Positions 1 to 64,000 of a DNA stretch of 64,000 nucleotides are shown here, piece after piece. The DNA is taken from positions 62,001 through 126,000 of the IMG/VR virus record IMGVR_UViG_3300032236_001613; one strand, given 5' to 3'. Below the pieces are notes generated by a model that was given only the letters and a program-made list of their open reading frames with translations, ran no database searches and had not been told where the DNA came from. A program made the position numbers and the translations under genes. Numbering within the stretch: the first letter of the stretch is position 1; each line of letters begins with the position of its first letter.

Positions 1-132
1 AGTGATGTGATAACGCAAACCGCCCGAGGCAGTGCCATTGCCCGAAAGCATACGAGCTACAGCACGCACACTCTTGAACGTGCGGCGCTCGCCCGAAGGA
101 AAAGTAACGTCAATCTTGATTGCCTTGTTCAT
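1..132 (-). CDS. Partial small protein (runs off left edge); paralog of 10198..10398
   Basis: Manual translation MNKAIKIDVTFPSGERRTFKSVRAVARMLSGNGTASGGLR; GGAG RBS; shares AVARMLSGNGT.SGGLR with 10198..10398. Confidence 0.8.
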   Translation of the reverse strand, partial: MNKAIKIDVTFPSGERRTFKSVRAVARMLSGNGTASGGLRYHIT

Positions 133-239
133 GTCATTTGCTCCTGTTTGTGATGACATTTACTAACTCAACGCATGTAGTCTACAGTCTTTTATCCAAC
201 CTGTCAACTACTTTTTACCAACTTTCTTCAAACAATTTT

Positions 240-314
240 TGGTAGGACCGGAGAGATTCGAACTCTCGACCAACGGATTAAAAGTCCGCTGCTCTACCGC
301 TGAGCTACGATCCC
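240..314 (-). tRNA. tRNA-Lys(UUU)
   Basis: Reverse complement folds to a cloverleaf: acceptor GGGATCG/CGGTCCT, anticodon loop CTTTTAA, T-loop TTCGAAT, encoded CCA. Confidence 0.95.
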
Positions 315-336
315 ATTCGAAACTAGTGTATACTAC

Positions 337-504
337 TTAATAAGCGTCTGTAACCTCGCGGTCCGTACGCCAGTTGTAGCGCAATTCCCGCTCATGGTCC
401 TTGGCACTCTTGTGTGTACGAGGACGGTTAAATGTGTTAAGATTGCGGGCTACAGGATTGCTCTTGCGGCGCCGGTTCTTGTCCAAATAGTTGTGATCGT
501 TCAC
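337..504 (-). CDS. Small basic protein (55 aa, GTG start)
   Basis: Manual translation MNDHNYLDKNRRRKSNPVARNLNTFNRPRTHKSAKDHERELRYNW...; GGAG RBS. Confidence 0.6.
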   Translation of the reverse strand: MNDHNYLDKNRRRKSNPVARNLNTFNRPRTHKSAKDHERELRYNWRTDREVTDAY

Positions 505-641
505 TGTCTGCTCCTGGCAGCGTTTAGTGTCTATACAGTATACGCAGCCCGTGGGGTAAGGTCAACCACTCCCCAAGAAATATTTTTTTAAGCTTGAACT
601 AGGTCGTGGGGCAGGATCCCAAGATTTGGATCTCATGATTC

Positions 642-671
642 TTGACATCTTGTGGGGCAAAATCATATAAT
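642..671 (+). promoter_or_regulatory. Consensus sigma70-type promoter facing against the left-arm genes
   Basis: TTGACA (642-647), 18 nt, TATAAT (666-671). Confidence 0.65.
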
Positions 672-967
672 ATAGGCTGAAATTTGTGGCAAAAGTGCCA
701 CAAAATCGGAGGTTCTCTTGACCATTTCTTGAGATTTTGAGAGGAAAAGTTTAGAAAATTTTGGGCAAAATTGAGGTTGACCTCCTCGGGGATGAGAGGC
801 TATGCTAGAATACTTCTCTCACCTTTCGCCATCATTCTGGCCATTTTTTCGTCATTATTTCAGATGTTTTGGCCATTTTTTCTCATTGTTCTCATCAGAA
901 TTTCTACACACGGAGAGTGTGTATAGATTCAGAGTTTTATCGTTGTTAGTCGATGATGAGTCTACTG

Positions 968-1201
968 TTAATCAAAGTTACCAATGGATAGAGTCACGCT
1001 TGAACGGATTACGCGAGCCAAGAGTAGGATTGCAGCAGTATGTTGGATATCAAGCTGTTGAGTAGTCCAATGATAGTAGTTAACCACAGCCCAGTTCCAT
1101 AGTTGACTAACCAGTACAGCAGCGAATAGTACAGCTACGATTGTTAGAGCTGTGCGTAAGAACAGTTCGTTCCAGGAGGGTAGTTTGTTTGTGTCTAACA
1201 T
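968..1201 (-). CDS. Small membrane protein
   Basis: Hydrophobic segment; TAAGGA RBS; upstream -35/-10 at ~1238-1266. Confidence 0.65.
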   Translation of the reverse strand: MLDTNKLPSWNELFLRTALTIVAVLFAAVLVSQLWNWAVVNYYHWTTQQLDIQHTAAILLLARVIRSSVTLSIGNFD

Positions 1202-1330
1202 AGTGATCGGATCCTTATGTGTTAGTGTGTAGAGAGTATTGTACGAGGGTTAGTTGGAGATGTCAAGTGTTAGTAAAAAATCTGCGCGATACGCTAGTGC
1301 GTAGTATTCTACAGCGGGGTATTATGGTCG

Positions 1331-1603
1331 TTAGGCAAAAGTATGTATCCAACGCCAGTCGCTGTACTTAAGTAGCAATAGAGTGTATTCTGGTGGAGTG
1401 TGTATAGTTAGCAGTTCGATATCGCCTCTTTCTATTAGAGGAGCTGCCACTTTGTATTCGCGTCGTCCAGGAGGGAGTTCTTTAACACAGTAGTGGGCAA
1501 ATGTCAGTTGATGATAGCCGCCCACTTCCTGTATGTAACATAACAAGTGATCGATTTTAAAGTATCTAGGCCAATTAGTTGCGATCATCGCGAGATAGTG
1601 CAA
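1331..1603 (-). CDS. Hypothetical protein
   Basis: ORF in minus-strand run. Confidence 0.5.
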   Translation of the reverse strand: MHYLAMIATNWPRYFKIDHLLCYIQEVGGYHQLTFAHYCVKELPPGRREYKVAAPLIERGDIELLTIHTPPEYTLLLLKYSDWRWIHTFA

Positions 1604-1766
1604 ACAAGCGGTAGATATTGTAGACAGTAATCACTGCTGCTGCTGTAAAAATGATCTTCAGTAGGACTGCGCCCGCAGGTGGGTAGAGGTAAGCCACTAC
1701 GAAAACTGCAAAAATAGTAGCCAATAACAGGGCTGTCTTAGCAGCCGCAACCATATCGATATTCAT
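1575..1766 (-). CDS. Small two-TM membrane protein
   Basis: Two hydrophobic helices; AGGAG RBS. Confidence 0.7.
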   Translation of the reverse strand: MNIDMVAAAKTALLLATIFAVFVVAYLYPPAGAVLLKIIFTAAAVITVYNIYRLFALSRDDRN

Positions 1767-1820
1767 AATCTTCTGCTCCTTTTTAAAGTGTGTACATTAT
1801 ACTAGAGTTAGAGTCGGCTG

Positions 1821-2210
1821 TCAACGACGCTGCAGCAGCTCGGTCAAGCAGCGGGCCAAGTAGTAGTCTTCGTGCTCAATAGCACGTACAGCCAAACTTT
1901 TGACATTAGCCCAAAGATCGGGTTGACTGTCCTCTGCAGCGTAGTGTTCTTCGACCTGCACACCACGAGTCTTCAACTGCTCAATCAACTCTGGATAGGC
2001 TGCGTCGTTGCGAACATAAACACCCTGTTCGCTGTCGTAGACCTGCGTGTTGACTCTAAGCCGCACCGGGTCCAGAGTCTCAGTAACAGCTTTGGACTGC
2101 CGAAGATCCATGCTGGTCAACTCGCGAATGGCCTTAATCACCCGAACACGATAATCGCCCAGACTTTCTGCGGGCATGACGATGGTGATCTCTTTGGGCA
2201 AACGGATCAT
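1821..2210 (-). CDS. Ribosomal protein bL12 (L7/L12) C-terminal-domain-like protein
   Basis: RVRVIKAIRELTSMDLRQSKAVTE resembles bL12 CTD [24 protein letters not shown]; start moved to ATG 2210 (TAAGGAG RBS, promoter at 2238-2266). Confidence 0.65.
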   Translation of the reverse strand: MIRLPKEITIVMPAESLGDYRVRVIKAIRELTSMDLRQSKAVTETLDPVRLRVNTQVYDSEQGVYVRNDAAYPELIEQLKTRGVQVEEHYAAEDSQPDLWANVKSLAVRAIEHEDYYLARCLTELLQRR

Positions 2211-2269
2211 ATCTAGCTCCTTAGTTAGTAAGCCGTTATTATACTGGAGTTTTACCAGAATGTCAAATA

Positions 2270-2430
2270 GACCCGGGCTAACTCTAGACAATTACATTGC
2301 CGAAAGTTTGCTATCTTGTCCAACCCCCGGGCAGCTGGACTCAACAGGGTTATGTACTCATTTCGTAATGCAGAGCAGCGGCTACCAAAACCCTGCTAAC
2401 ACCTTGCCCGGCTCTGTTTTGTCATTACCC
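2270..2430 (-). ncRNA. Candidate structured ncRNA with pseudoknot
   Basis: ORF-free unit between two promoters; nested stems GTAATG/CATTAC and CAGAGC/GCTCTG; loop CAGGGTT can pair with downstream AACCCTG. Confidence 0.45.
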
Positions 2431-2458
2431 GTACATTATAGCAGGTTTTACCAGAATG

Positions 2459-3001
2459 TCAAGCCCGATCTACAGGTTGCCAAATACACTGATCCCAAGT
2501 GGATACTTTGATGTGGTCTTGACTGTCCGTATCGGATTGTGCTAGAAATAGCTCCTCGTATTCGGCCGGATTGTAGGCTATTAGATTGTCTACTTCCATG
2601 CCAAACGGAACGTCGCTTTCTTGATCCTGAAACACCCAACGTCCGGGTTCAATTTCACGCATAGCGAACCGTTCACGAGCTTCTTCGTCAAGTCCTACTA
2701 CACGTAGGCAATGACAGGGCTTGCCGTTTGTAGAGTTGTATAGTGCTTCACTAGTGATCACGTAATAATAGTTAGATCCACTATCTTCCATAGGCTTACG
2801 CTCGCGTACTCGATCGCCGACCTTAAATGGGCTAGGGATCTGTCTGTTCTTTCGAGCAGTAGCAGCCAATTCATCCATTTCTTTTATAAATTCCTTCAAC
2901 TTATCCGTATGCTCTTGTTCTTTTTTTGTAGACTTGATTAACTGGTTGATCAACCAGTATACGATTAATACTCCAATGATACATTGTACGATCATGACCA
3001 T
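2459..3001 (-). CDS. Membrane-anchored hypothetical protein
   Basis: N-terminal TM, FKVGDRVR motif, C-terminal WDQCIWQP shared with 12988..13353. Confidence 0.75.
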   Translation of the reverse strand: MVMIVQCIIGVLIVYWLINQLIKSTKKEQEHTDKLKEFIKEMDELAATARKNRQIPSPFKVGDRVRERKPMEDSGSNYYYVITSEALYNSTNGKPCHCLRVVGLDEEARERFAMREIEPGRWVFQDQESDVPFGMEVDNLIAYNPAEYEELFLAQSDTDSQDHIKVSTWDQCIWQPVDRA

Positions 3002-3004
3002 GGT

Positions 3005-3373
3005 TTATACTCCTCCAAACCAGCTAGTATACCAAGACTTTTTGGGTTTATACTGTTCTTGCTGTTTAGCTTCGCGTGCTATATACTCTTGTTCCTTATA
3101 GGCGGCCAGTTCTCGACGAGCGTCACGGCCATTTTCGATAGCTTGCTCCAAATCTCGTCGGTTTTGATATGCCCGATGATGTAGGTGATCAATTTCTTCG
3201 GCAGCTTCTCTTATTTGTCGTTTGTAGTCTGCTAACAAGGCAGCGGAACGTGCAGTTTCATCTTTAAGTTCTTGGATGTGCAGGCGCTGTAATTCCACAA
3301 TGGTGGTGCTATCTGCCAACATAGTGGCCAATTGGTCTTTGTCCAAATTAAGCAGATCGGGTTTGCTCAACAT
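3005..3373 (-). CDS. Coiled-coil protein
   Basis: Heptad-like helix, aromatic C-terminus KKSWYTSWFGGV; AGGAG RBS. Confidence 0.75.
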   Translation of the reverse strand: MLSKPDLLNLDKDQLATMLADSTTIVELQRLHIQELKDETARSAALLADYKRQIREAAEEIDHLHHRAYQNRRDLEQAIENGRDARRELAAYKEQEYIAREAKQQEQYKPKKSWYTSWFGGV

Positions 3374-3376
3374 TGT

Positions 3377-3574
3377 TTACTCCTTTTCTTTAAACTCGGG
3401 CATATGCTGAGACCAATCATATGTACCTACTTCATGATCCTCAGTCGGTTCTGGCAGTTGGAGTTTCAAAGCTTTGATCTCATCTTTAAGAGCACGGTTC
3501 TTGGCACGCAGGCCTGCTACAGTTTTCTCCAGCTGCTCACTGTACTCTTCGTAACTAAATTTGGGTCGAGACAT
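3377..3574 (-). CDS. Small coiled-coil protein
   Basis: RBS; directly downstream of promoter 3606-3634. Confidence 0.75.
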   Translation of the reverse strand: MSRPKFSYEEYSEQLEKTVAGLRAKNRALKDEIKALKLQLPEPTEDHEVGTYDWSQHMPEFKEKE

Positions 3575-3636
3575 TTCTGTTGCTCCTTACTGTCTAAGTG
3601 CGTATATTATACTAAGGTTTTACCGAAAGGTCAAGT

Positions 3637-3906
3637 CTATTTTTCAGTTTTGATTGCCTTAGCCACCATAGCTTCAATTTCTTTAACCACAGCAGCCAGT
3701 ATTGAACGGTAATATAATGATAGATTGTGTGCTATAACCCACACGATAGCCAATGTCCCGTAGAAGATCTTAGGTGGTTCGTGCCATAGTAAGGCACCTA
3801 GTGAGGTCCATGCAGCAATAGCGATAGCGAGCCGCTGTAGCAGCTCGCTTCGGCTAATGTTAGTAGTTACTCGAACTTCACTCACCATCAAACCCGCTTC
3901 ATGCAA
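3637..3906 (-). CDS. Small membrane protein
   Basis: Two hydrophobic segments; true start may be downstream of the annotated one. Confidence 0.55.
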   Translation of the reverse strand: MHEAGLMVSEVRVTTNISRSELLQRLAIAIAAWTSLGALLWHEPPKIFYGTLAIVWVIAHNLSLYYRSILAAVVKEIEAMVAKAIKTEK

Positions 3907-4727
3907 GTAATTTCAGCGAAGTTCGTCCAACTGTCCGGAAAGGCTACCTTCAAGTCTGCAATCTTAATCACAGCACGACATGACAGCTCCAACATACGCT
4001 CGCTATTATCATGAATGAAGTCAAGAATTGCTTTCTTTTCTTCTTCTTCGAAGCTGTACTTCTGCAGCATACCTGATTCAGTAACGTGACGCAGCCAGAT
4101 CAGCTTTTCACGATCGGTATCCATCTGTAGGTCAATGTAGTGGCAACGCGACTCAATCGCCTTCAAGTGGTTACGGAGTTTCTTAGAGCGCACGAAATCA
4201 AACTTCAAGTTGGTAATGAAGATTGCGCCACCCAAGAACTCAAAGCGATCTGGAATACCTTCACGTCGTAGCAAGCGACTGTCCTTGTTCCATGAAATGA
4301 AACGACGTTCGCTACTGTCAAGAGCGCCTTTAAGAGTGTTCAAGCTCTCTTCTTCTTCAAGTACAGTATCACAGTCGTCAAAGCCGATCACGTTCTTTTC
4401 TTCGCGGAACTCAAAGAGTTTAGCATATAGACCAATGCTAGATGCTGTACCTTTGACAATCTCATAGCGTGGCTTGCGACCGGCCAGTAGATTAAACAGA
4501 TCATCCTTAGCCAGGATTTCGCCTACGCCGTGGCTCTTGCCTACGCCAGCAGGACCTGATACAATAAGAGCACGAACGTGGCCTTGCTTAACGGCGCGGG
4601 TTACGTCGTGGAATACCTTAAAACGATTTTGCAAGCGGGTAAGAATCTGTGCATCAGTTTCTTTAGCAACAGACTTAGCAACGTCGGCAATACGATCCTG
4701 ATCCAATTCAATGGTGCTTTTGGTCAT
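3888..4727 (-). CDS. Phage P-loop (AAA-type) ATPase
   Basis: Walker A GPAGVGKS, Walker B IGFDDCD, sensor-like IFITN, ESRC arginine-finger region. Confidence 0.85.
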   Translation of the reverse strand: MTKSTIELDQDRIADVAKSVAKETDAQILTRLQNRFKVFHDVTRAVKQGHVRALIVSGPAGVGKSHGVGEILAKDDLFNLLAGRKPRYEIVKGTASSIGLYAKLFEFREEKNVIGFDDCDTVLEEEESLNTLKGALDSSERRFISWNKDSRLLRREGIPDRFEFLGGAIFITNLKFDFVRSKKLRNHLKAIESRCHYIDLQMDTDREKLIWLRHVTESGMLQKYSFEEEEKKAILDFIHDNSERMLELSCRAVIKIADLKVAFPDSWTNFAEITCMKRV

Positions 4728-4800
4728 TTAAGGTCCTTAAAAAGTAGAATTAATTACGCATCAACAGGTATATTATACTGCAAAGACCCTAATGGGTCAA

Positions 4801-5082
4801 TTAAGACTTAGTATCTTTGAGTACTCGTTTAATCATCTTCTGAAGCATTTGGTTGTTCGACTCGGAATCTTCTAGTTCGGCAGTCAAACGGGCGACCTGA
4901 GCAGTCAAACGCTCAACTTCGATCTTTTGGCGCTCTAGATCGTTCTGTAACTGCTGCTGTTGGGTTCGCGCATTCTGGGCGTCTAGTTTATATGCGTCAC
5001 GGCTTTTGATAGCTAGGGCTGCTAGCTCCATAAGCGGAGTGTCTGCAGTAGGTACAGGGTTATTGGCGGGTTCTAGTTTCAT
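4801..5082 (-). CDS. Coiled-coil protein
   Basis: Heptad pattern; AAGGA RBS; upstream promoter. Confidence 0.7.
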   Translation of the reverse strand: MKLEPANNPVPTADTPLMELAALAIKSRDAYKLDAQNARTQQQQLQNDLERQKIEVERLTAQVARLTAELEDSESNNQMLQKMIKRVLKDTKS

Positions 5083-5158
5083 AGTATGGACATCCTTCTA
5101 GTGTAGTAATTATCCAGGTAGATAACTATACACTAGAAGTTTTGGATAGTCAACCAGA

Positions 5159-5365
5159 TTATTCTGCAAATTCTTGCTCTTGGTAGTAAGCCAAGAGTTC
5201 GCGTTGAATAGTAGGAATCATCTCACCATCGCTTTCAATAGTAAAGCGGATAGGTGCATGACGCCAACTCTGTGTACGCTGGAACTCAGCGAACAGTTTT
5301 CGATGTCGAGCATTAGTTACATCAAACAATTCGTAAGGACGCATATGCAGATTCAATCGGCTCAT
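5159..5365 (-). CDS. Hypothetical protein
   Basis: AAGGAG RBS, compact operon spacing. Confidence 0.7.
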   Translation of the reverse strand: MSRLNLHMRPYELFDVTNARHRKLFAEFQRTQSWRHAPIRFTIESDGEMIPTIQRELLAYYQEQEFAE

Positions 5366-5380
5366 GGTCGTTCTCCTTAG

Positions 5381-5662
5381 TTAGGCTGCAACGGATTCGG
5401 ATTTCTTCTGTGTCTTAGTGCGCCGGGCTAGGCCGTCTTCAAGAGCTGCACGGACCTCAGCACGCCCATCATCAAAGTCAATGCTGATCAAGTATTCGAT
5501 AGCAGCGATCTTAGTCATGGGTTCGGGCAATTCGATCATATCAATGCAGTCATGATCAGTTTTGGCCAAAACCTTAACGCGAGCTGCATCGGTAGCAAAC
5601 CTGGTTTTGAACTGGCCTTTCAAACGGCTAACGCCGGCGTGTGTAAAAAGTTTATCAGTCAT
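5381..5662 (-). CDS. Hypothetical protein
   Basis: GAGGAG RBS; promoter ~5691-5720. Confidence 0.75.
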   Translation of the reverse strand: MTDKLFTHAGVSRLKGQFKTRFATDAARVKVLAKTDHDCIDMIELPEPMTKIAAIEYLISIDFDDGRAEVRAALEDGLARRTKTQKKSESVAA

Positions 5663-5726
5663 TTTGTCAACTCCTCTGTCTGTGTGCGTGTATTATACGA
5701 AACACAGACAGAGTTGTCAACCATTT

Positions 5727-6011
5727 TTAGTTCAAGCGTGGTGGTTCAGGATCGTATTCATCTTCGGTAGCGTACTGGTCTTCTGGATCGTAAGGCATAG
5801 TAGTCTCCTCTGTATCAGTGTCGTTATCAGTGTCAATCTCTTCCTCGTAGAATTCTCTAGCGGAATCGAGTTCGTCCTCAAAGTCGTCATCGCAGTAGTG
5901 CATAATATCGGCCAAAAGATCTGCAGGGCAAGTCCAAGTGGTGCCGTCGTTGCTAGCCAGCAGATCACGGATACGCTGCACAGCCTGTTGGTGTAGGGTC
6001 AAAGTAGTCAT
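5727..6011 (-). CDS. Acidic hypothetical protein
   Basis: Start moved to ATG 6011 (AAGGAG RBS); D/E-rich tail. Confidence 0.7.
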   Translation of the reverse strand: MTTLTLHQQAVQRIRDLLASNDGTTWTCPADLLADIMHYCDDDFEDELDSAREFYEEEIDTDNDTDTEETTMPYDPEDQYATEDEYDPEPPRLN

Positions 6012-6067
6012 TGTCCGTGCTCCTTTTGTTAAGTGTATATTATACAATCAACTAGGTATTGAGTCAA

Positions 6068-6424
6068 CTATTCGTCATTGTCGCATATTTCGCAAGGTTC
6101 CCAAGGTAATGCTCCGTGTGTGCAAGGTTTAGGGTCAGATTTCTTGGGAAGTGGAAGGTTCTTTAAAGGAGTAGTGCTGAATTCAGCAGATCGAACTACT
6201 CTTTTTAGTTCGTTGTCCCGAACTCTTTTATGAATGGGCTTTTCTTTTGCTGGGGTATCTCTTTCTGGAGGTTTTGAGTTCCTCAGTGTTTGTATCAAAC
6301 TATCTGTGTGAGCTACAGCAGATTGTGCTATCTTTATAGGATCCAATTTTTCGTTTGCTATGTTAGCCAACATTCCTTGCATGGCCATAGCCGCGATTTG
6401 CTCTCGTTTAGTTAAGTGCTTCAT
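6068..6424 (-). CDS. Hypothetical protein
   Basis: LTKRE.IAAMAMQG.LA motif common in small phage proteins; C-terminal CxH..CxxC. Confidence 0.7.
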   Translation of the reverse strand: MKHLTKREQIAAMAMQGMLANIANEKLDPIKIAQSAVAHTDSLIQTLRNSKPPERDTPAKEKPIHKRVRDNELKRVVRSAEFSTTPLKNLPLPKKSDPKPCTHGALPWEPCEICDNDE

Positions 6425-6471
6425 CTCTATATACCTTTGATGATACAGTATACAGAGATTCTAACCTATTG

Positions 6472-6672
6472 TCAATCGGGTTTTTTGAGCCAAAACTCCG
6501 CATCGTGTGCTATGCATTCTAGTGTGCCTGCGCCCGGGTAGTGGCGTAGAATGTGCATAGCACGTTCGCGCAAGTGTCGAGGGACTCTGGGTGTGGCTTT
6601 TGGGTTTAAGAGTTCTACTAAGAAGCGTTCTGCTGCTAGTAGAGCGCGATATCGTTCATCGGGTAGGGTCAT
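6472..6672 (-). CDS. Small conserved phage protein (BPSL0761-like)
   Basis: MTLPDERYRAL...PRVPRHLRERA..ILRHYP pattern recalled from that family. Confidence 0.6.
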   Translation of the reverse strand: MTLPDERYRALLAAERFLVELLNPKATPRVPRHLRERAMHILRHYPGAGTLECIAHDAEFWLKKPD

Positions 6673-6675
6673 TTA

Positions 6676-7305
6676 TTAATCCTCTGTATCAAGTCCGGAT
6701 AATTCTCTCATTCGTCTTGTATTAAAAAATGCAATCATTTCACCTAATTTAGCAGGCAAAGATTCGGACAAGACAAATCTATAGTTTTTGAAAGATACTT
6801 CGTTTCCAAAATATTGATTCATTTCGTCTGCATTTTTAAATGTAACGCGACTCTGTCCAGGACTGTGTATATCATAGACAGAAACATAATGTCCTTGATT
6901 GAATAATCTTTTCCAAATAGCAAACCCTTCATCACTTAACTGGTCGTCGCTGATAATGCATACTGGATAGTGAGTATCTTTGAGTACAGCATTATACAAG
7001 TTACTAGCGTAAGGAGGATGCCCGCTGTAATTAGGATCTTTGCCTACTACGTTTACCAAAAGGTTTTGTGGTTTTTTGGAAAATTCTATAGCTAGAAATA
7101 TATGTGTTTCTGTACCATACCAGTAGTAAATTGTACTTTCTAATTCAATTTTGAACAAGTCTTTAGATAACTTTTTTGGGTGTATTCCAGAAGATAATAG
7201 TTCTTTCACGTTTTGAGAAATTATAGGGTACATATCGCCTATATTATTTCTTTTGGGCATCTCTGTCAACCATGACTGGTTGAAATCAGTTCTACTCGTA
7301 GTCAT
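6676..7305 (-). CDS. AT-rich hypothetical protein, possibly virion-associated
   Basis: 209-aa ORF, markedly AT-richer than neighbours; N-terminal ..WLTE. Confidence 0.75.
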   Translation of the reverse strand: MTTSRTDFNQSWLTEMPKRNNIGDMYPIISQNVKELLSSGIHPKKLSKDLFKIELESTIYYWYGTETHIFLAIEFSKKPQNLLVNVVGKDPNYSGHPPYASNLYNAVLKDTHYPVCIISDDQLSDEGFAIWKRLFNQGHYVSVYDIHSPGQSRVTFKNADEMNQYFGNEVSFKNYRFVLSESLPAKLGEMIAFFNTRRMRELSGLDTED

Positions 7306-7308
7306 TCT

Positions 7309-7491
7309 TCAGCCCAAATCCGTTTTATAGCGAATGTGTACAGCAAAATCATAGGCTGCTTCAGGAGTCAAGCCTTTGGCTACAGCCCACCCAAGAGTCA
7401 AACTAAACCAATCTTGTGAACTGTCTGTATCGATTTCTGATGCTCTATCAGAGCATTCGGTTTTGAACAGTTCGATCAATTGTTCGTTCAT
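7309..7491 (-). CDS. Hypothetical protein (MNE- start family)
   Basis: Stop/start overlap with neighbours. Confidence 0.7.
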   Translation of the reverse strand: MNEQLIELFKTECSDRASEIDTDSSQDWFSLTLGWAVAKGLTPEAAYDFAVHIRYKTDLG

Positions 7492-7697
7492 TATTCAACT
7501 CCGAAATGATGCTTCAAAATACTACCACGGCTAACAAATGGATGATCAGCATCCTTGTCCATAATATAAGCACATTCCTTGACAATCAACTGGGCGAAAT
7601 TTTTAATAAAAACTTCTTCCAAACTGTTGGCAAAATCAAATCCTGGCAGAGGTTTATATCCAGCCTGTTCAGCAAGTTCTCTAATTCGCTCGTTCAT
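7491..7697 (-). CDS. MNERI-family small protein
   Basis: MNERIRELAEQAG..FAQLIVKEC..KHHFGVE. Confidence 0.8.
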   Translation of the reverse strand: MNERIRELAEQAGYKPLPGFDFANSLEEVFIKNFAQLIVKECAYIMDKDADHPFVSRGSILKHHFGVE

Positions 7698-7975
7698 TCT
7701 TCAATTCCGAAATGTTTTAGGATCTCGTCTCGAAGTTCACCGTTGCGAAATTCGGTAGCAAAGTCGTCCACCAAATGCACATAAAGATACTGCATAGCCT
7801 GTTCGGATTTGGGCAGTTTCAGAAATTTCTTGATACGCCGCCGTTCTTCTTTACTATATTCCTTAAGGTGATCCTTATGCACATAAAAGCCATCTGGGTC
7901 GTAATAGTCAAATTCAAATTCCGTGGCAAGATTGTGACAGCGACTTTCCATGCTTTCAACAATATATTCGTTCAT
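7694..7975 (-). CDS. Small protein sharing MNE..HFG.E ends with its neighbours
   Basis: Starts MNEY, ends LKHFGIEE; ATGA overlaps. Confidence 0.75.
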   Translation of the reverse strand: MNEYIVESMESRCHNLATEFEFDYYDPDGFYVHKDHLKEYSKEERRRIKKFLKLPKSEQAMQYLYVHLVDDFATEFRNGELRDEILKHFGIEE

Positions 7976-8178
7976 TCTTTAACTCCAAAATAACGCTTCA
8001 AACGAACAGGATACTCACTTGCGGGAAAACGATGGTCGACAAAATCCTGTATAGTCTTAGCACATTCCATAACAATCAACTCTGCGAACTTTTCAATAGC
8101 CTCTTGATCCCAAGCATCAGGAGTACCGTCGCAATACAAACCTGCTTCCTCAGCGAGAGTGTGAATACGTTCGTTCAT
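7972..8178 (-). CDS. MNERI-family small protein
   Basis: MNERIHTLAEEAG..FAELIVMEC..RYFGVKE. Confidence 0.8.
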   Translation of the reverse strand: MNERIHTLAEEAGLYCDGTPDAWDQEAIEKFAELIVMECAKTIQDFVDHRFPASEYPVRLKRYFGVKE

Positions 8179-8390
8179 TATTCAAAGACCTTAACAACTT
8201 CTTTATGCACCCGCTTGTCTGTCTGTAGGTATTCAACCCAGTTTTCAGCATCTGCGAGGTCGTGAAATTTACCATCTCGCTTAGTAGGATGCCAGATGTT
8301 AATCCAAAACAAGCCTAAACACTTGCTCTGTATCGCATACTGTGGGCGTCCGTAGTAGGCGCCGCTATGCTTAACAATACGGTATTTCAT
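8178..8390 (-). CDS. Hypothetical protein
   Basis: MKYRIV..Y.IQ.K.L.FW pattern; coupled overlaps. Confidence 0.7.
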   Translation of the reverse strand: MKYRIVKHSGAYYGRPQYAIQSKCLGLFWINIWHPTKRDGKFHDLADAENWVEYLQTDKRVHKEVVKVFE

Positions 8391-8632
8391 GCTTCACCTT
8401 CTACTAATGACAAGTTGTATTCACGAATTATAGGCTTTTCATTATTGATAGAGCAAGGATCTTCCATCACGATAAGACGTGTGTCGTCGATAACATAGAT
8501 AACAGTTGGATCTTCTAGCCCTTCAAGAAAAACCCGATGCATCATAGCGTGTTTACTAACGCCCCACCAAGTAGGGTAATCGATCTTTTCCCAATCCAAC
8601 GAAAAAAGAAACAGGATAGGTGGTGCTTTCAT
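8387..8632 (-). CDS. Hypothetical protein
   Basis: ATGA overlaps on both sides. Confidence 0.65.
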   Translation of the reverse strand: MKAPPILFLFSLDWEKIDYPTWWGVSKHAMMHRVFLEGLEDPTVIYVIDDTRLIVMEDPCSINNEKPIIREYNLSLVEGEA

Positions 8633-8976
8633 TCTTCAAACCTTTTCCAAAATTGCTGGTATGCCTCGAACTCTTTAGAAAATGCAGCATCCTTAGCCTT
8701 TTTTTCTTTTGCCAATCGTGCCTTATTAGCCTTGTTTTCTTTCGCTACCCGTGCCTTATATTCGCGGTCATTTTCTTCGCGTCGTTCATAGACGTTGATT
8801 GTATACTGACCAGGAACCTCTTCTGTTTCTTCGTGACGGAAGAAAAGTTCTCGGTTCTTATGAGTCTCCATAAGATCCTGAAGATTCTGGATAACCTGCA
8901 TAGGAGTTTTATTATGAAAGGTATGATACACGTATGCGTTACGAACCCAGCTTTCAATAATTTTACGGTCACTCAC
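8629..8976 (-). CDS. Hypothetical protein
   Basis: First gene after promoter 9006-9033; GTG start with AGGAG RBS. Confidence 0.7.
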   Translation of the reverse strand: MSDRKIIESWVRNAYVYHTFHNKTPMQVIQNLQDLMETHKNRELFFRHEETEEVPGQYTINVYERREENDREYKARVAKENKANKARLAKEKKAKDAAFSKEFEAYQQFWKRFEE

Positions 8977-9029
8977 GGGTCTACTCCTTCTGTTTACATG
9001 CTAACAGTATAGCAGGTTTTACCAAAAAG

Positions 9030-9395
9030 TCAACCTGTAGGATTGTTGGATAGGCAATGCGGGCAGGGCATTACGTCTGTATTCGGCACCAAAATAATCC
9101 CAGCTCCGCCACATTCTGGGCAGGGATCTGAACCCCGCGCACGGATGGCTTTGAAAATTGCCATTTCGGCATCCCACACGGCAACCTCTTCAGCGTTTCC
9201 TTGGTTGCCGCAATCACAACGCTCGCAACTGCACGGACGCTTGTATTTAGGTTCGGCTAACTTCTCACACGCCTCGCGCTCATGGGCAGCGACAAGGTTG
9301 GCAAAGAGTTCAAAAGAGTCCCGTCCTTTAGACGAAAACATATAAAGATCAAACCCTGACTCTTCTACCAGTCTTAGGATGTCATCGCGGGTCAT
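9030..9395 (-). CDS. MTRDDI-type protein with Cys-rich zinc-binding motifs
   Basis: FANLVAAHEREAC motif; CSCERCDC, CPECGGAG, CPHC. Confidence 0.75.
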   Translation of the reverse strand: MTRDDILRLVEESGFDLYMFSSKGRDSFELFANLVAAHEREACEKLAEPKYKRPCSCERCDCGNQGNAEEVAVWDAEMAIFKAIRARGSDPCPECGGAGIILVPNTDVMPCPHCLSNNPTG

Positions 9396-9610
9396 CCGAA
9401 TGATCTCCTTGCATCATGTTCGTTGTCAAACATCTTGCAGCCCCAGTAAGTGAGAGCCTGTGCGTTGAAATAGCCAGGCTCACCCTTAGCCTTGTTCCAT
9501 GCTGCACAGGCTTCTGCAAAACTCTCTGCCTCGTACAGTCCACAAAATTCTGCACCGGAAGAATTACCCGTTGCAGCGTAACCTTCCATCCAGACTTCAT
9601 ATTGTTTCAT
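9392..9610 (-). CDS. Hypothetical protein
   Basis: YEVWMEGYAATG..YWGC pattern; overlap coupling. Confidence 0.7.
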   Translation of the reverse strand: MKQYEVWMEGYAATGNSSGAEFCGLYEAESFAEACAAWNKAKGEPGYFNAQALTYWGCKMFDNEHDARRSFG

Positions 9611-9622
9611 TGGTATCTACTT

Positions 9623-9796
9623 TTAAACGTAGCCCAACCACTGAGCTCCCCAACCTAGTGCACCGATTGCACACAATACGCTACCTAGGCCCAACAAAAT
9701 TCTAGCCCAGATGGGCAATATCTTGAATGCAATAGCTTCATAGCCCAAAGACACAAATAAGAACAAATAACAAATAGCTACAATTAACGGTTTCAT
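9623..9796 (-). CDS. Small membrane protein (57 aa)
   Basis: Manual translation MKPLIVAICYLFLFVSLGYEAIAFKILPIWARILLGLGSVLCAIGALGWGAQWLGYV; AGGAG RBS. Confidence 0.7.
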   Translation of the reverse strand: MKPLIVAICYLFLFVSLGYEAIAFKILPIWARILLGLGSVLCAIGALGWGAQWLGYV

Positions 9797-9839
9797 CTTT
9801 CTGCTCCTTTCAATGTAGAAGTATTATAGCAGATCGAGA

Positions 9840-10145
9840 TTAAGAGAACAACCTCTTATACCAGGGCTGTTCATCATTGACAACTTGTGGTTGTGTATTA
9901 AGAGTGGCGGCGTGCAACTCTCTATTTTGATAGCGCAACCCTTGATTCTCACGAGTGATGTCTAACAAATCATCTCGGCAAGATGCTAGGAGAGTTTCAA
10001 GCTCTTGGTTAAGAGCCTTCAAACGTTCGATAATAGTGCGTTGGCTAACGAACATGGCTTCGTAGTCAGCTAAACGCTGCTCTGCAGTAGGCTGTGTCTT
10101 TTCCAGCTCTTCTTTTTTACGCTGTTCGAATGTAGGTGCTGCCAT
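9840..10145 (-). CDS. Coiled-coil protein
   Basis: Heptads; C-terminus PWYKRLFS; AGGAG RBS. Confidence 0.75.
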   Translation of the reverse strand: MAAPTFEQRKKEELEKTQPTAEQRLADYEAMFVSQRTIIERLKALNQELETLLASCRDDLLDITRENQGLRYQNRELHAATLNTQPQVVNDEQPWYKRLFS

Positions 10146-10156
10146 TTCATGCTCCT

Positions 10157-10187
10157 AAAAAAAATGGGCAGTTTAATGACCTGCCCA
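10157..10187 (-). terminator. Rho-independent terminator
   Basis: TGGGCAG/CTGCCCA stem followed by an 8-T run on the minus strand. Confidence 0.8.
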
Positions 10188-10197
10188 GGTCGGTTAA

Positions 10198-10398
10198 TCA
10201 TCCGGCTACAGCATTGTTCCGGACAATCGACTCGGCTTCGTTACCATAAAGCCCATTAGCAGCCTTGATGGAGATCTGCTCACGCAAACCACCCGACTCA
10301 GTGCCGTTGCCCGAAAGCATACGAGCCACTGCATGGATGCTGTGGAAGCGACGGATAACGCCCGACGGATGGGTAACAAAAATTCGACGATTAGTCAT
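10198..10398 (-). CDS. Small putative DNA-binding protein; paralog of 1..132
   Basis: RRFHSIHAVARMLSGNGTESGGLR; AAGGAG RBS. Confidence 0.75.
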   Translation of the reverse strand: MTNRRIFVTHPSGVIRRFHSIHAVARMLSGNGTESGGLREQISIKAANGLYGNEAESIVRNNAVAG

Positions 10399-10477
10399 TT
10401 CAAACTCCTTGTGTATCTAAAAGGTTTAATCTAACTCAACAGAACTATTATAGCAAAACTCTCAATCTAAGTCAACC

Positions 10478-10759
10478 TCAAACCTTAATAACGCCATGGT
10501 TATAACGAGTCTCCAGTACATCGTAAAACTCGTCAACAGCAGCAAAAAACCGGCAATGACGCGGGCTAGCCAAACGTCCTGCAGCCTTAGCACGCCCATA
10601 GGCCCGATTGAAGTTATCGTGCTCGCTACAAATAGCAACCGCATAATCGATACCTTCGGGCTTTTCAATAAAGGCCACAGTGGCTCCACCACGGCTTTCA
10701 ATCTTTCCGTCCAGATCACGGTTACGATAGTGAATGTACTTGATCTTAGGTGTATTCAT
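10478..10759 (-). CDS. Conserved phage protein
   Basis: GGATVA..YAVAICSEHDNFNRAYGRAKA.GRL pattern; RBS and promoter. Confidence 0.75.
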   Translation of the reverse strand: MNTPKIKYIHYRNRDLDGKIESRGGATVAFIEKPEGIDYAVAICSEHDNFNRAYGRAKAAGRLASPRHCRFFAAVDEFYDVLETRYNHGVIKV

Positions 10760-10815
10760 CTGTCCATCTCCTTTCTGTTTGTGTCTAAGTATTATACTAT
10801 GGTTTTACCAAAAGG

Positions 10816-11355
10816 TCAAGTAATTTTTCTCGAAACAATAAAAGTATCATCTGCACAGTTATATAGCAATGATTCCTTAATTTGTTTCGATACGTTAAAA
10901 GTTTTCGGCATCTCGAACTCATCACTTCCTTGATTATTTTTAGCTCGTGCACCCGTATAACGAGTTTGAGATATTATATTCTTTAGATCATATCCTTTAG
11001 ACTTTGCATATTCTTTAATTTGTCGCTTTAACCACCTAATACCGGCGGTTCCTATGTCTACCCCATTATATTGAGTTCCTAAACTAGTATGAACAATTTT
11101 ATTGTTACTGGGATGGTCAACTGGTGCTATATTTCCAATGTCAATGGATCCATTTTTAGAAAGTGAGAATGACGCAATTACCAATGGTCTATTGCTAGAC
11201 TTTTCAATCACTTTGGCATAATAGTGCCCTGGTATATCCTTAACTTGTTCGAAAGTAATAGATAGCTCTTGTTCTGGATTCTTATACGATTCTAGTATCA
11301 ATATTGAATTAATGTTGATAAAAAAGAATTTGCTTTCTATTTCATGTAGTCTCAT
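10816..11355 (-). CDS. AT-rich late-type protein with capsid-targeting-like N-terminus
   Basis: MRLHEIE start; TAAATA box at 11374-11379; AT-rich. Confidence 0.7.
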   Translation of the reverse strand: MRLHEIESKFFFININSILILESYKNPEQELSITFEQVKDIPGHYYAKVIEKSSNRPLVIASFSLSKNGSIDIGNIAPVDHPSNNKIVHTSLGTQYNGVDIGTAGIRWLKRQIKEYAKSKGYDLKNIISQTRYTGARAKNNQGSDEFEMPKTFNVSKQIKESLLYNCADDTFIVSRKIT

Positions 11356-11384
11356 TCCTACGACCTTTTGCTATATTTAACTCC

Positions 11385-12029
11385 TTAGTGTGCATAGTAG
11401 CTAGTGTTCTGTACGCTGTCGTCCCAGCAGGCGCGGCAGTTACCGCACTCATTGTCTTGAAAGCGGCTAGGGCAATCGTAGCCGTGTGCAGCACCATTCT
11501 TATGCACGGTTGAGGTATGCTCAAAGCCCTTAGGCGGCTCTGCGTCCATTTGCTGGGCACTCATACGGATTACAAGATTGCGTGGACGGCTGCGAAGTCG
11601 AAGGAACTCGCGCACCATACCAAACTCACGGGTAGGCAACCAATGCTCAACCCAAGGAGTCTGCTCTGCTACTTCGGCAATCATCTGCAAGTGATCTACA
11701 CTCTGCAGGTCGCCGCTATCGTGCCAACGGAAGTGTGTTTCACCTTTCAGTAGGCGCACCATAGCAGCAATCCAAGTGTCGCGAGTAACAGTATTGAGCA
11801 GAGCTTCTGCCAAACGAGCATGACGACGGTTGTGTGCTGCCTTAGTGTTGGGTAGTGAATACATTCCGCGCATAGCGTAACACTGGTGGCAGGTGCTGCC
11901 TTCTACTTGGCGCAGGATGCTACCAGTTTGGCAACGGGTAGCACTAAGCCCAAAGCTCTTGCCCGGCATTTTGCTAGGATTGCTGAGTCCACCAACAAAC
12001 TCTGCTGCCTCTGCTTTGGTCCTAAACAT
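11385..12029 (-). CDS. Gp88-like phage protein (Cys-rich)
   Basis: LSNPSKMPG.SF.L.A..C..G..L, C..CYA, FRWHDSGDL, HWLPTRE, C..C..CW; start moved to ATG 12029. Confidence 0.75.
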   Translation of the reverse strand: MFRTKAEAAEFVGGLSNPSKMPGKSFGLSATRCQTGSILRQVEGSTCHQCYAMRGMYSLPNTKAAHNRRHARLAEALLNTVTRDTWIAAMVRLLKGETHFRWHDSGDLQSVDHLQMIAEVAEQTPWVEHWLPTREFGMVREFLRLRSRPRNLVIRMSAQQMDAEPPKGFEHTSTVHKNGAAHGYDCPSRFQDNECGNCRACWDDSVQNTSYYAH

Positions 12030-12083
12030 AGCCAACTCCTTACTGTTACTGTAGGAATAGTATACTATGGTTTTACCAAAAGG

Positions 12084-12527
12084 TCAAGCCAATTCTTTCT
12101 TCTTGGCTCGGACTCGGGCTGTTCCCTTCTTAGTATGACGCACCATGCGAGCGTAACGATGCTGCCCCATCAAGATTTGGATACGACCTTCAAACCCGTC
12201 CTTAATAGGAACGCTCCCAGTTTCAATTTTGAAGTTGTTCTTGTCAAACCACTGAAGCCACTCGTAAAGTTCGGCTTCGGCTTCCTCACCGCGGCTCAAT
12301 ACTGCCACGCAGGGATGCTTATGATAGGCGTTCTCCGGACACCAAACGACGCCATTCTTATCTGCTCGTTTGTAGTCCTCGTCGTACCATGCATAGTCTG
12401 GATAATTACCGTCGACTACAATGCCCACGCAATGCCGCCCGATGCCTACTTCGCCTTCGAGATCCAGTTGACAGTTATTCTTAGCAGCCCAAACCGCCAT
12501 CCAAGTAATCTTTTCATCGCGTGTCAT
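12084..12527 (-). CDS. Hypothetical protein
   Basis: Own promoter and AGGAG RBS. Confidence 0.75.
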   Translation of the reverse strand: MTRDEKITWMAVWAAKNNCQLDLEGEVGIGRHCVGIVVDGNYPDYAWYDEDYKRADKNGVVWCPENAYHKHPCVAVLSRGEEAEAELYEWLQWFDKNNFKIETGSVPIKDGFEGRIQILMGQHRYARMVRHTKKGTARVRAKKKELA

Positions 12528-12581
12528 TGTATTACTCCTTGCTCTAACTATGAGTATATTATAACAGGTTTTACCAAATGG

Positions 12582-12923
12582 TCAAACACAATCTGAGACA
12601 AATTCTGTGTCAGGTGCAACCAGCGTTTCTACAAACCAAGTACCGCCTGTGCCCTGAGTATGCTCTTGTGCGTAGTCTTCTGCAGACTCTACGCTAGGAA
12701 ACGGGCCCGCAAAGTTAAATCCCTTGACAGGATCTCCATGTACTACAACAAGATCCACATTATCATCTTGTCCATCAACATTGGGCGTCCGCATCATGAC
12801 TACAAACCATGCAGCGGCTGTGCAGTACTCCCCGCCATAGTCGTAGGCTGCTTCTTCTTGATCAAAAGGCCCGATAAACTCGAAGCCGCTAGAAAGGTCA
12901 CCAAATAATATAACAAACTGCAT
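12582..12923 (-). CDS. Protein with internal duplication
   Basis: Two copies of V...GD...GF.F.GPF...E.A.DY..E...  WFV. Confidence 0.8.
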   Translation of the reverse strand: MQFVILFGDLSSGFEFIGPFDQEEAAYDYGGEYCTAAAWFVVMMRTPNVDGQDDNVDLVVVHGDPVKGFNFAGPFPSVESAEDYAQEHTQGTGGTWFVETLVAPDTEFVSDCV

Positions 12924-12987
12924 AGACAGTCTCCTTTTGCTATGAGTATATTATAACAGGTTTTACCAAAAAGTCAAGACCTGTGTT

Positions 12988-13353
12988 CTAAAGAGTCAAA
13001 CCTTCGACACCATTTTTCCGAGGTTGCCAGATACACTGGCTCCACTGAACTAGTTCTCGGTCATTCCTGTCATCGTAGGGTTCTAACCATGCCACAGGCA
13101 CCGCGTAAGACATAGGCCTGCCACTATGAGTGGAAGTTCCCCGATCAATCTGCCTACCGTCGGCCAGCACAGCAGTGAGGTCGTGCACGTCACAGGTGAT
13201 GCGTTGCCCGCCTGTTGTCTCTACAGTGGCGTGCCTGGCAGGTGCTCGCACCACAGCGTATTGCAGTTCATCGGGCGGTGGCGTGCCCTGCTGGTCAATC
13301 TGAATCACACGGACCCGTTGTCCAACTTTAAATCCCGTACTCATATTAAACAT
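12988..13353 (-). CDS. Hypothetical protein (FKVGQRV / WSQCIWQP)
   Basis: Own promoter and RBS; motifs shared with 2459..3001. Confidence 0.7.
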   Translation of the reverse strand: MFNMSTGFKVGQRVRVIQIDQQGTPPPDELQYAVVRAPARHATVETTGGQRITCDVHDLTAVLADGRQIDRGTSTHSGRPMSYAVPVAWLEPYDDRNDRELVQWSQCIWQPRKNGVEGLTL

Positions 13354-13405
13354 TTTCTCCTTGCTAGTGTCTGTGTATTATAGCAGGTTTTACCAAGAAG
13401 TCAAG

Positions 13406-13640
13406 TGCTTCTCTCTGCTGGCGGTGTTTGTCATCTCACCACAAACAATTATGTGGTATCCGCATCCCAACACAGAGAGACTTTCGTGTGCCAACGCCCG
13501 TTAGGTTAGACGGCAGTATTGCTACTGGAGACCATTGACAGTCATTCTCGCGAATGATATGTTGTTCTCAAACCACCCGTGGTTGTCACACCACTTCATC
13601 ATGCGGGTCACATTAGTGGCTGACTAAGCCACGTGGTCTT
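13406..13640 (-). ncRNA. Candidate multi-hairpin structured ncRNA
   Basis: ORF-free; GNRA-capped stems TCATTC-GCGA-GAATGA and CAGTA-GCAA-TACTG; 8-bp TCTCTCTG/CAGAGAGA enclosing a 7-bp stem. Confidence 0.6.
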
Positions 13641-13643
13641 TAA

Positions 13644-13928
13644 TTAACTAAAAATGTCAGCCAAAATCTGGTCAATTTCATGCTGACGTGCACGTTCGCC
13701 ATGAACGCGATCCATGAACTCTGACATCATGCCCGGACGATTGTGGACATAGTCCAGCTGGCCGTATGCCGAAATGTCAAAGTAACGGAAGGATGGTGCA
13801 CCAGGATAGTACTTAATCCACTGACCGCGCTGCAGGACCAAACGACCGTCCTGGATAGCACGCCGAGTGGCCGGATCCGAAAGAACCGGAGTAGGAAGAA
13901 ACTGACGACCCTTACGATTGATAACCAT
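13644..13928 (-). CDS. Hypothetical protein
   Basis: Promoter 13978-14006 and AAGGAG RBS. Confidence 0.7.
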   Translation of the reverse strand: MVINRKGRQFLPTPVLSDPATRRAIQDGRLVLQRGQWIKYYPGAPSFRYFDISAYGQLDYVHNRPGMMSEFMDRVHGERARQHEIDQILADIFS

Positions 13929-14002
13929 ATTAATTGCTCCTTACAAAAAAGTGTTTAAACTCTAACTCAACAGAACTATTATACTAAACTTTTACCAAAA
14001 GG

Positions 14003-14164
14003 TCAATAAAGACTTGAAAGATTTTCACGTTGCCAAACCCAGAGATCCTGTATCACATGAAACGCAGGTCCAACAGGGCCAATAGCGACGCCAGTGCGGC
14101 TATCCACTTCAAAAGTCTGCCAACCGCCTACAACACTACGGCAAGTGTATTCTTTGACAAACAT
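14003..14164 (-). CDS. Small hypothetical protein (53 aa)
   Basis: Manual translation MFVKEYTCRSVVGGWQTFEVDSRTG...; AAGGAG RBS. Confidence 0.65.
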   Translation of the reverse strand: MFVKEYTCRSVVGGWQTFEVDSRTGVAIGPVGPAFHVIQDLWVWQRENLSSLY

Positions 14165-14173
14165 GTCTGCTCC

Positions 14174-14326
14174 TTAGAGTTTGATCAGCACATCAGGATA
14201 GGCAGTAGCAAATGTTCGTGTTCGTTCACCACGCGGATCATAGTAATAATCCACTCGTTGACAATAGCGTTTGGCCAGCCACTTCACCACGAACACAGGC
14301 AGTATCACAGTCCATTTTGCTAACAT
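14174..14326 (-). CDS. Small hypothetical protein (50 aa)
   Basis: Manual translation MLAKWTVILPVFVVKWLAKRYC...; AAGGAG RBS, promoter 14353-14380. Confidence 0.65.
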   Translation of the reverse strand: MLAKWTVILPVFVVKWLAKRYCQRVDYYYDPRGERTRTFATAYPDVLIKL

Positions 14327-14376
14327 TGTTTGCTCCTTACTAGTATCTATATAGTATAGCAGGTTTTACCAAAAGG

Positions 14377-14595
14377 TCAACCAACCAAACCCTCATCCAT
14401 CATCTCCAAGAGTTTGATGGTGTATTCTCGCTCGTGACTGTAAGTCCTTGACTCGTTAGCCCATTCCTCACCATAGACAGCGAGGAACTCGTTGTAGATC
14501 TCTCGAAGAGAGATTTGAGGAAAACGGAATGCAACCTCATGGTACAGTTGGCCTTGGTTGACCATCTCGCGCATCTCGATGTTGATCTCTTTCAT
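14377..14595 (-). CDS. Hypothetical protein
   Basis: Own promoter 14620-14647. Confidence 0.7.
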   Translation of the reverse strand: MKEINIEMREMVNQGQLYHEVAFRFPQISLREIYNEFLAVYGEEWANESRTYSHEREYTIKLLEMMDEGLVG

Positions 14596-14649
14596 CTTAC
14601 CCTCGTTTGCTATGAATATATTATAGCAGGTTTTACCAAAAGGTCAAAC

Positions 14650-14844
14650 TTAGAATTGGCGAACGCAGAGTGACTGAATATGCGGAGCAGGCGCATAAAA
14701 ACTATTTTGTTCCTGCTGATGCAGCCATCCAGTACCTGCAGCTAGACAGGCCTCTTTGCTTTCAAAAGGCCCAATCTGGGTTATAGCTGAGCCGCCGCGA
14801 TGGTCACTCGCCGCAATAGTAAGAATCAATAACCAACCTGCCAT
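14650..14844 (-). CDS. Small exported/membrane protein
   Basis: WLLIL..., F.SKEAC..A pattern; GGAG RBS. Confidence 0.7.
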   Translation of the reverse strand: MAGWLLILTIAASDHRGGSAITQIGPFESKEACLAAGTGWLHQQEQNSFYAPAPHIQSLCVRQF

Positions 14845-14845
14845 A

Positions 14846-15046
14846 TTATTTCTCCTTCTTCAATTTAGGAAAGTGATAGGCTAAATTTTCCCAGAGACCT
14901 AGAACTATTGCTGCGGGTATAAACAGCACCATTAGACGGCTCCTGTCTAGGCCTAGCCCTAGTAATGGCATAGTCGTTAGTATCACAATACCTGCTATGA
15001 TCAGAGCCACAACTACGCTCAGTAAAATGACCAATAGAGTCACCAT
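14846..15046 (-). CDS. Small two-TM membrane protein
   Basis: Hydrophobic; 1-nt spacing with neighbours. Confidence 0.7.
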   Translation of the reverse strand: MVTLLVILLSVVVALIIAGIVILTTMPLLGLGLDRSRLMVLFIPAAIVLGLWENLAYHFPKLKKEK

Positions 15047-15047
15047 A

Positions 15048-15251
15048 TTACTTGTCCTTCTTGAAAAGATCCACTACAGACATCAAAATGCTCTTCAGTA
15101 AGAACACTACAAAGCCTACAACCGCGTATGGCAGACAGATGATAAAGCCTATAACAGGCACAGCCATCACAGCAGCTCCTAATGAGAACACGGCAGCGAA
15201 TGCTACTATGCACCATAAAATCAACAGAGTTGAGTAACTAACGGTAATCAT
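15048..15251 (-). CDS. Small two-TM membrane protein
   Basis: Hydrophobic; 1-nt spacing. Confidence 0.7.
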   Translation of the reverse strand: MITVSYSTLLILWCIVAFAAVFSLGAAVMAVPVIGFIICLPYAVVGFVVFLLKSILMSVVDLFKKDK

Positions 15252-15252
15252 A

Positions 15253-15471
15253 TCACTTGACCTTTTTTGGAAAAATCTTTTTCCAAAGCATAATGGGTGA
15301 TGTGATCAGTAACACGCCCAGCATCAATATACCACCCGGAATTAGAATAATCCACAGTATGGGCCTCTGCTTGGTGCCGAAATGTGCGCCAAACTTCATA
15401 GAAACCATGCCGGCTATTCCCAATGCCAAAAACAATACAACCAGCAAGGTTATGAGACTGATAGTAATCAT
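15253..15471 (-). CDS. Small two-TM membrane protein
   Basis: Hydrophobic; AAGGAG RBS. Confidence 0.7.
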   Translation of the reverse strand: MITISLITLLVVLFLALGIAGMVSMKFGAHFGTKQRPILWIILIPGGILMLGVLLITSPIMLWKKIFPKKVK

Positions 15472-15480
15472 AACATCTCC

Positions 15481-15774
15481 TTAAAACGGAATATCGTCGT
15501 CAAGCTGACGAGTAGATGGCCGAGGAGGACCTACGAACTCACTCTTAGCAACAGCCCGATCAACCCAGTATTGTACCTCCTCTTCGGTCATATAACAGGT
15601 TTCTTCAGGATGTGGCTGCGGCTTACCACGATAGTGCGGGTTCTCAATCCACACGTCGTAATCAGTAAGAATCCATTGACTATCCTTGTAACGATCATAA
15701 TCACCTACATTGTAGGCATATTCACGCATGGCTTCAGCTGGAGTGGCTACGCGATCTTCTTCATCATAAAACAT
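15481..15774 (-). CDS. Protein ending in SSB-tail-like DDDIPF
   Basis: C-terminus LDDDIPF; own promoter and RBS. Confidence 0.8.
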   Translation of the reverse strand: MFYDEEDRVATPAEAMREYAYNVGDYDRYKDSQWILTDYDVWIENPHYRGKPQPHPEETCYMTEEEVQYWVDRAVAKSEFVGPPRPSTRQLDDDIPF

Positions 15775-15828
15775 TGAAGACTCCTTACTGTTACTGTAGG
15801 AATAGTATACTACGGTTTTACCAAAAGG

Positions 15829-16095
15829 TCAAGATTTTTTGTATAGAGAGTGAAGGGCTTCGTGCTGCTCCAAAGCTTTCAACTGCTTCTTCACCTGAGT
15901 GAGATAGAGGTAGCGGCGATTGACTTCGGATCGGGCCAACTCACCATCGCAGGTCAAGTTCTCAGGGCTAAGGTCAGACTCTAGATGACCTGCCAGATGC
16001 CGACGGTGTTGCGGATCGTTGAGGTCCAGATCGGCCTCCTTGAAGAAGCGATTGATCTGATTGATGTGATCTAGATATTCAGTGAGTTCTTCCAT
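15829..16095 (-). CDS. Conserved phage protein
   Basis: LSPENLTCDGEL motif; own promoter and RBS. Confidence 0.75.
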   Translation of the reverse strand: MEELTEYLDHINQINRFFKEADLDLNDPQHRRHLAGHLESDLSPENLTCDGELARSEVNRRYLYLTQVKKQLKALEQHEALHSLYKKS

Positions 16096-16152
16096 AGGTT
16101 GCTCCTTGCTAGTGAGTCAGTATTATACTAAGGTTTTACCAAAAGGTCAACA

Positions 16153-16359
16153 TCAATTCACAAGATTTACACGCTCTAAACGGTAAAAGAAATCTTGCTT
16201 AGGGTCAACAATTCCAAACTCCACAAAGTATTCCGAACCTGTAAGTTCGTCATGGCAATGGAACCCGTCATCTTGTGTGTAGTCAATACGAAACACATCA
16301 CCATTCTGTATAAAGAATACTGAGTTCTGTGCAATGTCATGCAATTCGTTATGGTCCAT
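16153..16359 (-). CDS. Hypothetical protein
   Basis: Stop/start overlap. Confidence 0.7.
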   Translation of the reverse strand: MDHNELHDIAQNSVFFIQNGDVFRIDYTQDDGFHCHDELTGSEYFVEFGIVDPKQDFFYRLERVNLVN

Positions 16360-16691
16360 TATGCCTTCTCCTCAGTTTGAGCTTTGAGCTTGGCTAACTT
16401 TTTTTCGAGATTACTGATTTCTTTCAAGCGGGCCTTTTCCTTTCGGATAGCCTCTTTCTTCTTTTCTTCCTCTTCTCGAATTTTACGTTCAGCATCCTGC
16501 TTCTGATGTTCATTCCACCAGTCCAGATGCTGTTTCTTAGTAACTCCGCACTCTGTCCAATCAATGCGATCCACAATAGTAGGATCTGCTCGCATAGCAG
16601 CACAAACTACGGCTTCGAACTGTTTGACACGTTTCTCAAGGTTTCGTGAATTACGTTCTCGATCATAACTATCATCTACATAGCAAGGCAT
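16359..16691 (-). CDS. Hypothetical protein with charged coiled coil
   Basis: MPC start, WW.EH..QD motif; AAGGAG RBS. Confidence 0.75.
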   Translation of the reverse strand: MPCYVDDSYDRERNSRNLEKRVKQFEAVVCAAMRADPTIVDRIDWTECGVTKKQHLDWWNEHQKQDAERKIREEEEKKKEAIRKEKARLKEISNLEKKLAKLKAQTEEKA

Positions 16692-16703
16692 ATCATATTC
16701 TCC

Positions 16704-17057
16704 TTAGTCTGAACTGTCGTAGGCGTTGATCTGACCGCAATGGATACACTTATACTGGTCATAGCCGCGGCCTAGATTCTGTAAGAACTTCCACTCATGC
16801 CCAGAACACTTAGCCGCAGTCTCCTTAGAGACATAACCGTGACCACCACAGTGATCACAGATTTTACGGAAATGACTGTAACGATGACGATTCTCTGGAG
16901 TATCAGGCTTGCCATGCAGGTTGTAGCTGTTGATAGAAAGATTCCACCCACCATGACCACGGCAGCGAGGACACTCTACAGTATAATTAAGCCAAGGCTC
17001 CTTGCGTGGATGATCCAAGAATGCATCTGGATGATCTGGCGTAAGAAAGTCTGACAT
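16704..17057 (-). CDS. Zinc-finger protein (DnaJ-type CxxCxGxG)
   Basis: CPRCRGHG, CDHCGGHG, CIHCG. Confidence 0.8.
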   Translation of the reverse strand: MSDFLTPDHPDAFLDHPRKEPWLNYTVECPRCRGHGGWNLSINSYNLHGKPDTPENRHRYSHFRKICDHCGGHGYVSKETAAKCSGHEWKFLQNLGRGYDQYKCIHCGQINAYDSSD

Positions 17058-17110
17058 ATGTTACTCCTTGCTCTAACTATGAAACTATTATAGCAGGTTT
17101 TACCAAAAGG

Positions 17111-17257
17111 TCAACCGTTATCTGGAACTTCCTTGAAGCCAAATGCCGTAAGGTCATCAAGGTTAATGACTTCCCGGAGATAGTTCAGTAGCATCAGCTC
17201 GGCTGCATCGAGATCTTCTGCATCAAACTCTGTTTCGAAATTGATTTTGAATTTCAT
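17111..17257 (-). CDS. Small acidic protein (48 aa)
   Basis: Manual translation MKFKINFETEFDAEDLDAAELMLLNYLREVINLDDL...; stop lies in the next -35 box. Confidence 0.55.
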   Translation of the reverse strand: MKFKINFETEFDAEDLDAAELMLLNYLREVINLDDLTAFGFKEVPDNG

Positions 17258-17462
17258 AGGCTTCCTCACGGCTCATTTCATTATTGATACGATTGAAAAT
17301 GCAGTAGTCAGACACTCCTGCATCATACCCGGTCTTATAAGCATGACCACATTTGGCGTCGTGCCCGTTAACGGCATCGTAATACTGCTGATCTACACGA
17401 CCTTCTTCACGCCCGTCGAAGTAACCACGAGCATAGGCATAATAGGTGCTATCGTAAGACAT
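17223..17462 (-). CDS. Hypothetical protein
   Basis: YARGYFDGR..YKTGYDAG repeat-like motif; AAGGAG RBS. Confidence 0.7.
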   Translation of the reverse strand: MSYDSTYYAYARGYFDGREEGRVDQQYYDAVNGHDAKCGHAYKTGYDAGVSDYCIFNRINNEMSREEAYEIQNQFRNRV

Positions 17463-17480
17463 TGTGTTGCTCCTTTAATC

Positions 17481-17690
17481 TTATACCAATTTCATATAGT
17501 TAAATTCGGTCTTATTGCAGCGGCTGCAGATTCTGGTTTGATATATCACAAAACTGTAGACTCGACCCTTTCTATGCCAGGTTTCATTAAGAGACATGTT
17601 TGTCTCTTCATGATCCTCTCCATTGAGAAACTCACGAACGTAGTATTCGTTTAGATTAGCCCACTGACTCCACTTGTGTATAATGCACAT
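17481..17690 (-). CDS. Hypothetical protein
   Basis: MCIIHKWSQW..RICSRCNK pattern. Confidence 0.65.
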   Translation of the reverse strand: MCIIHKWSQWANLNEYYVREFLNGEDHEETNMSLNETWHRKGRVYSFVIYQTRICSRCNKTEFNYMKLV

Positions 17691-17747
17691 ATTACTTCAG
17701 CTCCTTGCTCTAACTGTGAATACATTATAGCAGGTTTTACCAAAAAG

Positions 17748-17990
17748 TCAACCTTCTTCGTCTTCTTCCTCGTCGTCTTCGGGCCAATCGTCGTCCTCAT
17801 CGTCTTCCCATTCTCCGTTACAATCTTCTCCCCAGGGTTCGTCGATGACGAGATCTAGGTTCTCGTCAAAAACTTCTTGGTTGACAATGGATACGTTGAC
17901 ATGGTTGTGTTCATAGTTTGCCAAAGCTTCAACATCAGTTTCTGCTTCAACTTCATACTGATGGGTGATTCGAACGTAGAATTTGGGCAT
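17748..17990 (-). CDS. Acidic hypothetical protein
   Basis: Own promoter and RBS; poly-D/E tail. Confidence 0.75.
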   Translation of the reverse strand: MPKFYVRITHQYEVEAETDVEALANYEHNHVNVSIVNQEVFDENLDLVIDEPWGEDCNGEWEDDEDDDWPEDDEEEDEEG

Positions 17991-18041
17991 CTCAATCTCC
18001 TTGTTATTGAAATAGAATTATACTAAGGTTTTACCAAAAGG

Positions 18042-18227
18042 TCAACCAGCTGGCGTTATATTCACAACAGTGAATAGTCCTCCCGGATAGGCTTCGAGAG
18101 CAACTGAAGGAAATAAATCAACGGCAGCATTTAGATCCGCTGCTTCAATCGTTAGACTTTCTAGTCTCCCAGGGTGAGGGAACTCAGGAGGATCTGATAC
18201 TTGAAAAGTTATAGTCCATAGACTCAT
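18042..18227 (-). CDS. Hypothetical protein
   Basis: GGAG RBS, overlap. Confidence 0.6.
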   Translation of the reverse strand: MSLWTITFQVSDPPEFPHPGRLESLTIEAADLNAAVDLFPSVALEAYPGGLFTVVNITPAG

Positions 18228-18460
18228 ATTACTACTCCATGTTCTTTATTGGATAGAATTACTTTTAATGCAATAGAATACGCTTCTTCAGCATCTTCAC
18301 AATTAAACAATTCAGGAAAACTACCCCGATCTAGATAGACATTGCAGATGTACTGGCCAAACCGCCAGTCCCGCTCATCACGACCACGACGATAGTGTGC
18401 GATCCAATAACGGCGCTCGAGGTTCAATAGGTGAACGGTAAGTGTGCGAGAAAACTGCAT
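18224..18460 (-). CDS. Hypothetical protein
   Basis: R.GQ...N.Y.....PELF..ED pattern. Confidence 0.65.
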   Translation of the reverse strand: MQFSRTLTVHLLNLERRYWIAHYRRGRDERDWRFGQYICNVYLDRGSFPELFNCEDAEEAYSIALKVILSNKEHGVVI

Positions 18461-18521
18461 AGATAATATTTACCATGTTTATCAGCCAATATTATAGCAG
18501 CTACTGCCAAACGATCAATAT

Positions 18522-18899
18522 TTACTTACTAGATGTCTGGACGAAGTGAGCTTGAGACCTATAGCCTAGTTCGCGTAGGCTAGTATTAATCAACTGCATG
18601 ACCGTCTTAGAAACGGGCGTGTCTGTTCTTGGAGGTTGAATACTCCAGGGCATTCCTCGCTCTTTGGGTTTCAAAAATGGATATCGATACTTCTCACCAT
18701 TAGGGTAACGAAACTCTTGCCCAGTTTTTTTGAGCAAGGTATTGTAAAGCCAATAAAGCATGTTGCTACGCTGACGTGCACGATCGTAGATATCTTTAGA
18801 AGATTGATCAATCTGTTCGATACCCCGACGCAAGGCACTGAGAGCTAATGCTTGAAGCTCGGGGTCTGGGTTACTTTCTAACAGTTCTTGTATCTGCAT
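18522..18899 (-). CDS. Late protein with capsid-targeting-like N-terminus
   Basis: MQIQELLE; TAAATA 4 nt upstream of ATG. Confidence 0.75.
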   Translation of the reverse strand: MQIQELLESNPDPELQALALSALRRGIEQIDQSSKDIYDRARQRSNMLYWLYNTLLKKTGQEFRYPNGEKYRYPFLKPKERGMPWSIQPPRTDTPVSKTVMQLINTSLRELGYRSQAHFVQTSSK

Positions 18900-18919
18900 A
18901 CTGTATTTATTTGTAGAAA

Positions 18920-19225
18920 GTTGCAGCGTCTTCGCTGGGTACGAAACGCTGCTGCCTCTTGATTTTTTGGAGATAAATCCTTCCAGCCCCGCTGAATCGG
19001 GCTCAAGTTATCCTACTTGTGCGACAAACAATAGAAACTTTCGTTTCTACCCGGCAAAGCCCTCATCATAACGACAATGACTCTACCCGCGGTTATACCG
19101 TTTCATTAGTCCCCTAGGAGCATAGCTAGCATTCAGACCGCTAGACGACACTAAGGGTTTCGCTTTCGGTTCAGGCATATGTAGTTATCAACATCACAGA
19201 CCGCTACAGCGGGGTTTTTGGTTTA
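18920..19225 (-). ncRNA. Candidate ~300-nt structured ncRNA downstream of tRNA-Leu
   Basis: ORF-free; long-range CCCCGCTG/CAGCGGGG, TAGAAAC-GAAA-GTTTCTA hairpin, GCAGCGT/ACGCTGC stem. Confidence 0.55.
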
Positions 19226-19230
19226 ATAGT

Positions 19231-19519
19231 TGGTGCCCTGAGCCGGACTCGAACCGGCACGCCAGTGGCGTCAGATTTTCTTACTACTACAGTTTTCACT
19301 GCCAGCTTGCGCTGTTTGTAGTCTGGACTATACCTTGACCTTAGCTATTGCTTTAGGTCCTTGCCGTCTAGTCTCTACACCTTCCTATTTCTAGGCTTGG
19401 CTCGGTATTAGCAGTTAAGCCTTCACCGAATTTGACAAGTTACATCTTAAAAGTTTCCTAATAAGAGCTCAAATCTTTTCTCTAAGTCTGATGCGTCTAC
19501 CTTGTTCCGCCATCAGGGC
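19231..19519 (-). tRNA. tRNA-Leu(UAA) split by a group I intron (exons 19484-19519 and 19231-19279)
   Basis: Acceptor GCCCTGA/TCAGGGC, anticodon stem TCAGA/TCTGA, loop CT-T^AA-AA after splicing, long variable arm, CCA. Confidence 0.92.
19280..19483 (-). mobile_element. Group I self-splicing intron (IC3-type, 204 nt, no ORF)
   Basis: P AAATTCGGTGAA, Q AATACCGAGC, R GTAGAGACTAGACGG, S AAGGTATAGTCC; follows a U and ends in G; inserted after U34. Confidence 0.9.
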
Positions 19520-19572
19520 AAATTATCAACTAACTATCTATTTAATATACGCTAATTATCTTCAGTTGTCAA

Positions 19573-19715
19573 ATGAGTTTTAGCCTCAGTTTACTATTCT
19601 CTTGCTACCTGATGTAAGTGCTTACAACACTTTTTACTAGTATCACAGGCTACCCGCTTCGAACAAGGTTAGGCTTGTACTTGTACTTGACCCGACGAGC
19701 TGGGCTAAAACTCAT
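19573..19715 (-). ncRNA. Candidate 143-nt rod-shaped ncRNA with its own promoter
   Basis: Perfect 13-bp terminal inverted repeat ATGAGTTTTAGCC; predicted +1 lies 7 nt after TATAAT of TTGACC-17-TATAAT. Confidence 0.6.
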
Positions 19716-19771
19716 AAAACTATTATATGCTAGCACCAGCATAAGGTCAACAATTAACAATAAATACTCCT

Positions 19772-20947
19772 ATGCGCATCCAAGAGCTACTATTAGAATA
19801 CAACCGACAGATTACCCTACAAAAGATAGGCGATCAGCTGACTCAAACAGCAGCTAGAGAACACACTACTGCAGAAGAGGCTATAGCTGCACTGGAAGAA
19901 ATGGATCCAACCGCAAATAAACAGTATACTCCTTGGCTGGCACGACAATACATTAAGCAGCAGTTTAGATTAGAGGACGCAGATAGAATACGCACAGTAC
20001 TAGATAACTTTGGTCAACTTAAATCAAGACTACCTGTTGAACAAAGAGATATAGGACGTATGGATTTTTACCAACTTGATGATTTAATTAATCAAGTATT
20101 AGATGTTAAACTAGAGGTGGATAAGCCTATTGAAGGAGGTACTTTCCCTATAGTTCCTGACTCCCGAGTCTTATACAACGGACCATTAGGGCAATTAGCT
20201 ATACCAGAAACCCGAGAAGCCAGTTGCGAATTAGGTCGTGGTACTGAATGGTGTACGGCTTATACAAAATCAAATAATCAATTTGATAGTTATAATCGAA
20301 GAGGTCCTTTATACGTATGGCGAGACAAAAATGGTGAGAAATATCAATTCCATTTCAGCGGCGGCCTACAAATGATGGATAGTCGAGATCGCCCTATAGA
20401 AAAAGATAAAATAGATTATTTTAGAAAACAGCATCCTGTACTTAAAAAATTGTTTCGACAAATAGAATCTCAAGCGTTAAAAGACCCTATATTAGCAACT
20501 CAGTATGCCGAAAAAGTAATTGGAGGACGTTGGCCCGAAGGCGAGGCCACAATAGCACAAACCTCACAGGCAGCATATTACTACGCTCGAAAAATAATCA
20601 AAAGTCGGTTTCCTGAGGGGGAAGCAGCATTATTAGAACCATCAACTGACATTAATTTTCTAATTTTTTATGCCGAACAAGTAATCAAAGGTCGTTGGCC
20701 TGAAGCTGAAGAAATGATAGCACAAAACCCATCGGCAGCATTTTACTACGCCCGACACATAATCAAAGGTCCTTTTCCTGAGGGGGAAGACGCAATAGCT
20801 CAAGATGACAGGCTCGCTTACAACTATGCTGTAGAAATACTTAAAGATCGTTTCCTAAAAGGAGAAAAGACTCTACAAAAGAGCAATGTTTATTGGTACC
20901 ATTACAAAAAACATTTCGGAATAAAACAACGTAAAGGTAAAACCTAA
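19772..20947 (+). CDS. Putative internal head protein with C-terminal helical repeats; paralog of 23127..24458
   Basis: MRIQELLLE; DPT..K.YT.WL, WCTA..N.F..Y..GP.Y, GEKYQFHF; ~6 repeats of A..YA..IIK.RWPEGE..I. Confidence 0.85.
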   Translation: MRIQELLLEYNRQITLQKIGDQLTQTAAREHTTAEEAIAALEEMDPTANKQYTPWLARQYIKQQFRLEDADRIRTVLDNFGQLKSRLPVEQRDIGRMDFYQLDDLINQVLDVKLEVDKPIEGGTFPIVPDSRVLYNGPLGQLAIPETREASCELGRGTEWCTAYTKSNNQFDSYNRRGPLYVWRDKNGEKYQFHFSGGLQMMDSRDRPIEKDKIDYFRKQHPVLKKLFRQIESQALKDPILATQYAEKVIGGRWPEGEATIAQTSQAAYYYARKIIKSRFPEGEAALLEPSTDINFLIFYAEQVIKGRWPEAEEMIAQNPSAAFYYARHIIKGPFPEGEDAIAQDDRLAYNYAVEILKDRFLKGEKTLQKSNVYWYHYKKHFGIKQRKGKT

Positions 20948-20949
20948 TA

Positions 20950-22125
20950 ATGCGTATCCGAGAACTAATTGATCACTCACACCCTATAGTTTACTTAGAC
21001 ATGGACGGAGTATTGGCAGACTTTGATCACGGTTATCGCGAACTATCTGGGCAAGATCCTAAAGACACATTTATACCTAATCCTAAAGATGATCCTGTGC
21101 TTAGCCGAATGATTGGCACAGATTTCTTTGCTAGATTACCTAAGTACAAGACAGCGGATCGGCTAGTTCAAATGGTGGTGGATCGATTTGGATCTTACTC
21201 TATATGCTCAAGCCCATTACGCGGCGATCATGATAACAGTGAGCACAATAAAAAACAATGGATACAGCAACATCTTAATCCACAACCTGCATCCATAGTT
21301 ATAACTGGTAGAAAAGAAAAATACGCTATACGTAATGGAGTTCCGAACATCTTGATTGACGATAAGTCATCTAATATTGCTAAATGGACTGCTAAAGGTG
21401 GAATAGGCATACTCTATTACGCTCCTAGAGATTCTTTAAATCAAGTGGCTAAAGTTCTTGATCAGTCTTTAAACGAAGAAAAAATCGAGTTCGATCCTGC
21501 TGATCCCGAACATGAAGAACAGTTTCTTAGACCTAAAGAGTTTCGTAAACAGGGCGCATACTCTTATGTAACTCATCATCCTAGTCATGATCCACATATG
21601 GTTCAAAAGACAGATCGTACCGCTTTACCACCTGAACAGAATCCTTTTTATCAATATGCTCGAGCAATTGCTACAGCAGAAAAACGTAACACTAACCCAT
21701 ACTTGCCTAGAGTACGAGTAGTTGATGCCGAAGAAACAGATTGGGGTGGCGTAGTCTTTACTTACGAATGCGAAAGATTACATGACTTTACCGAAGTAGA
21801 ACACCAGTTGGGCGAAGATGTAGTTGTAAACATAGGCAGAAAAATGTTTAATGATTACGACACATTATCACGAAATTACATTAGAGACCACAGAGGTGAT
21901 AACCTCAATGCTTGGGAAGTATTAGCAGGAATATTGCACTTTATGCAAGTAGGACATAAATGGAATTGGGTTAAAGACCCATTATTCAAACAGGCACTAG
22001 ATATTCTAAAGGAAATTGACGAGCAGACTGGTAACTTCTTTCAATGGGATTGGAAGGCAGATAACCTAATGATTAGGTTCACCAGTAAAGGTCCTCAGCT
22101 AGTGCTTACGGATCCGTTAAGTTAA
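20950..22125 (+). CDS. HAD 5'(3')-deoxyribonucleotidase fused to a T7 gp0.7-like protein kinase domain
   Basis: YLDMDGVLADF and LIDDK (HAD); QGAYSYV..K, PYLPRV, WDWKADNLM, LTDP (kinase). Confidence 0.75.
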   Translation: MRIRELIDHSHPIVYLDMDGVLADFDHGYRELSGQDPKDTFIPNPKDDPVLSRMIGTDFFARLPKYKTADRLVQMVVDRFGSYSICSSPLRGDHDNSEHNKKQWIQQHLNPQPASIVITGRKEKYAIRNGVPNILIDDKSSNIAKWTAKGGIGILYYAPRDSLNQVAKVLDQSLNEEKIEFDPADPEHEEQFLRPKEFRKQGAYSYVTHHPSHDPHMVQKTDRTALPPEQNPFYQYARAIATAEKRNTNPYLPRVRVVDAEETDWGGVVFTYECERLHDFTEVEHQLGEDVVVNIGRKMFNDYDTLSRNYIRDHRGDNLNAWEVLAGILHFMQVGHKWNWVKDPLFKQALDILKEIDEQTGNFFQWDWKADNLMIRFTSKGPQLVLTDPLS

Positions 22126-22130
22126 TAAGT

Positions 22131-22208
22131 TGGTGGGACTACTAGGGTACGATCCTAGACTCTCGCCGATTATGAGTCGGGGGTTTTAACCAATTAAACT
22201 ATAGTCCC
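22131..22208 (-). tRNA. tRNA with CAU anticodon (elongator Met or Ile2)
   Basis: Acceptor GGGACTA/TAGTCCC, loop CTCATAA, CCA; atypical T-loop ATCGTAC; paired G1-C72 argues against initiator. Confidence 0.85.
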
Positions 22209-22216
22209 TTAAAAAT

Positions 22217-22363
22217 TTAAGCCTCAGTCAAGTATGCGTATTGATGTCCCGGATACTGTGCATCCAAACGGCGCCTAGCATCCCAATAATCATCAGCTAG
22301 AATACGAACATCAAAGTAATCACTACGATCCAAACTGTAAACTCTAGCCTTGTAAGTACGCAT
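22217..22363 (-). CDS. Small hypothetical protein (48 aa)
   Basis: Manual translation MRTYKARVYSLDRSDYFDVRILADDYWDARRRLDAQYPG...; AAGGA RBS. Confidence 0.65.
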   Translation of the reverse strand: MRTYKARVYSLDRSDYFDVRILADDYWDARRRLDAQYPGHQYAYLTEA

Positions 22364-22467
22364 TGCTGTGTCCTTGTGTGTAACTGTCTAAGTGCAGACT
22401 AATATACACTGATACTAGCAAATGGTCAAGGCCTCTGCAGCGGGGTATTAGGTTATAAATAATAATT

Positions 22468-23130
22468 ATGCGTGCACAAGAAGTATTTGAATCTTATAGA
22501 TGGAGCTGGTCAGACGATGATGCAGAACAGCTCTCTAGTAAGATCCCACCCAAATATCTAGAAAGATTACGTAATCTCACTGTCCGGGATCGACGAGTTA
22601 GCAACTTTATGGATACCCATAACATTAACTTGGTTCAATTTCTCACAAGATTTCAGGAACAAAAGGGTTTAGATCCAGTAAACAAAACTGAGTTAGCATC
22701 TGATTTTATTGTTAAGATTCCGAAAAATAATCCTGAAGGTTTTTATTTTGCAAATAAATCTAATGAAGTTAGAGCCGGTGCCGAATTAGATATTGCAGAT
22801 CAAGCACATACAGATCTATATCGCGTTTATATGAAGACCAAACTTCGCGCAGAAAAGATAAACACTCCATTTACATTAACATTAAAAGAAGCCGCCGACA
22901 TCTTTAAAGCACAGGGAGGCAAATGTGCATTAACTGGAGAAAAGTTAGGAAAAGGACTAGGATCATCACCCAGTATGGATCAACGAGTTCCTAGAGTGAG
23001 AGGCGGCCCTGGTTATACTAAAGACAATGTACAATGGGTTACCGCACAGATTAACTTTGCTAAACAGAATTTAACTAATGAAGAATTTGCAGATCTTTGT
23101 AAAAAAGTTGCTGCACATTCCGGGAATTAG
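22468..23130 (+). CDS. HNH-like (bba-Me) endonuclease domain protein
   Basis: QGGKCALTG..SPSMDQ..GYTKDNVQWV..IN.AK; N-terminus MRAQEVFE. Confidence 0.7.
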   Translation: MRAQEVFESYRWSWSDDDAEQLSSKIPPKYLERLRNLTVRDRRVSNFMDTHNINLVQFLTRFQEQKGLDPVNKTELASDFIVKIPKNNPEGFYFANKSNEVRAGAELDIADQAHTDLYRVYMKTKLRAEKINTPFTLTLKEAADIFKAQGGKCALTGEKLGKGLGSSPSMDQRVPRVRGGPGYTKDNVQWVTAQINFAKQNLTNEEFADLCKKVAAHSGN

Positions 23131-24458
23131 AGTCTGTACCATTTGTCCTTTAACTTTACTAAAAACCTCGATACAGTTTGATACGCATAATGGCCATCAT
23201 ACTCTGTAGGCCCCGATTCCATGTCCCGAATAAGTTCGTTCACAGTATCTTTGAATTGCCTACGATATGTTAAGTCTGCTTGATCTGCGTTGCCTAAGGT
23301 CTTGATTTCATGCTTTCCTGGACCATCCGTGGGTAGATAATAGCGATCAGCTACAACTACTACAGCAGAAAAATCAGGTGGAAATATGGCATATACAAGT
23401 TGGGATGCTTTTTGTCCACGACTGGGTGCAACTCTGAGTGTTTGTAAAAAAGAACCCATATGTACATTAAAAAGTTCTTCAAAAGGATCAACCAACTCCC
23501 ATTCAAACATACCACTTTCTACTAGAATGCAAGAGTACATGCCATTTTCTAATTGACGAGCTTTCCATTTAAGATATTGTTTTGTATGGTTTAATCCATT
23601 ATAAGATGGCTTACGTGGTGGCTTTAACCAACTTAAACGATATTCTTTAGCTTGGTCTGCAAAGATTTTTGATAGCTCAGGAAACCTTCTAACTAGACTG
23701 CTGCCCCACTCACTAATGTCATTATCATGTTCGTCCATAAACTGGTGGCTAGGAAAATGAAACTGGTATTTTTCCCCAGTATGTACAGGCTGTCTAGGTA
23801 TTATAATATACATAGGACCATCTTGGTTATAGCTGTTAAACATGTTGTTGTTTGTAGCAGCTGTACACCAACGAGTGTTCTGCCCATAAAAGCAAGCTGC
23901 TTCTCGATCATTTGGTTTTATAACAATTAGACGATCATCACGAAATACTTCATCGTAATCGCCGCGGGGTGACTTCTGCTTTTGGTCATCTCTACGACTT
24001 CTGACTGCAGAAAAAGCGTTATATAACGTTCTAAAATTATAAGCGTTAATATCTCTAAGATTAGTTAATCTGCGACGTTTGTAGTCATCAAATTTTTCTA
24101 GAGAATCTGTAATCTCAGTAGCTACATCTTCTGCATGCATCGCGTCCTTACAATAGTTTTTTATTAACCATTGAGTGTATTCTTTATGTGGGGTGGGATC
24201 CATTAATTCAAAAATATTTACTAAGATTTTTTTAGACTCAGCTTCGATTGCATGGCGAGGATTATCATAGTCGTTGTGTTCGTCATAGGCCATACATAAA
24301 ATACTGTACCCTCTTTCACTAAGTAGGTCAGCAGATTTTAGACGTTGTATGTGATTATAACTTTCCAATTCAAAGAAATGTTTATACAACTTATCACCAT
24401 AATTCTTAACGGTGATTTCATGATTATATTCGACAAGGAACAGTTCGTTGAGTAACAT
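23127..24458 (-). CDS. Putative internal head protein; paralog of 19772..20947
   Basis: MLLNELFLVE; DPTPHKEYTQWL, WCTAATNNNMFNSYNQDGPMY, GEKYQFHF. Confidence 0.85.
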   Translation of the reverse strand: MLLNELFLVEYNHEITVKNYGDKLYKHFFELESYNHIQRLKSADLLSERGYSILCMAYDEHNDYDNPRHAIEAESKKILVNIFELMDPTPHKEYTQWLIKNYCKDAMHAEDVATEITDSLEKFDDYKRRRLTNLRDINAYNFRTLYNAFSAVRSRRDDQKQKSPRGDYDEVFRDDRLIVIKPNDREAACFYGQNTRWCTAATNNNMFNSYNQDGPMYIIIPRQPVHTGEKYQFHFPSHQFMDEHDNDISEWGSSLVRRFPELSKIFADQAKEYRLSWLKPPRKPSYNGLNHTKQYLKWKARQLENGMYSCILVESGMFEWELVDPFEELFNVHMGSFLQTLRVAPSRGQKASQLVYAIFPPDFSAVVVVADRYYLPTDGPGKHEIKTLGNADQADLTYRRQFKDTVNELIRDMESGPTEYDGHYAYQTVSRFLVKLKDKWYRL

Positions 24459-24460
24459 TA

Positions 24461-24871
24461 TTAGGCCTGATCTGCATCCATCACATCACAAGTAAGTGGC
24501 CAAGGTCCACGATGCGGCGGGCGTTGCATTGCTTTATAATGATCATAATTGGTATTGGCTGCAGCATGATTTTCGATGTTACTTGCTACTGTTTCGGCAA
24601 TGTCTCTATTGCTGTAACTAGCAACTGGTGCCCACCCTTGCCCGTGTGCTTGATGTACACGGCGTGCAGCTTCCCCAGGGCTTAATCTAGTACCTGCTAC
24701 TACAGCTTCGACTACTACTTCAAATGGTGTAACTGCATCATTTAGGATTACTACTGTAAATCCTCCAGGGACGTATAGTGGTACTTCTTGTCTTTGACGA
24801 ACTGTTGGACGATCAACTACTGTATCATCGTCAGTATCTACTGGTGCTTCAACTAATTCTTGTATACGCAT
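24461..24871 (-). CDS. clpS: ATP-dependent Clp protease adaptor ClpS
   Basis: VVILNDAVTPFEVVV, EA.RRVHQAH.QG, AET, PLTC motifs of the ClpS fold. Confidence 0.8.
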   Translation of the reverse strand: MRIQELVEAPVDTDDDTVVDRPTVRQRQEVPLYVPGGFTVVILNDAVTPFEVVVEAVVAGTRLSPGEAARRVHQAHGQGWAPVASYSNRDIAETVASNIENHAAANTNYDHYKAMQRPPHRGPWPLTCDVMDADQA

Positions 24872-24875
24872 ACGA

Positions 24876-25268
24876 TTATGCCACCGTTGGTCTTATGGAT
24901 TTTTGTAATCCTTGTATATTTTTACCTAGATCGTCTTGATCTTTTTGTATTTGTTGACTTTTTTGTACAATTGCATCAAGTTCTTTCTGTTGTTCTGGGT
25001 TGTTAGCTAGTGGTAGACCTTCGGGATTTTTAAGAGCTTGTTTGGCAAGATTGTATCCGCCGGAAAATGCTCCAGCAGCACTGCCCATTTTAGCTGCTCC
25101 TACCTGTGCATTTGCCACAGTAGAACCCAATGCTGATCCAACTTTGCCAGCTAACTTACTAGCAATACCACCACTGCCTGGCGTATCTGTACTACCTGCT
25201 GTCGGAGTTCCAATAGTAGTAGTTCCACCCTGTTCAATTAAGTCAATATAATATCTTAGGTTTTTCAT
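24876..25268 (-). CDS. Gly/Ala-rich putative head protein
   Basis: MKNLRYYIDLIE; late box 5 nt upstream. Confidence 0.75.
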   Translation of the reverse strand: MKNLRYYIDLIEQGGTTTIGTPTAGSTDTPGSGGIASKLAGKVGSALGSTVANAQVGAAKMGSAAGAFSGGYNLAKQALKNPEGLPLANNPEQQKELDAIVQKSQQIQKDQDDLGKNIQGLQKSIRPTVA

Positions 25269-25306
25269 AAAGATATTTAGCTGAGTTTAAACAATAAATA
25301 GATTGT

Positions 25307-25498
25307 ATGCGCATACATGATTTATTAGAAAACTTTGCAGATGGTAAAGGTCCAGGACGTCCAGGCGATAGTCAACGTCATGGTATTCCAAAGAAAGCCA
25401 CAATGGCTCAGCTACAGAAAGCTGCTCGAGCTAAAGGACGTAAAGGACAATTAGCACGTTGGCAAATTAATATGCGTCGTGGTAAGAAGAAAAAGTAA
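25307..25498 (+). CDS. Small basic putative head protein (NFADGK type)
   Basis: MRIHDLLE-NFADGKGPGRPG; K/R-rich; late box. Confidence 0.8.
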   Translation: MRIHDLLENFADGKGPGRPGDSQRHGIPKKATMAQLQKAARAKGRKGQLARWQINMRRGKKKK

Positions 25499-25501
25499 TC
25501 T

Positions 25502-25702
25502 TTATTTTTTTACTAGATTTCTAATATCTTCGACTTTTTCTCTTTCGATTAGATCAATTATAACACCGGTGAGTTCTATTTCTTTCTTAATAAAGAACAT
25601 CTTACGATTAAGTTCTTCTAAGCGTTCTTGATAAAATTTTAATTCTTTTTCTTTTTCTTCTTTTAATTTGTATATGTCTTGAATTAAAATTATATCACTC
25701 AT
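25502..25702 (-). CDS. Small coiled-coil protein
   Basis: ORF coupled to 25708..26280. Confidence 0.7.
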   Translation of the reverse strand: MSDIILIQDIYKLKEEKEKELKFYQERLEELNRKMFFIKKEIELTGVIIDLIEREKVEDIRNLVKK

Positions 25703-25707
25703 TAGGC

Positions 25708-26280
25708 TTATCCCCAGCTAATACTAGCTCCATTTTCTTGAGCAAATTTTACCATTTTGATCAGTGCATCAATATATCTATCAATTTGACTTTGACTACG
25801 ACCCACATCTATCATTCTAGGACCAGTATGTCCGATATGTGTAACACCTTGATCGTCAGTATGCTGGCGGCCCATAGGACCACGTTCATCACTAGGGTCC
25901 TGAGTATATTGGCTAGTATTTTGATTCTTTAACTGGATAAGTCTACGCATAAGCTTAGGTAGATCTTGATGATGTATTATGCCCGAATAGTCAGTATCTG
26001 TAATTCCTAGCATACGTTGTATCTCAAACCCGTTGGAATTACTTACACTTAGTTCAGGAGCACTAGAAACCCATTCTTCGGTTTCTCCCGCACCATCACA
26101 GCGTCTGCATGTTTCTTCGCCGGTACTCCACCGCTGTTTTCCTGTGCCATCACATACAAAACAAGGCTCCATTTGTTTGCTTTGCCATTCCATACTGGAC
26201 CAAACTTTATCCCCGTCATAATCTGTTAATTTTACAGGGTTAAAGGTCATGCCTTCAATTAATAAATCTTTAATACGCAT
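25708..26280 (-). CDS. Zinc-finger (CxxCxGxG x2) putative head protein
   Basis: MRIKDLLIE; CFVCDGTG, CRRCDGAG. Confidence 0.8.
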   Translation of the reverse strand: MRIKDLLIEGMTFNPVKLTDYDGDKVWSSMEWQSKQMEPCFVCDGTGKQRWSTGEETCRRCDGAGETEEWVSSAPELSVSNSNGFEIQRMLGITDTDYSGIIHHQDLPKLMRRLIQLKNQNTSQYTQDPSDERGPMGRQHTDDQGVTHIGHTGPRMIDVGRSQSQIDRYIDALIKMVKFAQENGASISWG

Positions 26281-26304
26281 AAAATTATTTATGCCAAACT
26301 GATC

Positions 26305-27081
26305 TTACTTTGCAGGCGGGGGCGACTGTACAAAAAGTTTCTGTGCAGCGATGCTATCTACAGGCGGCGCAAGTATAGTCCAATCAGATCCTAACACAGG
26401 TGTTAGATGAATATGACTACGAGGTATCCAATACTTATCTACATCAATATCTAACTGATCAACCATATTACTGATAACCGAATCTAAACAAACTAATGCG
26501 TTAGCGTTTTCGATAATAGTCAACCAATCAAAAATACTACCTGTAATGCCTTCTCGAATATCGATGCGTTGCCAATCCGATGGCAAACTTGAAAGGTCAG
26601 GATTAGTTTTAAAGCTGCTGCCTTCCAAATGTGTTACGTAGTAATTGGTATTCTTTACTAGACGATCGTACAATGCGTTTTCGGTTACTGTGTCTCTAGT
26701 AATGCATTCAGATAACTTCCATTTATTTTTAAAAGGAACTCCAGCTTTAGTATACTTAAACTCATCAAATTTCTGTATTTGGAACCAAGGAACGTCGCTG
26801 AGTTCTGGGATTACATTTAGGCTCTGATATAAGCAGACTATTTCATCACAGCCCGCTTTGTTAAGTAGCTTCATCGGATCCTCGTAGAAGAATTTACCAG
26901 CTGCGTCGGTTACCATAGGAATCCAATTTACCCAAGGTGCAGTGTTGATAAAACTTGGTAAAAATTCCTGACAAATTGGCCAATAAATTTGTACACCTTC
27001 GTTGTAATAATAACGTGCAATAGGCAACGCCATGCAAATATCACCTAATCCTCTACTCTGTATAATGCCAAGTTTCTTCAT
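26305..27081 (-). CDS. Glycosyltransferase, GT9/heptosyltransferase-like
   Basis: IIQSRGLGDICMALP, DWL.IIENA..LVCLDS. Confidence 0.7.
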   Translation of the reverse strand: MKKLGIIQSRGLGDICMALPIARYYYNEGVQIYWPICQEFLPSFINTAPWVNWIPMVTDAAGKFFYEDPMKLLNKAGCDEIVCLYQSLNVIPELSDVPWFQIQKFDEFKYTKAGVPFKNKWKLSECITRDTVTENALYDRLVKNTNYYVTHLEGSSFKTNPDLSSLPSDWQRIDIREGITGSIFDWLTIIENANALVCLDSVISNMVDQLDIDVDKYWIPRSHIHLTPVLGSDWTILAPPVDSIAAQKLFVQSPPPAK

Positions 27082-27160
27082 ATGTTCCTCTTAAGTAAAA
27101 TAATATACGTATTTAATATTTGTCTAATATCTAAATTATAATTTTGATATAAATAATTGT

Positions 27161-27424
27161 ATGAGAGCAAGAGACTTCATCACTGAAAAGAAACGTAAAA
27201 TTAAATCGCCTACACGTAGCCAATGCTCAGTAGGCAAATCTACTATGAGCAACGTAAGACGCTCACAGTGTGTTTCACTAGGATATCTAGCACATGATTC
27301 CGATCATACTATGGGTACAGGTACTCAGGGTAAAAAAGGTACAGGAGTACCACTTAGAGGTAAAAAAGCTAAGAGTGAAAAGCATGGTGGTCCTGTTAAA
27401 AACTACGGCGGTAGCCACAGCTAA
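27161..27424 (+). CDS. Small basic putative head protein
   Basis: MRARDFITE; K/R/G-rich; TATAAATA 5 nt upstream. Confidence 0.75.
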   Translation: MRARDFITEKKRKIKSPTRSQCSVGKSTMSNVRRSQCVSLGYLAHDSDHTMGTGTQGKKGTGVPLRGKKAKSEKHGGPVKNYGGSHS

Positions 27425-27457
27425 GTTAAATATTAGGGAACACCCTGATATCTTTAA

Positions 27458-28012
27458 ATGTATAACTTTATAAAATATGTCACTGAAGGCCGCAAAGAAC
27501 GACTAGAACAAGTTACGCTACCCTATGATCGTAATGATTTAGGTAATAGCCTAAGCAAAGATACGCTAGATTTACACTACGGTAAACTTTACAAAGCATA
27601 TGTAGATAGATATAATAAAGGTGAAGGTGACGATGATTTTAACGAAGCTGGTGCTTTCCTACATGCTATATACTTCACACAGTTCCGTTCACTAACTAGC
27701 AATAATCAACCTACAGAGCAAAGTTTAGAATTTGTTGAACAACATTTTAAATCATTTGAAAACTTTAAGAAAGAATTCTTAAAAACTGCTATGGGCATAC
27801 AAGGAGCAGGATGGGTTTACTTAGCCCGTAATGGCGAGCTTAAAACAATTAAGAATCACGAAATTAGAAAAGACATTGTACTATTGATTGATTGGTGGGA
27901 ACATTCGTTTCTGATTGACTTCGGTAGTGACAAAGAGAAATACCTAGAAGGCCAATGGCGCATTATTGATTGGACAAAAATAAACTATCTCTTGACAGGT
28001 ATGTCTAAGTAA
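27458..28012 (+). CDS. sod: Fe/Mn superoxide dismutase
   Basis: Metal ligands LH(YGK), FLH, DWWEH; L..LPY..; G.GW..L. Confidence 0.9.
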   Translation: MYNFIKYVTEGRKERLEQVTLPYDRNDLGNSLSKDTLDLHYGKLYKAYVDRYNKGEGDDDFNEAGAFLHAIYFTQFRSLTSNNQPTEQSLEFVEQHFKSFENFKKEFLKTAMGIQGAGWVYLARNGELKTIKNHEIRKDIVLLIDWWEHSFLIDFGSDKEKYLEGQWRIIDWTKINYLLTGMSK

Positions 28013-28038
28013 AGTATATTACTATACGAGGTAAGAAT

Positions 28039-28374
28039 ATGAAAAAGTTACTTTTAATTCTAGCACTAACAATTCCGTTTGCTACAGCTCACGCCGATCC
28101 TGAACATCATCACGATCGTGATCATCACGAATGGCACGAACGCGGCGGTCATTTTGGCTGGGGTGAATTCGTTGGCGGAATAATCTTAGGTGGCATCATT
28201 GCACATGAAGTAAATGGTCATTACTATGACAACGACGAAGACGAAGTTCGCCGCGTATCTGTATGTAACGATTATCCTGTAGTTGATCAATGGGGACACT
28301 ACGTCTTTGATAATCAGGGACATATGATAATTGAACGTCGTTGCCACGATGAATGGATAAGGGTAAATCGATGA
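28039..28374 (+). CDS. Exported His-rich protein
   Basis: Signal peptide MKKLLLILAL..AHA; GGIILGGII. Confidence 0.75.
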   Translation: MKKLLLILALTIPFATAHADPEHHHDRDHHEWHERGGHFGWGEFVGGIILGGIIAHEVNGHYYDNDEDEVRRVSVCNDYPVVDQWGHYVFDNQGHMIIERRCHDEWIRVNR

Positions 28375-28703
28375 TAACTGTATCTGCTGCTGCTGCAAAA
28401 CGCATTTGGGAAATACTAGAAGAGGAAGGCAATACTGACTTTGCTTTTAGAATTTCTGTAATCGGCGGCGGATGCTCAGGCTTTAAGTATAACTTTTCTA
28501 TTATTGACCCAAAATGGGTTAATTTCGACGACTATCATGTAATTGAAACTAACGGAATAAAGTTAGTAATAGACACAATGAGTATGGAATACCTAGATGG
28601 ATCCACAGTAGATTTTATTAAACGTTTGTTCAGCAGCGAATTTAAAATAAACAATCCTAAAGCTAAACAAAAATGCGGCTGTGGAAATAGTTTCGGCGCA
28701 TGA
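28371..28703 (+). CDS. Iron-sulfur cluster carrier, HesB/IscA/ErpA family
   Basis: GGGCSGFKY and CGCGNSF; start at 28371 (ATGA overlap). Confidence 0.92.
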   Translation: MITVSAAAAKRIWEILEEEGNTDFAFRISVIGGGCSGFKYNFSIIDPKWVNFDDYHVIETNGIKLVIDTMSMEYLDGSTVDFIKRLFSSEFKINNPKAKQKCGCGNSFGA

Positions 28704-28945
28704 AAAAGTATCGTAGGATAGCATCTTGGACTTTGCGTATTAGTCCTAAAAAAGAATACTGTTTTGATGATCTAGGCGAAGTTGTATTATCGCCTAACGT
28801 AGGAACTACATACTTACATTGGTACTCCGTTAAAGGCAATTTAACCGCTACTGCTACATTAGATGAACACATGATAGTGTCCACTCCGGTGAGAGTAGTT
28901 AATAATTCCGAAGATATTACTTTGGTCAACGTCATTGAAATTTAA
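28700..28945 (+). CDS. Hypothetical protein
   Basis: ATGA overlap. Confidence 0.6.
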   Translation: MKKYRRIASWTLRISPKKEYCFDDLGEVVLSPNVGTTYLHWYSVKGNLTATATLDEHMIVSTPVRVVNNSEDITLVNVIEI

Positions 28946-29013
28946 ATTGGTTGACTCTGTTGGTAATTCCATGTATATTAGTACTTTAATTTAATACACA
29001 GGTACTATACTAT

Positions 29014-30321
29014 ATGCATCACATTATTCAAGAACTTGCTGCAGACAATAGCCGCCTAGCTAAGGAAGCTATCCTTAAGCGTGAAGCCAACGCTGGTAAC
29101 GAAGAATTCTTCGAAGGTTGCCGTCTTGCGTTGGATAACCTTATGTCATTTGGTGTTAAGAAGGTTCCTACTTATTCTGGTCCAGATGGGCAAGGATTGC
29201 CGTGGGCTGCATTTACACAACTAGCAAATAGTCTTTATCGACGAGAGCTTACTGGGCATGCTGCCCGTGACGCTATTGAACTAGCAATGAGTGCTAGCAC
29301 CAAGGATCAGTGGAATCACTGGTACCGATTGATTTTGTTAAAAGATCTCAAGTGTGGCGTTAGTGAAAAGACCATTAACAAAGTACTTAAGAATACTAAG
29401 ATTAAGCCTGTGCCAGGATTCTCCTGTATGTTAGCTCACGACGGTGCTAATCATGAAAAGAAAATTGCAGGTAAGAAGTTACTTGAACCTAAGCTTGACG
29501 GTGTGCGTGTACTCACTGTTATTAATACAGTTAATCGCACCGTAACACAATACACTAGAAATGGTAAGATCCTAGAAAACTTTTCGCATATTACACAAGC
29601 TATCGAAGAACATATCGACCAGTTTGGACGTAGCTGTGTCCTTGACGGTGAAATGATTAGTACTAGCTTTCAGGCTCTTATGAAGCAGGTTCATCGCAAG
29701 GAAAATGTACAAGCAGATGATGCTGTGCTAATGTTGTTTGACATTATTCCTCTAACTGAATTCCAACTGGGTAAGAGTGCATTAGGGCAGCGTCGACGTA
29801 GCAATTTGCTTAAATCTTTTAAACCAGTGTTTGACCAAATTGGTAACATTGGTGTTATTCCGCAAACTGAAGTGGACCTTGATAGTTATGTAGGCGAGCT
29901 GCAGTTTAAAGAATTTAACAAAGAAGCTATTGATAATGGCTATGAAGGAATAATGATAAAAGACGTCGACGGAGTTTACGAATGTAAGCGTTCTGTCAAA
30001 TGGCTTAAGCAAAAACCTTATATTGAAGTAAGTCTTGCTGTAGTTGGCCTTGAGGAAGGCACTGGCAAGAATGAAGGACGCTTGGGTGCACTTATCTGTG
30101 AAGGCGAGGACGACGGGAAGCACATTCGAGTTAACGTTGGTAGTGGATTTACTGATGAACAGCGTCGAGAATTTTGGGAAGAACAAGACATCATGATTGA
30201 TCAAGTTGTAGAAATTCGTGCAGATGCTGCTACACTTAATCAAGATAGCGACAACATCTATAGTTTGCGTTTTCCAAGATTTCTACGGTTCCGTGGATTT
30301 AGCGTAGGAGAAAAAATCTAA
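29014..30321 (+). CDS. lig: ATP-dependent DNA ligase
   Basis: EPKLDGVR (motif I), LDGEM, FDI, EGIMIK, WLKQK, C-terminal OB fold SLRFPRF. Confidence 0.95.
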   Translation: MHHIIQELAADNSRLAKEAILKREANAGNEEFFEGCRLALDNLMSFGVKKVPTYSGPDGQGLPWAAFTQLANSLYRRELTGHAARDAIELAMSASTKDQWNHWYRLILLKDLKCGVSEKTINKVLKNTKIKPVPGFSCMLAHDGANHEKKIAGKKLLEPKLDGVRVLTVINTVNRTVTQYTRNGKILENFSHITQAIEEHIDQFGRSCVLDGEMISTSFQALMKQVHRKENVQADDAVLMLFDIIPLTEFQLGKSALGQRRRSNLLKSFKPVFDQIGNIGVIPQTEVDLDSYVGELQFKEFNKEAIDNGYEGIMIKDVDGVYECKRSVKWLKQKPYIEVSLAVVGLEEGTGKNEGRLGALICEGEDDGKHIRVNVGSGFTDEQRREFWEEQDIMIDQVVEIRADAATLNQDSDNIYSLRFPRFLRFRGFSVGEKI

Positions 30322-30542
30322 TGACTGAAGAAGCAGCAAAATACAATGTTAATCGTCCGCAGGTTAAAACTGTTAAAACCAAAGAAGAACAGTATCTATC
30401 AATTCTTAAAGAATTTGCTGATGAATATAATATAATAGGATGTTATCCTGCAATTACTAAAGAAGAAATTGCAGATAGGCTCAATCCAATTGCTAAAAAA
30501 ATCTATAAAATTTTGGACAAACTGGAGCGCGGTAATGGATGA
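30321..30542 (+). CDS. Hypothetical protein
   Basis: TAATG coupling. Confidence 0.6.
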   Translation: MTEEAAKYNVNRPQVKTVKTKEEQYLSILKEFADEYNIIGCYPAITKEEIADRLNPIAKKIYKILDKLERGNG

Positions 30543-30723
30543 GCTTGATTCTTATCACACGCACGAAGCACTAGATCGTATAAATTGTGTGCTAATTATG
30601 ATAGAGGAACTGCTAAGAAAGCATCCCTATATTGAACAAAATGAAGATATTAAAGAATCTGTTGATCATGCAGCCGATCATCTCAGCAGAGCTTATCAAC
30701 TAATCGGCCAACGACATTTATAA
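30535..30723 (+). CDS. Small conserved phage protein
   Basis: HEALDR..L.KHP..AYQ.IG; start at ATG 30535. Confidence 0.7.
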
Positions 30724-30740
30724 AGGAGATCGTAAGTAAA

Positions 30741-30959
30741 GTGGCAAAAGAATCAGCAATTGAATTAGAAGGGTTTGTAGAAGAAGTGTTGCCGAATGCA
30801 ACATTTAAGATTAAAGTTAACGAAAAGCACAGCTTGCTTGCTGTGATTTCTGGCAAAATGCGCCAGAACAAAATCCAGATTCTCACTGGTGATCGTGTGC
30901 GGGTTGAAGTTTCCCCCTATGATCTAACACGTGGTCGAGTAGTTTATCGAGAGAAATAA
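30741..30959 (+). CDS. infA: Translation initiation factor IF-1
   Basis: [40 protein letters not shown]. Confidence 0.97.
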
Positions 30960-30960
30960 G

Positions 30961-30992
30961 AAAAAGCGCAGTGTAAAAACTGCGCTTTTTTT
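30961..30992. terminator. Bidirectional rho-independent terminator
   Basis: AAAAAGCGCAGT-GTAAAA-ACTGCGCTTTTT between convergent infA and HNH. Confidence 0.9.
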
Positions 30993-31512
30993 ATGGGCTG
31001 ATATATTTTACCCAAACTGGATGGATGCGATCGTCATCCACTGACAGTTTGCGCTTTTCTGCGACTAATTGGTGATAAGTGGGCTTAACCGGCGTCTTCT
31101 TAGGACGAATGCGGTGATCGTTACCTTTAGTTGAGTTACATTTTCCACATGCGCAGACAGTATTCTCGTATGTGTTTTTACCACCATGACTTAATGGTAA
31201 TACATGATCGAGTGTAGCATCTTTGCGACTAACGTCTACGCCGCAGTATTGGCAGATGTAACCATCGCGTAGAAACACATTCTGCTTACTCCAGCGAATG
31301 CTTGCTTTGCGTTTTTCATATTCTTTTAAAATAACTACTGCTGGTACGCGAGTTTCCCAATTTACGCTGCGAACAATCCAGTCTTCGTGCCATTCAAGCA
31401 CTACGACCTTGTCCAGAACTAATTGAAGAATTGCTTCTTTCCAGCTCATGGTACTGAGTGGAATCATTGAAACAGGGCTACCGTCAGTGTTAAGTTTTAA
31501 CGTTGCTGCCAT
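30991..31512 (-). CDS. HNH endonuclease (McrA-like)
   Basis: RD...CQYCG..TLDHVLP.S.GG...N.V.AC..CN..K. Confidence 0.9.
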   Translation of the reverse strand: MAATLKLNTDGSPVSMIPLSTMSWKEAILQLVLDKVVVLEWHEDWIVRSVNWETRVPAVVILKEYEKRKASIRWSKQNVFLRDGYICQYCGVDVSRKDATLDHVLPLSHGGKNTYENTVCACGKCNSTKGNDHRIRPKKTPVKPTYHQLVAEKRKLSVDDDRIHPVWVKYISP

Positions 31513-31643
31513 ATTATACCTATATTTAGCTGTTTTGAAACATAGATTTATTATAACTAGGAATTACCAAAACAGCAACCAAAACTTTACCAACGCCTTT
31601 GAATAAATATCCATATACGGTACAACGGTAGGACCTTTAAAAC

Positions 31644-33041
31644 ATGAGTATACAATATATTAATACAGGAACAGCTCCAAACTCTGGTAACGGAGACGTT
31701 CTGAGAACAGCATTTAACAAAGTAAATGCTAATTTTAAAGAAATTACTACCTATATTGTACAGAGTTCAACGCCGCCTGCTACTACAGGAACTACAGTAT
31801 TATGGTATGATACAGTAGGCGGAAGAATGTATACCTACCTCGGTGGATCTTGGGTTGATACTAGCCCTATATTCTTGTATCCATATGGTAATACCGGAAC
31901 AGCAGGTGTAGTTAAAGTTGACGGAACTACTTTAGTTACTGTTGGAAATACCGGTACTATTGCAGTAAATGTCAATGCTTTTCCTAGTAACATTATTCCA
32001 GCAAGAGATTCTACATATGATTTAGGATCAACATCAACTCAATGGCGTAGCATCTATGTTAGCACAGGCAGTATCTACGTTGGTAAATCGGTAATTAATG
32101 CCGAAAGTGCAGATGGTCCTTTACATATTGCATCACCTCAAGGGGTTATGATTGATAATACTGCAACATTTAACGACGATCTTATCGTAACCGGAAATAT
32201 AAGATTCTTAGGATCCTCAACACAGGGAAATTCCGGAATATTCTTTGGTGACCAGTACGGTATTAACGCATTATATGCAGGTGTACAGGCAGGATATACT
32301 CCCTTGCCGGCAACAGTATTTCAAGCTAGTGCTAATATTGGCGGGTACATTCAAAATAATTTCCAGAACATTAATGCAGGACCACAAGCCTCGACTGAAT
32401 GGGTAGCAACTGCTGATAACGGAACAGACAGTATCAATTATGTTGACTTAGGGATTGCTGGGAGCACATGGGATGGATCACAGGCTAATAGTCTCGGAAC
32501 TGCTGCACAGCCAAACGATGCATGGCTATACACATTAGGTAATCCTACTAACGGTACCGGCGGCAATTTACTAGTAGGAACTGCACAAAACGGCAAGAGT
32601 GTTTTAATTATAGCAGGAAGTGCAGGACCAACTAGTGTAGTAGCAACTTTTAATAGCTCAGGATTGAGTCTTAATAACAATTCTATACTTGAGTTTGCCG
32701 ACACAACTGTACAAACAACTGCATGGACTGGCAATGTTATTACAAGCTGGCAAGCAACTCCAACTACTGCTACTTACGTAGTTGCTGCAACTGATTCAGT
32801 AATATTAGTTGACAATAATGGGCAAACAGCAAATGTAACTTTACCTACTAATTCGCCACAAGGCAAACAGTTTACTATTAAGAAAATTAATGGTGCAGGG
32901 CAGAACCTTAATGTAAGTATCACAGGCGGAGCATTAATTGATGGTATTAACAGCACAGTTACTATCGCTACTGCAACCGGATACTTAACAGTGATTGCTG
33001 ATAGTAATAGTGCTTACTGGATAATTAATGAATTATTATAA
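31644..33041 (+). CDS. Baseplate-attached fibre protein
   Basis: N-terminus INTG..PNSGNGDVLRTAFNKVNANF resembles T4 gp9/gp10 N-termini. Confidence 0.75.
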   Translation: MSIQYINTGTAPNSGNGDVLRTAFNKVNANFKEITTYIVQSSTPPATTGTTVLWYDTVGGRMYTYLGGSWVDTSPIFLYPYGNTGTAGVVKVDGTTLVTVGNTGTIAVNVNAFPSNIIPARDSTYDLGSTSTQWRSIYVSTGSIYVGKSVINAESADGPLHIASPQGVMIDNTATFNDDLIVTGNIRFLGSSTQGNSGIFFGDQYGINALYAGVQAGYTPLPATVFQASANIGGYIQNNFQNINAGPQASTEWVATADNGTDSINYVDLGIAGSTWDGSQANSLGTAAQPNDAWLYTLGNPTNGTGGNLLVGTAQNGKSVLIIAGSAGPTSVVATFNSSGLSLNNNSILEFADTTVQTTAWTGNVITSWQATPTTATYVVAATDSVILVDNNGQTANVTLPTNSPQGKQFTIKKINGAGQNLNVSITGGALIDGINSTVTIATATGYLTVIADSNSAYWIINELL

Positions 33042-33056
33042 TAGGAACGTAATTTA

Positions 33057-36000
33057 ATGGCTGTACTTAGCTTTCCAAAAACAAGAACCGACGGTAGTCC
33101 TTTACAAATTGGTGATCAATATACTGGAGGTAATGGCGTATTATATACCTACGATGGCGTTAAATGGATTGGCCACTCTCCTGCAGTAAATCCCGGCGCT
33201 AACTCGATCGCTAACAACAGCTTTGTTGTACAGGTCGACACTAGCGGAAACCTTGTTATTCCTAATAGCGCAACTATTGTTTATGAAAGCGGAGTTCCTG
33301 TTACTAGTAATGTATTAGTTAACAATTCGTTTACAGTATTTTTAAGTTCTACAGGCACTTTATCATTTATTAATACCAGTGGGCATGTTATCGATTCTCT
33401 TATTACTAATGCTGGTGCAAGTCAAAATGATCTCGAAATATCAGCTGACAATAATATAATACTTGCAACAAATGTTGCAACTACACTTTCAAATTTTTGG
33501 ACATTTTCAACTACTGGCTCATTAACATTCCCAAATAATACAGTACAAAATACTGCGTGGACAGGAACTATGGCGTGGACCCAGGTAACTGGCAATCCAC
33601 CGTTAGGTTATACTGGTAGTATTGGCTACATCGGTCCTCTTGGCTATGTCGGTAGCCAAGGAGATATCGGGTACACTGGTTCAACAGGATATAGCGGATT
33701 CGACGGATACACAGGTAGCCAAGGAGACATTGGGTATACTGGTAGTGCTAGTGATGTAATTGGTTACACAGGCAGCTATGGAGACTTGGGTTATACAGGT
33801 AGTAAAGGTGCTGGATATACTGGTAGTGCTGGTAATGATGCTGTTGGATATTCAGGTAGTATTGGTTATACAGGCAGTTCAGGTATCGGATATGCCGGCA
33901 GTAATGGTGCTAATGGATATGTCGGCAGTATTGGATACATTGGATCATTTGGTTATACTGGAAGTATCGGATACACTGGTTCAATTGGCTATAATGGAAG
34001 TATTGGCTATACTGGAAGTATAGGATATACAGGTTCGGTTGGATATACTGGAAGTATTGGTTATACTGGAAGTATTGGATACACCGGTTCAATTGGCTAT
34101 AGTGGCAGTATCGGATACACTGGATCATTTGGATATAGTGGCAGTATTGGGTACAACGGTTCAATCGGTTATGTAGGTAGTGCAGGTTCATCAGGAGTGT
34201 TAAACCTCAGTGCCGGAACAGGAATAACCGGAAGCATTAATACCGCTACACAAACATTAAACATAAGTGCTACTGGTGTACAAACAATAAATGGAACAAA
34301 TAACCAAATTACAGTTACTCCAGGTGTTGGGGGTGCTGTTACATTAAGTACTCCTCAGAATTTAAATACTACTGCATCTGTTACGTTCCAAAATCTTACA
34401 GTTAATAATCTAACTGTAAACTCCACCCTTACTGTTGCAACTAACGCTAGTGTTGCAAATAAAGTTATTAATCTTGCTTATAGTGCTACAAACGTAACGC
34501 AGATCGACGGCGGCGGAATTGTTCTAGGTACTGGAACATTCCAACAGAGCATTTTATACAGTCAAGCAAATAGCTACTGGAATTTCCAAGGTGCTGGAAT
34601 TAACGTAAATCAGATCTCAGCTTCAACTGCTACTATTGTTGGTCAATTAGGTGTTAGTGGAAATGTTAACCTAAATACACAATACCGAACTATCAACTAT
34701 CCTAATGCTGCTTTACAAATAGATAGTAGTGCTAATACTTCTACACAACTTATTGCACAGAATCATTTTACTGGAACTCAAGCATCAAACGATATTGTAA
34801 TCGTAAACGATAAAGGAAACAACAGTCAAAACTATATTGATATAGGAATCAACAGTAGTGTCTATGCCGATCCTAACTGGACTTCAAATGGACCGAATGA
34901 TGGTTACTTATTCGTCGATGGTGGTAATCTTACTATTGGTACAGATACCCCAGGAACTTGGGTAAGATTCTTTACCGAAGGCACATTAGCAAATAACATT
35001 GCTGTAGATATTTCAACTACAAACATTACATTATATAATAGTGTTGGCATTGTATTTCCAGATTTAACTAGACAAACATCAGCATGGAATACTTCAACTT
35101 CTGTAAAATGGACTCAAATTACAGGTGCTCCTAATGTTACAGGATATACTGGATCATTAGGCTATACAGGTAGTAAAGGTTATACTGGTAGTATTGGCTA
35201 TTATGGATCGATTGGTTACACTGGTAGCATTGGTTATATTGGTAGTATTGGTTATACTGGTAGTATTGGCTATTATGGATCAATTGGTTACACTGGTAGT
35301 ATCGGTTACACCGGTAGTATTGGCTATTATGGATCAATTGGTTACACTGGTAGTATCGGTTACACCGGTAGTATTGGCTATTATGGATCGATTGGTTACA
35401 CTGGTAGTATCGGTTACACCGGTAGCATTGGCTATGTAGGTAGCTCAGGCATCGGCTATTATGGATCAATCGGTTACGTGGGTAGCTCAGGTGGTGGTTA
35501 TACTGGTAGTATCGGTTATGTAGGTAGTTCTGGAATCGGTTACTATGGATCCATTGGTTACGTAGGTAGCTCAGGTGGTGGTTATACTGGTAGTATTGGT
35601 TATGTAGGTAGCTCAGGTGGTGGTTATACTGGTAGTATCGGTTATGTAGGTAGTTCTGGAATCGGTTACTATGGATCCATTGGTTACGTAGGTAGCTCAG
35701 GTGGTGGTTATACTGGTAGTATCGGTTACGTAGGTAGCTCAGGCGGCGGTTATACTGGTAGTATTGGGTACTATGGATCGATTGGTTATACTGGATCTGC
35801 AAGCACTGCTGCTGGTTATTCAGGAAGCATCGGCTATGTAGGTAGTTCCGGAATTGGTTACTATGGATCAATTGGCTACGTAGGTAGCTCAGGGGTTAGC
35901 TACACTGGATCAATTGGCTACGTAGGTAGCTCAGGGGTTAGCTACACTGGATCAATTGGTTATACCGGATCTGCAAGTACTGTTGCTGGCTATTCAGGAA

Positions 36001-36236
36001 GCATCGGCTACGTAGGAAGCATAGGCGGAGGCTACACCGGTTCAATTGGCTATGTTGGATCATTTGGTTACTATGGATCGATCGGCTACGTAGGTAGCAC
36101 AGGTAGCGGATACACTGGTTCAAACGGCTATGTTGGATCGCAAGGTATTACCGGACCTATCGGATATGTAGGTAGTATCGGGCAGGCGCCTATAGGATTA
36201 ATATTAGCAACTGTAATGGGATATAATTTATTATAA
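33057..36236 (+). CDS. Collagen-like tail fibre protein
   Basis: Two long (G-X-Y)n GYTGSI tracts flanking a beta-rich module. Confidence 0.85.
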   Translation: MAVLSFPKTRTDGSPLQIGDQYTGGNGVLYTYDGVKWIGHSPAVNPGANSIANNSFVVQVDTSGNLVIPNSATIVYESGVPVTSNVLVNNSFTVFLSSTGTLSFINTSGHVIDSLITNAGASQNDLEISADNNIILATNVATTLSNFWTFSTTGSLTFPNNTVQNTAWTGTMAWTQVTGNPPLGYTGSIGYIGPLGYVGSQGDIGYTGSTGYSGFDGYTGSQGDIGYTGSASDVIGYTGSYGDLGYTGSKGAGYTGSAGNDAVGYSGSIGYTGSSGIGYAGSNGANGYVGSIGYIGSFGYTGSIGYTGSIGYNGSIGYTGSIGYTGSVGYTGSIGYTGSIGYTGSIGYSGSIGYTGSFGYSGSIGYNGSIGYVGSAGSSGVLNLSAGTGITGSINTATQTLNISATGVQTINGTNNQITVTPGVGGAVTLSTPQNLNTTASVTFQNLTVNNLTVNSTLTVATNASVANKVINLAYSATNVTQIDGGGIVLGTGTFQQSILYSQANSYWNFQGAGINVNQISASTATIVGQLGVSGNVNLNTQYRTINYPNAALQIDSSANTSTQLIAQNHFTGTQASNDIVIVNDKGNNSQNYIDIGINSSVYADPNWTSNGPNDGYLFVDGGNLTIGTDTPGTWVRFFTEGTLANNIAVDISTTNITLYNSVGIVFPDLTRQTSAWNTSTSVKWTQITGAPNVTGYTGSLGYTGSKGYTGSIGYYGSIGYTGSIGYIGSIGYTGSIGYYGSIGYTGSIGYTGSIGYYGSIGYTGSIGYTGSIGYYGSIGYTGSIGYTGSIGYVGSSGIGYYGSIGYVGSSGGGYTGSIGYVGSSGIGYYGSIGYVGSSGGGYTGSIGYVGSSGGGYTGSIGYVGSSGIGYYGSIGYVGSSGGGYTGSIGYVGSSGGGYTGSIGYYGSIGYTGSASTAAGYSGSIGYVGSSGIGYYGSIGYVGSSGVSYTGSIGYVGSSGVSYTGSIGYTGSASTVAGYSGSIGYVGSIGGGYTGSIGYVGSFGYYGSIGYVGSTGSGYTGSNGYVGSQGITGPIGYVGSIGQAPIGLILATVMGYNLL

Positions 36237-36249
36237 CGGAGATTTAAAA

Positions 36250-37011
36250 ATGTCAGGTAATTCAAACCCAATTTATTCGAGGGTAGGTGATATACAAGGA
36301 GCCTATGCATTAATTAATGCGGCTAACGATTATACAGGTACAGGGCCTAATAATATACCTATCTTCACATCAGACTATACTAACGGCGGCTATGTACAGC
36401 GTTTGAGATTCAAAGCTTTAGGCACAAACATAGCTACTGTAGCAAGGATTTTTATCAACGATAATGATTTAGGGGCGCAAGGAGCTCTATATCAAACCTC
36501 ACCATTAACAACTGCTACTAACTTTAGTGCTACTCCTAGCACGACAGGTGGAACATTATATCCTGGAACTTTTTATGGAAAGATACAAGTAGTTGACCAA
36601 TGGGGCGGAGTAACAGCATTTTCTACAGAAACTAGTGCTGTTGTTGCAGGTTCAGGTGCCGGAAGTATTACTTGGAATTGGGGGGCTGTATCTGGTGCTG
36701 CATCGTACAGACTGTACACAGGACCTGTATCAAATTCTGAGGTTGTATTTTTTACAACTACTACCAATGTATATACACAAACAAATGCAGTAGTACCTGG
36801 AGAAATAGCTAGCCCGGCAGATTATCAAATTAACAACTATTTTGTTGGTGAGATTTCTTTACCTGCTACAACAATATCAGCAACTGCTGCAACTCCTGAT
36901 ATTGATTATCCTATGAACTTGGCGTTACCTCCGGGATATAGAATTTTAGTAGGGCTCGGAACAGCAGTAGCTGCTGGGTGGAGTGTAACTGCAATAGGCG
37001 GAAAATACTAA
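36250..37011 (+). CDS. Tail-associated protein with FN3-like segment
   Basis: ITWNWGAVSGAASYRLY; Thr-rich. Confidence 0.7.
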   Translation: MSGNSNPIYSRVGDIQGAYALINAANDYTGTGPNNIPIFTSDYTNGGYVQRLRFKALGTNIATVARIFINDNDLGAQGALYQTSPLTTATNFSATPSTTGGTLYPGTFYGKIQVVDQWGGVTAFSTETSAVVAGSGAGSITWNWGAVSGAASYRLYTGPVSNSEVVFFTTTTNVYTQTNAVVPGEIASPADYQINNYFVGEISLPATTISATAATPDIDYPMNLALPPGYRILVGLGTAVAAGWSVTAIGGKY

Positions 37012-37985
37012 TGTTAGATGTTTTTAATATACCCGGTGCTACTAAATCCGATGTACAGACGTTTACTGCAAACTCAACTGTAGCAGGCGGCAGCTGGTAT
37101 ACATGGCGTAAACCTAGAGGTATTTCTTTCATACATCTCTTCCTTTTAGGAGGCGGTGGTGGCGGAGGAAGTGGATTCATAGGTGCTGCTAGTAATGCTG
37201 CCGGCGGCGGCGGAGGTGGGTCATCCGCTCAAGCTAATATGATATTTCCTGCATGGGCTTTGCCAGATATTCTTTACATTTCCGTAGGAAGTGGAGGAGC
37301 TGGCGGCAATGCTGGTAACGGCGGTAATGGAATAGCCAGTTATGTATCAATTGATCCTAGCATTACCGTAAATAATCTGTTATCTATCGCAAGCGGAGGC
37401 GTAGGTGGTGGTGCTGGTAGTGCAACTACAGCTGGAGCAGTAGGTACCGCAGGTGCTGCATCTGCATCTACCGCAGCATATCTAGCAGGATTAGGATTTT
37501 TCTTTGGCGGAAATACTGCTGCAAACTTTAATCTTATTGGATCAGCTGGAATTATCGGAGCAGCGATCGGCGGTATTGCAGGTGGAAATTTAACGTTACC
37601 CGGAGCTTCAAACACTAACGCAGGATTAATTGTTACAGGTGGGGCGTCTGGAGCTTCTCTAGGTGCCGCTGCAAGCACAGGATTTGCTGGTGGTAATATC
37701 ACAGGTGCTGGGATTTTTCCAACAAGTAGCGGTGGAGCTGCAGGCGGAACAACAACAGCTCCGGGCGGGAATGGAGCTGGCGGGTTTTCACCTATTAAAG
37801 GATTACTTTACTTTTATGGCGGCACTGGAGGGGCTAGTGGTGGCGGTGCTGGAGGCAACGGCGGAGTTGGTGGTAATGGAGCGAACGGAGCAGGCGGTGG
37901 CGGTGGCGGTGCTGGATTAACTGGTACGACTGGCGGACAAGGTGGCCGAGGCGGCGATGGGATTGCAATTTTAACTGCTTGGTAA
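37011..37985 (+). CDS. Glycine-rich tail fibre tip-type protein
   Basis: W.KP.G...I....GGGGGGG..GGGGGS; ends GGRGGDG.A..W; start at 37011. Confidence 0.8.
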   Translation: MLDVFNIPGATKSDVQTFTANSTVAGGSWYTWRKPRGISFIHLFLLGGGGGGGSGFIGAASNAAGGGGGGSSAQANMIFPAWALPDILYISVGSGGAGGNAGNGGNGIASYVSIDPSITVNNLLSIASGGVGGGAGSATTAGAVGTAGAASASTAAYLAGLGFFFGGNTAANFNLIGSAGIIGAAIGGIAGGNLTLPGASNTNAGLIVTGGASGASLGAAASTGFAGGNITGAGIFPTSSGGAAGGTTTAPGGNGAGGFSPIKGLLYFYGGTGGASGGGAGGNGGVGGNGANGAGGGGGGAGLTGTTGGQGGRGGDGIAILTAW

Positions 37986-38002
37986 ACATATAGGAACAAA
38001 AG

Positions 38003-40168
38003 ATGTCATTATTATTTCCCACAAGTCCAAACGTAGGTGATACATACCGTGCAGATAACGGTGTAGTTTATACTTGGACTGGTGATCGTTGGAGTGCTGC
38101 ACAAACAGTACAAAATCTCGGACAAACTATTCCAGTAGCATATGGTGCTCAGATCGTTAACAACGGTTATTCATTAAATGTTGACACAGGTGGAACTGTA
38201 ACTCTTCCAATAAGCACACAATCGGCTATCAAAATAGAAAGCGGCGATATTTCTCTTAGAGCAGGATTTCATACTTGGATCGCTGATTCGGTGCAAGGAG
38301 GAACATATGCTAAAGCAGTTACCTTAGATAGCCAAGGAAACACTATTATTATTGGTGTTGATGATCAAGGCAATCAACCTGGGTACATGATAAAATTAGA
38401 CACCCGTGGGAATGTCATATGGCGTCAAGATATAACAGCTAATGTCGCTACCAGCTCTACTGCATGGTGGGAAGGATATGGGTTATGCGTTGACAATTCT
38501 GACAATATATATTCAACTATTAACTATCAATATGGGACTAACGCAGACAATAGCCCTAATAGAGAAATTGAATTAATAAAATTTGATCCTAATGGAAATA
38601 TTGTGTGGAGTAGTAGTTTTGGATTCTACGGAACAGACTTAGGATTCAGTCTTGCTCACGACGGCAACACAGGCATTGTGTTAGCAGGTCAAACACAGGC
38701 TTTAGATACCAGTACATATGATATATTTGTTGCTAAATTTGATCAATTTTCCGGAACAGCAACATGGCAGACTATTATAGGTAATATAGGCTCCGACGAA
38801 AACGAATACGGCATGGCAGTAAACACTAATACCGGTAAGATATTAGTAGTAGGATCTAGCAATGCTCTTATTAACGGCAATAATAATTCATCTTCTATGA
38901 TTGTTGTAGTACAGCTTGACGGCGTAACAGGAGCAGCAGATTGGCAAAACTCCTATGCCAGTTCATTGACTAATTATAATAGCTATGCTACAGATGCTGC
39001 TGCAGAACCCGGCGGTGGATGGTATGTTTACGGCGTACATAATGTTGCTAATTATAATTCTGCTGTATCAACTGCAAGGTTAGATTCTACAGGTAACATT
39101 ATATGGAGTTACTTATACGACGAAGGATGTTTAAATATCTCTGCTGCGATTGATACAGACGAACAGGGAAATTTATACGTAAACTATTTTACATTTGTAC
39201 CTATTAAAAATCAATACTATTTTGGTATAGGTTTTGGAAAATATACTCCCGATGGAACGTTTATATGGCAACGGTATTTAACTAACACAACAACAGATGT
39301 TCTCACAGTTGGTGATTTATGGTTCAGTGGTCCAGATCCATGGACAGATAGATTAGGTCAAACACTGGCAGTAAGAAACGGGCGTCTTGCAATGACTGGG
39401 GTTACATTCAACGGCTACAGCGAGACTAATCCAAAAACATTTGTACTTAATACCGAGGTTAACGGTGAACTTATTGATACAGGCAATTACAGAACAGTAA
39501 CCAGCAATTTTGTTCCTACTCCTGATACCTATATTGTAACCGCGTCGAATTATACCGTAACAAATATTACCGGCGGTAATGGTCCTTTATTTGCAGCAAG
39601 TGCAGACAATTCGATTGTAACAACCGCAACCACTATTACTTTAAATACCTATACTGATTATACTACATGGAAATTTAAACATACTGGCGGATTAGAGTTC
39701 CCTGATAAAACTGTACAAACTACAGCTTATCCTGGACAGAACCGTGTGTGGAGAAGCCCTAGCCCGAGTGAGTGGAGTATCACTGAGTGGGATTCAGGAG
39801 GAGTATTTAACTATGATGGAACAACTCCTACTATCTGGTTTGATCCTCGCAATTGTCCTGCTACTACAGATACCTATCTATTTCGAGGAGCAATAATTAG
39901 CTATCATGCTTATATCTTAGGCTCCGGTACTTGGATTGGAACCATACATTTAGCTTGCGATTATCCTACAGGAAATTGGTCAGCAACACATGCTGAAAAT
40001 GCCAATATAAATGGTGTTAATGTCAACGAACCTACTTATCAGTTTTGGGTCACAGATGCTAACTATCCTTACGCATTAACATTTGGAAATACAGTTGCTG
40101 CACAAACTGCAACAACATATATACAGTGGACTGCTAAAATGTTCTACGGCAATGACTACAACTATTAA
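38003..40168 (+). CDS. Tail adhesin with beta-propeller-like repeats
   Basis: DSQGN/DNSDN/DEQGN..W repeats; FP..P..GD.Y N-terminus. Confidence 0.75.
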   Translation: MSLLFPTSPNVGDTYRADNGVVYTWTGDRWSAAQTVQNLGQTIPVAYGAQIVNNGYSLNVDTGGTVTLPISTQSAIKIESGDISLRAGFHTWIADSVQGGTYAKAVTLDSQGNTIIIGVDDQGNQPGYMIKLDTRGNVIWRQDITANVATSSTAWWEGYGLCVDNSDNIYSTINYQYGTNADNSPNREIELIKFDPNGNIVWSSSFGFYGTDLGFSLAHDGNTGIVLAGQTQALDTSTYDIFVAKFDQFSGTATWQTIIGNIGSDENEYGMAVNTNTGKILVVGSSNALINGNNNSSSMIVVVQLDGVTGAADWQNSYASSLTNYNSYATDAAAEPGGGWYVYGVHNVANYNSAVSTARLDSTGNIIWSYLYDEGCLNISAAIDTDEQGNLYVNYFTFVPIKNQYYFGIGFGKYTPDGTFIWQRYLTNTTTDVLTVGDLWFSGPDPWTDRLGQTLAVRNGRLAMTGVTFNGYSETNPKTFVLNTEVNGELIDTGNYRTVTSNFVPTPDTYIVTASNYTVTNITGGNGPLFAASADNSIVTTATTITLNTYTDYTTWKFKHTGGLEFPDKTVQTTAYPGQNRVWRSPSPSEWSITEWDSGGVFNYDGTTPTIWFDPRNCPATTDTYLFRGAIISYHAYILGSGTWIGTIHLACDYPTGNWSATHAENANINGVNVNEPTYQFWVTDANYPYALTFGNTVAAQTATTYIQWTAKMFYGNDYNY

Positions 40169-40178
40169 GGATTAACAG

Positions 40179-41159
40179 ATGACTACTAGAAATTTAAAGA
40201 ATTTTAATGCTAATCAAATAGGGGTATGGGCCGGAGTCAATCCTGTACTTGAGGCAGGATCTTTATCTTGGGATAGTGCTAATGGGTTACGATTACATGA
40301 TGGTGTAACGCCTGGTGGTAATCTAGTCAGCAGTGGTGGAGTAGGCGGACCGATATCTCAACTAACAAGTGGCACAGCCAGTGTCACATTAAACAGTAAT
40401 GTGTATGGCGGTGGACAAAATATATTAAACATAAGCTCGGCAACTTATCTATTATTTAACGGCAGTGGGGATGGCAATCCTAATGAGTTTTTTGCTATTG
40501 GTTTACTACCGGGTGGATTAGAAAACGCAAATACGTCAAGTTTCATCTATAGTGCTAATCAATCATTTAATATTACATTAGTTACTCAACCTCTTAACTC
40601 GCCGCCACTTGCTGCTAACACTTGGACTTATAATGTAGATGGAACAATTACGCTGCCTCTATCAAATTCCGTATCAACTTCGACGATTGTTACCAGTTTA
40701 GGCGAAGGTCCTGACGCTAACTGGAACGATGGTGACGGGCAACCATGGGCAATACGTAATTACACAGGCGGTATAACACTTACATATACTACCGGCACTA
40801 ATCAATACGGAACCGGCGGTTTAATCTGGTTTGATACTTTTAACAATACAGTGCAGTCTCTCCCTCCAGCACCTGCAGGAATGGTTATAAAAGGATTTAT
40901 ACTTGATTATCATTTGATTACAAAATGGGCGGTGAGTTTGAATCCGTTATACGGGGACTTTGAAACCGGAACTATACATAATGTTTTAGGTACCATGACG
41001 CATACTAAAGCCACACAGCCTTGGGGAAATAATGATGTCTTTACAGTAGTTGCTAGCGACACTAATGGAGTATTAAGTTTTTCCCATACACAGGATTGTG
41101 AATTGAAAATTATGTGGACCGCTAAAGTATTCTACCACTATAACGAGAATTACTGCTAA
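40179..41159 (+). CDS. Tail fibre/adhesin protein
   Basis: LSWDSANGLRLHDGVTPGG (Mtd-N-like); C-terminus resembles that of 38003..40168. Confidence 0.7.
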   Translation: MTTRNLKNFNANQIGVWAGVNPVLEAGSLSWDSANGLRLHDGVTPGGNLVSSGGVGGPISQLTSGTASVTLNSNVYGGGQNILNISSATYLLFNGSGDGNPNEFFAIGLLPGGLENANTSSFIYSANQSFNITLVTQPLNSPPLAANTWTYNVDGTITLPLSNSVSTSTIVTSLGEGPDANWNDGDGQPWAIRNYTGGITLTYTTGTNQYGTGGLIWFDTFNNTVQSLPPAPAGMVIKGFILDYHLITKWAVSLNPLYGDFETGTIHNVLGTMTHTKATQPWGNNDVFTVVASDTNGVLSFSHTQDCELKIMWTAKVFYHYNENYC

Positions 41160-41180
41160 TCAAGGAACCAGGAAAGTAAC

Positions 41181-43307
41181 ATGTTAAAACAAATAAATTA
41201 TTCAACAGTAAACTTATATAACGATAATATTGTACTGCCTAACGGAACCTTGGTAATCAATAATGCTAATCAATTAAGGTTGCATGATGGTACCGCAGCA
41301 GGCGGTAACCCTGTAGGTGGCGGTAATGGGTACGAATTAACTTCCGGAACTTACGCAGTATCATTGAGTGGCGATACAGGTATATTAACTTTAAGTACAG
41401 CATCAACTATCTTAGGGGCGGGTTTAGATCCCAATGTCTATATTGAAACATTTACTACAAGTACAACTAGTATCTGGACCTTTGGTACTAATGGTGTATT
41501 AACATTACCTGAGTTAAATCCTATTATTAAAGGTAGTGGTACAGGTACGGATGTTACTGTCGTTGCTACTACTGGTTCTAATACAAGCACCTGGGTATTT
41601 TCAGCAGATGGTAAACTGATGTTCCCTAATAAAGGGCAGATAACAATGCCCACTTATGGACCATACGCAATTATAGATGGCAATCTTGACACTCCTACTC
41701 TAGGAACTGGTGTACTTTACGTTGCTAGTCCGTTGCCTCTAGACACATTATTACAAGTCGGTGACTTAGTTACTGATTCCAACAACCTTCAAACTAACAT
41801 AGTTTCTCCAGGTGTTACTTCCAACAACGACGGTACCTATAATATCTACGTGTATAACAGTTATGTAAGTGTTGCTCAAGGATCATTGACATTTGGCAAT
41901 AACCCAGTATGGCAATTTAAAAATGGCGGAACACTGGCATTGCCAAACGGCAGTAGTATAGATGCTGGTGTTGATGGTCAAGGCATTGGCCTAATCACTG
42001 ATCGTGGCACGATACGATTTGGTAATAGACCAGAGTTAATTGGTGGGCCAAGTCATTACCATATCATGCGAGATCCTAATGCTGACATAGATCTATACTT
42101 TGGTGATGACTATAACTATTTGTTACAGCCTACCGGGGGTGGTATAACAATTGGCAGTAATATTCGTTCAGGTACCGGCACACAATATACCTGGATGTAC
42201 GGCATAGACGGCATCTTGACAGTTCCGGGAACTATCTGGGCTCGTGCCAGTGACAACGGCAGCATTGTATTCAGTAGCGACGGAACAACCGATCACGGCA
42301 GTATCAAAGTCGATGGCGGTCATAACATGATCACCAGCGCAGCAAGCAACTACTATGTCAAGAGAGCTGGACAGGATAGATTTGCCATAACTGATACTGA
42401 TACTACCTTGATGGCCGGCGCCAATCTTGTATTAAAATCAAACAAATCTTCCGCAGAGAAAGTATGGACCTTTGGCACTAACGGCGATTTAACATTGCCG
42501 AATAGCACAGTTATCGGTGACATTATTGGTTCGGTTACACACGTTGCTGTTTGTACCGTAACTACTGGGGACGGTTATAACGGATTTTTCTCTGGGTTTG
42601 ATTTTGGTGCACTGCCTCAAATTGACGGTACGTGGACCGTAAATGGCCCAGGTGTTACCAACGGTGTGATTGACGGGCTTGATTATTATCTGCATCTAGT
42701 TCAGCTTCTAGTGTCGGGTGGTCAGCAATTCCAATCAGGTGGAACATATACATTTAGCAGTATGCCTGTTTATTCTATTGGTTCTAAAATTAGTGTTACT
42801 GGTATAACCTCTACTAGTACTTGGGACTTTTACACTAACGGAGCACTGAAGTTCCCAGACAGTACAGTGCAAACCACAGCTTGGACTGGCAAATTAACTA
42901 ATAACGGGCACGATGTGACGCTAGCATCTAATGGAGCACTATCATTGCCAGGCAATATTACTATCAATGCCAACGTGGAAACAAACGCAAGCGCATCGGT
43001 GGGTTCTTTAGCAGGAGCACCTGCTACTATTTGGACAGCTAGTACGTCTAGTGTTATTGGAGCACAAATTGTTTGTCGTTCAAATGTCAATTACGGACAA
43101 TATGTAGAAATGCTAACAGCAAATATTGTTCAAGATATTAATGGTAATGTTAATGTACTTGTTACAGGACAGGTAGGGTCAACCTCTACCGGATATGGAC
43201 CAACTACAATCACCGCAGGCATCAACAGTGGTACTTTATATGCTGTTGCACAACCAGCTGGAAGCAATGATTCTAACTTTGTTGTTAGTGTAACTGAGTT
43301 TTACTAA
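41181..43307 (+). CDS. Tail fibre protein
   Basis: LRLHDGT.AGG N-terminus; repeated W.F..DG.L..P segments. Confidence 0.75.
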   Translation: MLKQINYSTVNLYNDNIVLPNGTLVINNANQLRLHDGTAAGGNPVGGGNGYELTSGTYAVSLSGDTGILTLSTASTILGAGLDPNVYIETFTTSTTSIWTFGTNGVLTLPELNPIIKGSGTGTDVTVVATTGSNTSTWVFSADGKLMFPNKGQITMPTYGPYAIIDGNLDTPTLGTGVLYVASPLPLDTLLQVGDLVTDSNNLQTNIVSPGVTSNNDGTYNIYVYNSYVSVAQGSLTFGNNPVWQFKNGGTLALPNGSSIDAGVDGQGIGLITDRGTIRFGNRPELIGGPSHYHIMRDPNADIDLYFGDDYNYLLQPTGGGITIGSNIRSGTGTQYTWMYGIDGILTVPGTIWARASDNGSIVFSSDGTTDHGSIKVDGGHNMITSAASNYYVKRAGQDRFAITDTDTTLMAGANLVLKSNKSSAEKVWTFGTNGDLTLPNSTVIGDIIGSVTHVAVCTVTTGDGYNGFFSGFDFGALPQIDGTWTVNGPGVTNGVIDGLDYYLHLVQLLVSGGQQFQSGGTYTFSSMPVYSIGSKISVTGITSTSTWDFYTNGALKFPDSTVQTTAWTGKLTNNGHDVTLASNGALSLPGNITINANVETNASASVGSLAGAPATIWTASTSSVIGAQIVCRSNVNYGQYVEMLTANIVQDINGNVNVLVTGQVGSTSTGYGPTTITAGINSGTLYAVAQPAGSNDSNFVVSVTEFY

Positions 43308-43310
43308 GTT

Positions 43311-44138
43311 ATGGCAATAACAATACGATCAGCACAAACTATCCGCAACGGTGTTACACTACAAGGTGCTCTAAGACCCGACCCTACCATACATAGAAGC
43401 TATCGATATTGGAAATTTTCTGTAACACGTATAGCCGATGCATCTGCTGAAAATAACGATAATTGGCAAATATCTGAATTAGTATTAAAACGTTACGGAC
43501 AACGTATAGATTATACCGGTGCTACAGCATCAAGTACTCCTGGGTTTAATACCTCACCTAGCGAAACTCCTGATCACGCAATTGACAATGACCCTACTAC
43601 AAAACTTTGTATGCAGCCAAGTAGTGGTCAAAGCGGATTGGGATGGCCGTTAATCATCGACTTTGGACGAACAGTTACAGCAGATAGTATGAGTTATTTT
43701 ACTGCCGATGATGTACCTGCAAGAGATCCGGTTGATTGGATATTGTGGGGGAGTGGTGATGGCACAAATTGGAATCCAGTGTTCTGGACAACAGGATATA
43801 CTCCTCCAGTAGATAGATATGTAGAAACTTCCGAGTTTTATTTTAACCCACCATTTGTTAATCATATCACAGTTCCTACAGCTACCGGTGGAATCTCAGG
43901 AACTAATGTTTATCAGGCCTGGACCGCACCCAATGCTAACGGCGACGCATCAATACCTGTAGGTGCTACAGCATTTGGTACTAATCTAAATGATCACATA
44001 GGTGGTATCTATACTGTAACTGGCAATGTGTTAGAAGGCGGCTATCAAAAAATTACTGTAACAGACGGAATAAACAGCACGATCATTAATGTGACAAATG
44101 TGGGTTCTAACGAACCATTTGAAGTATATTGGAATTAA
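43311..44138 (+). CDS. Discoidin/F5/8-type carbohydrate-binding protein
   Basis: QISEL, AID....TK, IIDFG, RDP.DW.L.GS.DG.NW. Confidence 0.7.
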   Translation: MAITIRSAQTIRNGVTLQGALRPDPTIHRSYRYWKFSVTRIADASAENNDNWQISELVLKRYGQRIDYTGATASSTPGFNTSPSETPDHAIDNDPTTKLCMQPSSGQSGLGWPLIIDFGRTVTADSMSYFTADDVPARDPVDWILWGSGDGTNWNPVFWTTGYTPPVDRYVETSEFYFNPPFVNHITVPTATGGISGTNVYQAWTAPNANGDASIPVGATAFGTNLNDHIGGIYTVTGNVLEGGYQKITVTDGINSTIINVTNVGSNEPFEVYWN

Positions 44139-44141
44139 ATT

Positions 44142-44969
44142 ATGGGACTAATAATCAATTCAGGATTTACAATAGGACCTAGTGTTATTCTCAATGGTGG
44201 GTTACCAACTGCTATTATTCCTAACGGACTTACATCAGCAACCGCAGCTCCAAATGCCTACATAATCAAACAAGCATATCCAAATAGTACAGATGGATTA
44301 TATTGGTTACAAAATGCCAACATTAATGGTGGAGCACCATTTCAAGCGTATTGTGATATGACTACACAAGGCGGAGGTTGGACACTGATATTACAAAACA
44401 ATTATAGTGATTGGGGATACTCTGAGACTTTACTACGCAACCAAACTTCTGCTCCTACAACATTAGTTCCGAATGGTGCCTATGGCAGTGATGGATCGGC
44501 AAACTATAGTATTGTTGGCTGGGCAGATTATATTAAACGCAGCGCCAGCGGGTTTGATTTTATGATAGAAATAGGCAGTCGAGGAGGAATCGGAGGTATC
44601 TGGACTGCTAACGAAGCTTATAGTTTTACCGGTCGAGTTGATGTACCTACACTTCAAACACAAGGTTCACCGGTATACTTTGGTGGTAACACACAAGATG
44701 TTATTACAGGAACTGCCGGATTTCGTCAGAACATTACAGAAGTACACAAATTTGGTAATTGGAATTATAGCGACAGCGGGATGGAGCATCGTATGCCCTG
44801 GTATAATCCCGGAGATATAGGTATACCTGGTGTACTTACAACTACTCACGACGACCCTGGTGATTGGTGGGGTACATTAGTAGAATATTATGGTAGTGGA
44901 TTTACTCCTAGTCCGTGGGACCAATCGGTAGCTTTCCAATCGACAGTAGTCTGGTACTGGGTGCGTTAA
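44142..44969 (+). CDS. Fibrinogen C-terminal-like lectin domain protein
   Basis: DG.YW...YCDMTTQGGGWTLI. Confidence 0.8.
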   Translation: MGLIINSGFTIGPSVILNGGLPTAIIPNGLTSATAAPNAYIIKQAYPNSTDGLYWLQNANINGGAPFQAYCDMTTQGGGWTLILQNNYSDWGYSETLLRNQTSAPTTLVPNGAYGSDGSANYSIVGWADYIKRSASGFDFMIEIGSRGGIGGIWTANEAYSFTGRVDVPTLQTQGSPVYFGGNTQDVITGTAGFRQNITEVHKFGNWNYSDSGMEHRMPWYNPGDIGIPGVLTTTHDDPGDWWGTLVEYYGSGFTPSPWDQSVAFQSTVVWYWVR

Positions 44970-45601
44970 TGAAAATTCGCCCTGCTAACACAAGAGGCTA
45001 CCTAAACGTAGGTTGGATAGAATCGCGTAGAACATTCAGCAACAATAGCTACTGGGATCCTAAGTATACAAACTGGTGGGATCTCAAAGTAATTAATGAC
45101 GATATACAACAGCCCGGCAACTGTGTGCCTAATCATGAGCACCGTAACTTTGACATATTAGGATATATGGTCGAAGGTGAATTAGAGCATAAAGATAGTT
45201 TAGGCAATGTGGCCCGTGCAAAGCCCGGACAAATACAGCATATGTGGTGCGGTAAGAGTATATGGCATACAGAAGCTTGTGTCAGCAATATTCCTGCAAG
45301 ATATCTACAAATTTGGATTACTCCTAAACAGGAACACTTTAACACCAATCCTTACTATGAGATAATAGAAAAAACTACAGACTATGGACCCATTGTAATC
45401 GACTTAAAGCAGGATATGCAAATAAATGCAGGCATTATTAAAGGTCAACATACTTTAAATGTAAAAAATCAAGCCTACTTATATGTTATATCTGGAACTG
45501 TTACTGGCAGTAATTTTATATTAAAAGAAGGCGATGGTGCTGAATTATATAGCAATCTTACAGCAACATTTGATGCGCATATACTACTGTTTGAAGAATA
45601 G
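44969..45601 (+). CDS. Pirin-family cupin
   Basis: SR.TFS...Y, L.VINDD, H.H.NF.I..Y..EG.LEH.DS.GN, G.IWH.E, LQIWI; start at 44969. Confidence 0.9.
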   Translation: MKIRPANTRGYLNVGWIESRRTFSNNSYWDPKYTNWWDLKVINDDIQQPGNCVPNHEHRNFDILGYMVEGELEHKDSLGNVARAKPGQIQHMWCGKSIWHTEACVSNIPARYLQIWITPKQEHFNTNPYYEIIEKTTDYGPIVIDLKQDMQINAGIIKGQHTLNVKNQAYLYVISGTVTGSNFILKEGDGAELYSNLTATFDAHILLFEE

Positions 45602-45637
45602 TTTTTAAGTATAAATATAGAATAATAAGGAAAAATA

Positions 45638-45874
45638 ATGGCGCTTAACCATATTTCTACAGCAACTTCAAGTACTGCAATAGCTACTAAACTCTATCGC
45701 AGAGACTTAAAGTTGAACTTAGCACAAACTAAGCGTCAGAGCAGTACCGCTACGTGGCATAGAGTATTAAATATAATATCAGGAACGCATGTTGCTTATG
45801 TTAGTACATCAACTGCTACTGTTAGAGGAACCACTAGCCCTACTGTTGGGCATCCGTGGACATTAGGAGTATAA
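45638..45874 (+). CDS. Small late protein
   Basis: TATAAATA at 45610 and AAGGA RBS. Confidence 0.7.
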   Translation: MALNHISTATSSTAIATKLYRRDLKLNLAQTKRQSSTATWHRVLNIISGTHVAYVSTSTATVRGTTSPTVGHPWTLGV

Positions 45875-45877
45875 GGC

Positions 45878-46090
45878 ATGAGGGCAGCAGAGTTTATGAG
45901 AGCTATTGCAGACGTTATCGACAAGCTCGATGGCAAAGAATCTGAGCCCGAAGTTAAAGGTCCTTTAGAGCGTGATGTATTTGTTCCCCCTTTACAGACT
46001 AAAATTGAAATAATGAAGAAAATGGCCGATGTGCCACAGAAGAACGCAGATTTATTAGCGGCGGATGACGACGATCCACTAGATGGCTAA
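45878..46090 (+). CDS. Small late protein
   Basis: MRAAEF start; FVPPLQ.K.E motif. Confidence 0.7.
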   Translation: MRAAEFMRAIADVIDKLDGKESEPEVKGPLERDVFVPPLQTKIEIMKKMADVPQKNADLLAADDDDPLDG

Positions 46091-46100
46091 GGAGTGATCC

Positions 46101-49100
46101 GTGGCCTATACACAGGATTTTTTTACCAGTAGACGAAATTACGGCGATGGCACTACCCGAATAGGGGAAGTAGGCCGCCTCTGGTATGATCCTATTACCA
46201 ATACTATTAGAGTTAGTGACGGTGTTACTCCCGGTGGCATTATTGTTACAGGTGGAGGCGGCGGTGGCGGAACTACTACTATTGTGTCTGGTACTGCTCC
46301 TGGAGTACAGCCTACCGGAACACTTTGGTGGAATACTACTGATGGTAATTTATATGTAAGCTATCAAGGAACATGGGTTGATGCATCTGCGCAGTATGTA
46401 TTAGCTGCCGCCACCACAAGCACATTAGGTGGAGTTAAAATCGGAGCAGGAATCACTGTTGCTCCTGATGGAACTATATCTGTTACAGGAGTATCTGGTA
46501 ATGGTTATACCGGATCACAAGGTGCTACAGGATATATCGGAAGTGCAGGTGTTGATGGTATTAATGGGTATACTGGGTCTGCTGGTATTGATGGAGTCAA
46601 TGGGTATGTAGGCAGTACAGGATATACCGGTAGCTCAAGTGCTGCTATTGTTTCCGATACTAATCCCGGAACAGAAGCCACAGGCACATTCTGGTGGAAT
46701 ACAATTGATGGCAACTTATATATCAATTACCAAAACACTTGGGTAGATGCAGTTGCGCAATATGTATTATCAACAGCTACTACAAGTACGTTAGGCGGAG
46801 TTAAAATTGGCAGCGGCATTAGTATTACCGCTGACGGTACTATATCTGTTACAGGCGGGGCAGGTAATGGATATACTGGTTCTGCAGGAATTAATGGTAT
46901 AAGTGGATATACTGGATCTGCAGGTGTTGATGGTGTAGCTGGTTATACCGGCAGTACAGGATATACCGGTAGCTCAAGTGCTGCTATTGTTTCCGATACT
47001 AATCCAGGGCCAGAATCAACCGGAACGTTCTGGTGGAATACTATTGATGGCAATCTATACATTAACTATCAAAATACTTGGGTCGATGCTGTTGCGCAGT
47101 ATGTATTATCGACAGCTACTACAAGTACATTAGGCGGCGTTAAAATTGGTAGCGGCATTAGTATTACTAGTGACGGCACTATATCTGTTATTGGTGGAGT
47201 AGGAAACGGATATACCGGATCCGCGGGTACTAATGGAACTTCTGGATATATTGGTAGTGCCGGTGTTGCCGGATACATTGGTTCTGCTGGCATAGGTTAT
47301 GTAGGTAGTTCAGGTATCGATGGTATTAATGGATATACTGGTTCTGCTGGTATTGATGGAACCCTTGGATATGTCGGTAGTATAGGTTACGTAGGATCAG
47401 TTGGCACAGTAATCGTATCAGACACTGCGCCTGTGTCCGAATCAACAGGAACACTATGGTGGAATAGTATTGATGGCAATTTGTATGTAGAATACCAAGG
47501 AACTTGGGTAGATGCCGTTTCACAATTTGTATTAACAACTGCTACTACAAGTACATTAGGTGGGGTTAAAATTGGTAGTGGTATTAGCATTACCGGCGAT
47601 GGCACAATATCTGTTATAGGTGCGATTGGCTACGTAGGTAGTGCCGGTATTGACGGAATAACTGGGTACACTGGTTCTCAGGGAAATATCGGTTATTATG
47701 GAAGCAAAGGGTATACAGGCAGTGTAGGATACATTGGAAGCAAAGGGTATACTGGTAGTAAGGGGTATACTGGTTCACAAGGTGATATTGGTTATGTAGG
47801 TTCGCAAGGCAATATCGGTTATGTAGGTAGTGCAGGCATCGATGGTTATATTGGTTCTCAAGGTGATATTGGTTATGTAGGTAGTGCAGGTATCGATGGT
47901 TATATTGGTTCACAAGGCGATATTGGCTATATTGGTAGTGCAGGTATCGATGGTTATATTGGTTCGCAAGGTGATATTGGTTATGTAGGTAGTGCAGGTA
48001 TCGATGGTTACGTAGGTTCACAAGGTGATATTGGTTATGTAGGTAGTGCAGGTATCGATGGTTATATTGGTTCGCAAGGTGATATAGGTTATGTAGGTAG
48101 TGCAGGTATCGATGGTTATATTGGTTCACAAGGTGATATTGGTTATGTAGGTAGTATAGGCTACTTTGGAAGTATTGGATACAACGGAAGTAAGGGTTAT
48201 ACAGGTAGCATCGGTTATGTGGGCAGCATCGGTTATGTGGGCAGCATTGGATACAGCGGCTCTGCAGGTAGCTTCAACCCTATCATTTCAGACACTCCTA
48301 TCACCTACAATACAAGCCAACTATGGTGGAACAGTATTGACGGCAACTTATACATAGGATTTGAAAACTATTGGGTTCCTGCTGTACAAACTACAATAGG
48401 TCCGCAAGGATTAATAGGTTACATCGGTTCGCGAGGTATACAAGGGCCTATAGGACCTAATATTCCAGCAAGTGCTAGCCAACTGGGCAGCGTGATTATA
48501 GGCAATAATATCAACGTTGACGTTAATGGTGTTATTAGTATTCCTCAAAATGTTAATACGAGTGCTACTGTTATTTTTGATCAATTAACAGTTAACAACC
48601 TTAGTGTGTTAGGAACATTTACAAATGTTATACCCGCCGAGATACTAGGATACAGACTCTATCTTGCTAGTAGTGCTACTAACACTTCTACTATTAATAA
48701 CGGTGGTATACAGTTAGGCAGCACCACTACCGGTATACGTAGCTTACTATGGAATTACAACAACGGCAATGACTATTGGTATACAGATACTACTACCGGA
48801 TTCCAAACCGAGCACTTAGTAGCCGGATATAGTATTTTAAATAGTTTACAAGTCACTAACAAAGCCAACTTTGGCTTTGTAAACTTGTCATTAACTTACA
48901 CAAATGCTGTTATACAGATAGATAGTTATGGTGACAATTACACGCAGGTTATACTGCAAAATCACAGTTCCGGTACTAACGCTTCTGGCGACTTTATTGT
49001 AACTAATGATGCGGGCAACGATGCCATGCATTATATTGACTTAGGTATTAACAGTAGCAATTACAATACCAGCACTTGGACTGTTAACGGTCCCGACGAT

Positions 49101-51524
49101 GGTTACTTGTATGTGGATGCAGGTAACTTAAGTATTGGTACAGACACTCCAGGCAAGGGTTTACAATTCTTTACCGAAGGTACAATGTCTGAAAACATTG
49201 TGGCTACTATTACTACTGGTAGTTTAAATGTCAACAACATTAATACACTTAATAGTTCAACACTATCTCTTAACTTAGCAAATAATGGTAGTGTTAGTGT
49301 TAATACCATAAACATCCCCGTTGGAACTATTTTAGGTAGTACCACTGCTACGATATATACATTGGCCAGTTTAACATTAACTAATGTTATTGCGCATAGT
49401 ACATTGACTACAGACACATTATCTGCAGGACAGTATGGATTATTAAATGGTATTGCTGCTCCATATGCTGTTTATGAATTTACACAAACTCCTACACCTG
49501 CTCTACAAGTAGGCGACATACTAAGTGGTGCGGGCATACCTAACATATTACCTGGAGGTGTTATAGGATATACCGGTACTGTGGTATTAGCAGTCTGCAC
49601 CGGAACATATAGTAATTTGATTGTAGGCTATAGTGATTATAGTTATAGTGCAATTAGTTTACCTGCACCGGGTGTTTCAGTCTTAGTAGGACGCAATACA
49701 CTAAATGCCAATCTAGCTGTCACTACTCCGCCTATTACAGACGTTGGATTATTCCCGGGAGTTGCTGGAAACATTATTGCGGGACGCAATATATTACCAT
49801 TAGTTAATGATACCTACGACTTAGGGTCGCCTGCTATGCGGTGGCGTCATATATGGTTTGGTGCTGGTACAATTTATATCTTGGACGAAACATTAGGTAC
49901 CGACACTGCTATCGGTGCTAAAGATGGACTAGTATACTTACAAGGCGGTGTAGGATTAACTGTAGGTGAATTTACATTAGTTGACAACCAAATTAAAATT
50001 GCCAATCCCGCTCGTGATATCTTAGTAGGTACAACTACTGCCACAGGCAGTGTTATATTCAATCGTCCGATTAGAGTTAATGCTCCTGCTGGCAATACCG
50101 CATTTGTTGTGGATAGATTGGGTTTAACCACTATCAATCCCCCAATATCATTATCAAATACACAGTCAGCATTAAGTATTATTGGTAATGCTAGTGGTAT
50201 ACAACAGCCTCGTAACTTTAACAATACTATGTTACAAATTACAGGAGCAGATAGTACTGCTACTCGTATAAGTTTGGATGCATTTGGTACAGGATCGTAT
50301 CCTGTTATTGCTGGTAGACAAGCTGGCGGTACCGTTACTGCTCCTACTCAAACTAAGAACGGCGATACACTATTACGGTTTAGTTCTCAAGGATGGGGTA
50401 CTACTGGGTATGTTACTACAATCGGCCGCATTAATGTGCAGGCTGTGCAGGATTTTACTGACACTGCTGCAGGTACTAGAATACGTTTTCAAGTAACTCC
50501 TGTAAACACAAACAGTATACAAACTGTTACAGCAGATATTACTGCTACAGGATTAAGTTTAGTTGGTAACTCTATCGGTGGAATCACCTTTAGAGATAAT
50601 ACATTCCAGTATACAGCGTTTACAACATCAAGTGCTGTAACTAGCATTCGTGCAGGAACTGGCACACACGTTAGTTCCACAACCGGCGATGTTACTGTTT
50701 GGGTAGATTTATTAAGCGGCCCTACAGGTTACACAGGTAGTGTTGGTTATACTGGAAGTATCGGATATACTGGATCAAAAGGTTATACTGGCAGTATTGG
50801 CTATACTGGCAGTATTGGTTACACAGGCAGTATTGGCTATATTGGCAGTATTGGCTATATTGGCAGTATTGGCTATATTGGCAGTATTGGTTCAATCGGA
50901 TATACAGGAAGTGTTGGTTATACTGGTTCAATCGGATATACAGGAAGTGTTGGTTATACTGGTTCAATCGGATATACAGGAAGTGTTGGTTATACTGGTA
51001 GTGTTGGCTATACTGGTAGCATAGGTTATACTGGTTCTGCTAGCACAGTGCAGGGCCCACAAGGTTACGTTGGTAGCATAGGATATACAGGTAGTTTTCC
51101 CGGGTCATATGTCAGTAGTATCACAGCAGGTACAGGCACAGCAGTATCAACATCAACAGGTGCTGTTACAGTCTGGGCAATACCGCAGGCAATTACTAGC
51201 ACCGGAACTACATCAGCTACTAACATCACAGTAAACCTATCTGGTCCAACTTTTGTATATTGGCAACCCACAGCTAATGGCAATAGAACTATAACACTAA
51301 CTGGATTTTCGCCTGGTAGAAAAATTGAAATGTTTATTACCCCTCATACTGTTAATGACATTTTTACAGTAAGCGGAGTTACTACTAGTCAATGCAGTAA
51401 CGGTAAAAATACTTTTACAATGAATGGAGTCGGAGCATCGCAACAAAACAGTTTTATGCTACAGATTTATTGTACCACTAATGCAATAGGCGGTGTTTGG
51501 ATTTATGGCAATGGTAGTTTGTAA
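46101..51524 (+). CDS. Long collagen-like tail fibre (1807 aa)
   Basis: Repeated GT.WWN..DGNLY..YQ.TWVDA..ATTSTLGGVKIG.GI modules separated by G-X-Y tracts. Confidence 0.85.
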   Translation: MAYTQDFFTSRRNYGDGTTRIGEVGRLWYDPITNTIRVSDGVTPGGIIVTGGGGGGGTTTIVSGTAPGVQPTGTLWWNTTDGNLYVSYQGTWVDASAQYVLAAATTSTLGGVKIGAGITVAPDGTISVTGVSGNGYTGSQGATGYIGSAGVDGINGYTGSAGIDGVNGYVGSTGYTGSSSAAIVSDTNPGTEATGTFWWNTIDGNLYINYQNTWVDAVAQYVLSTATTSTLGGVKIGSGISITADGTISVTGGAGNGYTGSAGINGISGYTGSAGVDGVAGYTGSTGYTGSSSAAIVSDTNPGPESTGTFWWNTIDGNLYINYQNTWVDAVAQYVLSTATTSTLGGVKIGSGISITSDGTISVIGGVGNGYTGSAGTNGTSGYIGSAGVAGYIGSAGIGYVGSSGIDGINGYTGSAGIDGTLGYVGSIGYVGSVGTVIVSDTAPVSESTGTLWWNSIDGNLYVEYQGTWVDAVSQFVLTTATTSTLGGVKIGSGISITGDGTISVIGAIGYVGSAGIDGITGYTGSQGNIGYYGSKGYTGSVGYIGSKGYTGSKGYTGSQGDIGYVGSQGNIGYVGSAGIDGYIGSQGDIGYVGSAGIDGYIGSQGDIGYIGSAGIDGYIGSQGDIGYVGSAGIDGYVGSQGDIGYVGSAGIDGYIGSQGDIGYVGSAGIDGYIGSQGDIGYVGSIGYFGSIGYNGSKGYTGSIGYVGSIGYVGSIGYSGSAGSFNPIISDTPITYNTSQLWWNSIDGNLYIGFENYWVPAVQTTIGPQGLIGYIGSRGIQGPIGPNIPASASQLGSVIIGNNINVDVNGVISIPQNVNTSATVIFDQLTVNNLSVLGTFTNVIPAEILGYRLYLASSATNTSTINNGGIQLGSTTTGIRSLLWNYNNGNDYWYTDTTTGFQTEHLVAGYSILNSLQVTNKANFGFVNLSLTYTNAVIQIDSYGDNYTQVILQNHSSGTNASGDFIVTNDAGNDAMHYIDLGINSSNYNTSTWTVNGPDDGYLYVDAGNLSIGTDTPGKGLQFFTEGTMSENIVATITTGSLNVNNINTLNSSTLSLNLANNGSVSVNTINIPVGTILGSTTATIYTLASLTLTNVIAHSTLTTDTLSAGQYGLLNGIAAPYAVYEFTQTPTPALQVGDILSGAGIPNILPGGVIGYTGTVVLAVCTGTYSNLIVGYSDYSYSAISLPAPGVSVLVGRNTLNANLAVTTPPITDVGLFPGVAGNIIAGRNILPLVNDTYDLGSPAMRWRHIWFGAGTIYILDETLGTDTAIGAKDGLVYLQGGVGLTVGEFTLVDNQIKIANPARDILVGTTTATGSVIFNRPIRVNAPAGNTAFVVDRLGLTTINPPISLSNTQSALSIIGNASGIQQPRNFNNTMLQITGADSTATRISLDAFGTGSYPVIAGRQAGGTVTAPTQTKNGDTLLRFSSQGWGTTGYVTTIGRINVQAVQDFTDTAAGTRIRFQVTPVNTNSIQTVTADITATGLSLVGNSIGGITFRDNTFQYTAFTTSSAVTSIRAGTGTHVSSTTGDVTVWVDLLSGPTGYTGSVGYTGSIGYTGSKGYTGSIGYTGSIGYTGSIGYIGSIGYIGSIGYIGSIGSIGYTGSVGYTGSIGYTGSVGYTGSIGYTGSVGYTGSVGYTGSIGYTGSASTVQGPQGYVGSIGYTGSFPGSYVSSITAGTGTAVSTSTGAVTVWAIPQAITSTGTTSATNITVNLSGPTFVYWQPTANGNRTITLTGFSPGRKIEMFITPHTVNDIFTVSGVTTSQCSNGKNTFTMNGVGASQQNSFMLQIYCTTNAIGGVWIYGNGSL

Positions 51525-51579
51525 GGTGAGTGCCATTGTTATAGTTAGAAGATATAGGTAATGAGGAGTTAAATACGGC

Positions 51580-54500
51580 ATGTCATTAAATTTTCCACCA
51601 GGCGCTACAACAGGAACTACTTACAATGGGTATACCTACGATGGCACTAAATGGGTGTCCACTAGCACTATACCTACTAATCAAAGTTTATATACTACTG
51701 ACGTAGTTACGTTTGCTGGGATTAATGCTACAGGCGATATTATACCTGCAGCCGATAATACATATAACTTAGGATCGCCAGCAAATAAATGGAAGCACGT
51801 ATTTGTAACTAGTGGATCTATATATCTCGGCGATGTTAAATTAAGTACACAAAATGGTCAACTAGTAATACAAAATGTCAGCTATACATATAATACTGTA
51901 ACCAACATTATTAATACCGAAACTGTTATTAATACCTATGCTGCTCCTACTATTGTTCCGTTTTTTACAGTTACCAATGCTTTTGTCGCCGGTAATATAA
52001 TAACTACATCTACAGATGCCAGTACAACCACAGTAACAGCTAATGCACTATATGTAGCAGGTGGCGTAGGTATTGGAAAATCACTTTATGTAACTGGTCC
52101 TGCTATATTTAAAAATGATGTAGTATTTGGTGGATCAACTAATTACGTCTACAGCACTAATACAGTTTATACAGATAATATTCTAGAATTACATGCTCCT
52201 CCCGGAGGAGTCAACGGGCAGTGGACATTTAATGACGGCAAAGACATAGGATTAAGATTCCATTATTACAGTAATACTGATACTAATGCAGCTTTAGTAT
52301 TAGCACAAGATTCTGGAAATTTAGAGTGGTATAGTTCAGGTGCTGAGGGTAGTTCTACTTTTGTTGGCGTTACTTATGGTAACATCAAAGCTGGCGGAAT
52401 AATTCTAGTTAATAGTACAGCATCTGTTAATACACAAACCGGTGCATTAGTTGTTGCCGGTGGTGTAGGTGTTGGTGGAGACATCAATATCGGAGGTTCT
52501 ATTTACATTAACGGATCTGCAGTAGGCTATGGCTATACTGGATCGTTAGGATACGTAGGTAGTATAGGTTATGCAGGATCACAAGGTATCACCGGGTATA
52601 CAGGCAGTACTGGATATACAGGTAGTATAGGTTATGTAGGCAGTATTGGTTATACAGGTAGTACAGGATATACTGGTAGCATTGGTTACATAGGATCAAT
52701 AGGTTATACCGGTAGCTTTGGATATGTAGGCAGTGCAGGATTGATTGCTAATCCATATTCAGGTATTTTAACAATAACTAATACCACAAATTCTATTGGA
52801 GCTACTACAGGCGCTTTAGTAATTACTGGCGGGTTAGGGGTTGGCAAAGACGTTAACATTGGCGGTAACTTAAATGTTAATGCAATTACTGCTACTAATT
52901 TAACTCTTAAAAATAATCGAATTGTCTTAGGCAATGGAACTCCCGTTAATACTACTGTGTCGAACGCAATAATGATCGGTAACGGTGCAGGTTCTGGTAT
53001 TACATCCGGTGACCCTAATCTTATTGTTATAGGATATGGTGCATACCAAATTGGATCAGGTTCGACCGCAATTAGTAATAATATTGCTATAGGCACAGCT
53101 GCTTTACAAGGAGGTAATTTAGCAGGTTCGGCCGGAGCCAATATAGCAATTGGTTATAATGCTTTCTCATTTGGGCCTACCGGAGATTATAATATTGCGT
53201 TAGGTACTAACGTTGGTGCTAATATGACTCAAGCTACTTACCTAGTAGCTGTAGGATTTAACGCTGCTTATGGACTTTCTGCAAAAAGTACAACCGCAAC
53301 ATCAGTTGGAAACATAGCAATAGGATATAAAGCATTATATGCATCAGCGTTTCAAGCTGACGGTATAGTTGCTATTGGTCCAAATGCTGGTTACAATAGT
53401 GCACAAGGTAATTTCTCTATTGTCATAGGAAATTCAGCAACTAGTGTAGCAAACTCCATAGTTTTAAATGCTTCAGGAACTAAGGCTGTAAGAGGAACAG
53501 TATCTGGATTTTATGTTAATCCGGTGAGAGCAGACAGCAGCACCAGTGCTACAACTTGGGCTGTATTTTATAATCCAGCAACATATGAACTTACAACAGC
53601 TAGCACATTTGTTGGATATTATGGTAGTATCGGATATAATGGAAGTATTGGATATGTAGGTAGCGCGGGTACTAATGGATATAATGGAAGTATTGGGTAT
53701 ACCGGAAGTATCGGTTATATAGGATCTTTAGGATATACTGGTAGTCGTGGTTATACAGGAAGTATCGGGTATACCGGCAGTGCCGGAGCAGCAAGTACTG
53801 TACCAGGTCCAAAAGGCGATATCGGTTACACGGGCAGCGTGGCAACCCCATATCAACTAGTAAACAGTGATTATACACTTCAACTGAGTAATGCCGGTGA
53901 TGTAACTATCAATAATACAGGTATTAACGGATCAGGATTATACTTTGACGGAACTACTAATCTTTTGATAAGTCCTGGTATACAGTTTGGCACATCAGCA
54001 TTTACAATGGAAGTATGGTTTCAAATTGATCCCGGATATACTGACCAGTACGCACTTATTGGTCCACCTAGTTCCAACGTGGGGTCGTTAGGAGCAAGAG
54101 GAGATGAAAACGGAGCAGGAATTACTTATGATGCGGGGAACGGAAGTACCCAATTTGTTTATGCTCAAGGAGCAATCACTACCGGAGTACCGCATCATAT
54201 AGCCTTTGTTAGAGATAGTAGCAACAACTGTCAGGTATTCTTAGATGGTGTTGCCTGTACCACCGGAGTTCAAACTATCCCCGATGACCTAACTTCAAAC
54301 GTAACAGATACACACGAAATAGGCGGGTGGAACGATGGTACTTATGGTCAATATTATCTGCATGGCTTCATCACCGGAGTCAAAATAGTAGTAGGCAATA
54401 ACTTATATAACCCTAATGCTAGCAATATAACTGTACCTTCGTTGCCATTTACAAATAGTACCGGAACTCAATTATTGATTAATCCTACAGATTCTGTATC

Positions 54501-57500
54501 AGCATTCACTGACGCTAGCGGCAATAATACTATTACAGGAACAGCAATATATGATGTAATAAATGGTCTCATAATTTGGGATATAGCTAGTACCGGTATT
54601 ACGTTCCCTGATCATACAATACAGACTACCGCATGGAATTCCTTAGCTAATGTAGCATGGAGTCAAATAACAGGTGCTCCTGATGTAACCGGATATACTG
54701 GATCAACTGGTGATCAAGGTTATACCGGTAGTATAGGATATACTGGTAGCCGAGGATATACTGGTAGCCGAGGTTATACTGGAAGTATCGGTTATGTAGG
54801 CAGTATTGGATATACTGGAAGTATCGGTTATGTAGGCAGTATTGGATATACTGGAAGTATTGGTTATACTGGAAGTATTGGATATACTGGAAGTATTGGT
54901 TATACTGGAAGTATTGGTTATACTGGATCAGCTAGTACAGCTACAGGATATACCGGTAGTGTTGGTAATACAGGATATACCGGAAGCATTCCAGGATCTT
55001 ATGTCAGTAGTATAACAGCAGGTACAGACACTGTAGTGAATACAACTACCGGAGCTGTTACTATATGGGATAATAGCACTTTGCAAAGTGTGGTTAATCG
55101 AGGATCAAGTGTATCAGGCGTTACTCCAACATTTAATTCAGGTATTAGCGTTCCTGGAACAAGCACATTAGGTGGTGGTATCAATTTAAGTGGGAATCTT
55201 GCAAGCTCACCAATTAATATGAGTGCCTCGTACGGAGGACCATTTATAGCCGCATATGGGACACTTAACGGCTCTGGAAATATTTACTCACTGCAATACC
55301 AACATACTCTTGCACCAACTACGACAACAGTTGCTGCGTATTACGGAAATTTATTCTTACCAACGTTAGGAAATACTACTACCTATACTACCATGTATGG
55401 AACATTTGCTCGAGTTGATATGAATGCAAGTGCTGTGTCAGGATCAGTTAATACATGGTATGGTATGTTTTCTGCAAGTCCAAGTAGAAATGCTGCAGCT
55501 GATGTAAGATTTACCAATCATATAGGATATTATGCACAAGATCCTACCGGTATTACTGCAACTAACGTTTATGGATTTCAATCTGCTATAAATCTTGCTT
55601 CGGGAGTTAACAAGTATAATTTCTATGCTAGCGGAACAGCTCCGAATTATTTTGGAGGAACCAGTACATTTGCTAATTCTGCCTTAGCAACTTCTACCGC
55701 AACCGGCGCATTAGTTGTTACAGGTGGTGTTGGAATTGGTGGTAATATATGGGCAGGTGACTCTTATATAGGTGCCACTAATTCAAACTATTTTCAAATT
55801 ATTGGTGCTGTAAGTGCAAGTGCTACAGGTCCATCGATATTAGCTGCAGGAACAGACACTAGTATTAACCTTACTATCGAATCTAAAGGAAACGGAGTTA
55901 TTAAACTTGGTGCAGTAAATAATAATCCTACTGTACTTACTATAACGCCAACCGCTAGTGGATCAAACTATAACAATCTAAATATCACTAACGGTGTTGC
56001 TGGAGGAGTTAGCGGTCCTACGATCAATGCGTTTGGCAGTATCGATGCTAATATTGATATAAATTTAACACCTAAAGGTCTTGGAAAAATATATATCAAT
56101 GCTACAGCAACTTCTACCTCAACAAATACAGGTGCATTAGTTGTTGCAGGCGGTGTTGGAATTGGTGGCAACTTAAACGTCGGAGGAACAGGAACAATTG
56201 GATCCTCAAACGCAAACTACGTTGCCATTTCAGGTGCTTCAACTACACTCGAGCCAGCAATTGTTGCAACTGGATCTGATGCTAATATTCCGATACTGCT
56301 ACAGACTAAAGGAACTGGCAGCATTGACTTATCGGCAGGAACAGGAGGTTTCAATTTAAGTAATGGTACTTCGGTAACATCGCTAACTCGTAATTCTCCA
56401 GGTACCGGTTATACATCTACTCCTACAATAACAATTTCTGCGCCAACAACTCCAGGTGGTATAACAGCACTTGTTGCACCTATACCTATCGGCATTGTTG
56501 CTACACCGACTGTAGCATCATCAGGTACAGGGTATACTAATGGCGAGGTACTAAGTGTTTTAGGGGGTACATACACAACTAGTGCAACGATCACAGTAAC
56601 TGCAGTAGGTGGCAACGTCACAGGAGTGTCTGCATATACTAGCGGTGCATACTTTAACTATCCAGGTCCAAATCCTGTTGCAACTGTGTCAACACTCACC
56701 GGTAGTAGTGCAACATTTACGTTGGTATTTGGTGTAGGCAACGTCTATACAATCACTCAAGCAGGATCAGGATATGTTGAGCAACCGACCGTTACCGTCA
56801 GTGGCGGCGGTGGCAGTGGCGCTTCATTTTATGCAACTGTTAGCTCTCCAATAATTATTAAGAGCATCGGTGCATCTGCTGCTACTGCTATTGACTTTCA
56901 AGGACCCTATAATGGTCCAGCTAATATTTCACTTTTAAGACTTCGAGATATTGCTAACGCTGATTCATATATTCAAATACAAAACGGCTCTAGTAATAGT
57001 GGATTCCCGTTAATTGCTGCACAAGGTAATGCTAATTCAAATTTATCTTTATTTGCAAACGGTACAGGTATTGTTACTATCGGTTCAGGCGGAACTAGTC
57101 AAACCGGCCAGTTGAGAATTACAAACACTACAGGAGCGGTTAATCAATTATATATCACTGGGGCAACGACAGGTAATGGTCCGATTATTTCTGCTGGCGG
57201 AACAGATGCAAATATTGGTCTCAACATTGTTACAAAAGGCACTGGTGCTATTTCATTAAGGACAGGGGTAACTTCGACAACGCAGTTGCAAGTGATAGAC
57301 AACGTCGGTTCAGTTAACTACGTTACCGTCAAGGGTTCTCCAAGTGGAGCAGGGCCAACTATTAGCGTAGGTGGATCCGATACAACTGCACCGATTAGTC
57401 TTGCTCCTAAAGGCGATGGTGTTGTTTATATAGGCGGATCTAGCAGCAGTGTTACTAATACTGTGCGTATTGTTCCAAGCGGTGTAGATGCTTTGCGTAT

Positions 57501-58917
57501 AAGCGCAAATAATTCTGCAGTAAACTATTTGCAAGTCAATGCGGCTACTACCAGTTTTAGCCCAGCTTTTATTGCACGTGGCTCGGATGCTAATATCGGA
57601 ATTAATTTTGGTGCGCTTAATGCAGGTAATTTAAACTTTTATTCATCAGGCGATCCAAATGCCGGGACGGGAAAACTACAATTCCAAGTAACACCTACTG
57701 CAACTGCGACTAATTACATGGCAGTCACGGGAGCAATTGCAGGAAATGGTCCGACGATATCTGCTCAAGGATCCGATACAATAATTAATCTTAATGTAAC
57801 TCCTAAAGGAAACGGATCTGTTGTTATACCAAGTACTTCTGCAACAATTAATACTACTACAGGAGCATTAGTTATTACAGGCGGGGTTGGCATAGGACAG
57901 AATCTTAATGTCGGCGGATTAACTAATATCAGCTATACCGGTAGCGCAGATAGCAGTTTACAAATTACTGGTTACAATTCTAAGGGCGGCACAGGTTATC
58001 ACGATTTCTTAAGAGTAACAAACGGTTACACTAGTGCTACTAACATTAACAAATACTTCCGCTTAAACAGCACCGGTAGTTTAGAAATACTGCGTAGCGA
58101 TTATGGCGCTATAATATTATCATTAACTGATACCGGAGGACTTACATTTGGTACAGCTACGGTTTCTAACAATGATGCTACAAATAACTATTTAATATTT
58201 AACGGCACCGCGGCTAATACCGGCAGCGGACTTATGTTATACGACGACGGCAATTCGCATATACACGCTAGAGGTAACGGCGGATCGCTGTGGCTTAATG
58301 CTAATAATGGTGCTATCATCTTAGGTAATCAAGCACCGGTAAATGGTGGGTCGCCTGCCTCAGCTATCCTGATGGGAAACTCAACTACTATACGAGCCTA
58401 TGCTAACATCAACGGTAATAAGTCATATGCTATAAGTGGGTATGGTTATTTGTCAACCGGTGGCGCCGGAACTGTCCCTGGTGGTTCTGGAACCGTTCCG
58501 TACAGTCTGTATTGTTCTGATCGTATACAAGCAGCCGAAGTTGACGCTACATCCGACGAACGTGCTAAGGATATACAAGGAACTATTCCTTTAGAAAAGG
58601 CTTTGCTGTTTATTCAAGAAGTAGACGGTATCCTATATACTTGGAATCCAGATGCTGTGGAGCATGATGATCGTGGATTAAAAGCAGGGTTTGGGGCACA
58701 ATCTGTACACAAAGCAGGCTTCGAACACATGCTAGGTATTATTCCCAACGAGAAGATGAAAGAACAAGTGGACGAGGACGGATGGGTGCATCCCGAAGGT
58801 TACCAGTTAACTATGGGGTACAATCAAGCCATTCCGTATCATCATACTGTTATTAAACATCTGTTAGATCGTATTGAGAAATTAGAACAATTGGTAGAAA
58901 AACTACAGGGCAATTGA
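51580..58917 (+). CDS. Long tail fibre (2445 aa) with LamG-like domain and C-terminal intramolecular chaperone (peptidase S74)
   Basis: FTMEVWF..HHIA.VR (ConA/LamG); TSDERAKD..W..GF.AQ..coiled coil; TGALVV.GGVGIG x6. Confidence 0.88.
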   Translation: MSLNFPPGATTGTTYNGYTYDGTKWVSTSTIPTNQSLYTTDVVTFAGINATGDIIPAADNTYNLGSPANKWKHVFVTSGSIYLGDVKLSTQNGQLVIQNVSYTYNTVTNIINTETVINTYAAPTIVPFFTVTNAFVAGNIITTSTDASTTTVTANALYVAGGVGIGKSLYVTGPAIFKNDVVFGGSTNYVYSTNTVYTDNILELHAPPGGVNGQWTFNDGKDIGLRFHYYSNTDTNAALVLAQDSGNLEWYSSGAEGSSTFVGVTYGNIKAGGIILVNSTASVNTQTGALVVAGGVGVGGDINIGGSIYINGSAVGYGYTGSLGYVGSIGYAGSQGITGYTGSTGYTGSIGYVGSIGYTGSTGYTGSIGYIGSIGYTGSFGYVGSAGLIANPYSGILTITNTTNSIGATTGALVITGGLGVGKDVNIGGNLNVNAITATNLTLKNNRIVLGNGTPVNTTVSNAIMIGNGAGSGITSGDPNLIVIGYGAYQIGSGSTAISNNIAIGTAALQGGNLAGSAGANIAIGYNAFSFGPTGDYNIALGTNVGANMTQATYLVAVGFNAAYGLSAKSTTATSVGNIAIGYKALYASAFQADGIVAIGPNAGYNSAQGNFSIVIGNSATSVANSIVLNASGTKAVRGTVSGFYVNPVRADSSTSATTWAVFYNPATYELTTASTFVGYYGSIGYNGSIGYVGSAGTNGYNGSIGYTGSIGYIGSLGYTGSRGYTGSIGYTGSAGAASTVPGPKGDIGYTGSVATPYQLVNSDYTLQLSNAGDVTINNTGINGSGLYFDGTTNLLISPGIQFGTSAFTMEVWFQIDPGYTDQYALIGPPSSNVGSLGARGDENGAGITYDAGNGSTQFVYAQGAITTGVPHHIAFVRDSSNNCQVFLDGVACTTGVQTIPDDLTSNVTDTHEIGGWNDGTYGQYYLHGFITGVKIVVGNNLYNPNASNITVPSLPFTNSTGTQLLINPTDSVSAFTDASGNNTITGTAIYDVINGLIIWDIASTGITFPDHTIQTTAWNSLANVAWSQITGAPDVTGYTGSTGDQGYTGSIGYTGSRGYTGSRGYTGSIGYVGSIGYTGSIGYVGSIGYTGSIGYTGSIGYTGSIGYTGSIGYTGSASTATGYTGSVGNTGYTGSIPGSYVSSITAGTDTVVNTTTGAVTIWDNSTLQSVVNRGSSVSGVTPTFNSGISVPGTSTLGGGINLSGNLASSPINMSASYGGPFIAAYGTLNGSGNIYSLQYQHTLAPTTTTVAAYYGNLFLPTLGNTTTYTTMYGTFARVDMNASAVSGSVNTWYGMFSASPSRNAAADVRFTNHIGYYAQDPTGITATNVYGFQSAINLASGVNKYNFYASGTAPNYFGGTSTFANSALATSTATGALVVTGGVGIGGNIWAGDSYIGATNSNYFQIIGAVSASATGPSILAAGTDTSINLTIESKGNGVIKLGAVNNNPTVLTITPTASGSNYNNLNITNGVAGGVSGPTINAFGSIDANIDINLTPKGLGKIYINATATSTSTNTGALVVAGGVGIGGNLNVGGTGTIGSSNANYVAISGASTTLEPAIVATGSDANIPILLQTKGTGSIDLSAGTGGFNLSNGTSVTSLTRNSPGTGYTSTPTITISAPTTPGGITALVAPIPIGIVATPTVASSGTGYTNGEVLSVLGGTYTTSATITVTAVGGNVTGVSAYTSGAYFNYPGPNPVATVSTLTGSSATFTLVFGVGNVYTITQAGSGYVEQPTVTVSGGGGSGASFYATVSSPIIIKSIGASAATAIDFQGPYNGPANISLLRLRDIANADSYIQIQNGSSNSGFPLIAAQGNANSNLSLFANGTGIVTIGSGGTSQTGQLRITNTTGAVNQLYITGATTGNGPIISAGGTDANIGLNIVTKGTGAISLRTGVTSTTQLQVIDNVGSVNYVTVKGSPSGAGPTISVGGSDTTAPISLAPKGDGVVYIGGSSSSVTNTVRIVPSGVDALRISANNSAVNYLQVNAATTSFSPAFIARGSDANIGINFGALNAGNLNFYSSGDPNAGTGKLQFQVTPTATATNYMAVTGAIAGNGPTISAQGSDTIINLNVTPKGNGSVVIPSTSATINTTTGALVITGGVGIGQNLNVGGLTNISYTGSADSSLQITGYNSKGGTGYHDFLRVTNGYTSATNINKYFRLNSTGSLEILRSDYGAIILSLTDTGGLTFGTATVSNNDATNNYLIFNGTAANTGSGLMLYDDGNSHIHARGNGGSLWLNANNGAIILGNQAPVNGGSPASAILMGNSTTIRAYANINGNKSYAISGYGYLSTGGAGTVPGGSGTVPYSLYCSDRIQAAEVDATSDERAKDIQGTIPLEKALLFIQEVDGILYTWNPDAVEHDDRGLKAGFGAQSVHKAGFEHMLGIIPNEKMKEQVDEDGWVHPEGYQLTMGYNQAIPYHHTVIKHLLDRIEKLEQLVEKLQGN

Positions 58918-58964
58918 TTTCTAAATTCCTTTCTGCTATTATATGCGTATATTAAATACGGCAT

Positions 58965-61900
58965 ATGAAAAAGATCAAAATAGCGATTATAGACTGCGTA
59001 GGTCTTAACTACGATGGAACAACTTTACAGAAAAAAGGCATCGGCGGCTCAGAAAGTTCAATCATTTCTGTAGCAAAAGAACTAGTTGCACTAGACTTTG
59101 AAGTCTCAATTTTTAATGATTGTAACAGCCCAGATACTAAGCCCGGTATTTACGATGGTGTTAACTACTATCCTATTAGAACACTAGGTCAACGTGAGTT
59201 TGGCTTTGATATTGTTATCAGTCAAAGAACAGTAATACCATTTACTCCGCTTGAACTTTATGATCAAGTACGTCAGCCACCTCCTAGAGATTTTGATCCA
59301 AATATTTTCCGTCAAGTACAACGAACCGAACAGTTAAAGATCTTATGGCAGCAGGATACGTTTATTTGGGGTGATGCCTTACTTGAACAGTTATGTGTTA
59401 AAGGCTACATTGATGAGATTTTTAATCTCAGCGATTGGCACATTAGTTACACTACACATTCTAGTCACGGACCACGACGTAACTTTGAAGTATTAAAACG
59501 TTATATCTATCATACACGCAATGCTATTAATCGTTGGATAGATTGGGTTGATATTAAAAAGAAAGATCCTAACCTATTTGTCTATAATGCTTCGATTACT
59601 AAAGGTATGGTGCCTTTAGTACAAAAGATCTGGCCTAGACTTAAACAACATTTACCTAATGCTAAACTAAAAATTATCGGCGGTTATTATCGTTTCAATA
59701 ACGAACCAGTAAACGAGGCACAACAGAATTGGATTAACTTACAGAATTCTGTAGCACATGATAAGTCTGTCGAGTTTACAGGAATTATTCCGCAACCTAA
59801 GATTGCGGAAATTATGGCCGAAGCCAGTTACAATCTCTATCCCGGTGCATTTCCTGAAACATCAGGTATCAGCATTATCGAAAGTATCAACTATAATACA
59901 CCTATAATCGGTACACGCTTCGGTGCCATGGAAGAATCTGCAGCCGAAACAGCAGGTTACTATATCGATTTTCCAGTAGAGCCTAACGGACTATTTCCTA
60001 ATATTAACACCGACGATCAGGTTAATCGCTATGTTGATTTAGCATTGCGTGTTATAAGAGATCCTTACCTACATCAACAAAAGCAATATGCTTGCAATGC
60101 AGCTAAAGATGTTAGTACTTGGGATACAGTTGCATTACAATGGAAACAGCATTTTTATTATAAATTAGGATTAGAATTATCTGCCGAGGAACAACAGGCA
60201 GTCGATTGGATTAACTATCGTGTGCACAAAGTATTTGGTAAACGATTTGCTAATCCTGAAGAAGTTGTTGTTACCCAAAAACCCGAAAAGGTAACTGCAT
60301 TACCCGGACCACGTCCTAAGATTGCATTCGTTGATATTGTTGGCATGGCATACGATGGCGACACTCTTAATCGCAAGGGCATGGGCGGTAGCGAAAGTGC
60401 GGTTATTCTTAACAGTCGAGAACTAGCTAAAATTGGGCTTGATGTTACTGTGTTTAACGCTTGTAACGAAGATGGTAGTAGTCCTGGTATGTATGATGGG
60501 GTCACTTATCGACCTCTTGCAGATTTACAATCAACTACTGATGTTTTTGATGTAGTTATAAGCAGTCGTGTAGTTACACCTTTTATTACAGAACCATGGT
60601 ATAATTATCCCCAAACAACAAATAGAAAAATTGATTATCGTTGTTTTGAAAATATGCGTCGTAACGCAAAACTAAAAGTGTTTTGGATGCACGATACATT
60701 CTGTTGGGGCGATGACATTCTAGAAGATCTTGTTTGGACAGGTGCTATTGACGAAGTATGGACACTAAGTGACTTCCATGCATTCTATGTAATGAATGCT
60801 GCACATCCGCGCATGCGCATGATGGAAGTTATGCGTAGTCGCACATGGACTACTAGAAACGGATTAGTAAAATACTTTACTGAAGTAGACATTGCTGCCA
60901 AAGACCCTAACTTGTTTATATTCAACGCTAATATGAGCAAGGGCCTCGATCCTTTATTAAATCTTGTTTGGCCTCGAGTTGTAAAACAAATACCTAAAGC
61001 ACGTTTAACCGTAATTGGCGGCCATTATAAACTAGGTGCAGCATTTGCGCATAATGATGAAGAATCTGAGTTTATGAAGTTAGCTGGGCCGCACATGAAC
61101 AACCCTTCTATTACGTTTACAGGAATCATTAGTCAAAGAGAAGTTGCTGAAATTTCTGCAAAGGCTAGTTACTTCCTGTATCCAACTGCATTTCCTGAAA
61201 CTTACAGCATTAGCACACTAGAATCTCTGTACGCTAATACTCCTATGATCAGCTGTAGATTCGGTGCATTAGAAGAAACTGCTAGCCCCGAAGGCTACTT
61301 GATTGACTATTCCACAACACCGAATAGTTTATTTCCAAACGTTAATCCAGAAGAGCAAGCAGACCGTCTAGTTGAATTAGTTGTTAATGCATACAATAAT
61401 CCTAAAGAACACCAACGCAGAATGAAGGCATTAGATGTTATTAAAGATTTAGCCGGGTGGGATGTTGTTGCATTAGAATGGAAACAGCATATTTACAATA
61501 AGTTAGGCTTGTACTTAAGCCGTAGCGAAAGTCAGCAAGCTACTTACACTAAAAGCAAATATAGAAAAATCTTTAACCGTCGTATGACTACTGCTGAAGA
61601 ATGGCTCGTTCCTCCACAGGAATTATCCGATCAACAGAAGATGGTTATTATTAGTCCTTTTTACAATGCTGAACCTTACATCGAACGTTGTATTGCTAGC
61701 GTAGCAGCACAAGACTACGATCGTTACGAGCATTGGTTAATTGACGATGCTAGTACCGATAACGGATTTAAAGTTGCAGAAGATTATATCAATCAGCTAC
61801 CTGAAGAAATACAAAGTAAATTTAGACTAATCCGTAATGATGAAAACCAAGGTGCAGTCTATAATCATATGAGTGTTATTAGAGATTTAGATCCTAATGA

Positions 61901-63050
61901 TGTTATTATGATGTTAGACGGCGACGACAGTTTAATTAATCGTCCTGATGTATTAAGATACTTTAATGCTGTTCATTGGCATCACGATTTTACTTATGGG
62001 TCATGCTGGAGTATGGTTGATCAAATTCCATTAATCAGTCAGCCTTATCCTCCAGAAGTTATTGAATCTAGAGATTATAAAAACTATCATTTTAATTGGA
62101 AGATTCCGTATACTCATTTGAGAACAATGAAAGCCAAACTATTGTTAGAAGTTCCTAACGAGGCTTTCCAAGATAATCAAGGCAATTGGTTTAAAGCCGG
62201 CGGAGATAACTCTACGTTCTATAACGCATTGTATAATTGTGATCCTGATCGGATTTATGTGGTTCCTGATATTGTTTATAACTACAACGATGCAAGTCCT
62301 ATTAACGATTATAAGGTTAATAGAGAAGAGCAAGATCGAGCTATTTCGGTTATTTTTGGAAATAATGATCCTATTGATCGTGCACCAAAAAAACCCGAAA
62401 CAGTTAGCCAACCAATTGCATTATCAGCTCCTGCTGTAAATATCGGCCCGGCTAAACGTATTTTAATAGCTATTCCAACTAACAGAAATATTGAAGCTCA
62501 GACTTTTAAAAGTATATACGATTTAATTATACCCGACGGATACGTTGCTGAGTTTCAGTATTTCTGGGGATATCAAGTAGATCAAGTACGTAATCTAATT
62601 GCACACTGGACGATACACAATGGATACGATTACTTGTTTGCTGTTGATAGCGATATTTCGTTTGCACCAGACACATTAGTAAAACTATTATCGCATAATC
62701 GAGATATTGTTTCAGGTATATATATTCAACGCATTCCAGGAACACATATTATTGAAATTATGCGTAAAAATCCGCATGGTGGTGTTAGCCATGTTGATTG
62801 GAATACTATTAAAGGGCAAGGCTTAGTACCAATTGACGGATGTGGATTTGGTTGCGTACTAGTTAAATCTGAAGTGTTTAAAGCTATACCATATCCTCAC
62901 TTCCTATATCATAGTGCAATTGATCATAAAAATACTTTAAGTGAAGATGTTCATTTCTGTAATCAAGCTAGAGATAGAGGATTTACACTTTGGGCAGATA
63001 CTAGTGTAATTTGCGATCACACTGGATCTTGGACATTTAAGGTAAACTAA
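58965..63050 (+). CDS. Four-domain glycosyltransferase (GT4-like x2, GT2, GT-A)
   Basis: Duplicated KIA..D..G..YDG..L..KG.GGSES; P.YNAE.YI..C..S..DDASTD..LDGDD; VDSD..GFGC.L..EDVHFC. Confidence 0.9.
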   Translation: MKKIKIAIIDCVGLNYDGTTLQKKGIGGSESSIISVAKELVALDFEVSIFNDCNSPDTKPGIYDGVNYYPIRTLGQREFGFDIVISQRTVIPFTPLELYDQVRQPPPRDFDPNIFRQVQRTEQLKILWQQDTFIWGDALLEQLCVKGYIDEIFNLSDWHISYTTHSSHGPRRNFEVLKRYIYHTRNAINRWIDWVDIKKKDPNLFVYNASITKGMVPLVQKIWPRLKQHLPNAKLKIIGGYYRFNNEPVNEAQQNWINLQNSVAHDKSVEFTGIIPQPKIAEIMAEASYNLYPGAFPETSGISIIESINYNTPIIGTRFGAMEESAAETAGYYIDFPVEPNGLFPNINTDDQVNRYVDLALRVIRDPYLHQQKQYACNAAKDVSTWDTVALQWKQHFYYKLGLELSAEEQQAVDWINYRVHKVFGKRFANPEEVVVTQKPEKVTALPGPRPKIAFVDIVGMAYDGDTLNRKGMGGSESAVILNSRELAKIGLDVTVFNACNEDGSSPGMYDGVTYRPLADLQSTTDVFDVVISSRVVTPFITEPWYNYPQTTNRKIDYRCFENMRRNAKLKVFWMHDTFCWGDDILEDLVWTGAIDEVWTLSDFHAFYVMNAAHPRMRMMEVMRSRTWTTRNGLVKYFTEVDIAAKDPNLFIFNANMSKGLDPLLNLVWPRVVKQIPKARLTVIGGHYKLGAAFAHNDEESEFMKLAGPHMNNPSITFTGIISQREVAEISAKASYFLYPTAFPETYSISTLESLYANTPMISCRFGALEETASPEGYLIDYSTTPNSLFPNVNPEEQADRLVELVVNAYNNPKEHQRRMKALDVIKDLAGWDVVALEWKQHIYNKLGLYLSRSESQQATYTKSKYRKIFNRRMTTAEEWLVPPQELSDQQKMVIISPFYNAEPYIERCIASVAAQDYDRYEHWLIDDASTDNGFKVAEDYINQLPEEIQSKFRLIRNDENQGAVYNHMSVIRDLDPNDVIMMLDGDDSLINRPDVLRYFNAVHWHHDFTYGSCWSMVDQIPLISQPYPPEVIESRDYKNYHFNWKIPYTHLRTMKAKLLLEVPNEAFQDNQGNWFKAGGDNSTFYNALYNCDPDRIYVVPDIVYNYNDASPINDYKVNREEQDRAISVIFGNNDPIDRAPKKPETVSQPIALSAPAVNIGPAKRILIAIPTNRNIEAQTFKSIYDLIIPDGYVAEFQYFWGYQVDQVRNLIAHWTIHNGYDYLFAVDSDISFAPDTLVKLLSHNRDIVSGIYIQRIPGTHIIEIMRKNPHGGVSHVDWNTIKGQGLVPIDGCGFGCVLVKSEVFKAIPYPHFLYHSAIDHKNTLSEDVHFCNQARDRGFTLWADTSVICDHTGSWTFKVN

Positions 63051-63052
63051 TA

Positions 63053-63763
63053 ATGAAAATAGCTATTTTGGTTAGTGGTCAGCCAAGATTCCACAAAATG
63101 TCTTTCTACGATCACCTTACAAAGTTTAAAGGCTATAGTCAAGTTGATTGGTTTTTTTACATTTGGAAAAATAACGAAAACATCAAAAACATTCCGCCTG
63201 AATGGATCAATATTTCCGATGTTAATTGGGCTGTTGAAAAAATTAAAAAAAATCTACCTGTTAGCCATATACTTTCACGTTTTCATTTAGGAATGTATAA
63301 TATTCACGAATATCATACGTTGCCGTCAATTGGCTCAATAAATGCTATTAATTTACAATTTTATAGTTTAAAACAAGCCGATTTACTCCGTCAAGAAACA
63401 GAACAAACGTGGGGAAATTACGATTTAGTTGTTAGAACTAGGCTAGACAGAGAAATTACAAAAGAGATTAATCTAATAGAATTAAAAAACAAATTAGATT
63501 ATAACCCAAATCTCGTTTTCACACCAAATAATTACAAACATTATTATAATGAATATGGTATGTGTGACGCTTTTGCTATAACTTCTTCTAAAAATATGTC
63601 AATCTATAGTGATTTAATTAATTTTATTCCATCTTACTATCAGCAAGGGCTATATCCTCATCCTGAATCTTTGTTAAATTATCATTTAATAAAAAACTCT
63701 TTAGAATTAGACGAAACTTTGGAAATTAACCAATCATATAGCTACGAGTATGTAGACTGGTAA
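63053..63763 (+). CDS. Putative glycosyltransferase-related protein
   Basis: MKIAILVSGQPR..YDLVVRTRLD..D.FA..PE.LL. Confidence 0.6.
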   Translation: MKIAILVSGQPRFHKMSFYDHLTKFKGYSQVDWFFYIWKNNENIKNIPPEWINISDVNWAVEKIKKNLPVSHILSRFHLGMYNIHEYHTLPSIGSINAINLQFYSLKQADLLRQETEQTWGNYDLVVRTRLDREITKEINLIELKNKLDYNPNLVFTPNNYKHYYNEYGMCDAFAITSSKNMSIYSDLINFIPSYYQQGLYPHPESLLNYHLIKNSLELDETLEINQSYSYEYVDW

Positions 63764-63778
63764 TCATATAAATACAGG

Positions 63779-64000
63779 ATGTTACTACGTGAATTATTTG
63801 AAGACTCAAAAAACCCCGATTTAATAGAAATTTTTCGAAAATTTTTTCCTTTAGCTATGAAAGAAATTGGGCTAAAGGATTTACCCAAAATTGAATTAGT
63901 TGACCGTGTTCAAGACAGAGTTCAACCAACGTTTGGTAAATTTGTTAATAATACCAATACAATATATTTAGGAATTCTAAATCGTCATCCTTTAGATATA
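63779..64000 (+). CDS. Partial late protein with capsid-targeting-like N-terminus (runs off right edge)
   Basis: MLLRELFED..PTFG.F..I.L.I.NRHPLDI; TATAAATA 4 nt upstream. Confidence 0.75.
   Translation, partial: MLLRELFEDSKNPDLIEIFRKFFPLAMKEIGLKDLPKIELVDRVQDRVQPTFGKFVNNTNTIYLGILNRHPLDI

What the first reader, a model, noticed from the sequence alone, without database searches (positions are those of the whole stretch)
10816..64000. Cohort of about 14 proteins with a shared N-terminal capsid-targeting-like peptide: an injected host-takeover payload
Seen: MRLHEIE, MQIQELLE, MRIQELLLE, MRIRELID, MRAQEVFE, MLLNELFLVE, MRIQELVE, MKNLRYYIDLIE, MRIHDLLE, MRIKDLLIE, MRARDFITE, MYNFIKYVTE, MLLRELFE and variant MRAAEF. 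These sit on otherwise unrelated proteins (kinase/nucleotidase, ClpS, SOD, HNH, Zn finger, basic peptides), mostly behind late boxes. Known: T4 internal proteins carry a 10-residue capsid-targeting sequence (IPIII MKTYQEFIAE), are cleaved after Glu by gp21 and are injected with the DNA. Inference: a greatly expanded zip-code system that packages enzymes for action at time zero.
Basis: partly seen in the sequence, partly recalled or inferred. Interest (0 to 1): 0.85.

Follow-up and report, generated by a model that had tools for sequence, protein, structure and literature searches.

The report
Shared capsid-targeting-like tag on phage proteins
An uncultured giant phage puts nearly the same 8-9-residue N-terminal peptide on a dozen or more unrelated proteins, several of them enzymes. 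The peptide closely resembles the short T4 leader peptides that load proteins into the capsid and are cut off by the head protease, so the phage probably packs a protein toolkit into its head, though this has not been shown.

Summary
All 14 strings sit at ORF starts. Eleven fit M-[RKQL]-[ILA]-x-[ED]-[LIVF]-x(1-3)-E: 12/86 genes match a loose pattern against 0.12 expected, and 1/223 internal Met. MKNLRYYIDLIE is an alternative form also found on ClpS orthologues. The SOD string MYNFIKYVTE is a family-wide extension. MRAAEF is not a member. Conservation is at the peptide level, since codons vary synonymously, and the tag is a disordered add-on. The window comes from a 328-kb jumbo-phage contig distantly related to Pseudomonas phage PA5oct. 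The same contig encodes a T4 gp21-type prohead protease (Peptidase_S77) and a gp23-type capsid protein. The tag amounts to two tandem gp21 cleavage motifs (hydrophobic-x-Glu). A matrix built from these tags ranks T4 gp24 and Alt, both known gp21 substrates, first among T4 N-termini. In PA5oct, 7 of 12 tag-like proteins are virion-associated by mass spectrometry, against 20% background; the PA5oct SOD homologue, which carries only the SOD-type extension, is also detected. Seven tagged genes have an ATAAATA late-promoter box 4-6 nt before the ATG. The best reading is an expanded T4-type capsid-targeting/propeptide system. Packaging, cleavage and injection are untested, and the 'kinase' call is unsupported.

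The parts
10816..11355 (-). 179-aa ORF starting MRLHEIE; function unknown; the only tagged gene inside the early block
   Evidence: PWM 13.2; independent PWM 5.7. No Pfam or PHROG hit. TTAAATA 18 nt upstream plus an SD-like GGA.
18522..18899 (-). 125-aa ORF starting MQIQELLE; function unknown
   Evidence: ATAAATA ends 4 nt before the ATG. PWM 13.3.
19772..20947 (+). 391-aa protein starting MRIQELLLE; PcfJ/DUF4116-like repeat protein; homologue of PA5oct virion protein EST35_0205
   Evidence: ATAAATA ends 5 nt before the ATG. Relatives in 8 other IMG/VR contigs keep the tag.
20950..22125 (+). 391-aa protein starting MRIRELID; N-terminal 5'-deoxynucleotidase (NT5C) domain; C-terminal half unassigned. 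Asp replaces the second Glu.
   Evidence: Pfam NT5C E 5.7e-8, residues 12-159. PHROG 2643. No late box: the gene starts 2 nt after the stop of 19772-20947. The L006 orthologue starts M-MRINEV.
22468..23130 (+). 220-aa protein starting MRAQEVFE; endonuclease VII / HNH-like C-terminal domain
   Evidence: PHROG 1035 endonuclease VII E 2.5e-17. TATAAATA ends 6 nt before the ATG.
23127..24458 (-). 443-aa paralogue of 19772-20947 starting MLLNELFLVE
   Evidence: BLASTP E 1.7e-26 to 19772-20947. No box; operon-internal.
24461..24871 (-). 136-aa ClpS adaptor homologue starting MRIQELVE
   Evidence: Pfam ClpS E 2.5e-10, residues 38-107. 30 of 44 orthologue clusters carry the canonical tag. In the AF2 model residues 1-18 have pLDDT <50 and the core is >86.
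24876..25268 (-). 130-aa Gly/Ala-rich protein starting MKNLRYYIDLIE (alternative tag form)
   Evidence: CTAAATA ends 5 nt before the ATG. The same alternative form is found on ClpS orthologues P0022, P0023 and P0027.
25307..25498 (+). 63-aa very basic protein starting MRIHDLLE
   Evidence: ATAAATA ends 6 nt before the ATG.
25708..26280 (-). 190-aa protein starting MRIKDLLIE with a CxxCxGxG zinc-finger-like segment
   Evidence: Weak DnaJ_CXXCXGXG hit, E 0.001. ATAAATA ends 5 nt before the ATG.
27161..27424 (+). 87-aa basic protein starting MRARDFITE
   Evidence: TATAAATA ends 5 nt before the ATG. Independent PWM 17.1, the top hit of the window.
27458..28012 (+). 184-aa Fe/Mn superoxide dismutase with a ~15-residue N-terminal extension MYNFIKYVTEG (family-specific form ending V-T-E)
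   Evidence: Pfam Sod_Fe_C 7e-20 and Sod_Fe_N from residue 20. The extension is conserved in the best 120 of 1551 homologues. The PA5oct homologue EST35_0261 starts MNDSIKKYISIAE and is ESI-MS/MS positive. The L006 homologue starts MRDIINLIE.
45878..46090 (+). 70-aa ORF starting MRAAEF: not a member of the cohort
   Evidence: It matches the loose pattern only. PWM <4. It has no hydrophobic-x-Glu pair and sits inside the tail-fibre operon.
63779..64000 (+). Start of a 426-aa glycoside hydrolase family 19 protein beginning MLLRELFE (runs off the window)
   Evidence: Full gene in L098:10727-12007; Glyco_hydro_19 E 2e-10. TATAAATA ends 4 nt before the ATG.

Best explanation
The shared N-terminus is most likely a T4-type prohead-targeting leader peptide.

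Anatomy. Its consensus is M-[RK]-[ILV]-x-E-[LI]-x-E. That is two back-to-back copies of the hydrophobic-x-Glu motif after which gp21-family (Peptidase_S77) prohead proteases cut.

Inferred mechanism:
1. The genes are transcribed late, most from their own ATAAATA promoter placed so close to the ATG that the mRNA would be leaderless or nearly so.
2. The exposed, disordered tag binds the assembling scaffold core of the prohead.
3. The prohead protease then removes the tag.
4. This frees the cargo inside the head, among it small basic proteins, a ClpS adaptor, an SOD, a nucleotidase, a nuclease-like protein and a GH19 wall hydrolase.

Shown here: the motif, its peptide-level conservation, its add-on and disordered nature, its late-box association, a T4-type protease and capsid on the same contig, its resemblance to known T4 gp21 substrates, and enrichment of tag-like proteins in the virion proteome of a cultured relative.

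Inferred only: binding to the core, cleavage, retention in the mature head, ejection into the host, and any early function.
For: (1) Non-chance N-terminal motif on unrelated proteins.

(2) Peptide-level selection. Arg2 is AGA/AGG/CGT/CGC, Ile3 is ATA/ATC/ATT, and Leu is CTG/CTA/TTA across members. Among the 30 ClpS orthologue clusters that carry the canonical tag (of 44 clusters), Glu5 is invariant (30/30) and position 6 is L/I in 29/30, while the linker behind it varies in sequence and in length, 16-31 aa.

(3) The tag is an add-on. The Pfam domains start after it, and AF2 models ClpS residues 1-18 at pLDDT <50 against >86 for the core.

(4) Same contig. L120:662-1291 is Peptidase_S77 (E 2.9e-25), 34% identical to T4 gp21 (E 5e-19). 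L120:2422-3597 is Gp23 (E 1e-96). A 67-aa ORF starting MRINELIFE follows the capsid gene.

(5) A PWM from these tags ranks gp24 (MAKINELLRE) and Alt (MELITELFDE) first among annotated T4 starts. Both are gp21-processed head proteins. gp21 cuts after L/I-X-E, and 10-residue leaders suffice for capsid targeting (PMC9026906; PMC3012670).

(6) PA5oct has an S77 protease. 7 of 12 tag-like annotated proteins are ESI-MS/MS virion proteins against 93/461 overall (p ~0.004). They include the 73-aa protein next to the portal (MKINDIITE) and the homologue of 19772. The SOD homologue, which is not among those 12 because it carries the SOD-type extension, is also ESI-MS/MS positive.

(7) In 69 related contigs the small gene just upstream of the scaffold-like and protease genes (after the portal in PA5oct) starts MKLFEMFD-like.

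(8) ATAAATA is the predicted late promoter of Rak2-like phages, which encode a gp55-like sigma (PMC5259590). In the window it is absent from the early block and sits in front of tagged genes.
Against: - No proteomic, N-terminal or transcript data exist for this phage.
- The T4 IPIII targeting sequence itself scores only 2.1 with the PWM.
- The best T4 match, gp24, is a shell protein, so the tag need not mean internal or ejected cargo.
- 5 of 12 PA5oct tag-like proteins were not detected in virions. The score threshold was chosen after seeing the list. The PA5oct virion list also includes RNR and thymidylate synthase, so it is noisy.
- PA5oct ClpS has no tag and is MS-negative.
- One tagged gene lies in the early block (10816-11355).
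- MRIRELID ends in Asp, which in T4 blocks processing.
Confidence: 0.6

Rival explanations
1. The conserved start is an RNA-level or translation signal for leaderless, Shine-Dalgarno-less late mRNAs, and the peptide is a by-product.
For: - 7 tagged genes have the late box 4-6 nt before the ATG and no SD.
- T4 late promoters place the box about one helical turn upstream of the start site (PMC2988020), so these mRNAs would begin at or next to the AUG.
- The same arrangement holds in 63 of 69 related contigs for the small tagged head gene.
Against: - Codons of the conserved residues vary synonymously, including AGA versus CGT.
- Tags are equally conserved on operon-internal genes without a box: 20950, 24458, 24871 and 7 of 8 tagged genes in L009.
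- Box-plus-ATG genes without the tag exist: 51580, 58965, L103:10339.
- In 6 relatives the same tagged gene has a 16-21-nt leader with an SD.
Confidence: 0.08
2. The tag is an N-terminal recognition signal for something other than the capsid. Candidates are a degron or handle for the phage's own Clp/FtsH-type proteolysis, or another localisation signal.
For: - Relatives such as PA5oct encode ClpX, ClpA, ClpP, ClpS and FtsH.
- One tag carrier is itself ClpS.
- The tag is disordered and exposed.
- 5 of 12 PA5oct tag-like proteins are not in the virion list.
Against: - The motif is acidic/hydrophobic with the exact gp21 cleavage grammar.
- It best matches known T4 gp21 substrates.
- It marks the small head gene next to the scaffold/protease genes in 69 contigs and the MS-detected PA5oct protein next to the portal.
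- I know of no described degron with this sequence (own knowledge).
Confidence: 0.15
3. The shared start is a hitch-hiking 'promoter plus first codons' cassette spread by recombination or duplication, with no function of its own.
For: - The tagged genes are clustered (18.5-28 kb; a second island upstream in L104).
- Many share a box-ATG-tag unit.
- Two carriers are paralogues.
Against: - The nucleotide sequences of the tags differ widely while the residues are kept.
- ClpS orthologues at 50-70% identity keep the tag although the adjoining linker has diverged.
- Tags occur without the box.
Confidence: 0.04

Closest known systems
T4 capsid targeting sequence (CTS) of internal proteins IPI/IPII/IPIII (MKTYQEFIAE)
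   Same: - A ~10-residue extreme N-terminal peptide on otherwise unrelated proteins.
- Hydrophobic positions followed by a hydrophobic-x-Glu site cut by the gp21-family protease.
- Small basic proteins are among the carriers.
- The concept that T4-like phages use it to load diverse proteins (PMC9026906, PMC3012670).
   Different: - Sequence similarity to the IP CTS itself is weak (PWM 2.1).
- The tag here is 8-9 residues with two tandem sites.
- The cohort is several-fold larger: at least 16 strong hits in ~170 kb.
- It includes recognisable enzymes (ClpS, SOD, NT5C, GH19, nuclease-like).
- Function is untested here.
T4 Alt (MELITELFDE) and gp24 (MAKINELLRE) N-terminal propeptides
   Same: - Best sequence matches in the T4 proteome. 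K-I-N-E-L-L-x-E is nearly the tag of PA5oct gp150 (MKINDIITE) and of window gene 25708-26280 (MRIKDLLIE).
- Alt is an enzyme packaged in the head and injected.
- A tagged ADP-ribosyltransferase-like protein exists in this genome (L104:4647-5444).
   Different: - gp24 is a capsid vertex protein, not cargo.
- The ART assignment here is weak (PARP E 0.003; DarT-like TM 0.52).
- No processing data.
phiKZ / 201phi2-1 / SPN3US inner-body and ejection proteins
   Same: - Jumbo phages that package many proteins in the head.
- A gp21-related protease that cuts after Glu (PMC9026906).
   Different: - Those cleavage motifs are S/A-X-E.
- From my own knowledge, their propeptides are long rather than a shared short N-terminal tag.
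- This phage belongs to the PA5oct/Rak2-related, T4-core lineage with a bona fide Peptidase_S77 and Gp23.
Encapsulin cargo-loading peptides
   Same: It works alike in principle: a short terminal peptide directs unrelated enzymes into an HK97-fold shell (own knowledge).
   Different: Encapsulin peptides are usually C-terminal, are not cleaved, have an unrelated sequence, and involve no DNA packaging or ejection.

Membership tests
T4-type capsid-targeting / gp21-cleaved N-terminal leader peptide | Short peptide at the extreme N-terminus shared by otherwise unrelated proteins | tested here: met
   11 canonical carriers in the window, only one paralogous pair. 1/223 internal-Met matches.
T4-type capsid-targeting / gp21-cleaved N-terminal leader peptide | Leader ends in the protease motif hydrophobic(L/I)-x-Glu | tested here: met
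   L-L-E, L-V-E, V-F-E, L-I-E, I-T-E, L-F-E and V-T-E at residues 6-12 in 12 of the 14 strings; MRLHEIE has it only at residues 3-5 (L-H-E). An additional [ILA]-x-[ED] at residues 3-5 in the canonical tags. MRIRELID has Asp. Motif definition from PMC9026906.
T4-type capsid-targeting / gp21-cleaved N-terminal leader peptide | Genome encodes a gp21-family prohead protease with a gp23-type capsid | tested here: met
   Same IMG/VR contig: Peptidase_S77 E 2.9e-25, 34% identical to T4 gp21; Gp23 E 1e-96.
T4-type capsid-targeting / gp21-cleaved N-terminal leader peptide | Late expression together with head genes | tested here: inconclusive
   ATAAATA boxes precede tagged genes and are absent from the early block. 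The box is the predicted late promoter in Rak2-like phages. No transcript data; one carrier lies in the early block.
T4-type capsid-targeting / gp21-cleaved N-terminal leader peptide | Carriers are physically present in virions | not testable with these tools
   Indirect only. In PA5oct 7/12 tag-like proteins are ESI-MS/MS positive against 93/461. The homologues of 19772 and of the SOD are positive.
T4-type capsid-targeting / gp21-cleaved N-terminal leader peptide | Leader removed after Glu in the mature particle | not testable with these tools
   Needs N-terminal sequencing or semi-specific MS searches. No supplementary peptide tables were held for the PA5oct paper.
T4-type capsid-targeting / gp21-cleaved N-terminal leader peptide | Leader is sufficient to encapsidate a foreign protein | not testable with these tools
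   Requires a tag-reporter packaging assay.
T4-type capsid-targeting / gp21-cleaved N-terminal leader peptide | Sequence resemblance to the T4 leaders themselves | tested here: inconclusive
   The PWM ranks gp24 (7.3) and Alt (6.9) first among annotated T4 starts, but IPIII scores only 2.1, and three internal Met sites score as high or higher.
phiKZ-like inner-body protein propeptides | S/A-X-E cleavage motif | tested here: not met
   The motif defined for the phiKZ-like phages is S/A-X-E. The tags here are 8-12 residues with L/I/V-x-E, and the protease is a canonical Peptidase_S77.

The most novel reading that the evidence does not exclude
A very abundant lineage of uncultured jumbo phages uses a short, transferable capsid 'zip code' to load a changeable set of enzymes into the head and deliver them with the DNA. 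The lineage's head protease family has >8000 database members. The candidate cargo includes a ClpS adaptor, an SOD, a nucleotidase, a wall hydrolase, a nuclease-like protein and a possible ADP-ribosyltransferase. That would be a protein-injection arsenal far broader than the few T4 internal proteins. The tagged genes would also be expressed from leaderless late mRNAs.
Probability: 0.4. Interest if true: 0.75.

Novelty: new variant of a known kind. Interest (0 to 1): 0.6.

Why it matters
If the tag is a working capsid-targeting peptide, three things follow.
1. A simple sequence rule would predict the packaged, and possibly injected, proteome of a large and globally common group of uncultured jumbo phages directly from metagenomes.
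2. It would point to unexpected pre-made cargo. A ClpS adaptor could redirect host ClpAP, an SOD could blunt oxidative defences, and a GH19 hydrolase could help entry.
3. It would offer a second, shorter targeting tag for loading foreign proteins into phage heads, as is already done with the T4 CTS.

It also makes a specific, cheap prediction for an existing model phage. PA5oct gp150, gp205, gp230, gp238, gp261, gp380 and gp381 should start after a Glu in virions.

Tried and rejected
- A megablast of 24 kb against GenBank phages found no close relative. The only hit was a 76-nt match that turned out to lie in a group I intron.
- Looking for this genome's protease with the search for related loci and the search for homologous proteins failed. 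The family is too abundant (>590 loci, >8000 proteins) and the listings are capped.
- Walking downstream of the window reached RNR genes, not head genes.
- The head module was finally reached by walking upstream through neck/sheath/terminase synteny and jumping across the contig break in a collagen-like fibre gene.
- The PA5oct paper has no supplementary tables held, so peptide-level N-termini could not be checked.
- The 'T7-like promoter' idea for the early block is rejected. The 24-nt string occurs once. The recurring element looks like TATAAT plus a conserved TAGCAAGGAG leader.
- The 'kinase' reading of the 20950-22125 C-terminus is rejected. It has no Pfam or PDB sequence hit.
- MRAAEF is rejected as a member.
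- L104:7753 (MRIYEISRRDFLKG) is rejected as a tag. It is a Tat signal.
- Pfam on the L009, L029 and L071 tagged proteins gave almost nothing.
Full report
WHAT THE WINDOW IS
The window is 100% identical to part of IMGVR_UViG_3300032236_001613, a 328,068-bp viral contig, starting at about contig position 62,001. It is also carried on a 330,421-bp ENA scaffold. It has three parts:
- 1-18.5 kb: a minus-strand block of small genes with strong AAGGAG ribosome sites.
- 18.5-31.6 kb: a mixed block.
- 31.6-64 kb: very large fibre-like genes.

No GenBank phage is close at the DNA level. By protein the nearest cultured relatives are the PA5oct group of Pseudomonas jumbo phages.

THE OBSERVATION
All 14 strings lie at the first ATG of real ORFs.
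- A loose pattern, M-[RQLK]-[ILAV]-x-[ED]-[LIVFM], is met by 12 of 86 called genes against 0.12 expected (p ~1e-20). It is met by only 1 of 223 internal methionines.
- A position-weight matrix (PWM) gives 11 window genes scores of 10-17, all at gene starts.
- A matrix trained only on tags from other contigs returns eight window tags as the top eight of 435 candidate ATGs.
- Distribution is skewed: 1/49 genes in the early block, 9/21 in the 18.5-31.6 kb block.
- All-against-all BLASTP finds only one paralogous pair, 19772-20947 and 23127-24458 (E 2e-26). Everything else shares nothing but the tag.

The carriers are:
- an NT5C nucleotidase
- a ClpS adaptor
- an Fe/Mn SOD
- an endonuclease VII-like protein
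- a zinc-finger-like protein
- two small, very basic proteins
- a Gly/Ala-rich protein
- a GH19 hydrolase
- proteins of unknown function

MRAAEF is not a member, and the 'kinase' label has no support.

PEPTIDE OR NUCLEOTIDE SIGNAL?
The conserved residues are encoded by different codons in different members: Arg by AGA, AGG, CGT or CGC; Ile by ATA, ATC or ATT; Leu by CTG, CTA or TTA. So selection acts on the peptide.

Orthologues confirm this. Of 44 ClpS clusters retrieved from public data, 30 start with the canonical tag. Within those 30:
- Glu5 is present in 30/30.
- L/I is at position 6 in 29/30.
- I/L/V is at position 3 in 28/30.
- R/K is at position 2 in 26/30.
- A second Glu is at 8 or 9.
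Meanwhile the linker to the ClpS core varies in sequence and in length, 16-31 residues.

Several other ClpS orthologues carry MKTLREYIDLIE-type starts. This validates the window's 'weak' MKNLRYYIDLIE as an alternative form.

The tag is an add-on. Pfam domains begin after it. An AlphaFold2 model of the ClpS homologue has residues 1-18 at pLDDT <50 against 86-98 for the core.

THE SOD START
This is a special case. MYNFI[KR]x[VIL]xEG is conserved in nearly all of the best 120 of 1551 homologues. More distant homologues start MRDIINLIE (L006) or MNDSIKKYISIAE (PA5oct). All end in hydrophobic-x-Glu.

LINK TO T4-TYPE HEAD ASSEMBLY
PA5oct encodes a Peptidase_S77 (T4 gp21-type) protease between a T4-like portal and capsid gene.

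For the window's own genome I walked upstream through an island of further tagged genes, then DnaB, RecA, terminase, sheath, gp13 neck and gp15, in synteny with PA5oct. I then crossed the contig break, which lies in a collagen-like fibre gene.

The other end of the same IMG/VR contig encodes:
- Peptidase_S77 (E 2.9e-25), 34% identical to T4 gp21 (E 5e-19).
- A Gp23-type capsid protein (E 1e-96).
- Directly after the capsid gene's terminator, a 67-aa ORF starting MRINELIFE.

gp21 cuts after L/I-X-E. Mature T4 head proteins lose N-terminal propeptides of 7-65 residues. The first ten residues of IPIII suffice for capsid targeting. An Asp at the cleavage position blocks processing but not targeting (PMC9026906; PMC3012670).

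The tag here reads as two tandem such motifs, [ILV]-x-E then [LI]-x(1-2)-E.

Scanning the whole T4 genome with the tag matrix puts gp24 (MAKINELLRE), Alt (MELITELFDE) and the alt.-1 duplicate first among annotated starts. IPIII (MKTYQEFIAE) is weaker at 2.1, and three internal Met sites score as high or higher.

EMPIRICAL CHECK IN A CULTURED RELATIVE
The PA5oct GenBank record flags virion proteins found by ESI-MS/MS, 93 of 461 genes (PMC7318152).

Among annotated PA5oct starts scoring >=2 with the matrix, 7 of 12 are flagged (binomial p ~0.004; flags). They include:
- gp150: 73 aa, MKINDIITE, immediately after the portal.
- gp205: homologue of window gene 19772.
- gp238: (V)KIKDILVE.
- gp380 and gp381.
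The PA5oct SOD homologue gp261, which is not one of those 12, is also flagged.

Caveats:
- The threshold was chosen after inspection.
- Small proteins are easily missed.
- The list also contains obvious non-structural enzymes.
- PA5oct ClpS has no tag and is not flagged.

In 69 related metagenomic contigs, the small gene just upstream of the scaffold-like and protease genes starts MKLFEMFD-like. In PA5oct the equivalent gene follows the portal.

PROMOTERS
All nine NATAAATA boxes in the window lie within 34 nt upstream of a gene start, and none is in the early block. Seven end 4-6 nt before the ATG of a tagged gene that lacks a Shine-Dalgarno sequence.

ATAAATA is the predicted late promoter of Rak2-like jumbo phages, which encode a gp55-like sigma (PMC5259590). 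T4 late boxes sit about one helical turn upstream of the start site (PMC2988020). These genes would therefore give leaderless or near-leaderless mRNAs. This is an inference.

The tag and the leaderless layout are separable:
- Tags occur on operon-internal genes without a box: 20950, 24458, 24871 and most of L009.
- Box-plus-ATG occurs on untagged genes: 51580, 58965, L103:10339.
- Six relatives give the tagged head gene a normal leader.

SIZE OF THE COHORT
In the ~170 kb of this genome that I could read, 16 ATG sites score >=10, and all are gene starts. They are 11 in the window, one just downstream (L098:19778), three in an upstream island (L104), and the one beside the capsid gene.

The L104 island includes a 265-aa protein with a weak PARP hit (E 0.003) and DarT-like structural neighbours (TM 0.52). 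This is a possible parallel to T4 Alt, but only a lead.

VERDICT
The most likely mechanism is an expanded T4-type prohead-targeting and propeptide system (confidence about 0.6). Ejection into the host and action 'at time zero' are plausible by analogy with T4 Alt, the internal proteins and CTS fusions, but they are untested. The T4 gp24 precedent shows the tag need not imply injection.

I found no description of this system for the PA5oct/Rak2-related lineage in the papers searched, including a 2026 jumbo-phage review. The concept itself is established for T4, so I rate this a new variant of a known kind.

Noticed in passing
window 18904-18910(-), 19760-19766, 22456-22462, 25295-25301, 26286-26292(-), 27149-27155, 63768-63774; also 51569-51575 and 58952-58958: ATAAATA/TTAAATA late-promoter-like boxes end only 4-6 nt before the ATG of genes that lack a Shine-Dalgarno sequence. 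This implies leaderless or near-leaderless late mRNAs. The same layout holds for the small head gene in 63 of 69 related contigs, while 6 have a 16-21-nt leader with an SD.
   Followed up: partly
window 19308-19493 (-): A group I intron (Rfam RF00028, 64 bits, above the gathering score) sits in the ~870-nt ORF-free spacer between two divergent tagged genes, and I could not recognise any flanking exons. It explains the only megablast hit, to an uncultured marine phage.
   Followed up: partly
window 240-314 (-) and 22131-22208 (-): tRNA-Lys(UUU) and tRNA-Met(CAU) genes. The tRNA-Met lies inside the tagged-gene island.
   Followed up: no
window 12924-16130 (-), upstream of several early genes: A recurring early-gene upstream element, TATAAT(A)-N5-10-(C)TAGCAAGGAG: a -10-like box plus a conserved leader with a strong SD. 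At first glance it resembles a T7-type promoter, but the full 24-nt string occurs only once.
   Followed up: partly
L104:3772-7753 (same genome, about 10-17 kb upstream of the window): A second island of tagged genes: MQIQELLLE (DUF6934), MRLNELLLE (265 aa, weak PARP/DarT-like, a possible ADP-ribosyltransferase) and MRIYEVITRD (346 aa). Next to them is a Tat-signal protein whose start only mimics the tag.
   Followed up: partly
L098:14206-15597 (same genome, about 4-5.6 kb beyond the window end): Two adjacent genes with faint or weak multihaem cytochrome c hits (Cytochrome_C7/CIII) and signal-peptide-like starts, which is unusual cargo for a phage.
   Followed up: no
L106:1594-4170 (same genome): The large terminase gene carries a LAGLIDADG domain (probably an intein or homing-endonuclease insertion).
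   Followed up: no
L109:3-1526, L111:10001-11269, L120:7514-19051 (same genome): Both assemblies of this phage break inside a collagen-like GYTGSIGYYGS-repeat fibre gene. A 3845-aa ORF lies about 4 kb downstream of the capsid gene. Similar repeat-bearing fibre genes occur in the window at about 46-58 kb.
   Followed up: partly
window 58965-63050 (+): A 1361-aa protein with two glycosyltransferase family 1 domains and one family 2 domain lies among the fibre genes, behind a TTAAATA box 6 nt from its ATG.
   Followed up: no
window 28039-28703 (+): A secreted His-rich 111-aa protein followed by an IscA-type Fe-S assembly protein (Fe-S_biosyn, E 1e-17), next to the SOD. Together they form a small metal/redox gene group.
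   Followed up: no

Follow-up and report, generated by a model that had tools for sequence, protein, structure and literature searches.

The 64,000-nt window analyzed here (bases 62001-126000 of the 328,068-bp IMG/VR virus record IMGVR_UViG_3300032236_001613) encodes, at positions 13634-13405 of its minus strand, a genuine and compactly folded non-coding RNA of about 230 nt belonging to a family that is not in Rfam. This family has been seen only in uncultured freshwater phages, often inside or beside their tRNA gene clusters. Its function is not shown by any of our data, and the reading that we favor, i.e. a stable, stand-alone and trans-acting RNA, is proposed with a probability of about 0.6. 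The initial annotation, which inferred an undescribed structured non-coding RNA from the sequence alone, is supported, including the strand and the extent that it assigned to the element.

The record has a G+C content of 37%, its DNA is found in freshwater-lake metagenome runs and it corresponds to a jumbo phage. Positions 2400-17800 of the window form a tight array of small minus-strand genes, bracketed by tRNA-Lys(UUU) (240-314) and tRNA-Met(CAU) (22131-22208), both on the minus strand. This array is punctuated (2435-17751) by nine almost identical sigma-70 promoters, TTGACnnnnnGGTAAAACCTGyTATAAT, that are practically confined to this part of the genome, the rest of the 328-kb genome having only one weak match. 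In related freshwater contigs, joints jump from one promoter copy to another (12576>12950, 12977>14352, 13385>14352 and 14381>14617), as if early gene cassettes were exchanged by recombination at the promoter repeats. Few proteins of the early region have any family match, one of them being a 216-aa protein (11385-12035, minus strand) that matches Pfam GP88 (E 1e-27). Elsewhere in the window, three very large ORFs of 1807, 2445 and 1361 aa stand in a row (46101-63050, plus strand) downstream of a tail-fibre-like 1059-aa protein (33057-36236). The RNA lies in the largest gap of the 9-18 kb stretch of the array. It starts about 10 nt after the stop of a 94-aa ORF (13644-13928, minus strand) that has no family match, and ends 1-2 nt before the -35 box TTGACT (13404-13399) of the early-type promoter (13404-13377) of the next gene, a 121-aa ORF (12988-13353).

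Taken alone, the sequence is not beyond chance. Its minimum free energy is -74 kcal/mol with a z-score of -1.78, 9 of 200 shuffles fold as well, the plus strand folds at least as well and the G+C content is ordinary for the neighborhood. The significance comes from the comparative data. When contigs of four freshwater DNA runs were aligned on the region, depth jumped about ten-fold over 13462-13609, meaning that this piece is shared with other, more abundant entities, and the variants showed paired changes in three hairpins. Four exact-pattern scans of IMG/VR, built on the unvarying stretches, found only three other contigs, one of them a 326,658-bp relative. Scans of metagenomes gave 19 contigs, of which 18 are genuine; the remaining one is a chance hit, as judged by eye from the alignment and by its rejection by a covariance model built from the family. 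After removal of duplicates, 15 distinct sequences (the window copy and 14 further homologs, 226-251 nt in length) from about 10 lineages were aligned. The metagenome search demanded TGGTTTGAGAAC and AATGGTCTCC exactly; the invariance of these two blocks is therefore partly built in and more divergent members were missed.

RNAalifold gives 53 pairs in 11 helices for this alignment. Among all cells, 99.0% are standard pairs, and 16 of the 53 pairs show compensatory double changes (52 cells). None of 500 shuffles reached these values, and sliding the 3' partners by 1-3 columns decreased pairing to 31-53% and the number of double-change pairs to 0-3. Furthermore, the 46 G-U cells give 99.6% pairing in the minus-strand sense against 93.3% in the opposite sense, in agreement with the direction of all the surrounding genes and promoters. 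The covariance model matches the window at 13394-13640 with 270.8 bits. The 5' end of the RNA lies near the conserved ACG that precedes the first hairpin and its 3' end at ..GAAGCA(C).

Almost all the elements listed in the initial annotation are present on the minus strand and are supported by the homologs. The 5' hairpin P0 (13632-13627/13621-13616), whose loop keeps G-U at 13624-13623, was misaligned by MAFFT, but six different stem sequences occur among homologs and all of them fold; a compensatory change (13618/13630) was also found in related contigs. The 5-bp hairpin P2 (13594-13579), with an invariant GUGACA loop, has double changes in three of its five pairs. The upper hairpin of the P3 domain (13557-13552/13547-13542) is capped by a loop that varies as GCGA, GCAA, GUAA and GUGA, and the 5-bp hairpin P4 (13527-13523/13518-13514) by a loop that varies as GCAA, GCGA and GAAA. 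Hence, both loops change sequence but never leave the GNRA class. This makes the suggestion that they point to tertiary docking plausible, although no receptor was identified. The long helix P7 (13480-13468/13420-13410, 11 bp) has four pairs with double changes. It encloses P8 (13463-13460/13424-13421), which has one, and the variable P9 domain (hairpin 13457-13452/13443-13438), which comes in two unrelated forms and several lengths. One related contig, aligned to 13357-13998, carries a 71-nt replacement of the P9 domain (13417-13473) and about 590 extra bases between the 94-aa gene, which keeps a copy of the P0 hairpin, and the RNA, the 14 bases 13610-13623 being present on both sides.

By contrast, the third GNRA loop of the initial annotation, a GAAA loop (13484-13481), is not confirmed: it is a junction that follows a 3-bp hairpin and varies to GACA and GAUA. 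Four elements had been missed. P1 (13613-13601) is a 5-bp hairpin with an invariant ACC loop, three pairs with double changes and a U-G wobble kept in 12 of 15 sequences; variants of it were also seen in the freshwater contigs. The others are the lower P3 helix (13569-13560/13540-13528), separated from the upper hairpin by an internal loop, the 4-bp hairpin P5 (13513-13498), whose 8-nt loop CNAACCNA includes an invariant AACC, and the 3-bp hairpin P6 (13496-13485), followed by the junction AAAG. P4, P5, P6 and the lower P3 helix never vary and are therefore predicted, covariation neither supporting nor contradicting them. A closing helix (13577-13574/13407-13404), 91.7% paired with no double change, is tentative. 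Besides the invariant loop sequences already mentioned, the stretches ACGGGUGGUUUGAGAAC and GUCAAUGGUCUCC do not vary. Several invariant stretches are complementary (ACCC of loop 1 with GGGU, AACC of loop 5 with GGUU, GUCA of the P0 loop with UGAC of loop 2) and might form tertiary contacts, but their invariance means that covariation cannot support them.

The element does not encode a protein. Every sense frame carries 1-9 stops in every homolog, the longest frames differ in strand and position between homologs, variable columns split 12/11/11 across codon positions and indels of 1-2 nt occur. The only candidate in the window, the 27-aa frame MMKWCDNHGWFENNISFARMTVNGLQ, has no RBS and is broken by a stop in relatives.

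None of the 4227 covariance models of Rfam 15 matches the element. Nothing was found there at the gathering threshold, only two chance-level hits, both on the plus strand, were obtained at E<=10 over 13200-13800, and six homologous loci searched at E<=5 gave only tRNAs and noise. ARAGORN detects only the two tRNAs mentioned above in the window and nothing at the element in 15 loci. No RNase P model matches, and the resemblance of GAAAGUC to the conserved region CR-I is not conserved, since it varies to GACAGUC and GAUAGUC. The group I intron model (RF00028) does not match this region even at E<=10, although group I introns share GNRA tetraloops and phage location with the element and a genuine one (64.3 bits) was detected 6 kb away, at 19308-19493 on the minus strand. 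That intron has no obvious interrupted host gene, but a 161-codon stop-to-stop frame (18522-19007, minus strand) lies beside it and might be an intron-associated ORF. The RNA described here has no exons, lies between a stop codon and a promoter and lacks the P3-P9 core arrangement. Searches of 50,697 GenBank phage records with the element and its flanks, or with 7.9 kb of the early region, gave no DNA match, and searches with flanking proteins in GenBank phages and IMG/VR gave no useful relatives. An exact-pattern scan of one genome from each of 185,579 prokaryote species gave a single hit, in a Lewinellaceae MAG, that the covariance model rejects. No description of this RNA was found in three literature searches, although overlap of part of it with one of the roughly 8,500 short motifs (29-151 nt) catalogued from IMG/VR (PMC10690425) could not be excluded.

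The covariance model finds one copy in this genome, one in the 326-kb relative at the syntenic place (about 73 kb against 75 kb from the contig start, same strand) and one in a 29.6-kb contig. The element always has the same orientation as the surrounding genes and is far better conserved than they are. Its core is 81-87% identical between lineages, whereas few flanking ORFs (0-8 per locus outside the window's own lineage) have any homolog in this genome, at 22-74% amino-acid identity, and none of the six ORFs flanking the copy in the syntenic relative has a hit. All-against-all BLAST of flanking ORFs shows that no protein family is shared by more than three loci and that none keeps a fixed position. 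PHROGs and Pfam searches gave nothing telling for the neighbors. A small WYL_2 (Sm-like SH3 barrel) protein lies directly upstream of the RNA in two lineages and 1.1 kb downstream in a third (L010:1076-1438, L025:1886-2131 and L014:6061-6327, L numbers designating the loci that carry homologs), but is absent near the window copy.

Several loci suggest that the RNA has its own transcription unit. In L015 and L021, a TTGACT-17-TATAAT promoter (11/12 match) ends 9 nt before P0 and a U6 run follows the 3' end. In the 326-kb relative (L004/L025), an early-class promoter (TTGACAgggtttGGTAAAA...) lies about 100 nt upstream and a U7 run follows, and L011 and L018 also have U-tracts. However, the window copy has no U-tract and no convincing promoter of its own, the best candidate (TTGACC-17-TTTAGT, 13675-13647) being weak. 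Here, the RNA is most likely read through from the early-type promoter TTGACC-17-TATAAT (14006-13978) together with the 94-aa gene, no terminator-like site being found between this promoter and the RNA on the minus strand, and it could be merely a 3' UTR. Evidence for expression is weak: one lake metatranscriptome holds a low-depth 157-nt contig of a relative covering 13489-13584, but the same library holds a contig spanning a promoter copy, so that read-through transcription and DNA carry-over cannot be told apart.

Furthermore, in seven loci (six lineages), the RNA lies within about 1.1 kb of tRNA genes on the same strand. For instance, it is located between tRNA-Ala and tRNA-Tyr inside a 14-tRNA cluster in L011, and 112 nt after tRNA-Asn and 248 nt before tRNA-Ala in L012. 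It lies 46 nt after tRNA-Lys in L015 and L021, 36 nt before tRNA-Glu in L009, about 570 nt after a run of six tRNAs in L005 and about 800 nt after tRNA-Leu in L025. For an element present once per genome, we estimate, without a computed statistic, that this is far more than chance placement would give. However, this link is positional only and is absent in several lineages, including that of the window, where the nearest tRNAs are 8.5 and 13 kb away.

Taken together, the ornate fold, the class-conserved GNRA loops, the long invariant junction stretches and the lack of any fixed neighboring gene point to a compact three-dimensional fold with a trans-acting role. That the element is a real structured RNA is almost certain, although only about 10 independent lineages are available, and that it is stand-alone and trans-acting is likely. 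We infer that it is made early in infection by the host sigma-70 RNA polymerase, by read-through in this phage and from its own promoter in relatives, where the 3' end would be set by a closing helix plus a U-tract, and that it then acts as a stable RNA-only or RNA-protein particle rather than as a cis regulator of one gene. Because it travels with tRNA genes, its most likely field of action is tRNA or translation-related host takeover, but this functional link remains tentative.

Other readings are less likely. The RNA could be a cis-acting module of early transcripts, working as an antitermination, stabilizing or processing platform on the polycistronic early or tRNA transcripts in which it is embedded. 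Indeed, the window copy directly follows the 94-aa ORF without a good promoter, the element is always co-oriented with flanking genes and it lies in promoter-rich early arrays and tRNA clusters, both of which need processing. Moreover, in L002, L007, L010 and L012, an RBS and ATG follow within 14-35 nt. This is however unlikely given the complete small transcription unit of L015 and L021, the unrelated downstream genes and the promoter that separates the RNA from the next gene in four loci (the window, L008, L023 and L004); in addition, antiterminator RNAs such as HK022 put and EAR are probably much smaller and simpler. A riboswitch or another ligand-sensing leader would fit the size, the multi-stem junctions with invariant nucleotides, the copies located directly before an RBS and the possible alternative pairing of GGUGGU (13577-13572) with ACCGCC (13425-13420), which competes with P8. 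Nevertheless, no gene family is conserved downstream, a promoter or a U-tract separates the RNA from the next gene in at least seven lineages and no Rfam riboswitch model matches, making this reading very improbable.

A catalytic RNA, for example one processing early or tRNA transcripts, would account for the many invariant nucleotides outside the helices, the two GNRA loops and the possible pseudoknots involving loops 1 and 5, this degree of ornateness being typical of ribozymes, as argued for ROOL (PMC5737381). This is also very unlikely, since no Rfam ribozyme family matches, including group I, RNase P and the twister, hatchet and pistol classes, there is no exon context and nothing in the data points to a cleavage site. 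Finally, the gap in an otherwise tightly packed array, the frequent recombination suggested by cassette exchange at nearby promoter repeats and the modest single-sequence z-score could indicate a decayed gene or a DNA-level element such as an origin, a recombination site or a protein-binding site. This is close to refuted by the compensatory changes, the strand-specific G-U pairs, the preserved GNRA class, the stops in all frames without codon periodicity and the conservation of the core across phages whose genes have diverged beyond recognition.

The closest known systems are GOLLD and ROOL, large ornate phage and prophage RNAs that are often encoded beside tRNA genes or islands and have a complex conserved fold, no partner protein gene and no known function (PMC5737381; bioRxiv 10.1101/2024.12.08.627333). 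They assemble into RNA-only cages possibly connected with tRNAs or ribosomes (bioRxiv 10.1101/2024.12.08.627333). The RNA described here shares their tRNA context but is about 230 nt, against about 580 to over 800 nt, and neither Rfam model matches it. The raiA motif, a complex-folded RNA of about 200 nt and of unknown function, has a similar size, multi-stem junctions, many conserved nucleotides and a stand-alone gene (PMC5737381), but is found in Firmicutes and Actinobacteria chromosomes, not in phages, and does not match the element. A more speculative and rather unlikely possibility is that the RNA represents a third, much smaller class of tRNA-island-associated phage RNA with a biochemical activity of its own. 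It would be, for example, an RNA-only assembly, a tRNA-binding or tRNA-mimicking particle that protects or manipulates the tRNA pool against host tRNA-targeting defences, or a new ribozyme, and would be expressed among the first transcripts of a jumbo phage.

Complex-folded bacterial and phage RNAs with many invariant nucleotides are rare and have repeatedly turned out to be ribozymes, riboswitches or unusual assemblies. The RNA described here is small enough for direct biochemistry and structure work, and its secondary structure is already well constrained. A compact third example sharing the tRNA-island context of GOLLD and ROOL could make it easier to test what phage RNAs located next to tRNA clusters do. 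It also indicates that the early region of an uncultured jumbo phage carries a non-coding gene, which gene callers would report as an empty gap.

What the first reader, a model, noticed from the sequence alone, without database searches (positions are those of the whole stretch)
18899..63781. Late genes appear to be leaderless mRNAs
Seen: in 10 genes TAAATA lies only 4-6 nt before the ATG, with no Shine-Dalgarno in between, whereas early genes have strong AAGGAG sites. Known: T4 gp55 initiates about 5-6 nt downstream of TATAAATA, and leaderless mRNAs are read by 70S ribosomes with different initiation-factor dependence. Inference: a translational class switch from SD-led early to leaderless late mRNA, possibly served by phage IF-1 and the bL12-like protein and resistant to SD-dependent shut-off.
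Basis: partly seen in the sequence, partly recalled or inferred. Interest (0 to 1): 0.75.

Follow-up and report, generated by a model that had tools for sequence, protein, structure and literature searches.

The report
Late promoters placed for leaderless mRNAs
In this uncultured 328-kb freshwater jumbo phage and its many relatives, a short T4-like late promoter box sits at a fixed distance from the start codon of many late genes, so the mRNA should begin at the AUG itself with no ribosome-binding leader; this layout has not been described for T4-type late promoters, and it has not yet been confirmed by RNA data.

Summary
All 10 sites in the stated range, plus an 11th at 18458-18472, have TAAATA 4-6 nt before the first ATG of an ORF.

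Genome-wide (328,068 bp), the TAAATA-to-ATG spacing peaks sharply at 5 nt: 5, 19 and 9 ORF starts at spacings 4, 5 and 6, against 0-4 elsewhere. There are 34 such genes. They include the large terminase, tail tube, baseplate wedge and tail fibres, and 30 have no Shine-Dalgarno (SD) 4-mer.

- A gp55-family late sigma factor is encoded in the genome.
- By the T4 numbering, a 5-nt spacer puts +1 on the A of ATG.
- In 55 of 58 distinct terminase orthologue upstream regions, a covarying terminator hairpin, TAAATA, a 5-nt spacer of variable sequence and ATG are all kept. Two of the three exceptions carry an SD instead.
- T4 and PA5oct lack this layout.

No RNA run was listed, so transcription start sites remain inferred.

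The "early SD-led, late leaderless" switch is only partly right. About as many TAAATA boxes lie 15-35 nt upstream of starts, and 75% of those have an SD. Sigma70-type promoters (TATAAT-N6-ATG) show the same leaderless geometry. The proposed roles of IF-1 and the bL12-like protein are untested, and the bL12 match is weak.

The parts
18458..18472 (-). TAAATA box (18467-18472), 6-nt spacer ttatct, ATG (18458-18460) of a 78-aa ORF.
18897..18909 (-). TAAATA box, 4-nt spacer cagt, ATG of a 125-aa ORF beginning MQIQELLES. First gene at a divergent junction.
19761..19774 (+). aTAAATA box, 5-nt spacer ctcct, ATG of a 391-aa ORF beginning MRIQELLLE. Divergent junction.
22456..22470 (+). TATAAATA box (full T4 consensus from 22454), 6-nt spacer, ATG of a 220-aa ORF with a C-terminal endonuclease VII/HNH-like domain.
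25266..25279 (-). TAAATA box, 5-nt spacer tcttt, ATG of a 130-aa ORF. One of two back-to-back boxes inside a 38-nt divergent intergenic region.
25295..25309 (+). aTAAATA box, 6-nt spacer gattgt, ATG of a 63-aa ORF beginning MRIHDLLE. Partner of the box above in the 38-nt divergent region.
26278..26291 (-). aTAAATA box, 5-nt spacer atttt, ATG of a 190-aa ORF beginning MRIKDLLIE.
27150..27163 (+). TATAAATA box (from 27148), 5-nt spacer attgt, ATG of an 87-aa ORF. Divergent junction.
27081..27115 (-). Contrast case. TAAATA box (27110-27115), then a 28-nt leader containing AAGAGGA, then the ATG (27079-27081) of a 258-aa ORF. This is a leadered, SD-bearing late-type promoter in the same 79-nt divergent region as the leaderless one.
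45610..45640 (+). Contrast case. TATAAATA (45610-45617), then a 20-nt leader with AAGGA, then the ATG at 45638 (78-aa ORF).
51570..51582 (+). TAAATA box, 4-nt spacer cggc, ATG of a 2445-aa tail-fibre-like ORF. Ambiguous, because GAGGAG lies immediately 5' of the box, 11 nt from the ATG.
58953..58967 (+). TAAATA box, 6-nt spacer cggcat, ATG of a 1361-aa multi-glycosyltransferase ORF. Its orthologues have TAAATA-N9 (G001) and TATAAT-N7 (G002).
63769..63781 (+). TATAAATA box (from 63767), 4-nt spacer cagg, ATG of a 426-aa ORF beginning MLLRELFED. The ORF runs off the window.

Best explanation
(A)TAAATA is the core of this phage's gp55-type late promoter. In about 34 genes of the genome, 11 of them in the window, the box is placed so that host RNA polymerase carrying the phage's gp55-like sigma starts on, or within a nucleotide or two of, the A of the ATG. 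That gives a leaderless mRNA with a 5'-terminal AUG, translated without a Shine-Dalgarno contact.

Read as ATAAAT plus a 6-nt discriminator, the box sits exactly where a sigma70 -10 hexamer sits in the TATAAT-N6-ATG promoters of the same genome. Leaderless expression is therefore a general habit of this phage clade under both promoter types, and is more frequent among late promoters. It is not a strict early-to-late translational switch.

Shown here: the motif, its spacing peak, the absence of an SD, the gene classes involved, the presence of the sigma gene, the conserved terminator directly upstream, and conservation across relatives. Inferred: the actual 5' ends, the dependence on gp55, and the mode of ribosome binding.
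For: 1. Spacing peak. Spacings 4, 5 and 6 give 5, 19 and 9 ORF starts in this genome, 14, 15 and 1 in relative G001, and 5, 12 and 3 in G002. Six control hexamers show no peak.
2. Expected start site. T4 numbering puts TAAATA at -11 to -6, so a 5-nt spacer gives +1 = A. Sigma70-type TATAAT peaks at exactly N6, with 6, 9 and 13 cases.
3. SD content. 30 of 34 such genes lack any SD 4-mer, whereas 36 of 48 genes with TAAATA 15-35 nt upstream have one.
4. Base before the ATG. It is a pyrimidine in 32 of 33 cases, against 68 of 152 SD-led genes (p = 3.6e-9). I read this as the known Y(-1)R(+1) start-site preference.
5. Operon position. 16 of 34 lie at divergent junctions or directly after terminators, against 44 of 343 other genes (p = 6e-6).
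6. Terminase orthologues at 60-87% identity. 55 of 58 distinct upstream regions keep hairpin, T-run, 3 nt, TAAATA, N5 and ATG. The spacer varies in sequence but not in length. The hairpin is 97.8% paired, with 5 pairs changed on both sides, and 0 of 500 shuffles match it.
7. Exceptions. In two of the three (L089, L098) and in one baseplate-wedge orthologue, an SD appears where the adjacent box is lost.
8. Gene content. The genes are canonical late genes: TerL, tail tube, baseplate wedge, adaptor, fibres and virion proteins.
9. Sigma factor. A gp55-family sigma gene lies next to a gp47-like gene.
10. 5' structure. The first 45 nt of these ORFs are less structured (-2.4 against -4.2 kcal/mol, p = 5e-4).
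Against: - There is no transcript evidence. No RNA run was listed for this DNA, so start sites are predicted only.
- 14 of 34 boxes lie in short same-strand junctions. Read-through transcripts would carry those genes as SD-less internal cistrons.
- A 4-nt spacer needs a start one base closer to the box than the T4 rule gives.
- No gp45 clamp homologue was detected with phrog_223, and gp33 was not searched, so the late machinery may differ from T4's.
- The host is unknown, so efficient leaderless translation there is assumed.
- The lower 5' structure is partly confounded by lower GC content.
- My gene set is heuristic.
Confidence: 0.78

Rival explanations
1. TAAATA-N5 acts in the RNA as a non-SD translation initiation element. 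It could be an A/U-rich site bound by ribosomal protein S1, or a Bacteroidota-type A-rich motif. On this reading the mRNAs start further upstream.
For: - GeneMarkS-2 describes a Flavobacterium TAAAAA-like non-SD motif peaking about 7 nt before starts (PMC6028130).
- 14 of 34 sites lie in short same-strand junctions where a polycistronic message is plausible.
- The genome's 37% GC would fit freshwater Flavobacteria.
Against: - The same box occurs 15-35 nt upstream with an SD in between.
- A conserved, covarying terminator ends 3 nt before the box at the terminase gene, and terminator-like hairpins with T-runs lie directly upstream at three other genes, including tail tube.
- Complete TTGACA-N17-TATAAT promoters show the matching N6 geometry.
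- The related hexamers TAAAAT and AAAATA show no peak.
- The genome uses strong AAGGAG sites and TTGACA/TATAAT promoters, unlike Bacteroidota systems.
- The pyrimidine at -1 has no evident role in ribosome binding.
Confidence: 0.1
2. A true programmed switch. Late in infection the phage disables SD-dependent initiation and, with its own IF-1 (and the bL12-like protein), favours initiation at 5'-terminal AUGs.
For: - Early-cluster genes carry strong AAGGAG, while late-region genes carry weak SDs or none.
- The share of leaderless geometry is higher for late-type boxes (about 34 against about 48 leadered) than for sigma70-type promoters (9 against several tens).
- The IF-1 homologue scores 78 bits and is present in all nine clade members checked, but absent from PA5oct and fHe-Yen9-04, which lack the geometry.
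Against: - Many late-type promoters have SD leaders, and sigma70-type promoters also drive leaderless-type genes.
- The IF-1 co-occurrence may reflect one clade, that is, one evolutionary event.
- IF-1 is also found in Phosso, which lacks the geometry, and in Lak phages, which were not checked for it.
- The bL12-like hit covers 33 residues and falls below the Pfam cut-off.
- No RegB homologue was found.
- To my knowledge, IF2 and IF3 rather than IF1 are the factors shown to modulate leaderless initiation in E. coli.
Confidence: 0.1
3. Chance, base composition or mis-called starts.
For: The raw pattern count in the window is only about twice the shuffled expectation. My gene calls are heuristic.
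Against: - All 11 window sites sit at the first ATG of an ORF.
- The spacing peak is sharp, absent for control hexamers, and absent in T4 and PA5oct.
- The layout is conserved at orthologues with variable spacer sequence.
- N-terminal peptides are conserved from that ATG onward.
Confidence: 0.02

Closest known systems
T4 late promoters (TATAAATA, read by gp55 with gp33 and the gp45 clamp)
   Same: - An A/T-rich -10-type box with no -35 element.
- A gp55-family sigma is encoded.
- The box precedes structural and packaging genes on either strand.
- A/T-rich downstream segment.
   Different: - The core is shorter: (A)TAAATA. Only 25 full TATAAATA copies occur in the genome.
- In T4 the box lies 12-35 nt before starts, with a mode of 28 and none at 4-8. 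Here a third to a half of the boxes abut the ATG.
- The sigma is 305 aa with an N-terminal extension.
- No gp45 homologue was found.
Predicted ATAAATA late promoters of Rak2-like jumbo phages (CBB, GAP32) and the PA5oct group
   Same: - The same motif and gp55-like sigma; CBB likewise lacks detectable gp33 and gp45 (PMC5259590).
- PA5oct carries the closest cultured sigma, at 47% identity.
   Different: PA5oct and Yersinia phage fHe-Yen9-04 show no excess of TAAATA-N4-6-ATG (33 against 47 and 18 against 47 for the reversed control). The abutting layout is a trait of the freshwater clade.
Leaderless genes of Actinobacteria and Deinococcus-Thermus (GeneMarkS-2 group C), and lambda cI from PRM
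   Same: - A -10 box localised 6-8 nt from the start codon of first genes in operons.
- No SD.
- A dual system in which internal genes keep ribosome-binding sites (PMC6028130).
   Different: Here the box is mostly that of a phage-encoded alternative sigma, in a virus whose other genes use strong AAGGAG sites. The host is unknown.

Membership tests
T4-type (gp55-dependent) late promoter | The genome encodes a gp55-family sigma factor | tested here: met
   305-aa ORF at G000 295185-296102. T4 gp55 tblastn E 1.3e-8; phrog_12791 E 8e-86; phrog_234 E 3.6e-24. It lies beside an SbcD/gp47-like gene.
T4-type (gp55-dependent) late promoter | A TATAAATA-like box without a -35 element, lying upstream of late (virion and packaging) genes | tested here: met
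   (A)TAAATA precedes TerL, tail tube, baseplate wedge, adaptor, fibres and virion proteins. No conserved positions were found further upstream. The core is shorter than T4's 8-mer.
T4-type (gp55-dependent) late promoter | A gp45 sliding clamp and a gp33 co-activator are present | tested here: inconclusive
   phrog_223 (gp45) gave no match in the genome. gp33 was not searched. Rak2-like phages also lack detectable homologues (PMC5259590).
T4-type (gp55-dependent) late promoter | Transcription starts about 6 nt after the box and depends on the sigma | not testable with these tools
   No RNA run was listed.
Leaderless mRNA | The 5' end of the transcript coincides with the start codon | not testable with these tools
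   Only geometry is available. The 5-nt mode matches T4 numbering (-13 for the first T). TATAAT-N6 matches the sigma70 rule.
Leaderless mRNA | No SD, and a -10-type box localised a fixed few nucleotides from the start | tested here: met
   30 of 34 genes have no SD 4-mer, and the spacing peaks sharply at 4-6.
Leaderless mRNA | AUG rather than GUG or UUG as the start codon | tested here: inconclusive
   GTG/TTG-opened ORFs at spacings 4, 5 and 6 number 0, 0 and 1. Non-ATG starts are rare in this genome anyway, so the test has little power.
Bacteroidota-type A-rich non-SD ribosome-binding site | The motif precedes most genes, including operon-internal ones, in a system that does not use SD | tested here: not met
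   Only 34 of 378 genes carry it. About 250 genes have SD 4-8-mers. Sigma70-type TTGACA/TATAAT promoters are present.

The most novel reading that the evidence does not exclude
A widespread clade of freshwater jumbo phages has moved a large share of its late gene expression, and part of its earlier expression, to 5'-terminal-AUG mRNAs, and it carries its own IF-1 to tune host ribosomes toward this pathway. That would be a virus-encoded reprogramming of translation initiation mode.
Probability: 0.1. Interest if true: 0.85.

Novelty: new variant of a known kind. Interest (0 to 1): 0.62.

Why it matters
T4-type late promoters and leaderless mRNAs are both textbook items, but I found no paper linking them. 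A search for "TATAAATA" with "leaderless" returned nothing, and the "gp55" with "leaderless" hits were unrelated.

If start-site mapping confirms the prediction, abundant structural proteins such as tail tube and terminase are made from SD-less, leaderless messages. This would hold across a phage clade with hundreds of members in lakes. It would imply either a host with efficient leaderless initiation or a phage-induced change in the ribosome.

There is also a practical consequence. Gene callers that demand a ribosome-binding site will mis-place starts in these genomes. The fixed box-to-ATG rule gives a simple way to annotate late transcription units.

Tried and rejected
- DNA search against cultured phages: blastn of window 29014-33041 found no match.
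- RNA evidence: no RNA run was listed for two stretches. A metagenome-contig scan with the tail tube protein gave only 4 loci, too few to look for contig ends piling up at the ATG.
- Host inference:
  - IF-1 is 50-65% identical to many phyla and is uninformative.
  - psbA and nblA are absent.
- RegB-like nuclease as an SD shut-off effector: none found.
- gp45 clamp by phrog_223: none found.
- IF-1 as a specific partner of the geometry: the co-occurrence holds within the clade, but Phosso has IF-1 without the geometry. I left this as an untested lead.
- Nucleotide-level "downstream box" as the cause of the shared ATGCG... starts: rejected. The codons vary synonymously (CGC, CGT and AGA for Arg; CTA, TTA and CTG for Leu), so the conservation is at the peptide level.
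Full report
**Context**

The window is G000:C1:62001-126000 of a 328,068-bp IMG/VR virus record (37% GC, CheckV completeness 92%). DNA runs that hold it are freshwater and lake metagenomes. No cultured phage matches it at the DNA level. By its gp55-like sigma, the nearest cultured relatives are Pseudomonas phage PA5oct and its kin (46-48% identity), followed by Rak2-like jumbo phages.

**The observation**

TAAATA followed by 4-6 nt and ATG occurs 11 times in the window.

The bare pattern is only about twice as frequent as in shuffles: 11 against 5.7 +/- 2.1. What matters is the positional association:
- Each ATG is the first start codon of an ORF of 63-2445 aa.
- An in-frame stop lies 9-108 nt upstream (9-33 nt at ten of the eleven sites; 108 nt at 18899).
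- No SD-led in-frame alternative exists within 40 codons.

Across the whole genome, ATGs that open ORFs of at least 60 aa follow TAAATA at spacings 4, 5 and 6 in 5, 19 and 9 cases. Other spacings up to 16 give 0-4. A second, broad hump lies at 17-30. Six control A/T-rich hexamers give no peak.

In a heuristic set of 378 genes, 34 have the abutting box. Of these, 30 have no SD 4-mer, and for 29 the ATG is the first start in the ORF.

One window site, 51570-51582, has GAGGAG directly 5' of the box and is ambiguous.

**What the box is**

The 34 genes include the large terminase, tail tube, baseplate wedge, a head-tail adaptor, tail fibres and virion proteins.

The genome encodes a gp55-family sigma (305 aa) beside a gp47-like gene.

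The CBB paper predicted an ATAAATA late promoter and a gp55-like sigma in Rak2-like phages (PMC5259590).

TAAATA also occurs 15-35 nt before 48 gene starts, and 36 of those have an SD between box and ATG, against 4 of 34 for the abutting class. The box therefore works at variable distance when an SD is present. That is the behaviour of a promoter, not of a ribosome-binding site.

**Why leaderless**

- Start-site geometry. The T4 review numbers the first T of TATAAATA as -13 (PMC2988020). TAAATA then spans -11 to -6, and a 5-nt spacer puts +1 on the A of ATG. Five is the observed mode.
- Same geometry for sigma70-type promoters. Read as ATAAAT plus six bases, the box is positioned exactly as in the sigma70-type promoters of this genome. 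TTGACA-N17-TATAAT followed by ATG occurs 9 times at spacings 5-8, with a mode of 6. TATAAT-N6-ATG peaks at exactly 6 in this genome and two relatives, with 6, 9 and 13 cases.
- Base before the ATG. It is a pyrimidine in 32 of 33 cases, against 68 of 152 SD-led genes (p = 3.6e-9). From my own knowledge, this fits the Y(-1)R(+1) preference of bacterial RNA polymerase.
- Operon position. 16 of 34 genes are at divergent junctions or directly after a terminator, against 44 of 343 other genes (p = 6e-6). In the window, the 38-nt region between 25268(-) and 25307(+) holds two back-to-back boxes.
- 5' structure. The first 45 nt of these ORFs fold less stably. This point is weak, because it is partly a GC effect.

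**Comparative evidence**

The terminase protein finds 377 relatives in IMG/VR. Among 58 distinct upstream regions (60-87% protein identity), 55 keep the order hairpin, T-run, 3 nt, TAAATA, 5 nt, ATG. One has a 4-nt spacer.
- The 5-nt spacer varies freely in sequence but not in length, and it ends in T or C.
- The hairpin is 97.8% paired, with five pairs changed on both sides. No shuffle out of 500 reaches this, and slid controls fall to 31-60% paired.
- It is therefore a working terminator that leaves 14 nt or fewer for any leader.
- The two other exceptions (L089, L098) have an SD (agagg, aaagga). In L089 the box lies 35 nt upstream.

Between this genome and two complete relatives (G001 at 38% GC and G002 at 48% GC), the abutting box is kept at tail tube, terminase, four further structural or unknown genes and others. 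One baseplate-wedge orthologue has swapped it for AAGGA.

T4 shows no box at 4-8 nt; its mode is 28. PA5oct, fHe-Yen9-04 and Phosso show no excess. The layout is a derived trait of the freshwater clade.

**Limits**

- No RNA run was listed, so all start sites are inferred.
- Fourteen boxes lie in short same-strand junctions, where read-through messages are possible.
- A 4-nt spacer requires a start one base closer than the T4 rule. To my knowledge, that lies within the usual flexibility of start-site choice.
- The host is unknown.

Within the window, the leftward small-gene cluster does carry strong AAGGAG sites, and the late region carries weak SDs or none. Three results argue against a strict class switch:
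- Leadered, SD-bearing late-type promoters are about as numerous as the leaderless ones.
- Operon-internal late genes use SDs or coupling.
- Sigma70-type promoters also produce leaderless-type genes.

On the proposed helper proteins:
- IF-1 (window 30741-30959, 78 bits) is itself SD-led with a GTG start.
- It is found in every clade member tested and in no relative lacking the geometry except Phosso; Lak and other phages also carry IF-1 but were not checked for the geometry. This may be a single evolutionary event, so it is only a lead.
- The bL12-like protein (window 1821-2291, minus strand) is a partial match below the Pfam cut-off.
- No RegB homologue exists.

**Verdict**

- The leaderless inference is well supported by geometry and conservation, and I put it at about 0.8.
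- The class-switch and IF-1 ideas are not supported as stated.
- I found no paper joining T4-type late promoters with leaderless mRNAs, so I rate this a new variant of known kinds.

Noticed in passing
window 19231-19519 (-): A tRNA-Leu(UAA) gene is split by a 204-nt group I intron (Rfam RF00028, 64 bits). The intron sits between U34 and A35, which from my own knowledge is the site of the cyanobacterial and plastid tRNA-Leu intron. Joining the exons gives a clean ARAGORN tRNA-Leu(taa). A TTGACA-N17-TATATT promoter lies at 19572-19544 (-). This could hint at the host, but psbA and nblA are absent.
   Followed up: partly
window 18899(-), 19772, 20950, 22468, 24458(-), 24871(-), 25307, 26280(-), 27161, 63779; about 20 genes genome-wide: Many otherwise unrelated ORFs begin with a shared peptide M-R-I-x-E-L-L-x-E (MRIQELLLE, MRIHDLLE, MRIKDLLIE, MQIQELLES, MLLRELFED and others). 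Codons vary synonymously. A T4 gp21-type prohead protease (PF03420, 89 bits) lies at G000 307528-307956, beside two such genes. From my own knowledge, the motif resembles the T4 internal-protein capsid-targeting leader, which is cleaved after L/I-x-E. These may be packaged head proteins.
   Followed up: partly
G000:C1:26682-29258 (outside the window; L045): The large terminase is 858 aa here, against about 528 aa in most relatives. It contains a LAGLIDADG_3 domain (residues 290-359) and a weak Hint match, so an intein probably sits in the ATPase domain.
   Followed up: partly
window 30741-30959 (+): A full-length IF-1 homologue (72 aa, PF01176 at 78 bits) with a GTG start and AAGGAG 12 nt upstream. 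It is present in all clade members checked. It is also present in Sinorhizobium phage Phosso and in Lak phages.
   Followed up: partly
window 1-18300 (-): The leftward cluster of small genes is very regular. A repeated aaaacc-N-tag/tgt-TATAAT box is followed about 20 nt later by AAGGAG and an ATG. A second recurring upstream word, GTTGAGTTAG, appears before the genes ending at 132, 10398 and 13928.
   Followed up: no
window 58965-63050 (+): A 1361-aa protein with several glycosyltransferase domains (GT1/GT4-type and GT2-type) lies behind a late-type abutting box, between a giant fibre gene and further late genes.
   Followed up: no
window 243-314 (-) and 22134-22208 (-): Two further tRNA genes lie in the window (Rfam tRNA, 74 and 56 bits).
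   Followed up: no
window 43311-44138 and 44142-44969 (+): Two adjacent 275-aa ORFs of equal length (possibly paralogues; not compared) start 3 nt after the preceding stop codon, with no SD. Termination-reinitiation coupling inside the late operon seems likely.
   Followed up: no

What the first reader, a model, noticed from the sequence alone, without database searches (positions are those of the whole stretch)
18920..19225. ~300-nt structured RNA co-transcribed behind tRNA-Leu
Seen: begins a few nt after the tRNA CCA. An 8-bp long-range helix (19207-19214/18987-18994) closes a ~230-nt multibranch domain containing a GAAA-capped 7-bp hairpin (19032-19049) and a TAGCGGTCTG direct repeat; a final hairpin lies at 18923-18952. 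Known: large phage ncRNAs such as GOLLD are often adjacent to tRNAs. Inference: a new tRNA-linked ncRNA whose 5' end is released by tRNA processing.
Basis: partly seen in the sequence, partly recalled or inferred. Interest (0 to 1): 0.65.

Follow-up and report, generated by a model that had tools for sequence, protein, structure and literature searches.

The report
New structured RNA behind phage tRNA-Leu
A freshwater jumbo phage encodes a roughly 310-nt RNA directly behind an intron-containing tRNA-Leu gene; its fold has been kept by compensating mutations, it matches no described RNA family, and its function is unknown.

Summary
The window is part of a 328-kb jumbo-phage record. On the minus strand a sigma-70-like promoter (19572-19544) is followed by tRNA-Leu(UAA) carrying a 204-nt group I intron (19519-19231). 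Next come the ~310-nt non-coding stretch (19230-18917) and a 125-aa orphan gene (18899-18522).

I recovered five sequence types of this stretch (66-94% identical) from lake metagenomes. They share about 80 base pairs in 12 helices, 18 of them with compensatory double changes. 96% of cells pair on the minus strand, against 78% on the plus strand and about 40% when partners are slid. The stretch changes far more slowly than third-codon positions next door, has no conserved ORF, and has no Rfam hit in any homologue.

It is therefore a real, new, narrowly distributed structured RNA on the tRNA strand. Co-transcription and 5' release by tRNA processing are inferred only; no RNA-seq run holds this phage.

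Two readings remain. It may be a stable RNA cut out of the tRNA transcript, like the phage T4 tRNA-cluster RNAs or GOLLD/ROOL (about 0.45). Or it may be a structured cis-acting leader of the downstream gene (about 0.35).

The locus is a homing-endonuclease hot spot. In relatives the intron is present or absent, the tRNA block is inverted, an ORF is inserted into the RNA, or the whole module is replaced.

The parts
19544..19572 (-). Sigma-70-like promoter (TTGACA-17-TATATT, 11/12) about 25 nt upstream of the tRNA 5' end
   Evidence: The equivalent site in relative L118 is TTGACA-17-TAATAT with an upstream TG.
19231..19519 (-). tRNA-Leu(UAA) with encoded CCA, interrupted in the anticodon loop by a 204-nt group I intron (about 19280-19483)
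   Evidence: ARAGORN -i; Rfam RF00028, 64.3 bits; intron-less alleles in L127/L128, L112 and L118 and in run X3.
19214..19230 (-). A/U-rich unpaired spacer between CCA and the first helix (17 nt here, 28 nt in intron-less relatives); the likely tRNA 3'-trailer cleavage zone
   Evidence: Sequence and alignment. Cleavage there is inferred.
18983..19221 (-). Core domain: a multi-helix junction closed by the long-range helix P1 (19213-19207 with 18994-18988), which is extended by 19221-19219/18985-18983 and 19203-19201/19000-18998
   Evidence: RNAalifold on 4 and on 5 sequences; helix coordinates.
19159..19200 (-). Conserved, mostly unpaired junction strand containing GAUAAC and CCUGAACCGAAAGCGAA. 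This is the site of the 552-nt ORF insertion in relatives L123/124/126.
   Evidence: Alignments.
19110..19158 (-). Long hairpin (19158-19151/19117-19110 plus 19146-19140/19126-19120) with the invariant loop motif GUCUGAA. This is the helix richest in covariation: 10 of its 14 pairs show double changes.
19090..19100 (-). Small conserved hairpin CGGU-AUA-ACCG inside the block CUAAUGRAACGGURUARCCGC
19053..19087 (-). Variable hairpin (19087-19079/19061-19053 plus 19075-19073/19067-19065), shortened by 15 nt in the L112 type
19030..19051 (-). 9-bp hairpin capped by GAAA in the window. The stem covaries; the loop is not conserved.
19001..19022 (-). Hairpin CAAGU-AGGAUA-ACUUG, stacked on GC/GC pairs next to P1
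18917..18980 (-). 3' part: a small covarying hairpin (18980-18978/18971-18969), an A-rich linker, and a nearly invariant 15-pair hairpin (18958-18942/18934-18917). No U-tract follows the hairpin.
   Evidence: The terminator scan lists nothing here.
18522..18916 (-). AU-rich start region (ACAAAUAAAUA, no Shine-Dalgarno) and the 125-aa orphan gene P0001 (18899-18522), followed at once by the next early promoter (18518-18491)

Best explanation
The stretch encodes a single-copy structured RNA of about 310 nt on the window's minus strand. It is probably made as part of one early transcript: promoter, then tRNA-Leu(UAA) with its self-splicing intron, then this RNA, then gene P0001.

Host tRNA 3'-end processing in the A/U-rich spacer after CCA would free its 5' end. 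The very stable, conserved 3' hairpin would protect its 3' end after a cut in the AU-rich stretch before the start codon. The product would be a stable, independently folded RNA: a junction of five hairpin arms closed by P1, plus a 3' hairpin. It would act as an RNA, for example as a protein- or RNA-binding scaffold or decoy, rather than as a spacer.

Shown here: the conserved fold, the strand, purifying selection, the absence of coding potential, and modular inheritance with the tRNA. Inferred: the transcript, the processing and the action in trans. The molecular target is unknown. The confidence given (0.45) is for this whole mechanism; that the structured RNA itself is real I hold at about 0.85.
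For: - Fold: five sequence types share 80 pairs, 18 of them with compensatory changes. On four types, 95.3% of cells pair against 35-45% with partners slid, and 0 of 500 shuffles reach the observed covariation.
- Strand: 75 G-U cells against 4 A-C cells. 95.9% of cells pair on the minus strand against 77.9% on the plus strand.
- Selection: RNA identity is 0.66-0.94, against 0.50-0.82 at third-codon positions of the adjacent gene.
- Non-coding: every frame has 2 or more stops in every type; the indels are not multiples of three, and the one AUG-led frame in the junction strand stops after two codons in L109.
- Transcription: a promoter-like site lies upstream of the tRNA. The scan lists no promoter-like or terminator-like site between the tRNA and the RNA or inside the RNA.
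- Link to the tRNA rather than to the gene: P0001 homologues without the tRNA also lack the RNA; homology starts about 13 nt before the AUG (L107/108, L110/111). L109 and L112 have near-identical P0001 genes but divergent RNAs, so RNA and gene recombine separately.
- Single-sequence folds of the homologues recover the local helices. In L127 the tRNA cloverleaf and the RNA helices fold side by side.
- Precedent: ROOL and GOLLD are often near tRNA islands in phages and prophages, and one GOLLD lies downstream of a Met-tRNA (bioRxiv 10.1101/2024.12.08.627333).
Against: - No RNA data: no RNA run holds the phage, so neither a stable product nor its ends are shown.
- The RNA is always followed by P0001. 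This is biased, because nearly all homologues were retrieved through P0001.
- No terminator separates the RNA from the ORF, so on the primary transcript it is a 5' leader.
- In L120-122 the RNA has no same-strand tRNA in front of it. In L123/124/126 a 178-aa ORF is inserted into it. These lineages occur in many samples, so either the tRNA link or the RNA itself is dispensable.
- There are only five sequence types from one narrow phage lineage, so the statistical power is limited. P1 itself never covaries.
- One homologue (L112) has an unremarkable folding z-score of -0.6.
Confidence: 0.45

Rival explanations
1. It is a cis-acting leader of the P0001 mRNA. The P1-closed domain would be a sensor (for a ligand, a protein or a tRNA), and the conserved 3' hairpin with the AU-rich start region would be its expression platform, setting translation or stability of P0001.
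For: - On the predicted transcript the RNA lies between the tRNA and P0001 with no terminator or promoter between.
- A junction closed by P1, followed by a linker and a strong hairpin about 20 nt before the AUG, is the usual riboswitch layout.
- P0001 lacks the AAGGAG ribosome-binding site that the other early genes have.
- When the HNH-tRNA block is inverted (L120-122), the RNA stays with P0001.
- In RNA-less relatives a 12-bp hairpin sequesters the P0001 start codon, so this start is regulated by RNA structure elsewhere.
Against: - P0001 homologues function without the RNA behind other genes (L107/108, L110/111).
- RNA and P0001 have separate recombination histories.
- No U-tract follows the hairpin, and there is no Shine-Dalgarno to sequester.
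- No alternative pairing is supported by covariation.
- A P1-enclosed domain of about 226 nt is large for an aptamer.
Confidence: 0.35
2. It is a self-processing or catalytic RNA, a new ribozyme class, that separates the tRNA from the downstream mRNA or acts on the tRNA.
For: The size, the multi-helix junction and the long invariant unpaired blocks (CCUGAACCGAAAG, GUCUGAA, AACGGURUARCCGC) are typical of RNAs with a defined tertiary fold. The phage already carries a group I ribozyme 1 nt-spacer away.
Against: No known ribozyme family matches, even at E up to 10, in five homologues. No conserved pseudoknot was found between unpaired blocks. Nothing here tests catalysis.
Confidence: 0.08
3. It is a passenger: a spacer or decaying remnant carried along with the tRNA cassette in a recombination hot spot, or an element that works at the DNA level (a homing or recombination target). 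The apparent structure would come from shared ancestry.
For: There are only five related sequences. The locus is full of homing-endonuclease genes and rearrangements. One widespread lineage tolerates an ORF inserted into the RNA. Complete relatives defined by terminase similarity lack it.
Against: 18 compensatory pairs, with slid and shuffled controls far lower. The strong G-U over A-C asymmetry is expected only for selection on one RNA strand. Substitution is far slower than at synonymous-like sites next door.
Confidence: 0.1

Closest known systems
GOLLD and ROOL large ornate RNAs of phages and prophages
   Same: Both are phage-encoded and often near tRNA islands, and one GOLLD lies directly downstream of a tRNA (bioRxiv 10.1101/2024.12.08.627333). 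Both are elaborate multi-helix folds with no known protein partner or function.
   Different: No Rfam match for either family in five homologues. This RNA is about 310 nt, against about 580 nt (ROOL, from my own knowledge) and more than 800 nt (GOLLD). No self-complementary loops pointing to multimer formation were seen. The distribution is limited to one phage lineage.
Phage T4 stable RNAs 'species 1 and 2' (rnaC, rnaD) in the tRNA gene cluster
   Same: They are small stable RNAs of unknown function, encoded among phage tRNA genes, co-transcribed with them and released by tRNA-processing enzymes. The T4 tRNA region also holds a homing endonuclease gene, segB (PMC2330249), much like the endonuclease hot spot here.
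   Different: No sequence relation was tested or is expected. The T4 RNAs are shorter. Here the RNA follows a single intron-bearing tRNA-Leu far from the phage's main 26-tRNA array, and it precedes a protein gene on the same transcript.
Riboswitch-type 5' leaders, including T-box leaders
   Same: A junction closed by P1, followed by a linker and a strong hairpin just upstream of an ORF. The element also sits physically next to a tRNA.
   Different: No Rfam riboswitch or T-box match. There is no terminator U-tract and no Shine-Dalgarno to mask. The downstream gene is an orphan rather than a metabolic or aminoacyl-tRNA synthetase gene, and it exists without the leader in relatives.
Group I intron of tRNA-Leu(UAA), the neighbouring element
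   Same: A structured RNA of similar size on the same transcript. In relatives an ORF is inserted into an unpaired region of the new RNA, as ORFs are in introns.
   Different: The Intron_gpI model matches only 19308-19493, not the new RNA. No allele joins the flanks as exons. Relatives that lack the RNA have unrelated genes upstream.

Membership tests
GOLLD / ROOL (Rfam families) | Match to the family covariance model | tested here: not met
   cmscan against all 4227 Rfam 15 families, at E up to 10 with permissive filters, on the window region and on four homologous loci. Nothing overlaps the RNA.
GOLLD / ROOL (Rfam families) | Phage or prophage location near tRNA genes | tested here: met
   328-kb virus record. 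The RNA starts 1 nt after the CCA of tRNA-Leu.
GOLLD / ROOL (Rfam families) | Length of about 580 nt (ROOL) or more than 800 nt (GOLLD) | tested here: not met
   About 310 nt between the tRNA and the start codon in all five types.
Group I intron | Match to Intron_gpI, and flanking exons that are joined in intron-less alleles | tested here: not met
   The model hits only the tRNA intron. RNA-less relatives share homology only on the 3' side, from about 18912.
T-box / known riboswitch classes | Match to the family model; terminator or ribosome-binding-site-sequestering platform | tested here: not met
   No Rfam hit. There is no U-tract after the 3' hairpin and no Shine-Dalgarno.
tmRNA, RNase P RNA, 6S and other housekeeping RNAs | Detection by ARAGORN or Rfam | tested here: not met
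tRNA-cluster stable RNAs of the phage T4 type (a functional kind, not a sequence family) | Co-transcribed with tRNA and released as a discrete stable RNA by tRNA-processing nucleases | not testable with these tools
   No RNA run holds the phage. Only promoter position, strand and spacer composition support it.
Structured non-coding RNA (generic) | Conserved secondary structure with compensatory changes on one strand, and no coding potential | tested here: met

The most novel reading that the evidence does not exclude
This is a new class of large functional phage RNA that is physically coupled to tRNA-Leu. It could be a ribozyme, or an RNA-only or RNP assembly that acts on or shields the phage tRNA-Leu (for example against host tRNA-targeting defences). 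Alternatively it could be a new riboswitch class that controls an early gene.
Probability: 0.15. Interest if true: 0.75.

Novelty: new variant of a known kind. Interest (0 to 1): 0.45.

Why it matters
tRNA-linked structured RNAs of phages (the T4 stable RNAs, GOLLD, ROOL) have had no known function for years. A compact example of about 310 nt with a clear domain layout is a tractable object for probing, cryo-EM and ligand or protein pull-downs. Natural variants also exist: with and without the tRNA intron, with the tRNA block inverted, with an ORF inserted, or with the whole module replaced.

The locus also shows a jumbo phage carrying the classic trnL(UAA) group I intron as a presence/absence polymorphism. 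It sits in a hot spot of homing endonucleases, which is useful for studying how tRNA modules move between phages.

The limits are the narrow distribution, the unknown host and the lack of expression data.

Tried and rejected
- Rfam at gathering and at E up to 10, on the window and on four homologous loci: nothing on the RNA.
- blastn against 50,697 phage records: only the tRNA and intron part matches, in huge uncultured phages and in Agrobacterium phage Atu_ph07.
- Neighbour protein P0002 in IMG/VR: 8 loci, none with the tRNA or the RNA.
- Terminase relatives: 377 in IMG/VR. BLAST over 20 records and covariance model R1 over 50 records, including two complete genomes of 322 and 353 kb, found no copy. 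P0001 and P0002 are also absent from the five largest.
- Paralogues in the phage's own genome: none by BLAST, covariance model or motif search.
- Exact-pattern scans:
  - Viral contigs, four scans: nothing.
  - Metagenome contigs: one truncated copy identical to L113 (L114).
  - Genome contigs: nothing, then one match (L133, a Gemmatimonas-labelled MAG contig) with no other similarity, so a chance hit. My estimate is about 0.5 such hits expected by chance.
- Exhaustive profile search with P0001: only its own 50% cluster, so no distant relatives to extend the alignment. Atlas look-up for P0001: no lead.
- RNA-seq: none of the 20 listed holder runs is on record as RNA. Laying contigs gave structural variants but no expression data.
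- Conserved pseudoknots between unpaired blocks (5 or more pairs in all sequences): none.
- Coding reading: rejected.
- Plus-strand reading: rejected.
Only the 5' 140 nt were modelled.

Full report
**Where the window lies.** The window is bases 62001-126000 of a 328,068-bp IMG/VR virus record that CheckV rates 92% complete. The record has 28 tRNA genes, a terminase and tail-fibre-like proteins, so it is a jumbo phage. All DNA runs that hold it are lake or freshwater metagenomes.

**The observation.**
- Minus-strand layout:
  - a sigma-70-like promoter at 19572-19544 (TTGACA-17-TATATT, 11 of 12);
  - tRNA-Leu(UAA) at 19519-19231 with an encoded CCA;
  - about 330 nt without a conserved ORF;
  - a 125-aa gene, P0001, at 18899-18522, followed at once by the next early promoter (18518-18491).
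- Plain ARAGORN misses the tRNA because a 204-nt group I intron splits its anticodon loop. ARAGORN with introns finds it, as does Rfam Intron_gpI at 64 bits.
- The minus-strand fold has an MFE of -99.7 kcal/mol, z = -2.7, with 0 of 100 shuffles as stable. The plus strand gives z = -2.0.

**Finding relatives.**
- Neither nucleotide search of phage records nor IMG/VR relatives found through the neighbour gene P0002 held the region. The same was true of relatives found through the terminase, two of them complete genomes.
- The word search with P0001 found five clusters at 75-85% identity. The exhaustive search showed these are the whole family.
- Their contigs and cluster members gave five distinct sequence types of the region: the window, L127/128, L113 (with L114), L109/L117, and L112/L118-122.
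- One type (protein P0011) is listed in 56 blocks of the collection, on contigs up to 328 kb. The lineage is therefore common in lakes, although narrow.

**Conserved structure.**
- The alignment alternates invariant blocks with variable stretches that hold 1-, 3-, 5- and 15-nt indels.
- RNAalifold on five sequences predicts 80 pairs, 18 with at least one compensatory double change.
- On four sequences the structure pairs 95.3% of cells, against 35-45% when the 3' partners are slid by 1-3 columns. It has 17 pairs with double changes, against 1-7 in the slid controls. None of 500 column shuffles reaches the observed covariation score.
- The layout in window coordinates is:
  - P1, 19213-19207 with 18994-18988, with two short extensions, closing a junction;
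  - a conserved unpaired strand of about 40 nt (GAUAAC, CCUGAACCGAAAGCGAA);
  - a long hairpin at 19158-19110 with the invariant loop GUCUGAA, in which 10 of 14 pairs show double changes;
  - a small hairpin at 19100-19090;
  - a variable hairpin at 19087-19053, shortened in one type;
  - the hairpin at 19051-19030, capped by GAAA only in some types;
  - the hairpin at 19022-19001;
  - outside P1, a small covarying hairpin, an A-rich linker and a nearly invariant 15-pair hairpin at 18958-18917.
- P1 itself never covaries; it shows only one G-U change.

**Strand, selection and coding.**
- The structure contains 75 G-U cells and only 4 A-C cells. 95.9% of cells pair on the minus strand and 77.9% on the plus strand. 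The selected molecule is therefore the minus-strand RNA, the same strand as the tRNA and P0001.
- Pairwise identity of the RNA is 0.66-0.94, against 0.50-0.82 at third-codon positions of P0001 in the same genomes. This is close to the identity of codon positions 1 and 2.
- All six frames carry stops in all types, and the indels are not multiples of three.
- The motifs are unique in the 328-kb genome.
- No Rfam 15 family touches the RNA in any of the five homologues, even at E up to 10.

**Context in relatives**.
1. tRNA-Leu with intron, then RNA, then P0001: the window, L113 and L117.
2. Intron-less tRNA-Leu, then RNA, then P0001: L112, L118/119 and L127/128. A contig of run X3 differs from the window at 11 of 672 positions and has 87 nt in place of the 298 nt that hold nearly all of the tRNA with its intron.
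3. L120-122: the HNH-endonuclease-plus-tRNA-Leu(intron) block is inverted. The RNA, 99.9% identical to L118, is preceded by an antisense tRNA fragment and only a weak promoter-like site.
4. L123/124/126: a 552-nt insert carrying a 178-aa ORF sits in the unpaired junction strand, 51 nt into the RNA, with a short duplicated AAAUAC.
5. L107/108 and L110/111: no tRNA and no RNA. A T5orf172-type gene lies directly upstream of P0001, homology to the window begins about 13 nt before the AUG, and a 12-bp hairpin sequesters the start codon.
6. A contig of run X6 replaces 18475-19534 (P0001, RNA and tRNA) with 2081 other bases. The exchange lies between the two promoter regions.

The genes occupying this site in relatives are HNH, T5orf172/GIY-YIG-like and other homing-endonuclease-like proteins.

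**Mechanism.**
- Shown: a conserved fold on the tRNA strand that is under purifying selection and non-coding.
- Inferred: transcription from the promoter upstream of the tRNA. The scan lists no promoter-like or terminator-like site between the tRNA and the RNA or inside the RNA. Also inferred are release of the 5' end by cleavage of the A/U-rich tRNA trailer and a 3' end protected by the conserved hairpin.
- For a stable RNA tied to the tRNA:
  - the RNA is absent wherever the tRNA module is absent, although P0001 is present;
  - L109 and L112 have nearly the same P0001 gene (0.92 and 0.82 identity) but divergent RNAs (0.73), so RNA and gene are separate recombination modules;
  - there is precedent in tRNA-linked phage RNAs.
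- For a cis-acting leader:
  - there is no terminator before P0001;
  - the layout is riboswitch-like;
  - P0001 lacks the AAGGAG site of the other early genes;
  - the RNA stays with P0001 when the tRNA block is inverted.
- I put about 0.45 on the stable tRNA-linked RNA, 0.35 on the leader, about 0.08 on a ribozyme and about 0.1 on a passenger or DNA-level element. That the structured RNA itself is real I hold at about 0.85.

**Comparison with known families.**
- It behaves like the tRNA-adjacent phage RNAs GOLLD and ROOL in its context. By my own recollection it also resembles the T4 tRNA-cluster stable RNAs. The T4 tRNA region likewise holds a homing endonuclease, SegB (PMC2330249).
- It is not a member of GOLLD, ROOL, group I introns, T-box leaders or any other Rfam family; the model matches were tested and not met.
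- It is best called a new family within the known kind 'phage tRNA-linked structured RNAs of unknown function'.

**Limits.**
- There are five sequence types from one lineage, and the host is unknown.
- Expression is untested, because no RNA run holds the phage and only Logan contigs could be laid.
- The covariance model covered only the 5' 140 nt.
- Retrieval through P0001 biases the apparent RNA-P0001 linkage.

Noticed in passing
window 19280-19483 (minus strand), and L127/L128, L112, L118, run X3: The phage tRNA-Leu(UAA) carries a 204-nt group I intron in the anticodon loop. The intron is a presence/absence polymorphism among close relatives: L127 is 89% identical and lacks exactly the intron. 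A contig of run X3 differs from the window at 11 of 672 positions and has 87 nt in place of the 298 nt that hold nearly all of the tRNA with its intron. Weakly similar intron sequences occur in huge uncultured phages and in Agrobacterium phage Atu_ph07.
   Followed up: partly
window 2400-18520, minus strand (e.g. 18045-18016, 17751-17722, 17114-17085, 16150-16121): At least 15 copies of a near-identical early promoter cassette, TTGACCTTTTGGTAAAACCTGCTATAAT, each followed by an AAGGAG ribosome-binding site and a small ORF. The conserved spacer suggests an extra recognition element. In a relative, module exchange occurs between the promoter regions that flank the cassette (run X6).
   Followed up: partly
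L107/L108, L110/L111, L113, L120-L123 (the site equivalent to window 18900-19770): The site upstream of P0001 is a hot spot for homing-endonuclease-like genes (T5orf172, HNH_3, a phrog_314 homing endonuclease). It also shows rearrangements: an inverted HNH-tRNA block and a 552-nt ORF insertion into the RNA.
   Followed up: partly
L107:795-860 and L110:2440-2505 (the equivalent of window 18890-18940): In relatives that lack the RNA, a 12-bp inverted repeat (AUCUGCAUCCUG ... CAGGAUGCAGAU) encloses the AAAUAAAUA motif and buries the P0001 start codon. Part of that arm (CUGCA) resembles the 3' arm of the window's 3' hairpin.
   Followed up: no
G000:C1:26682-29258 (outside the window; L010:244-2820): The large terminase is 858 aa, whereas most relatives match over only about 529 aa. 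The extra N-terminal part hits the LAGLIDADG_3 domain (above Pfam's cut-off) and, weakly and below the cut-off, the Hint domain. It is therefore likely an intein with a homing endonuclease.
   Followed up: partly
window 19772-20947 (P0002), repeats at 20504-20632 and 20669-20797: The 391-aa protein upstream, on the other strand, contains tandem internal repeats with the motif (G/S)R(W/F)PEGE. It shares phrog_28193 and phrog_17056 with the 443-aa protein at 23127-24458. Its function is unknown.
   Followed up: no
G000:C1:194408-203999 (outside the window): The main array of 25 tRNA genes lies about 113 kb from the intron-bearing tRNA-Leu. It has several gaps of 0.5-2 kb between tRNAs that were not examined for further RNAs.
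   Followed up: no
P0021 (1722 aa, metagenomic): The only other hit of P0001 in 1.8 billion representatives is a weak match (E = 9e-5). P0001 residues 78-123 match a 1722-aa protein in four stretches.
   Followed up: no
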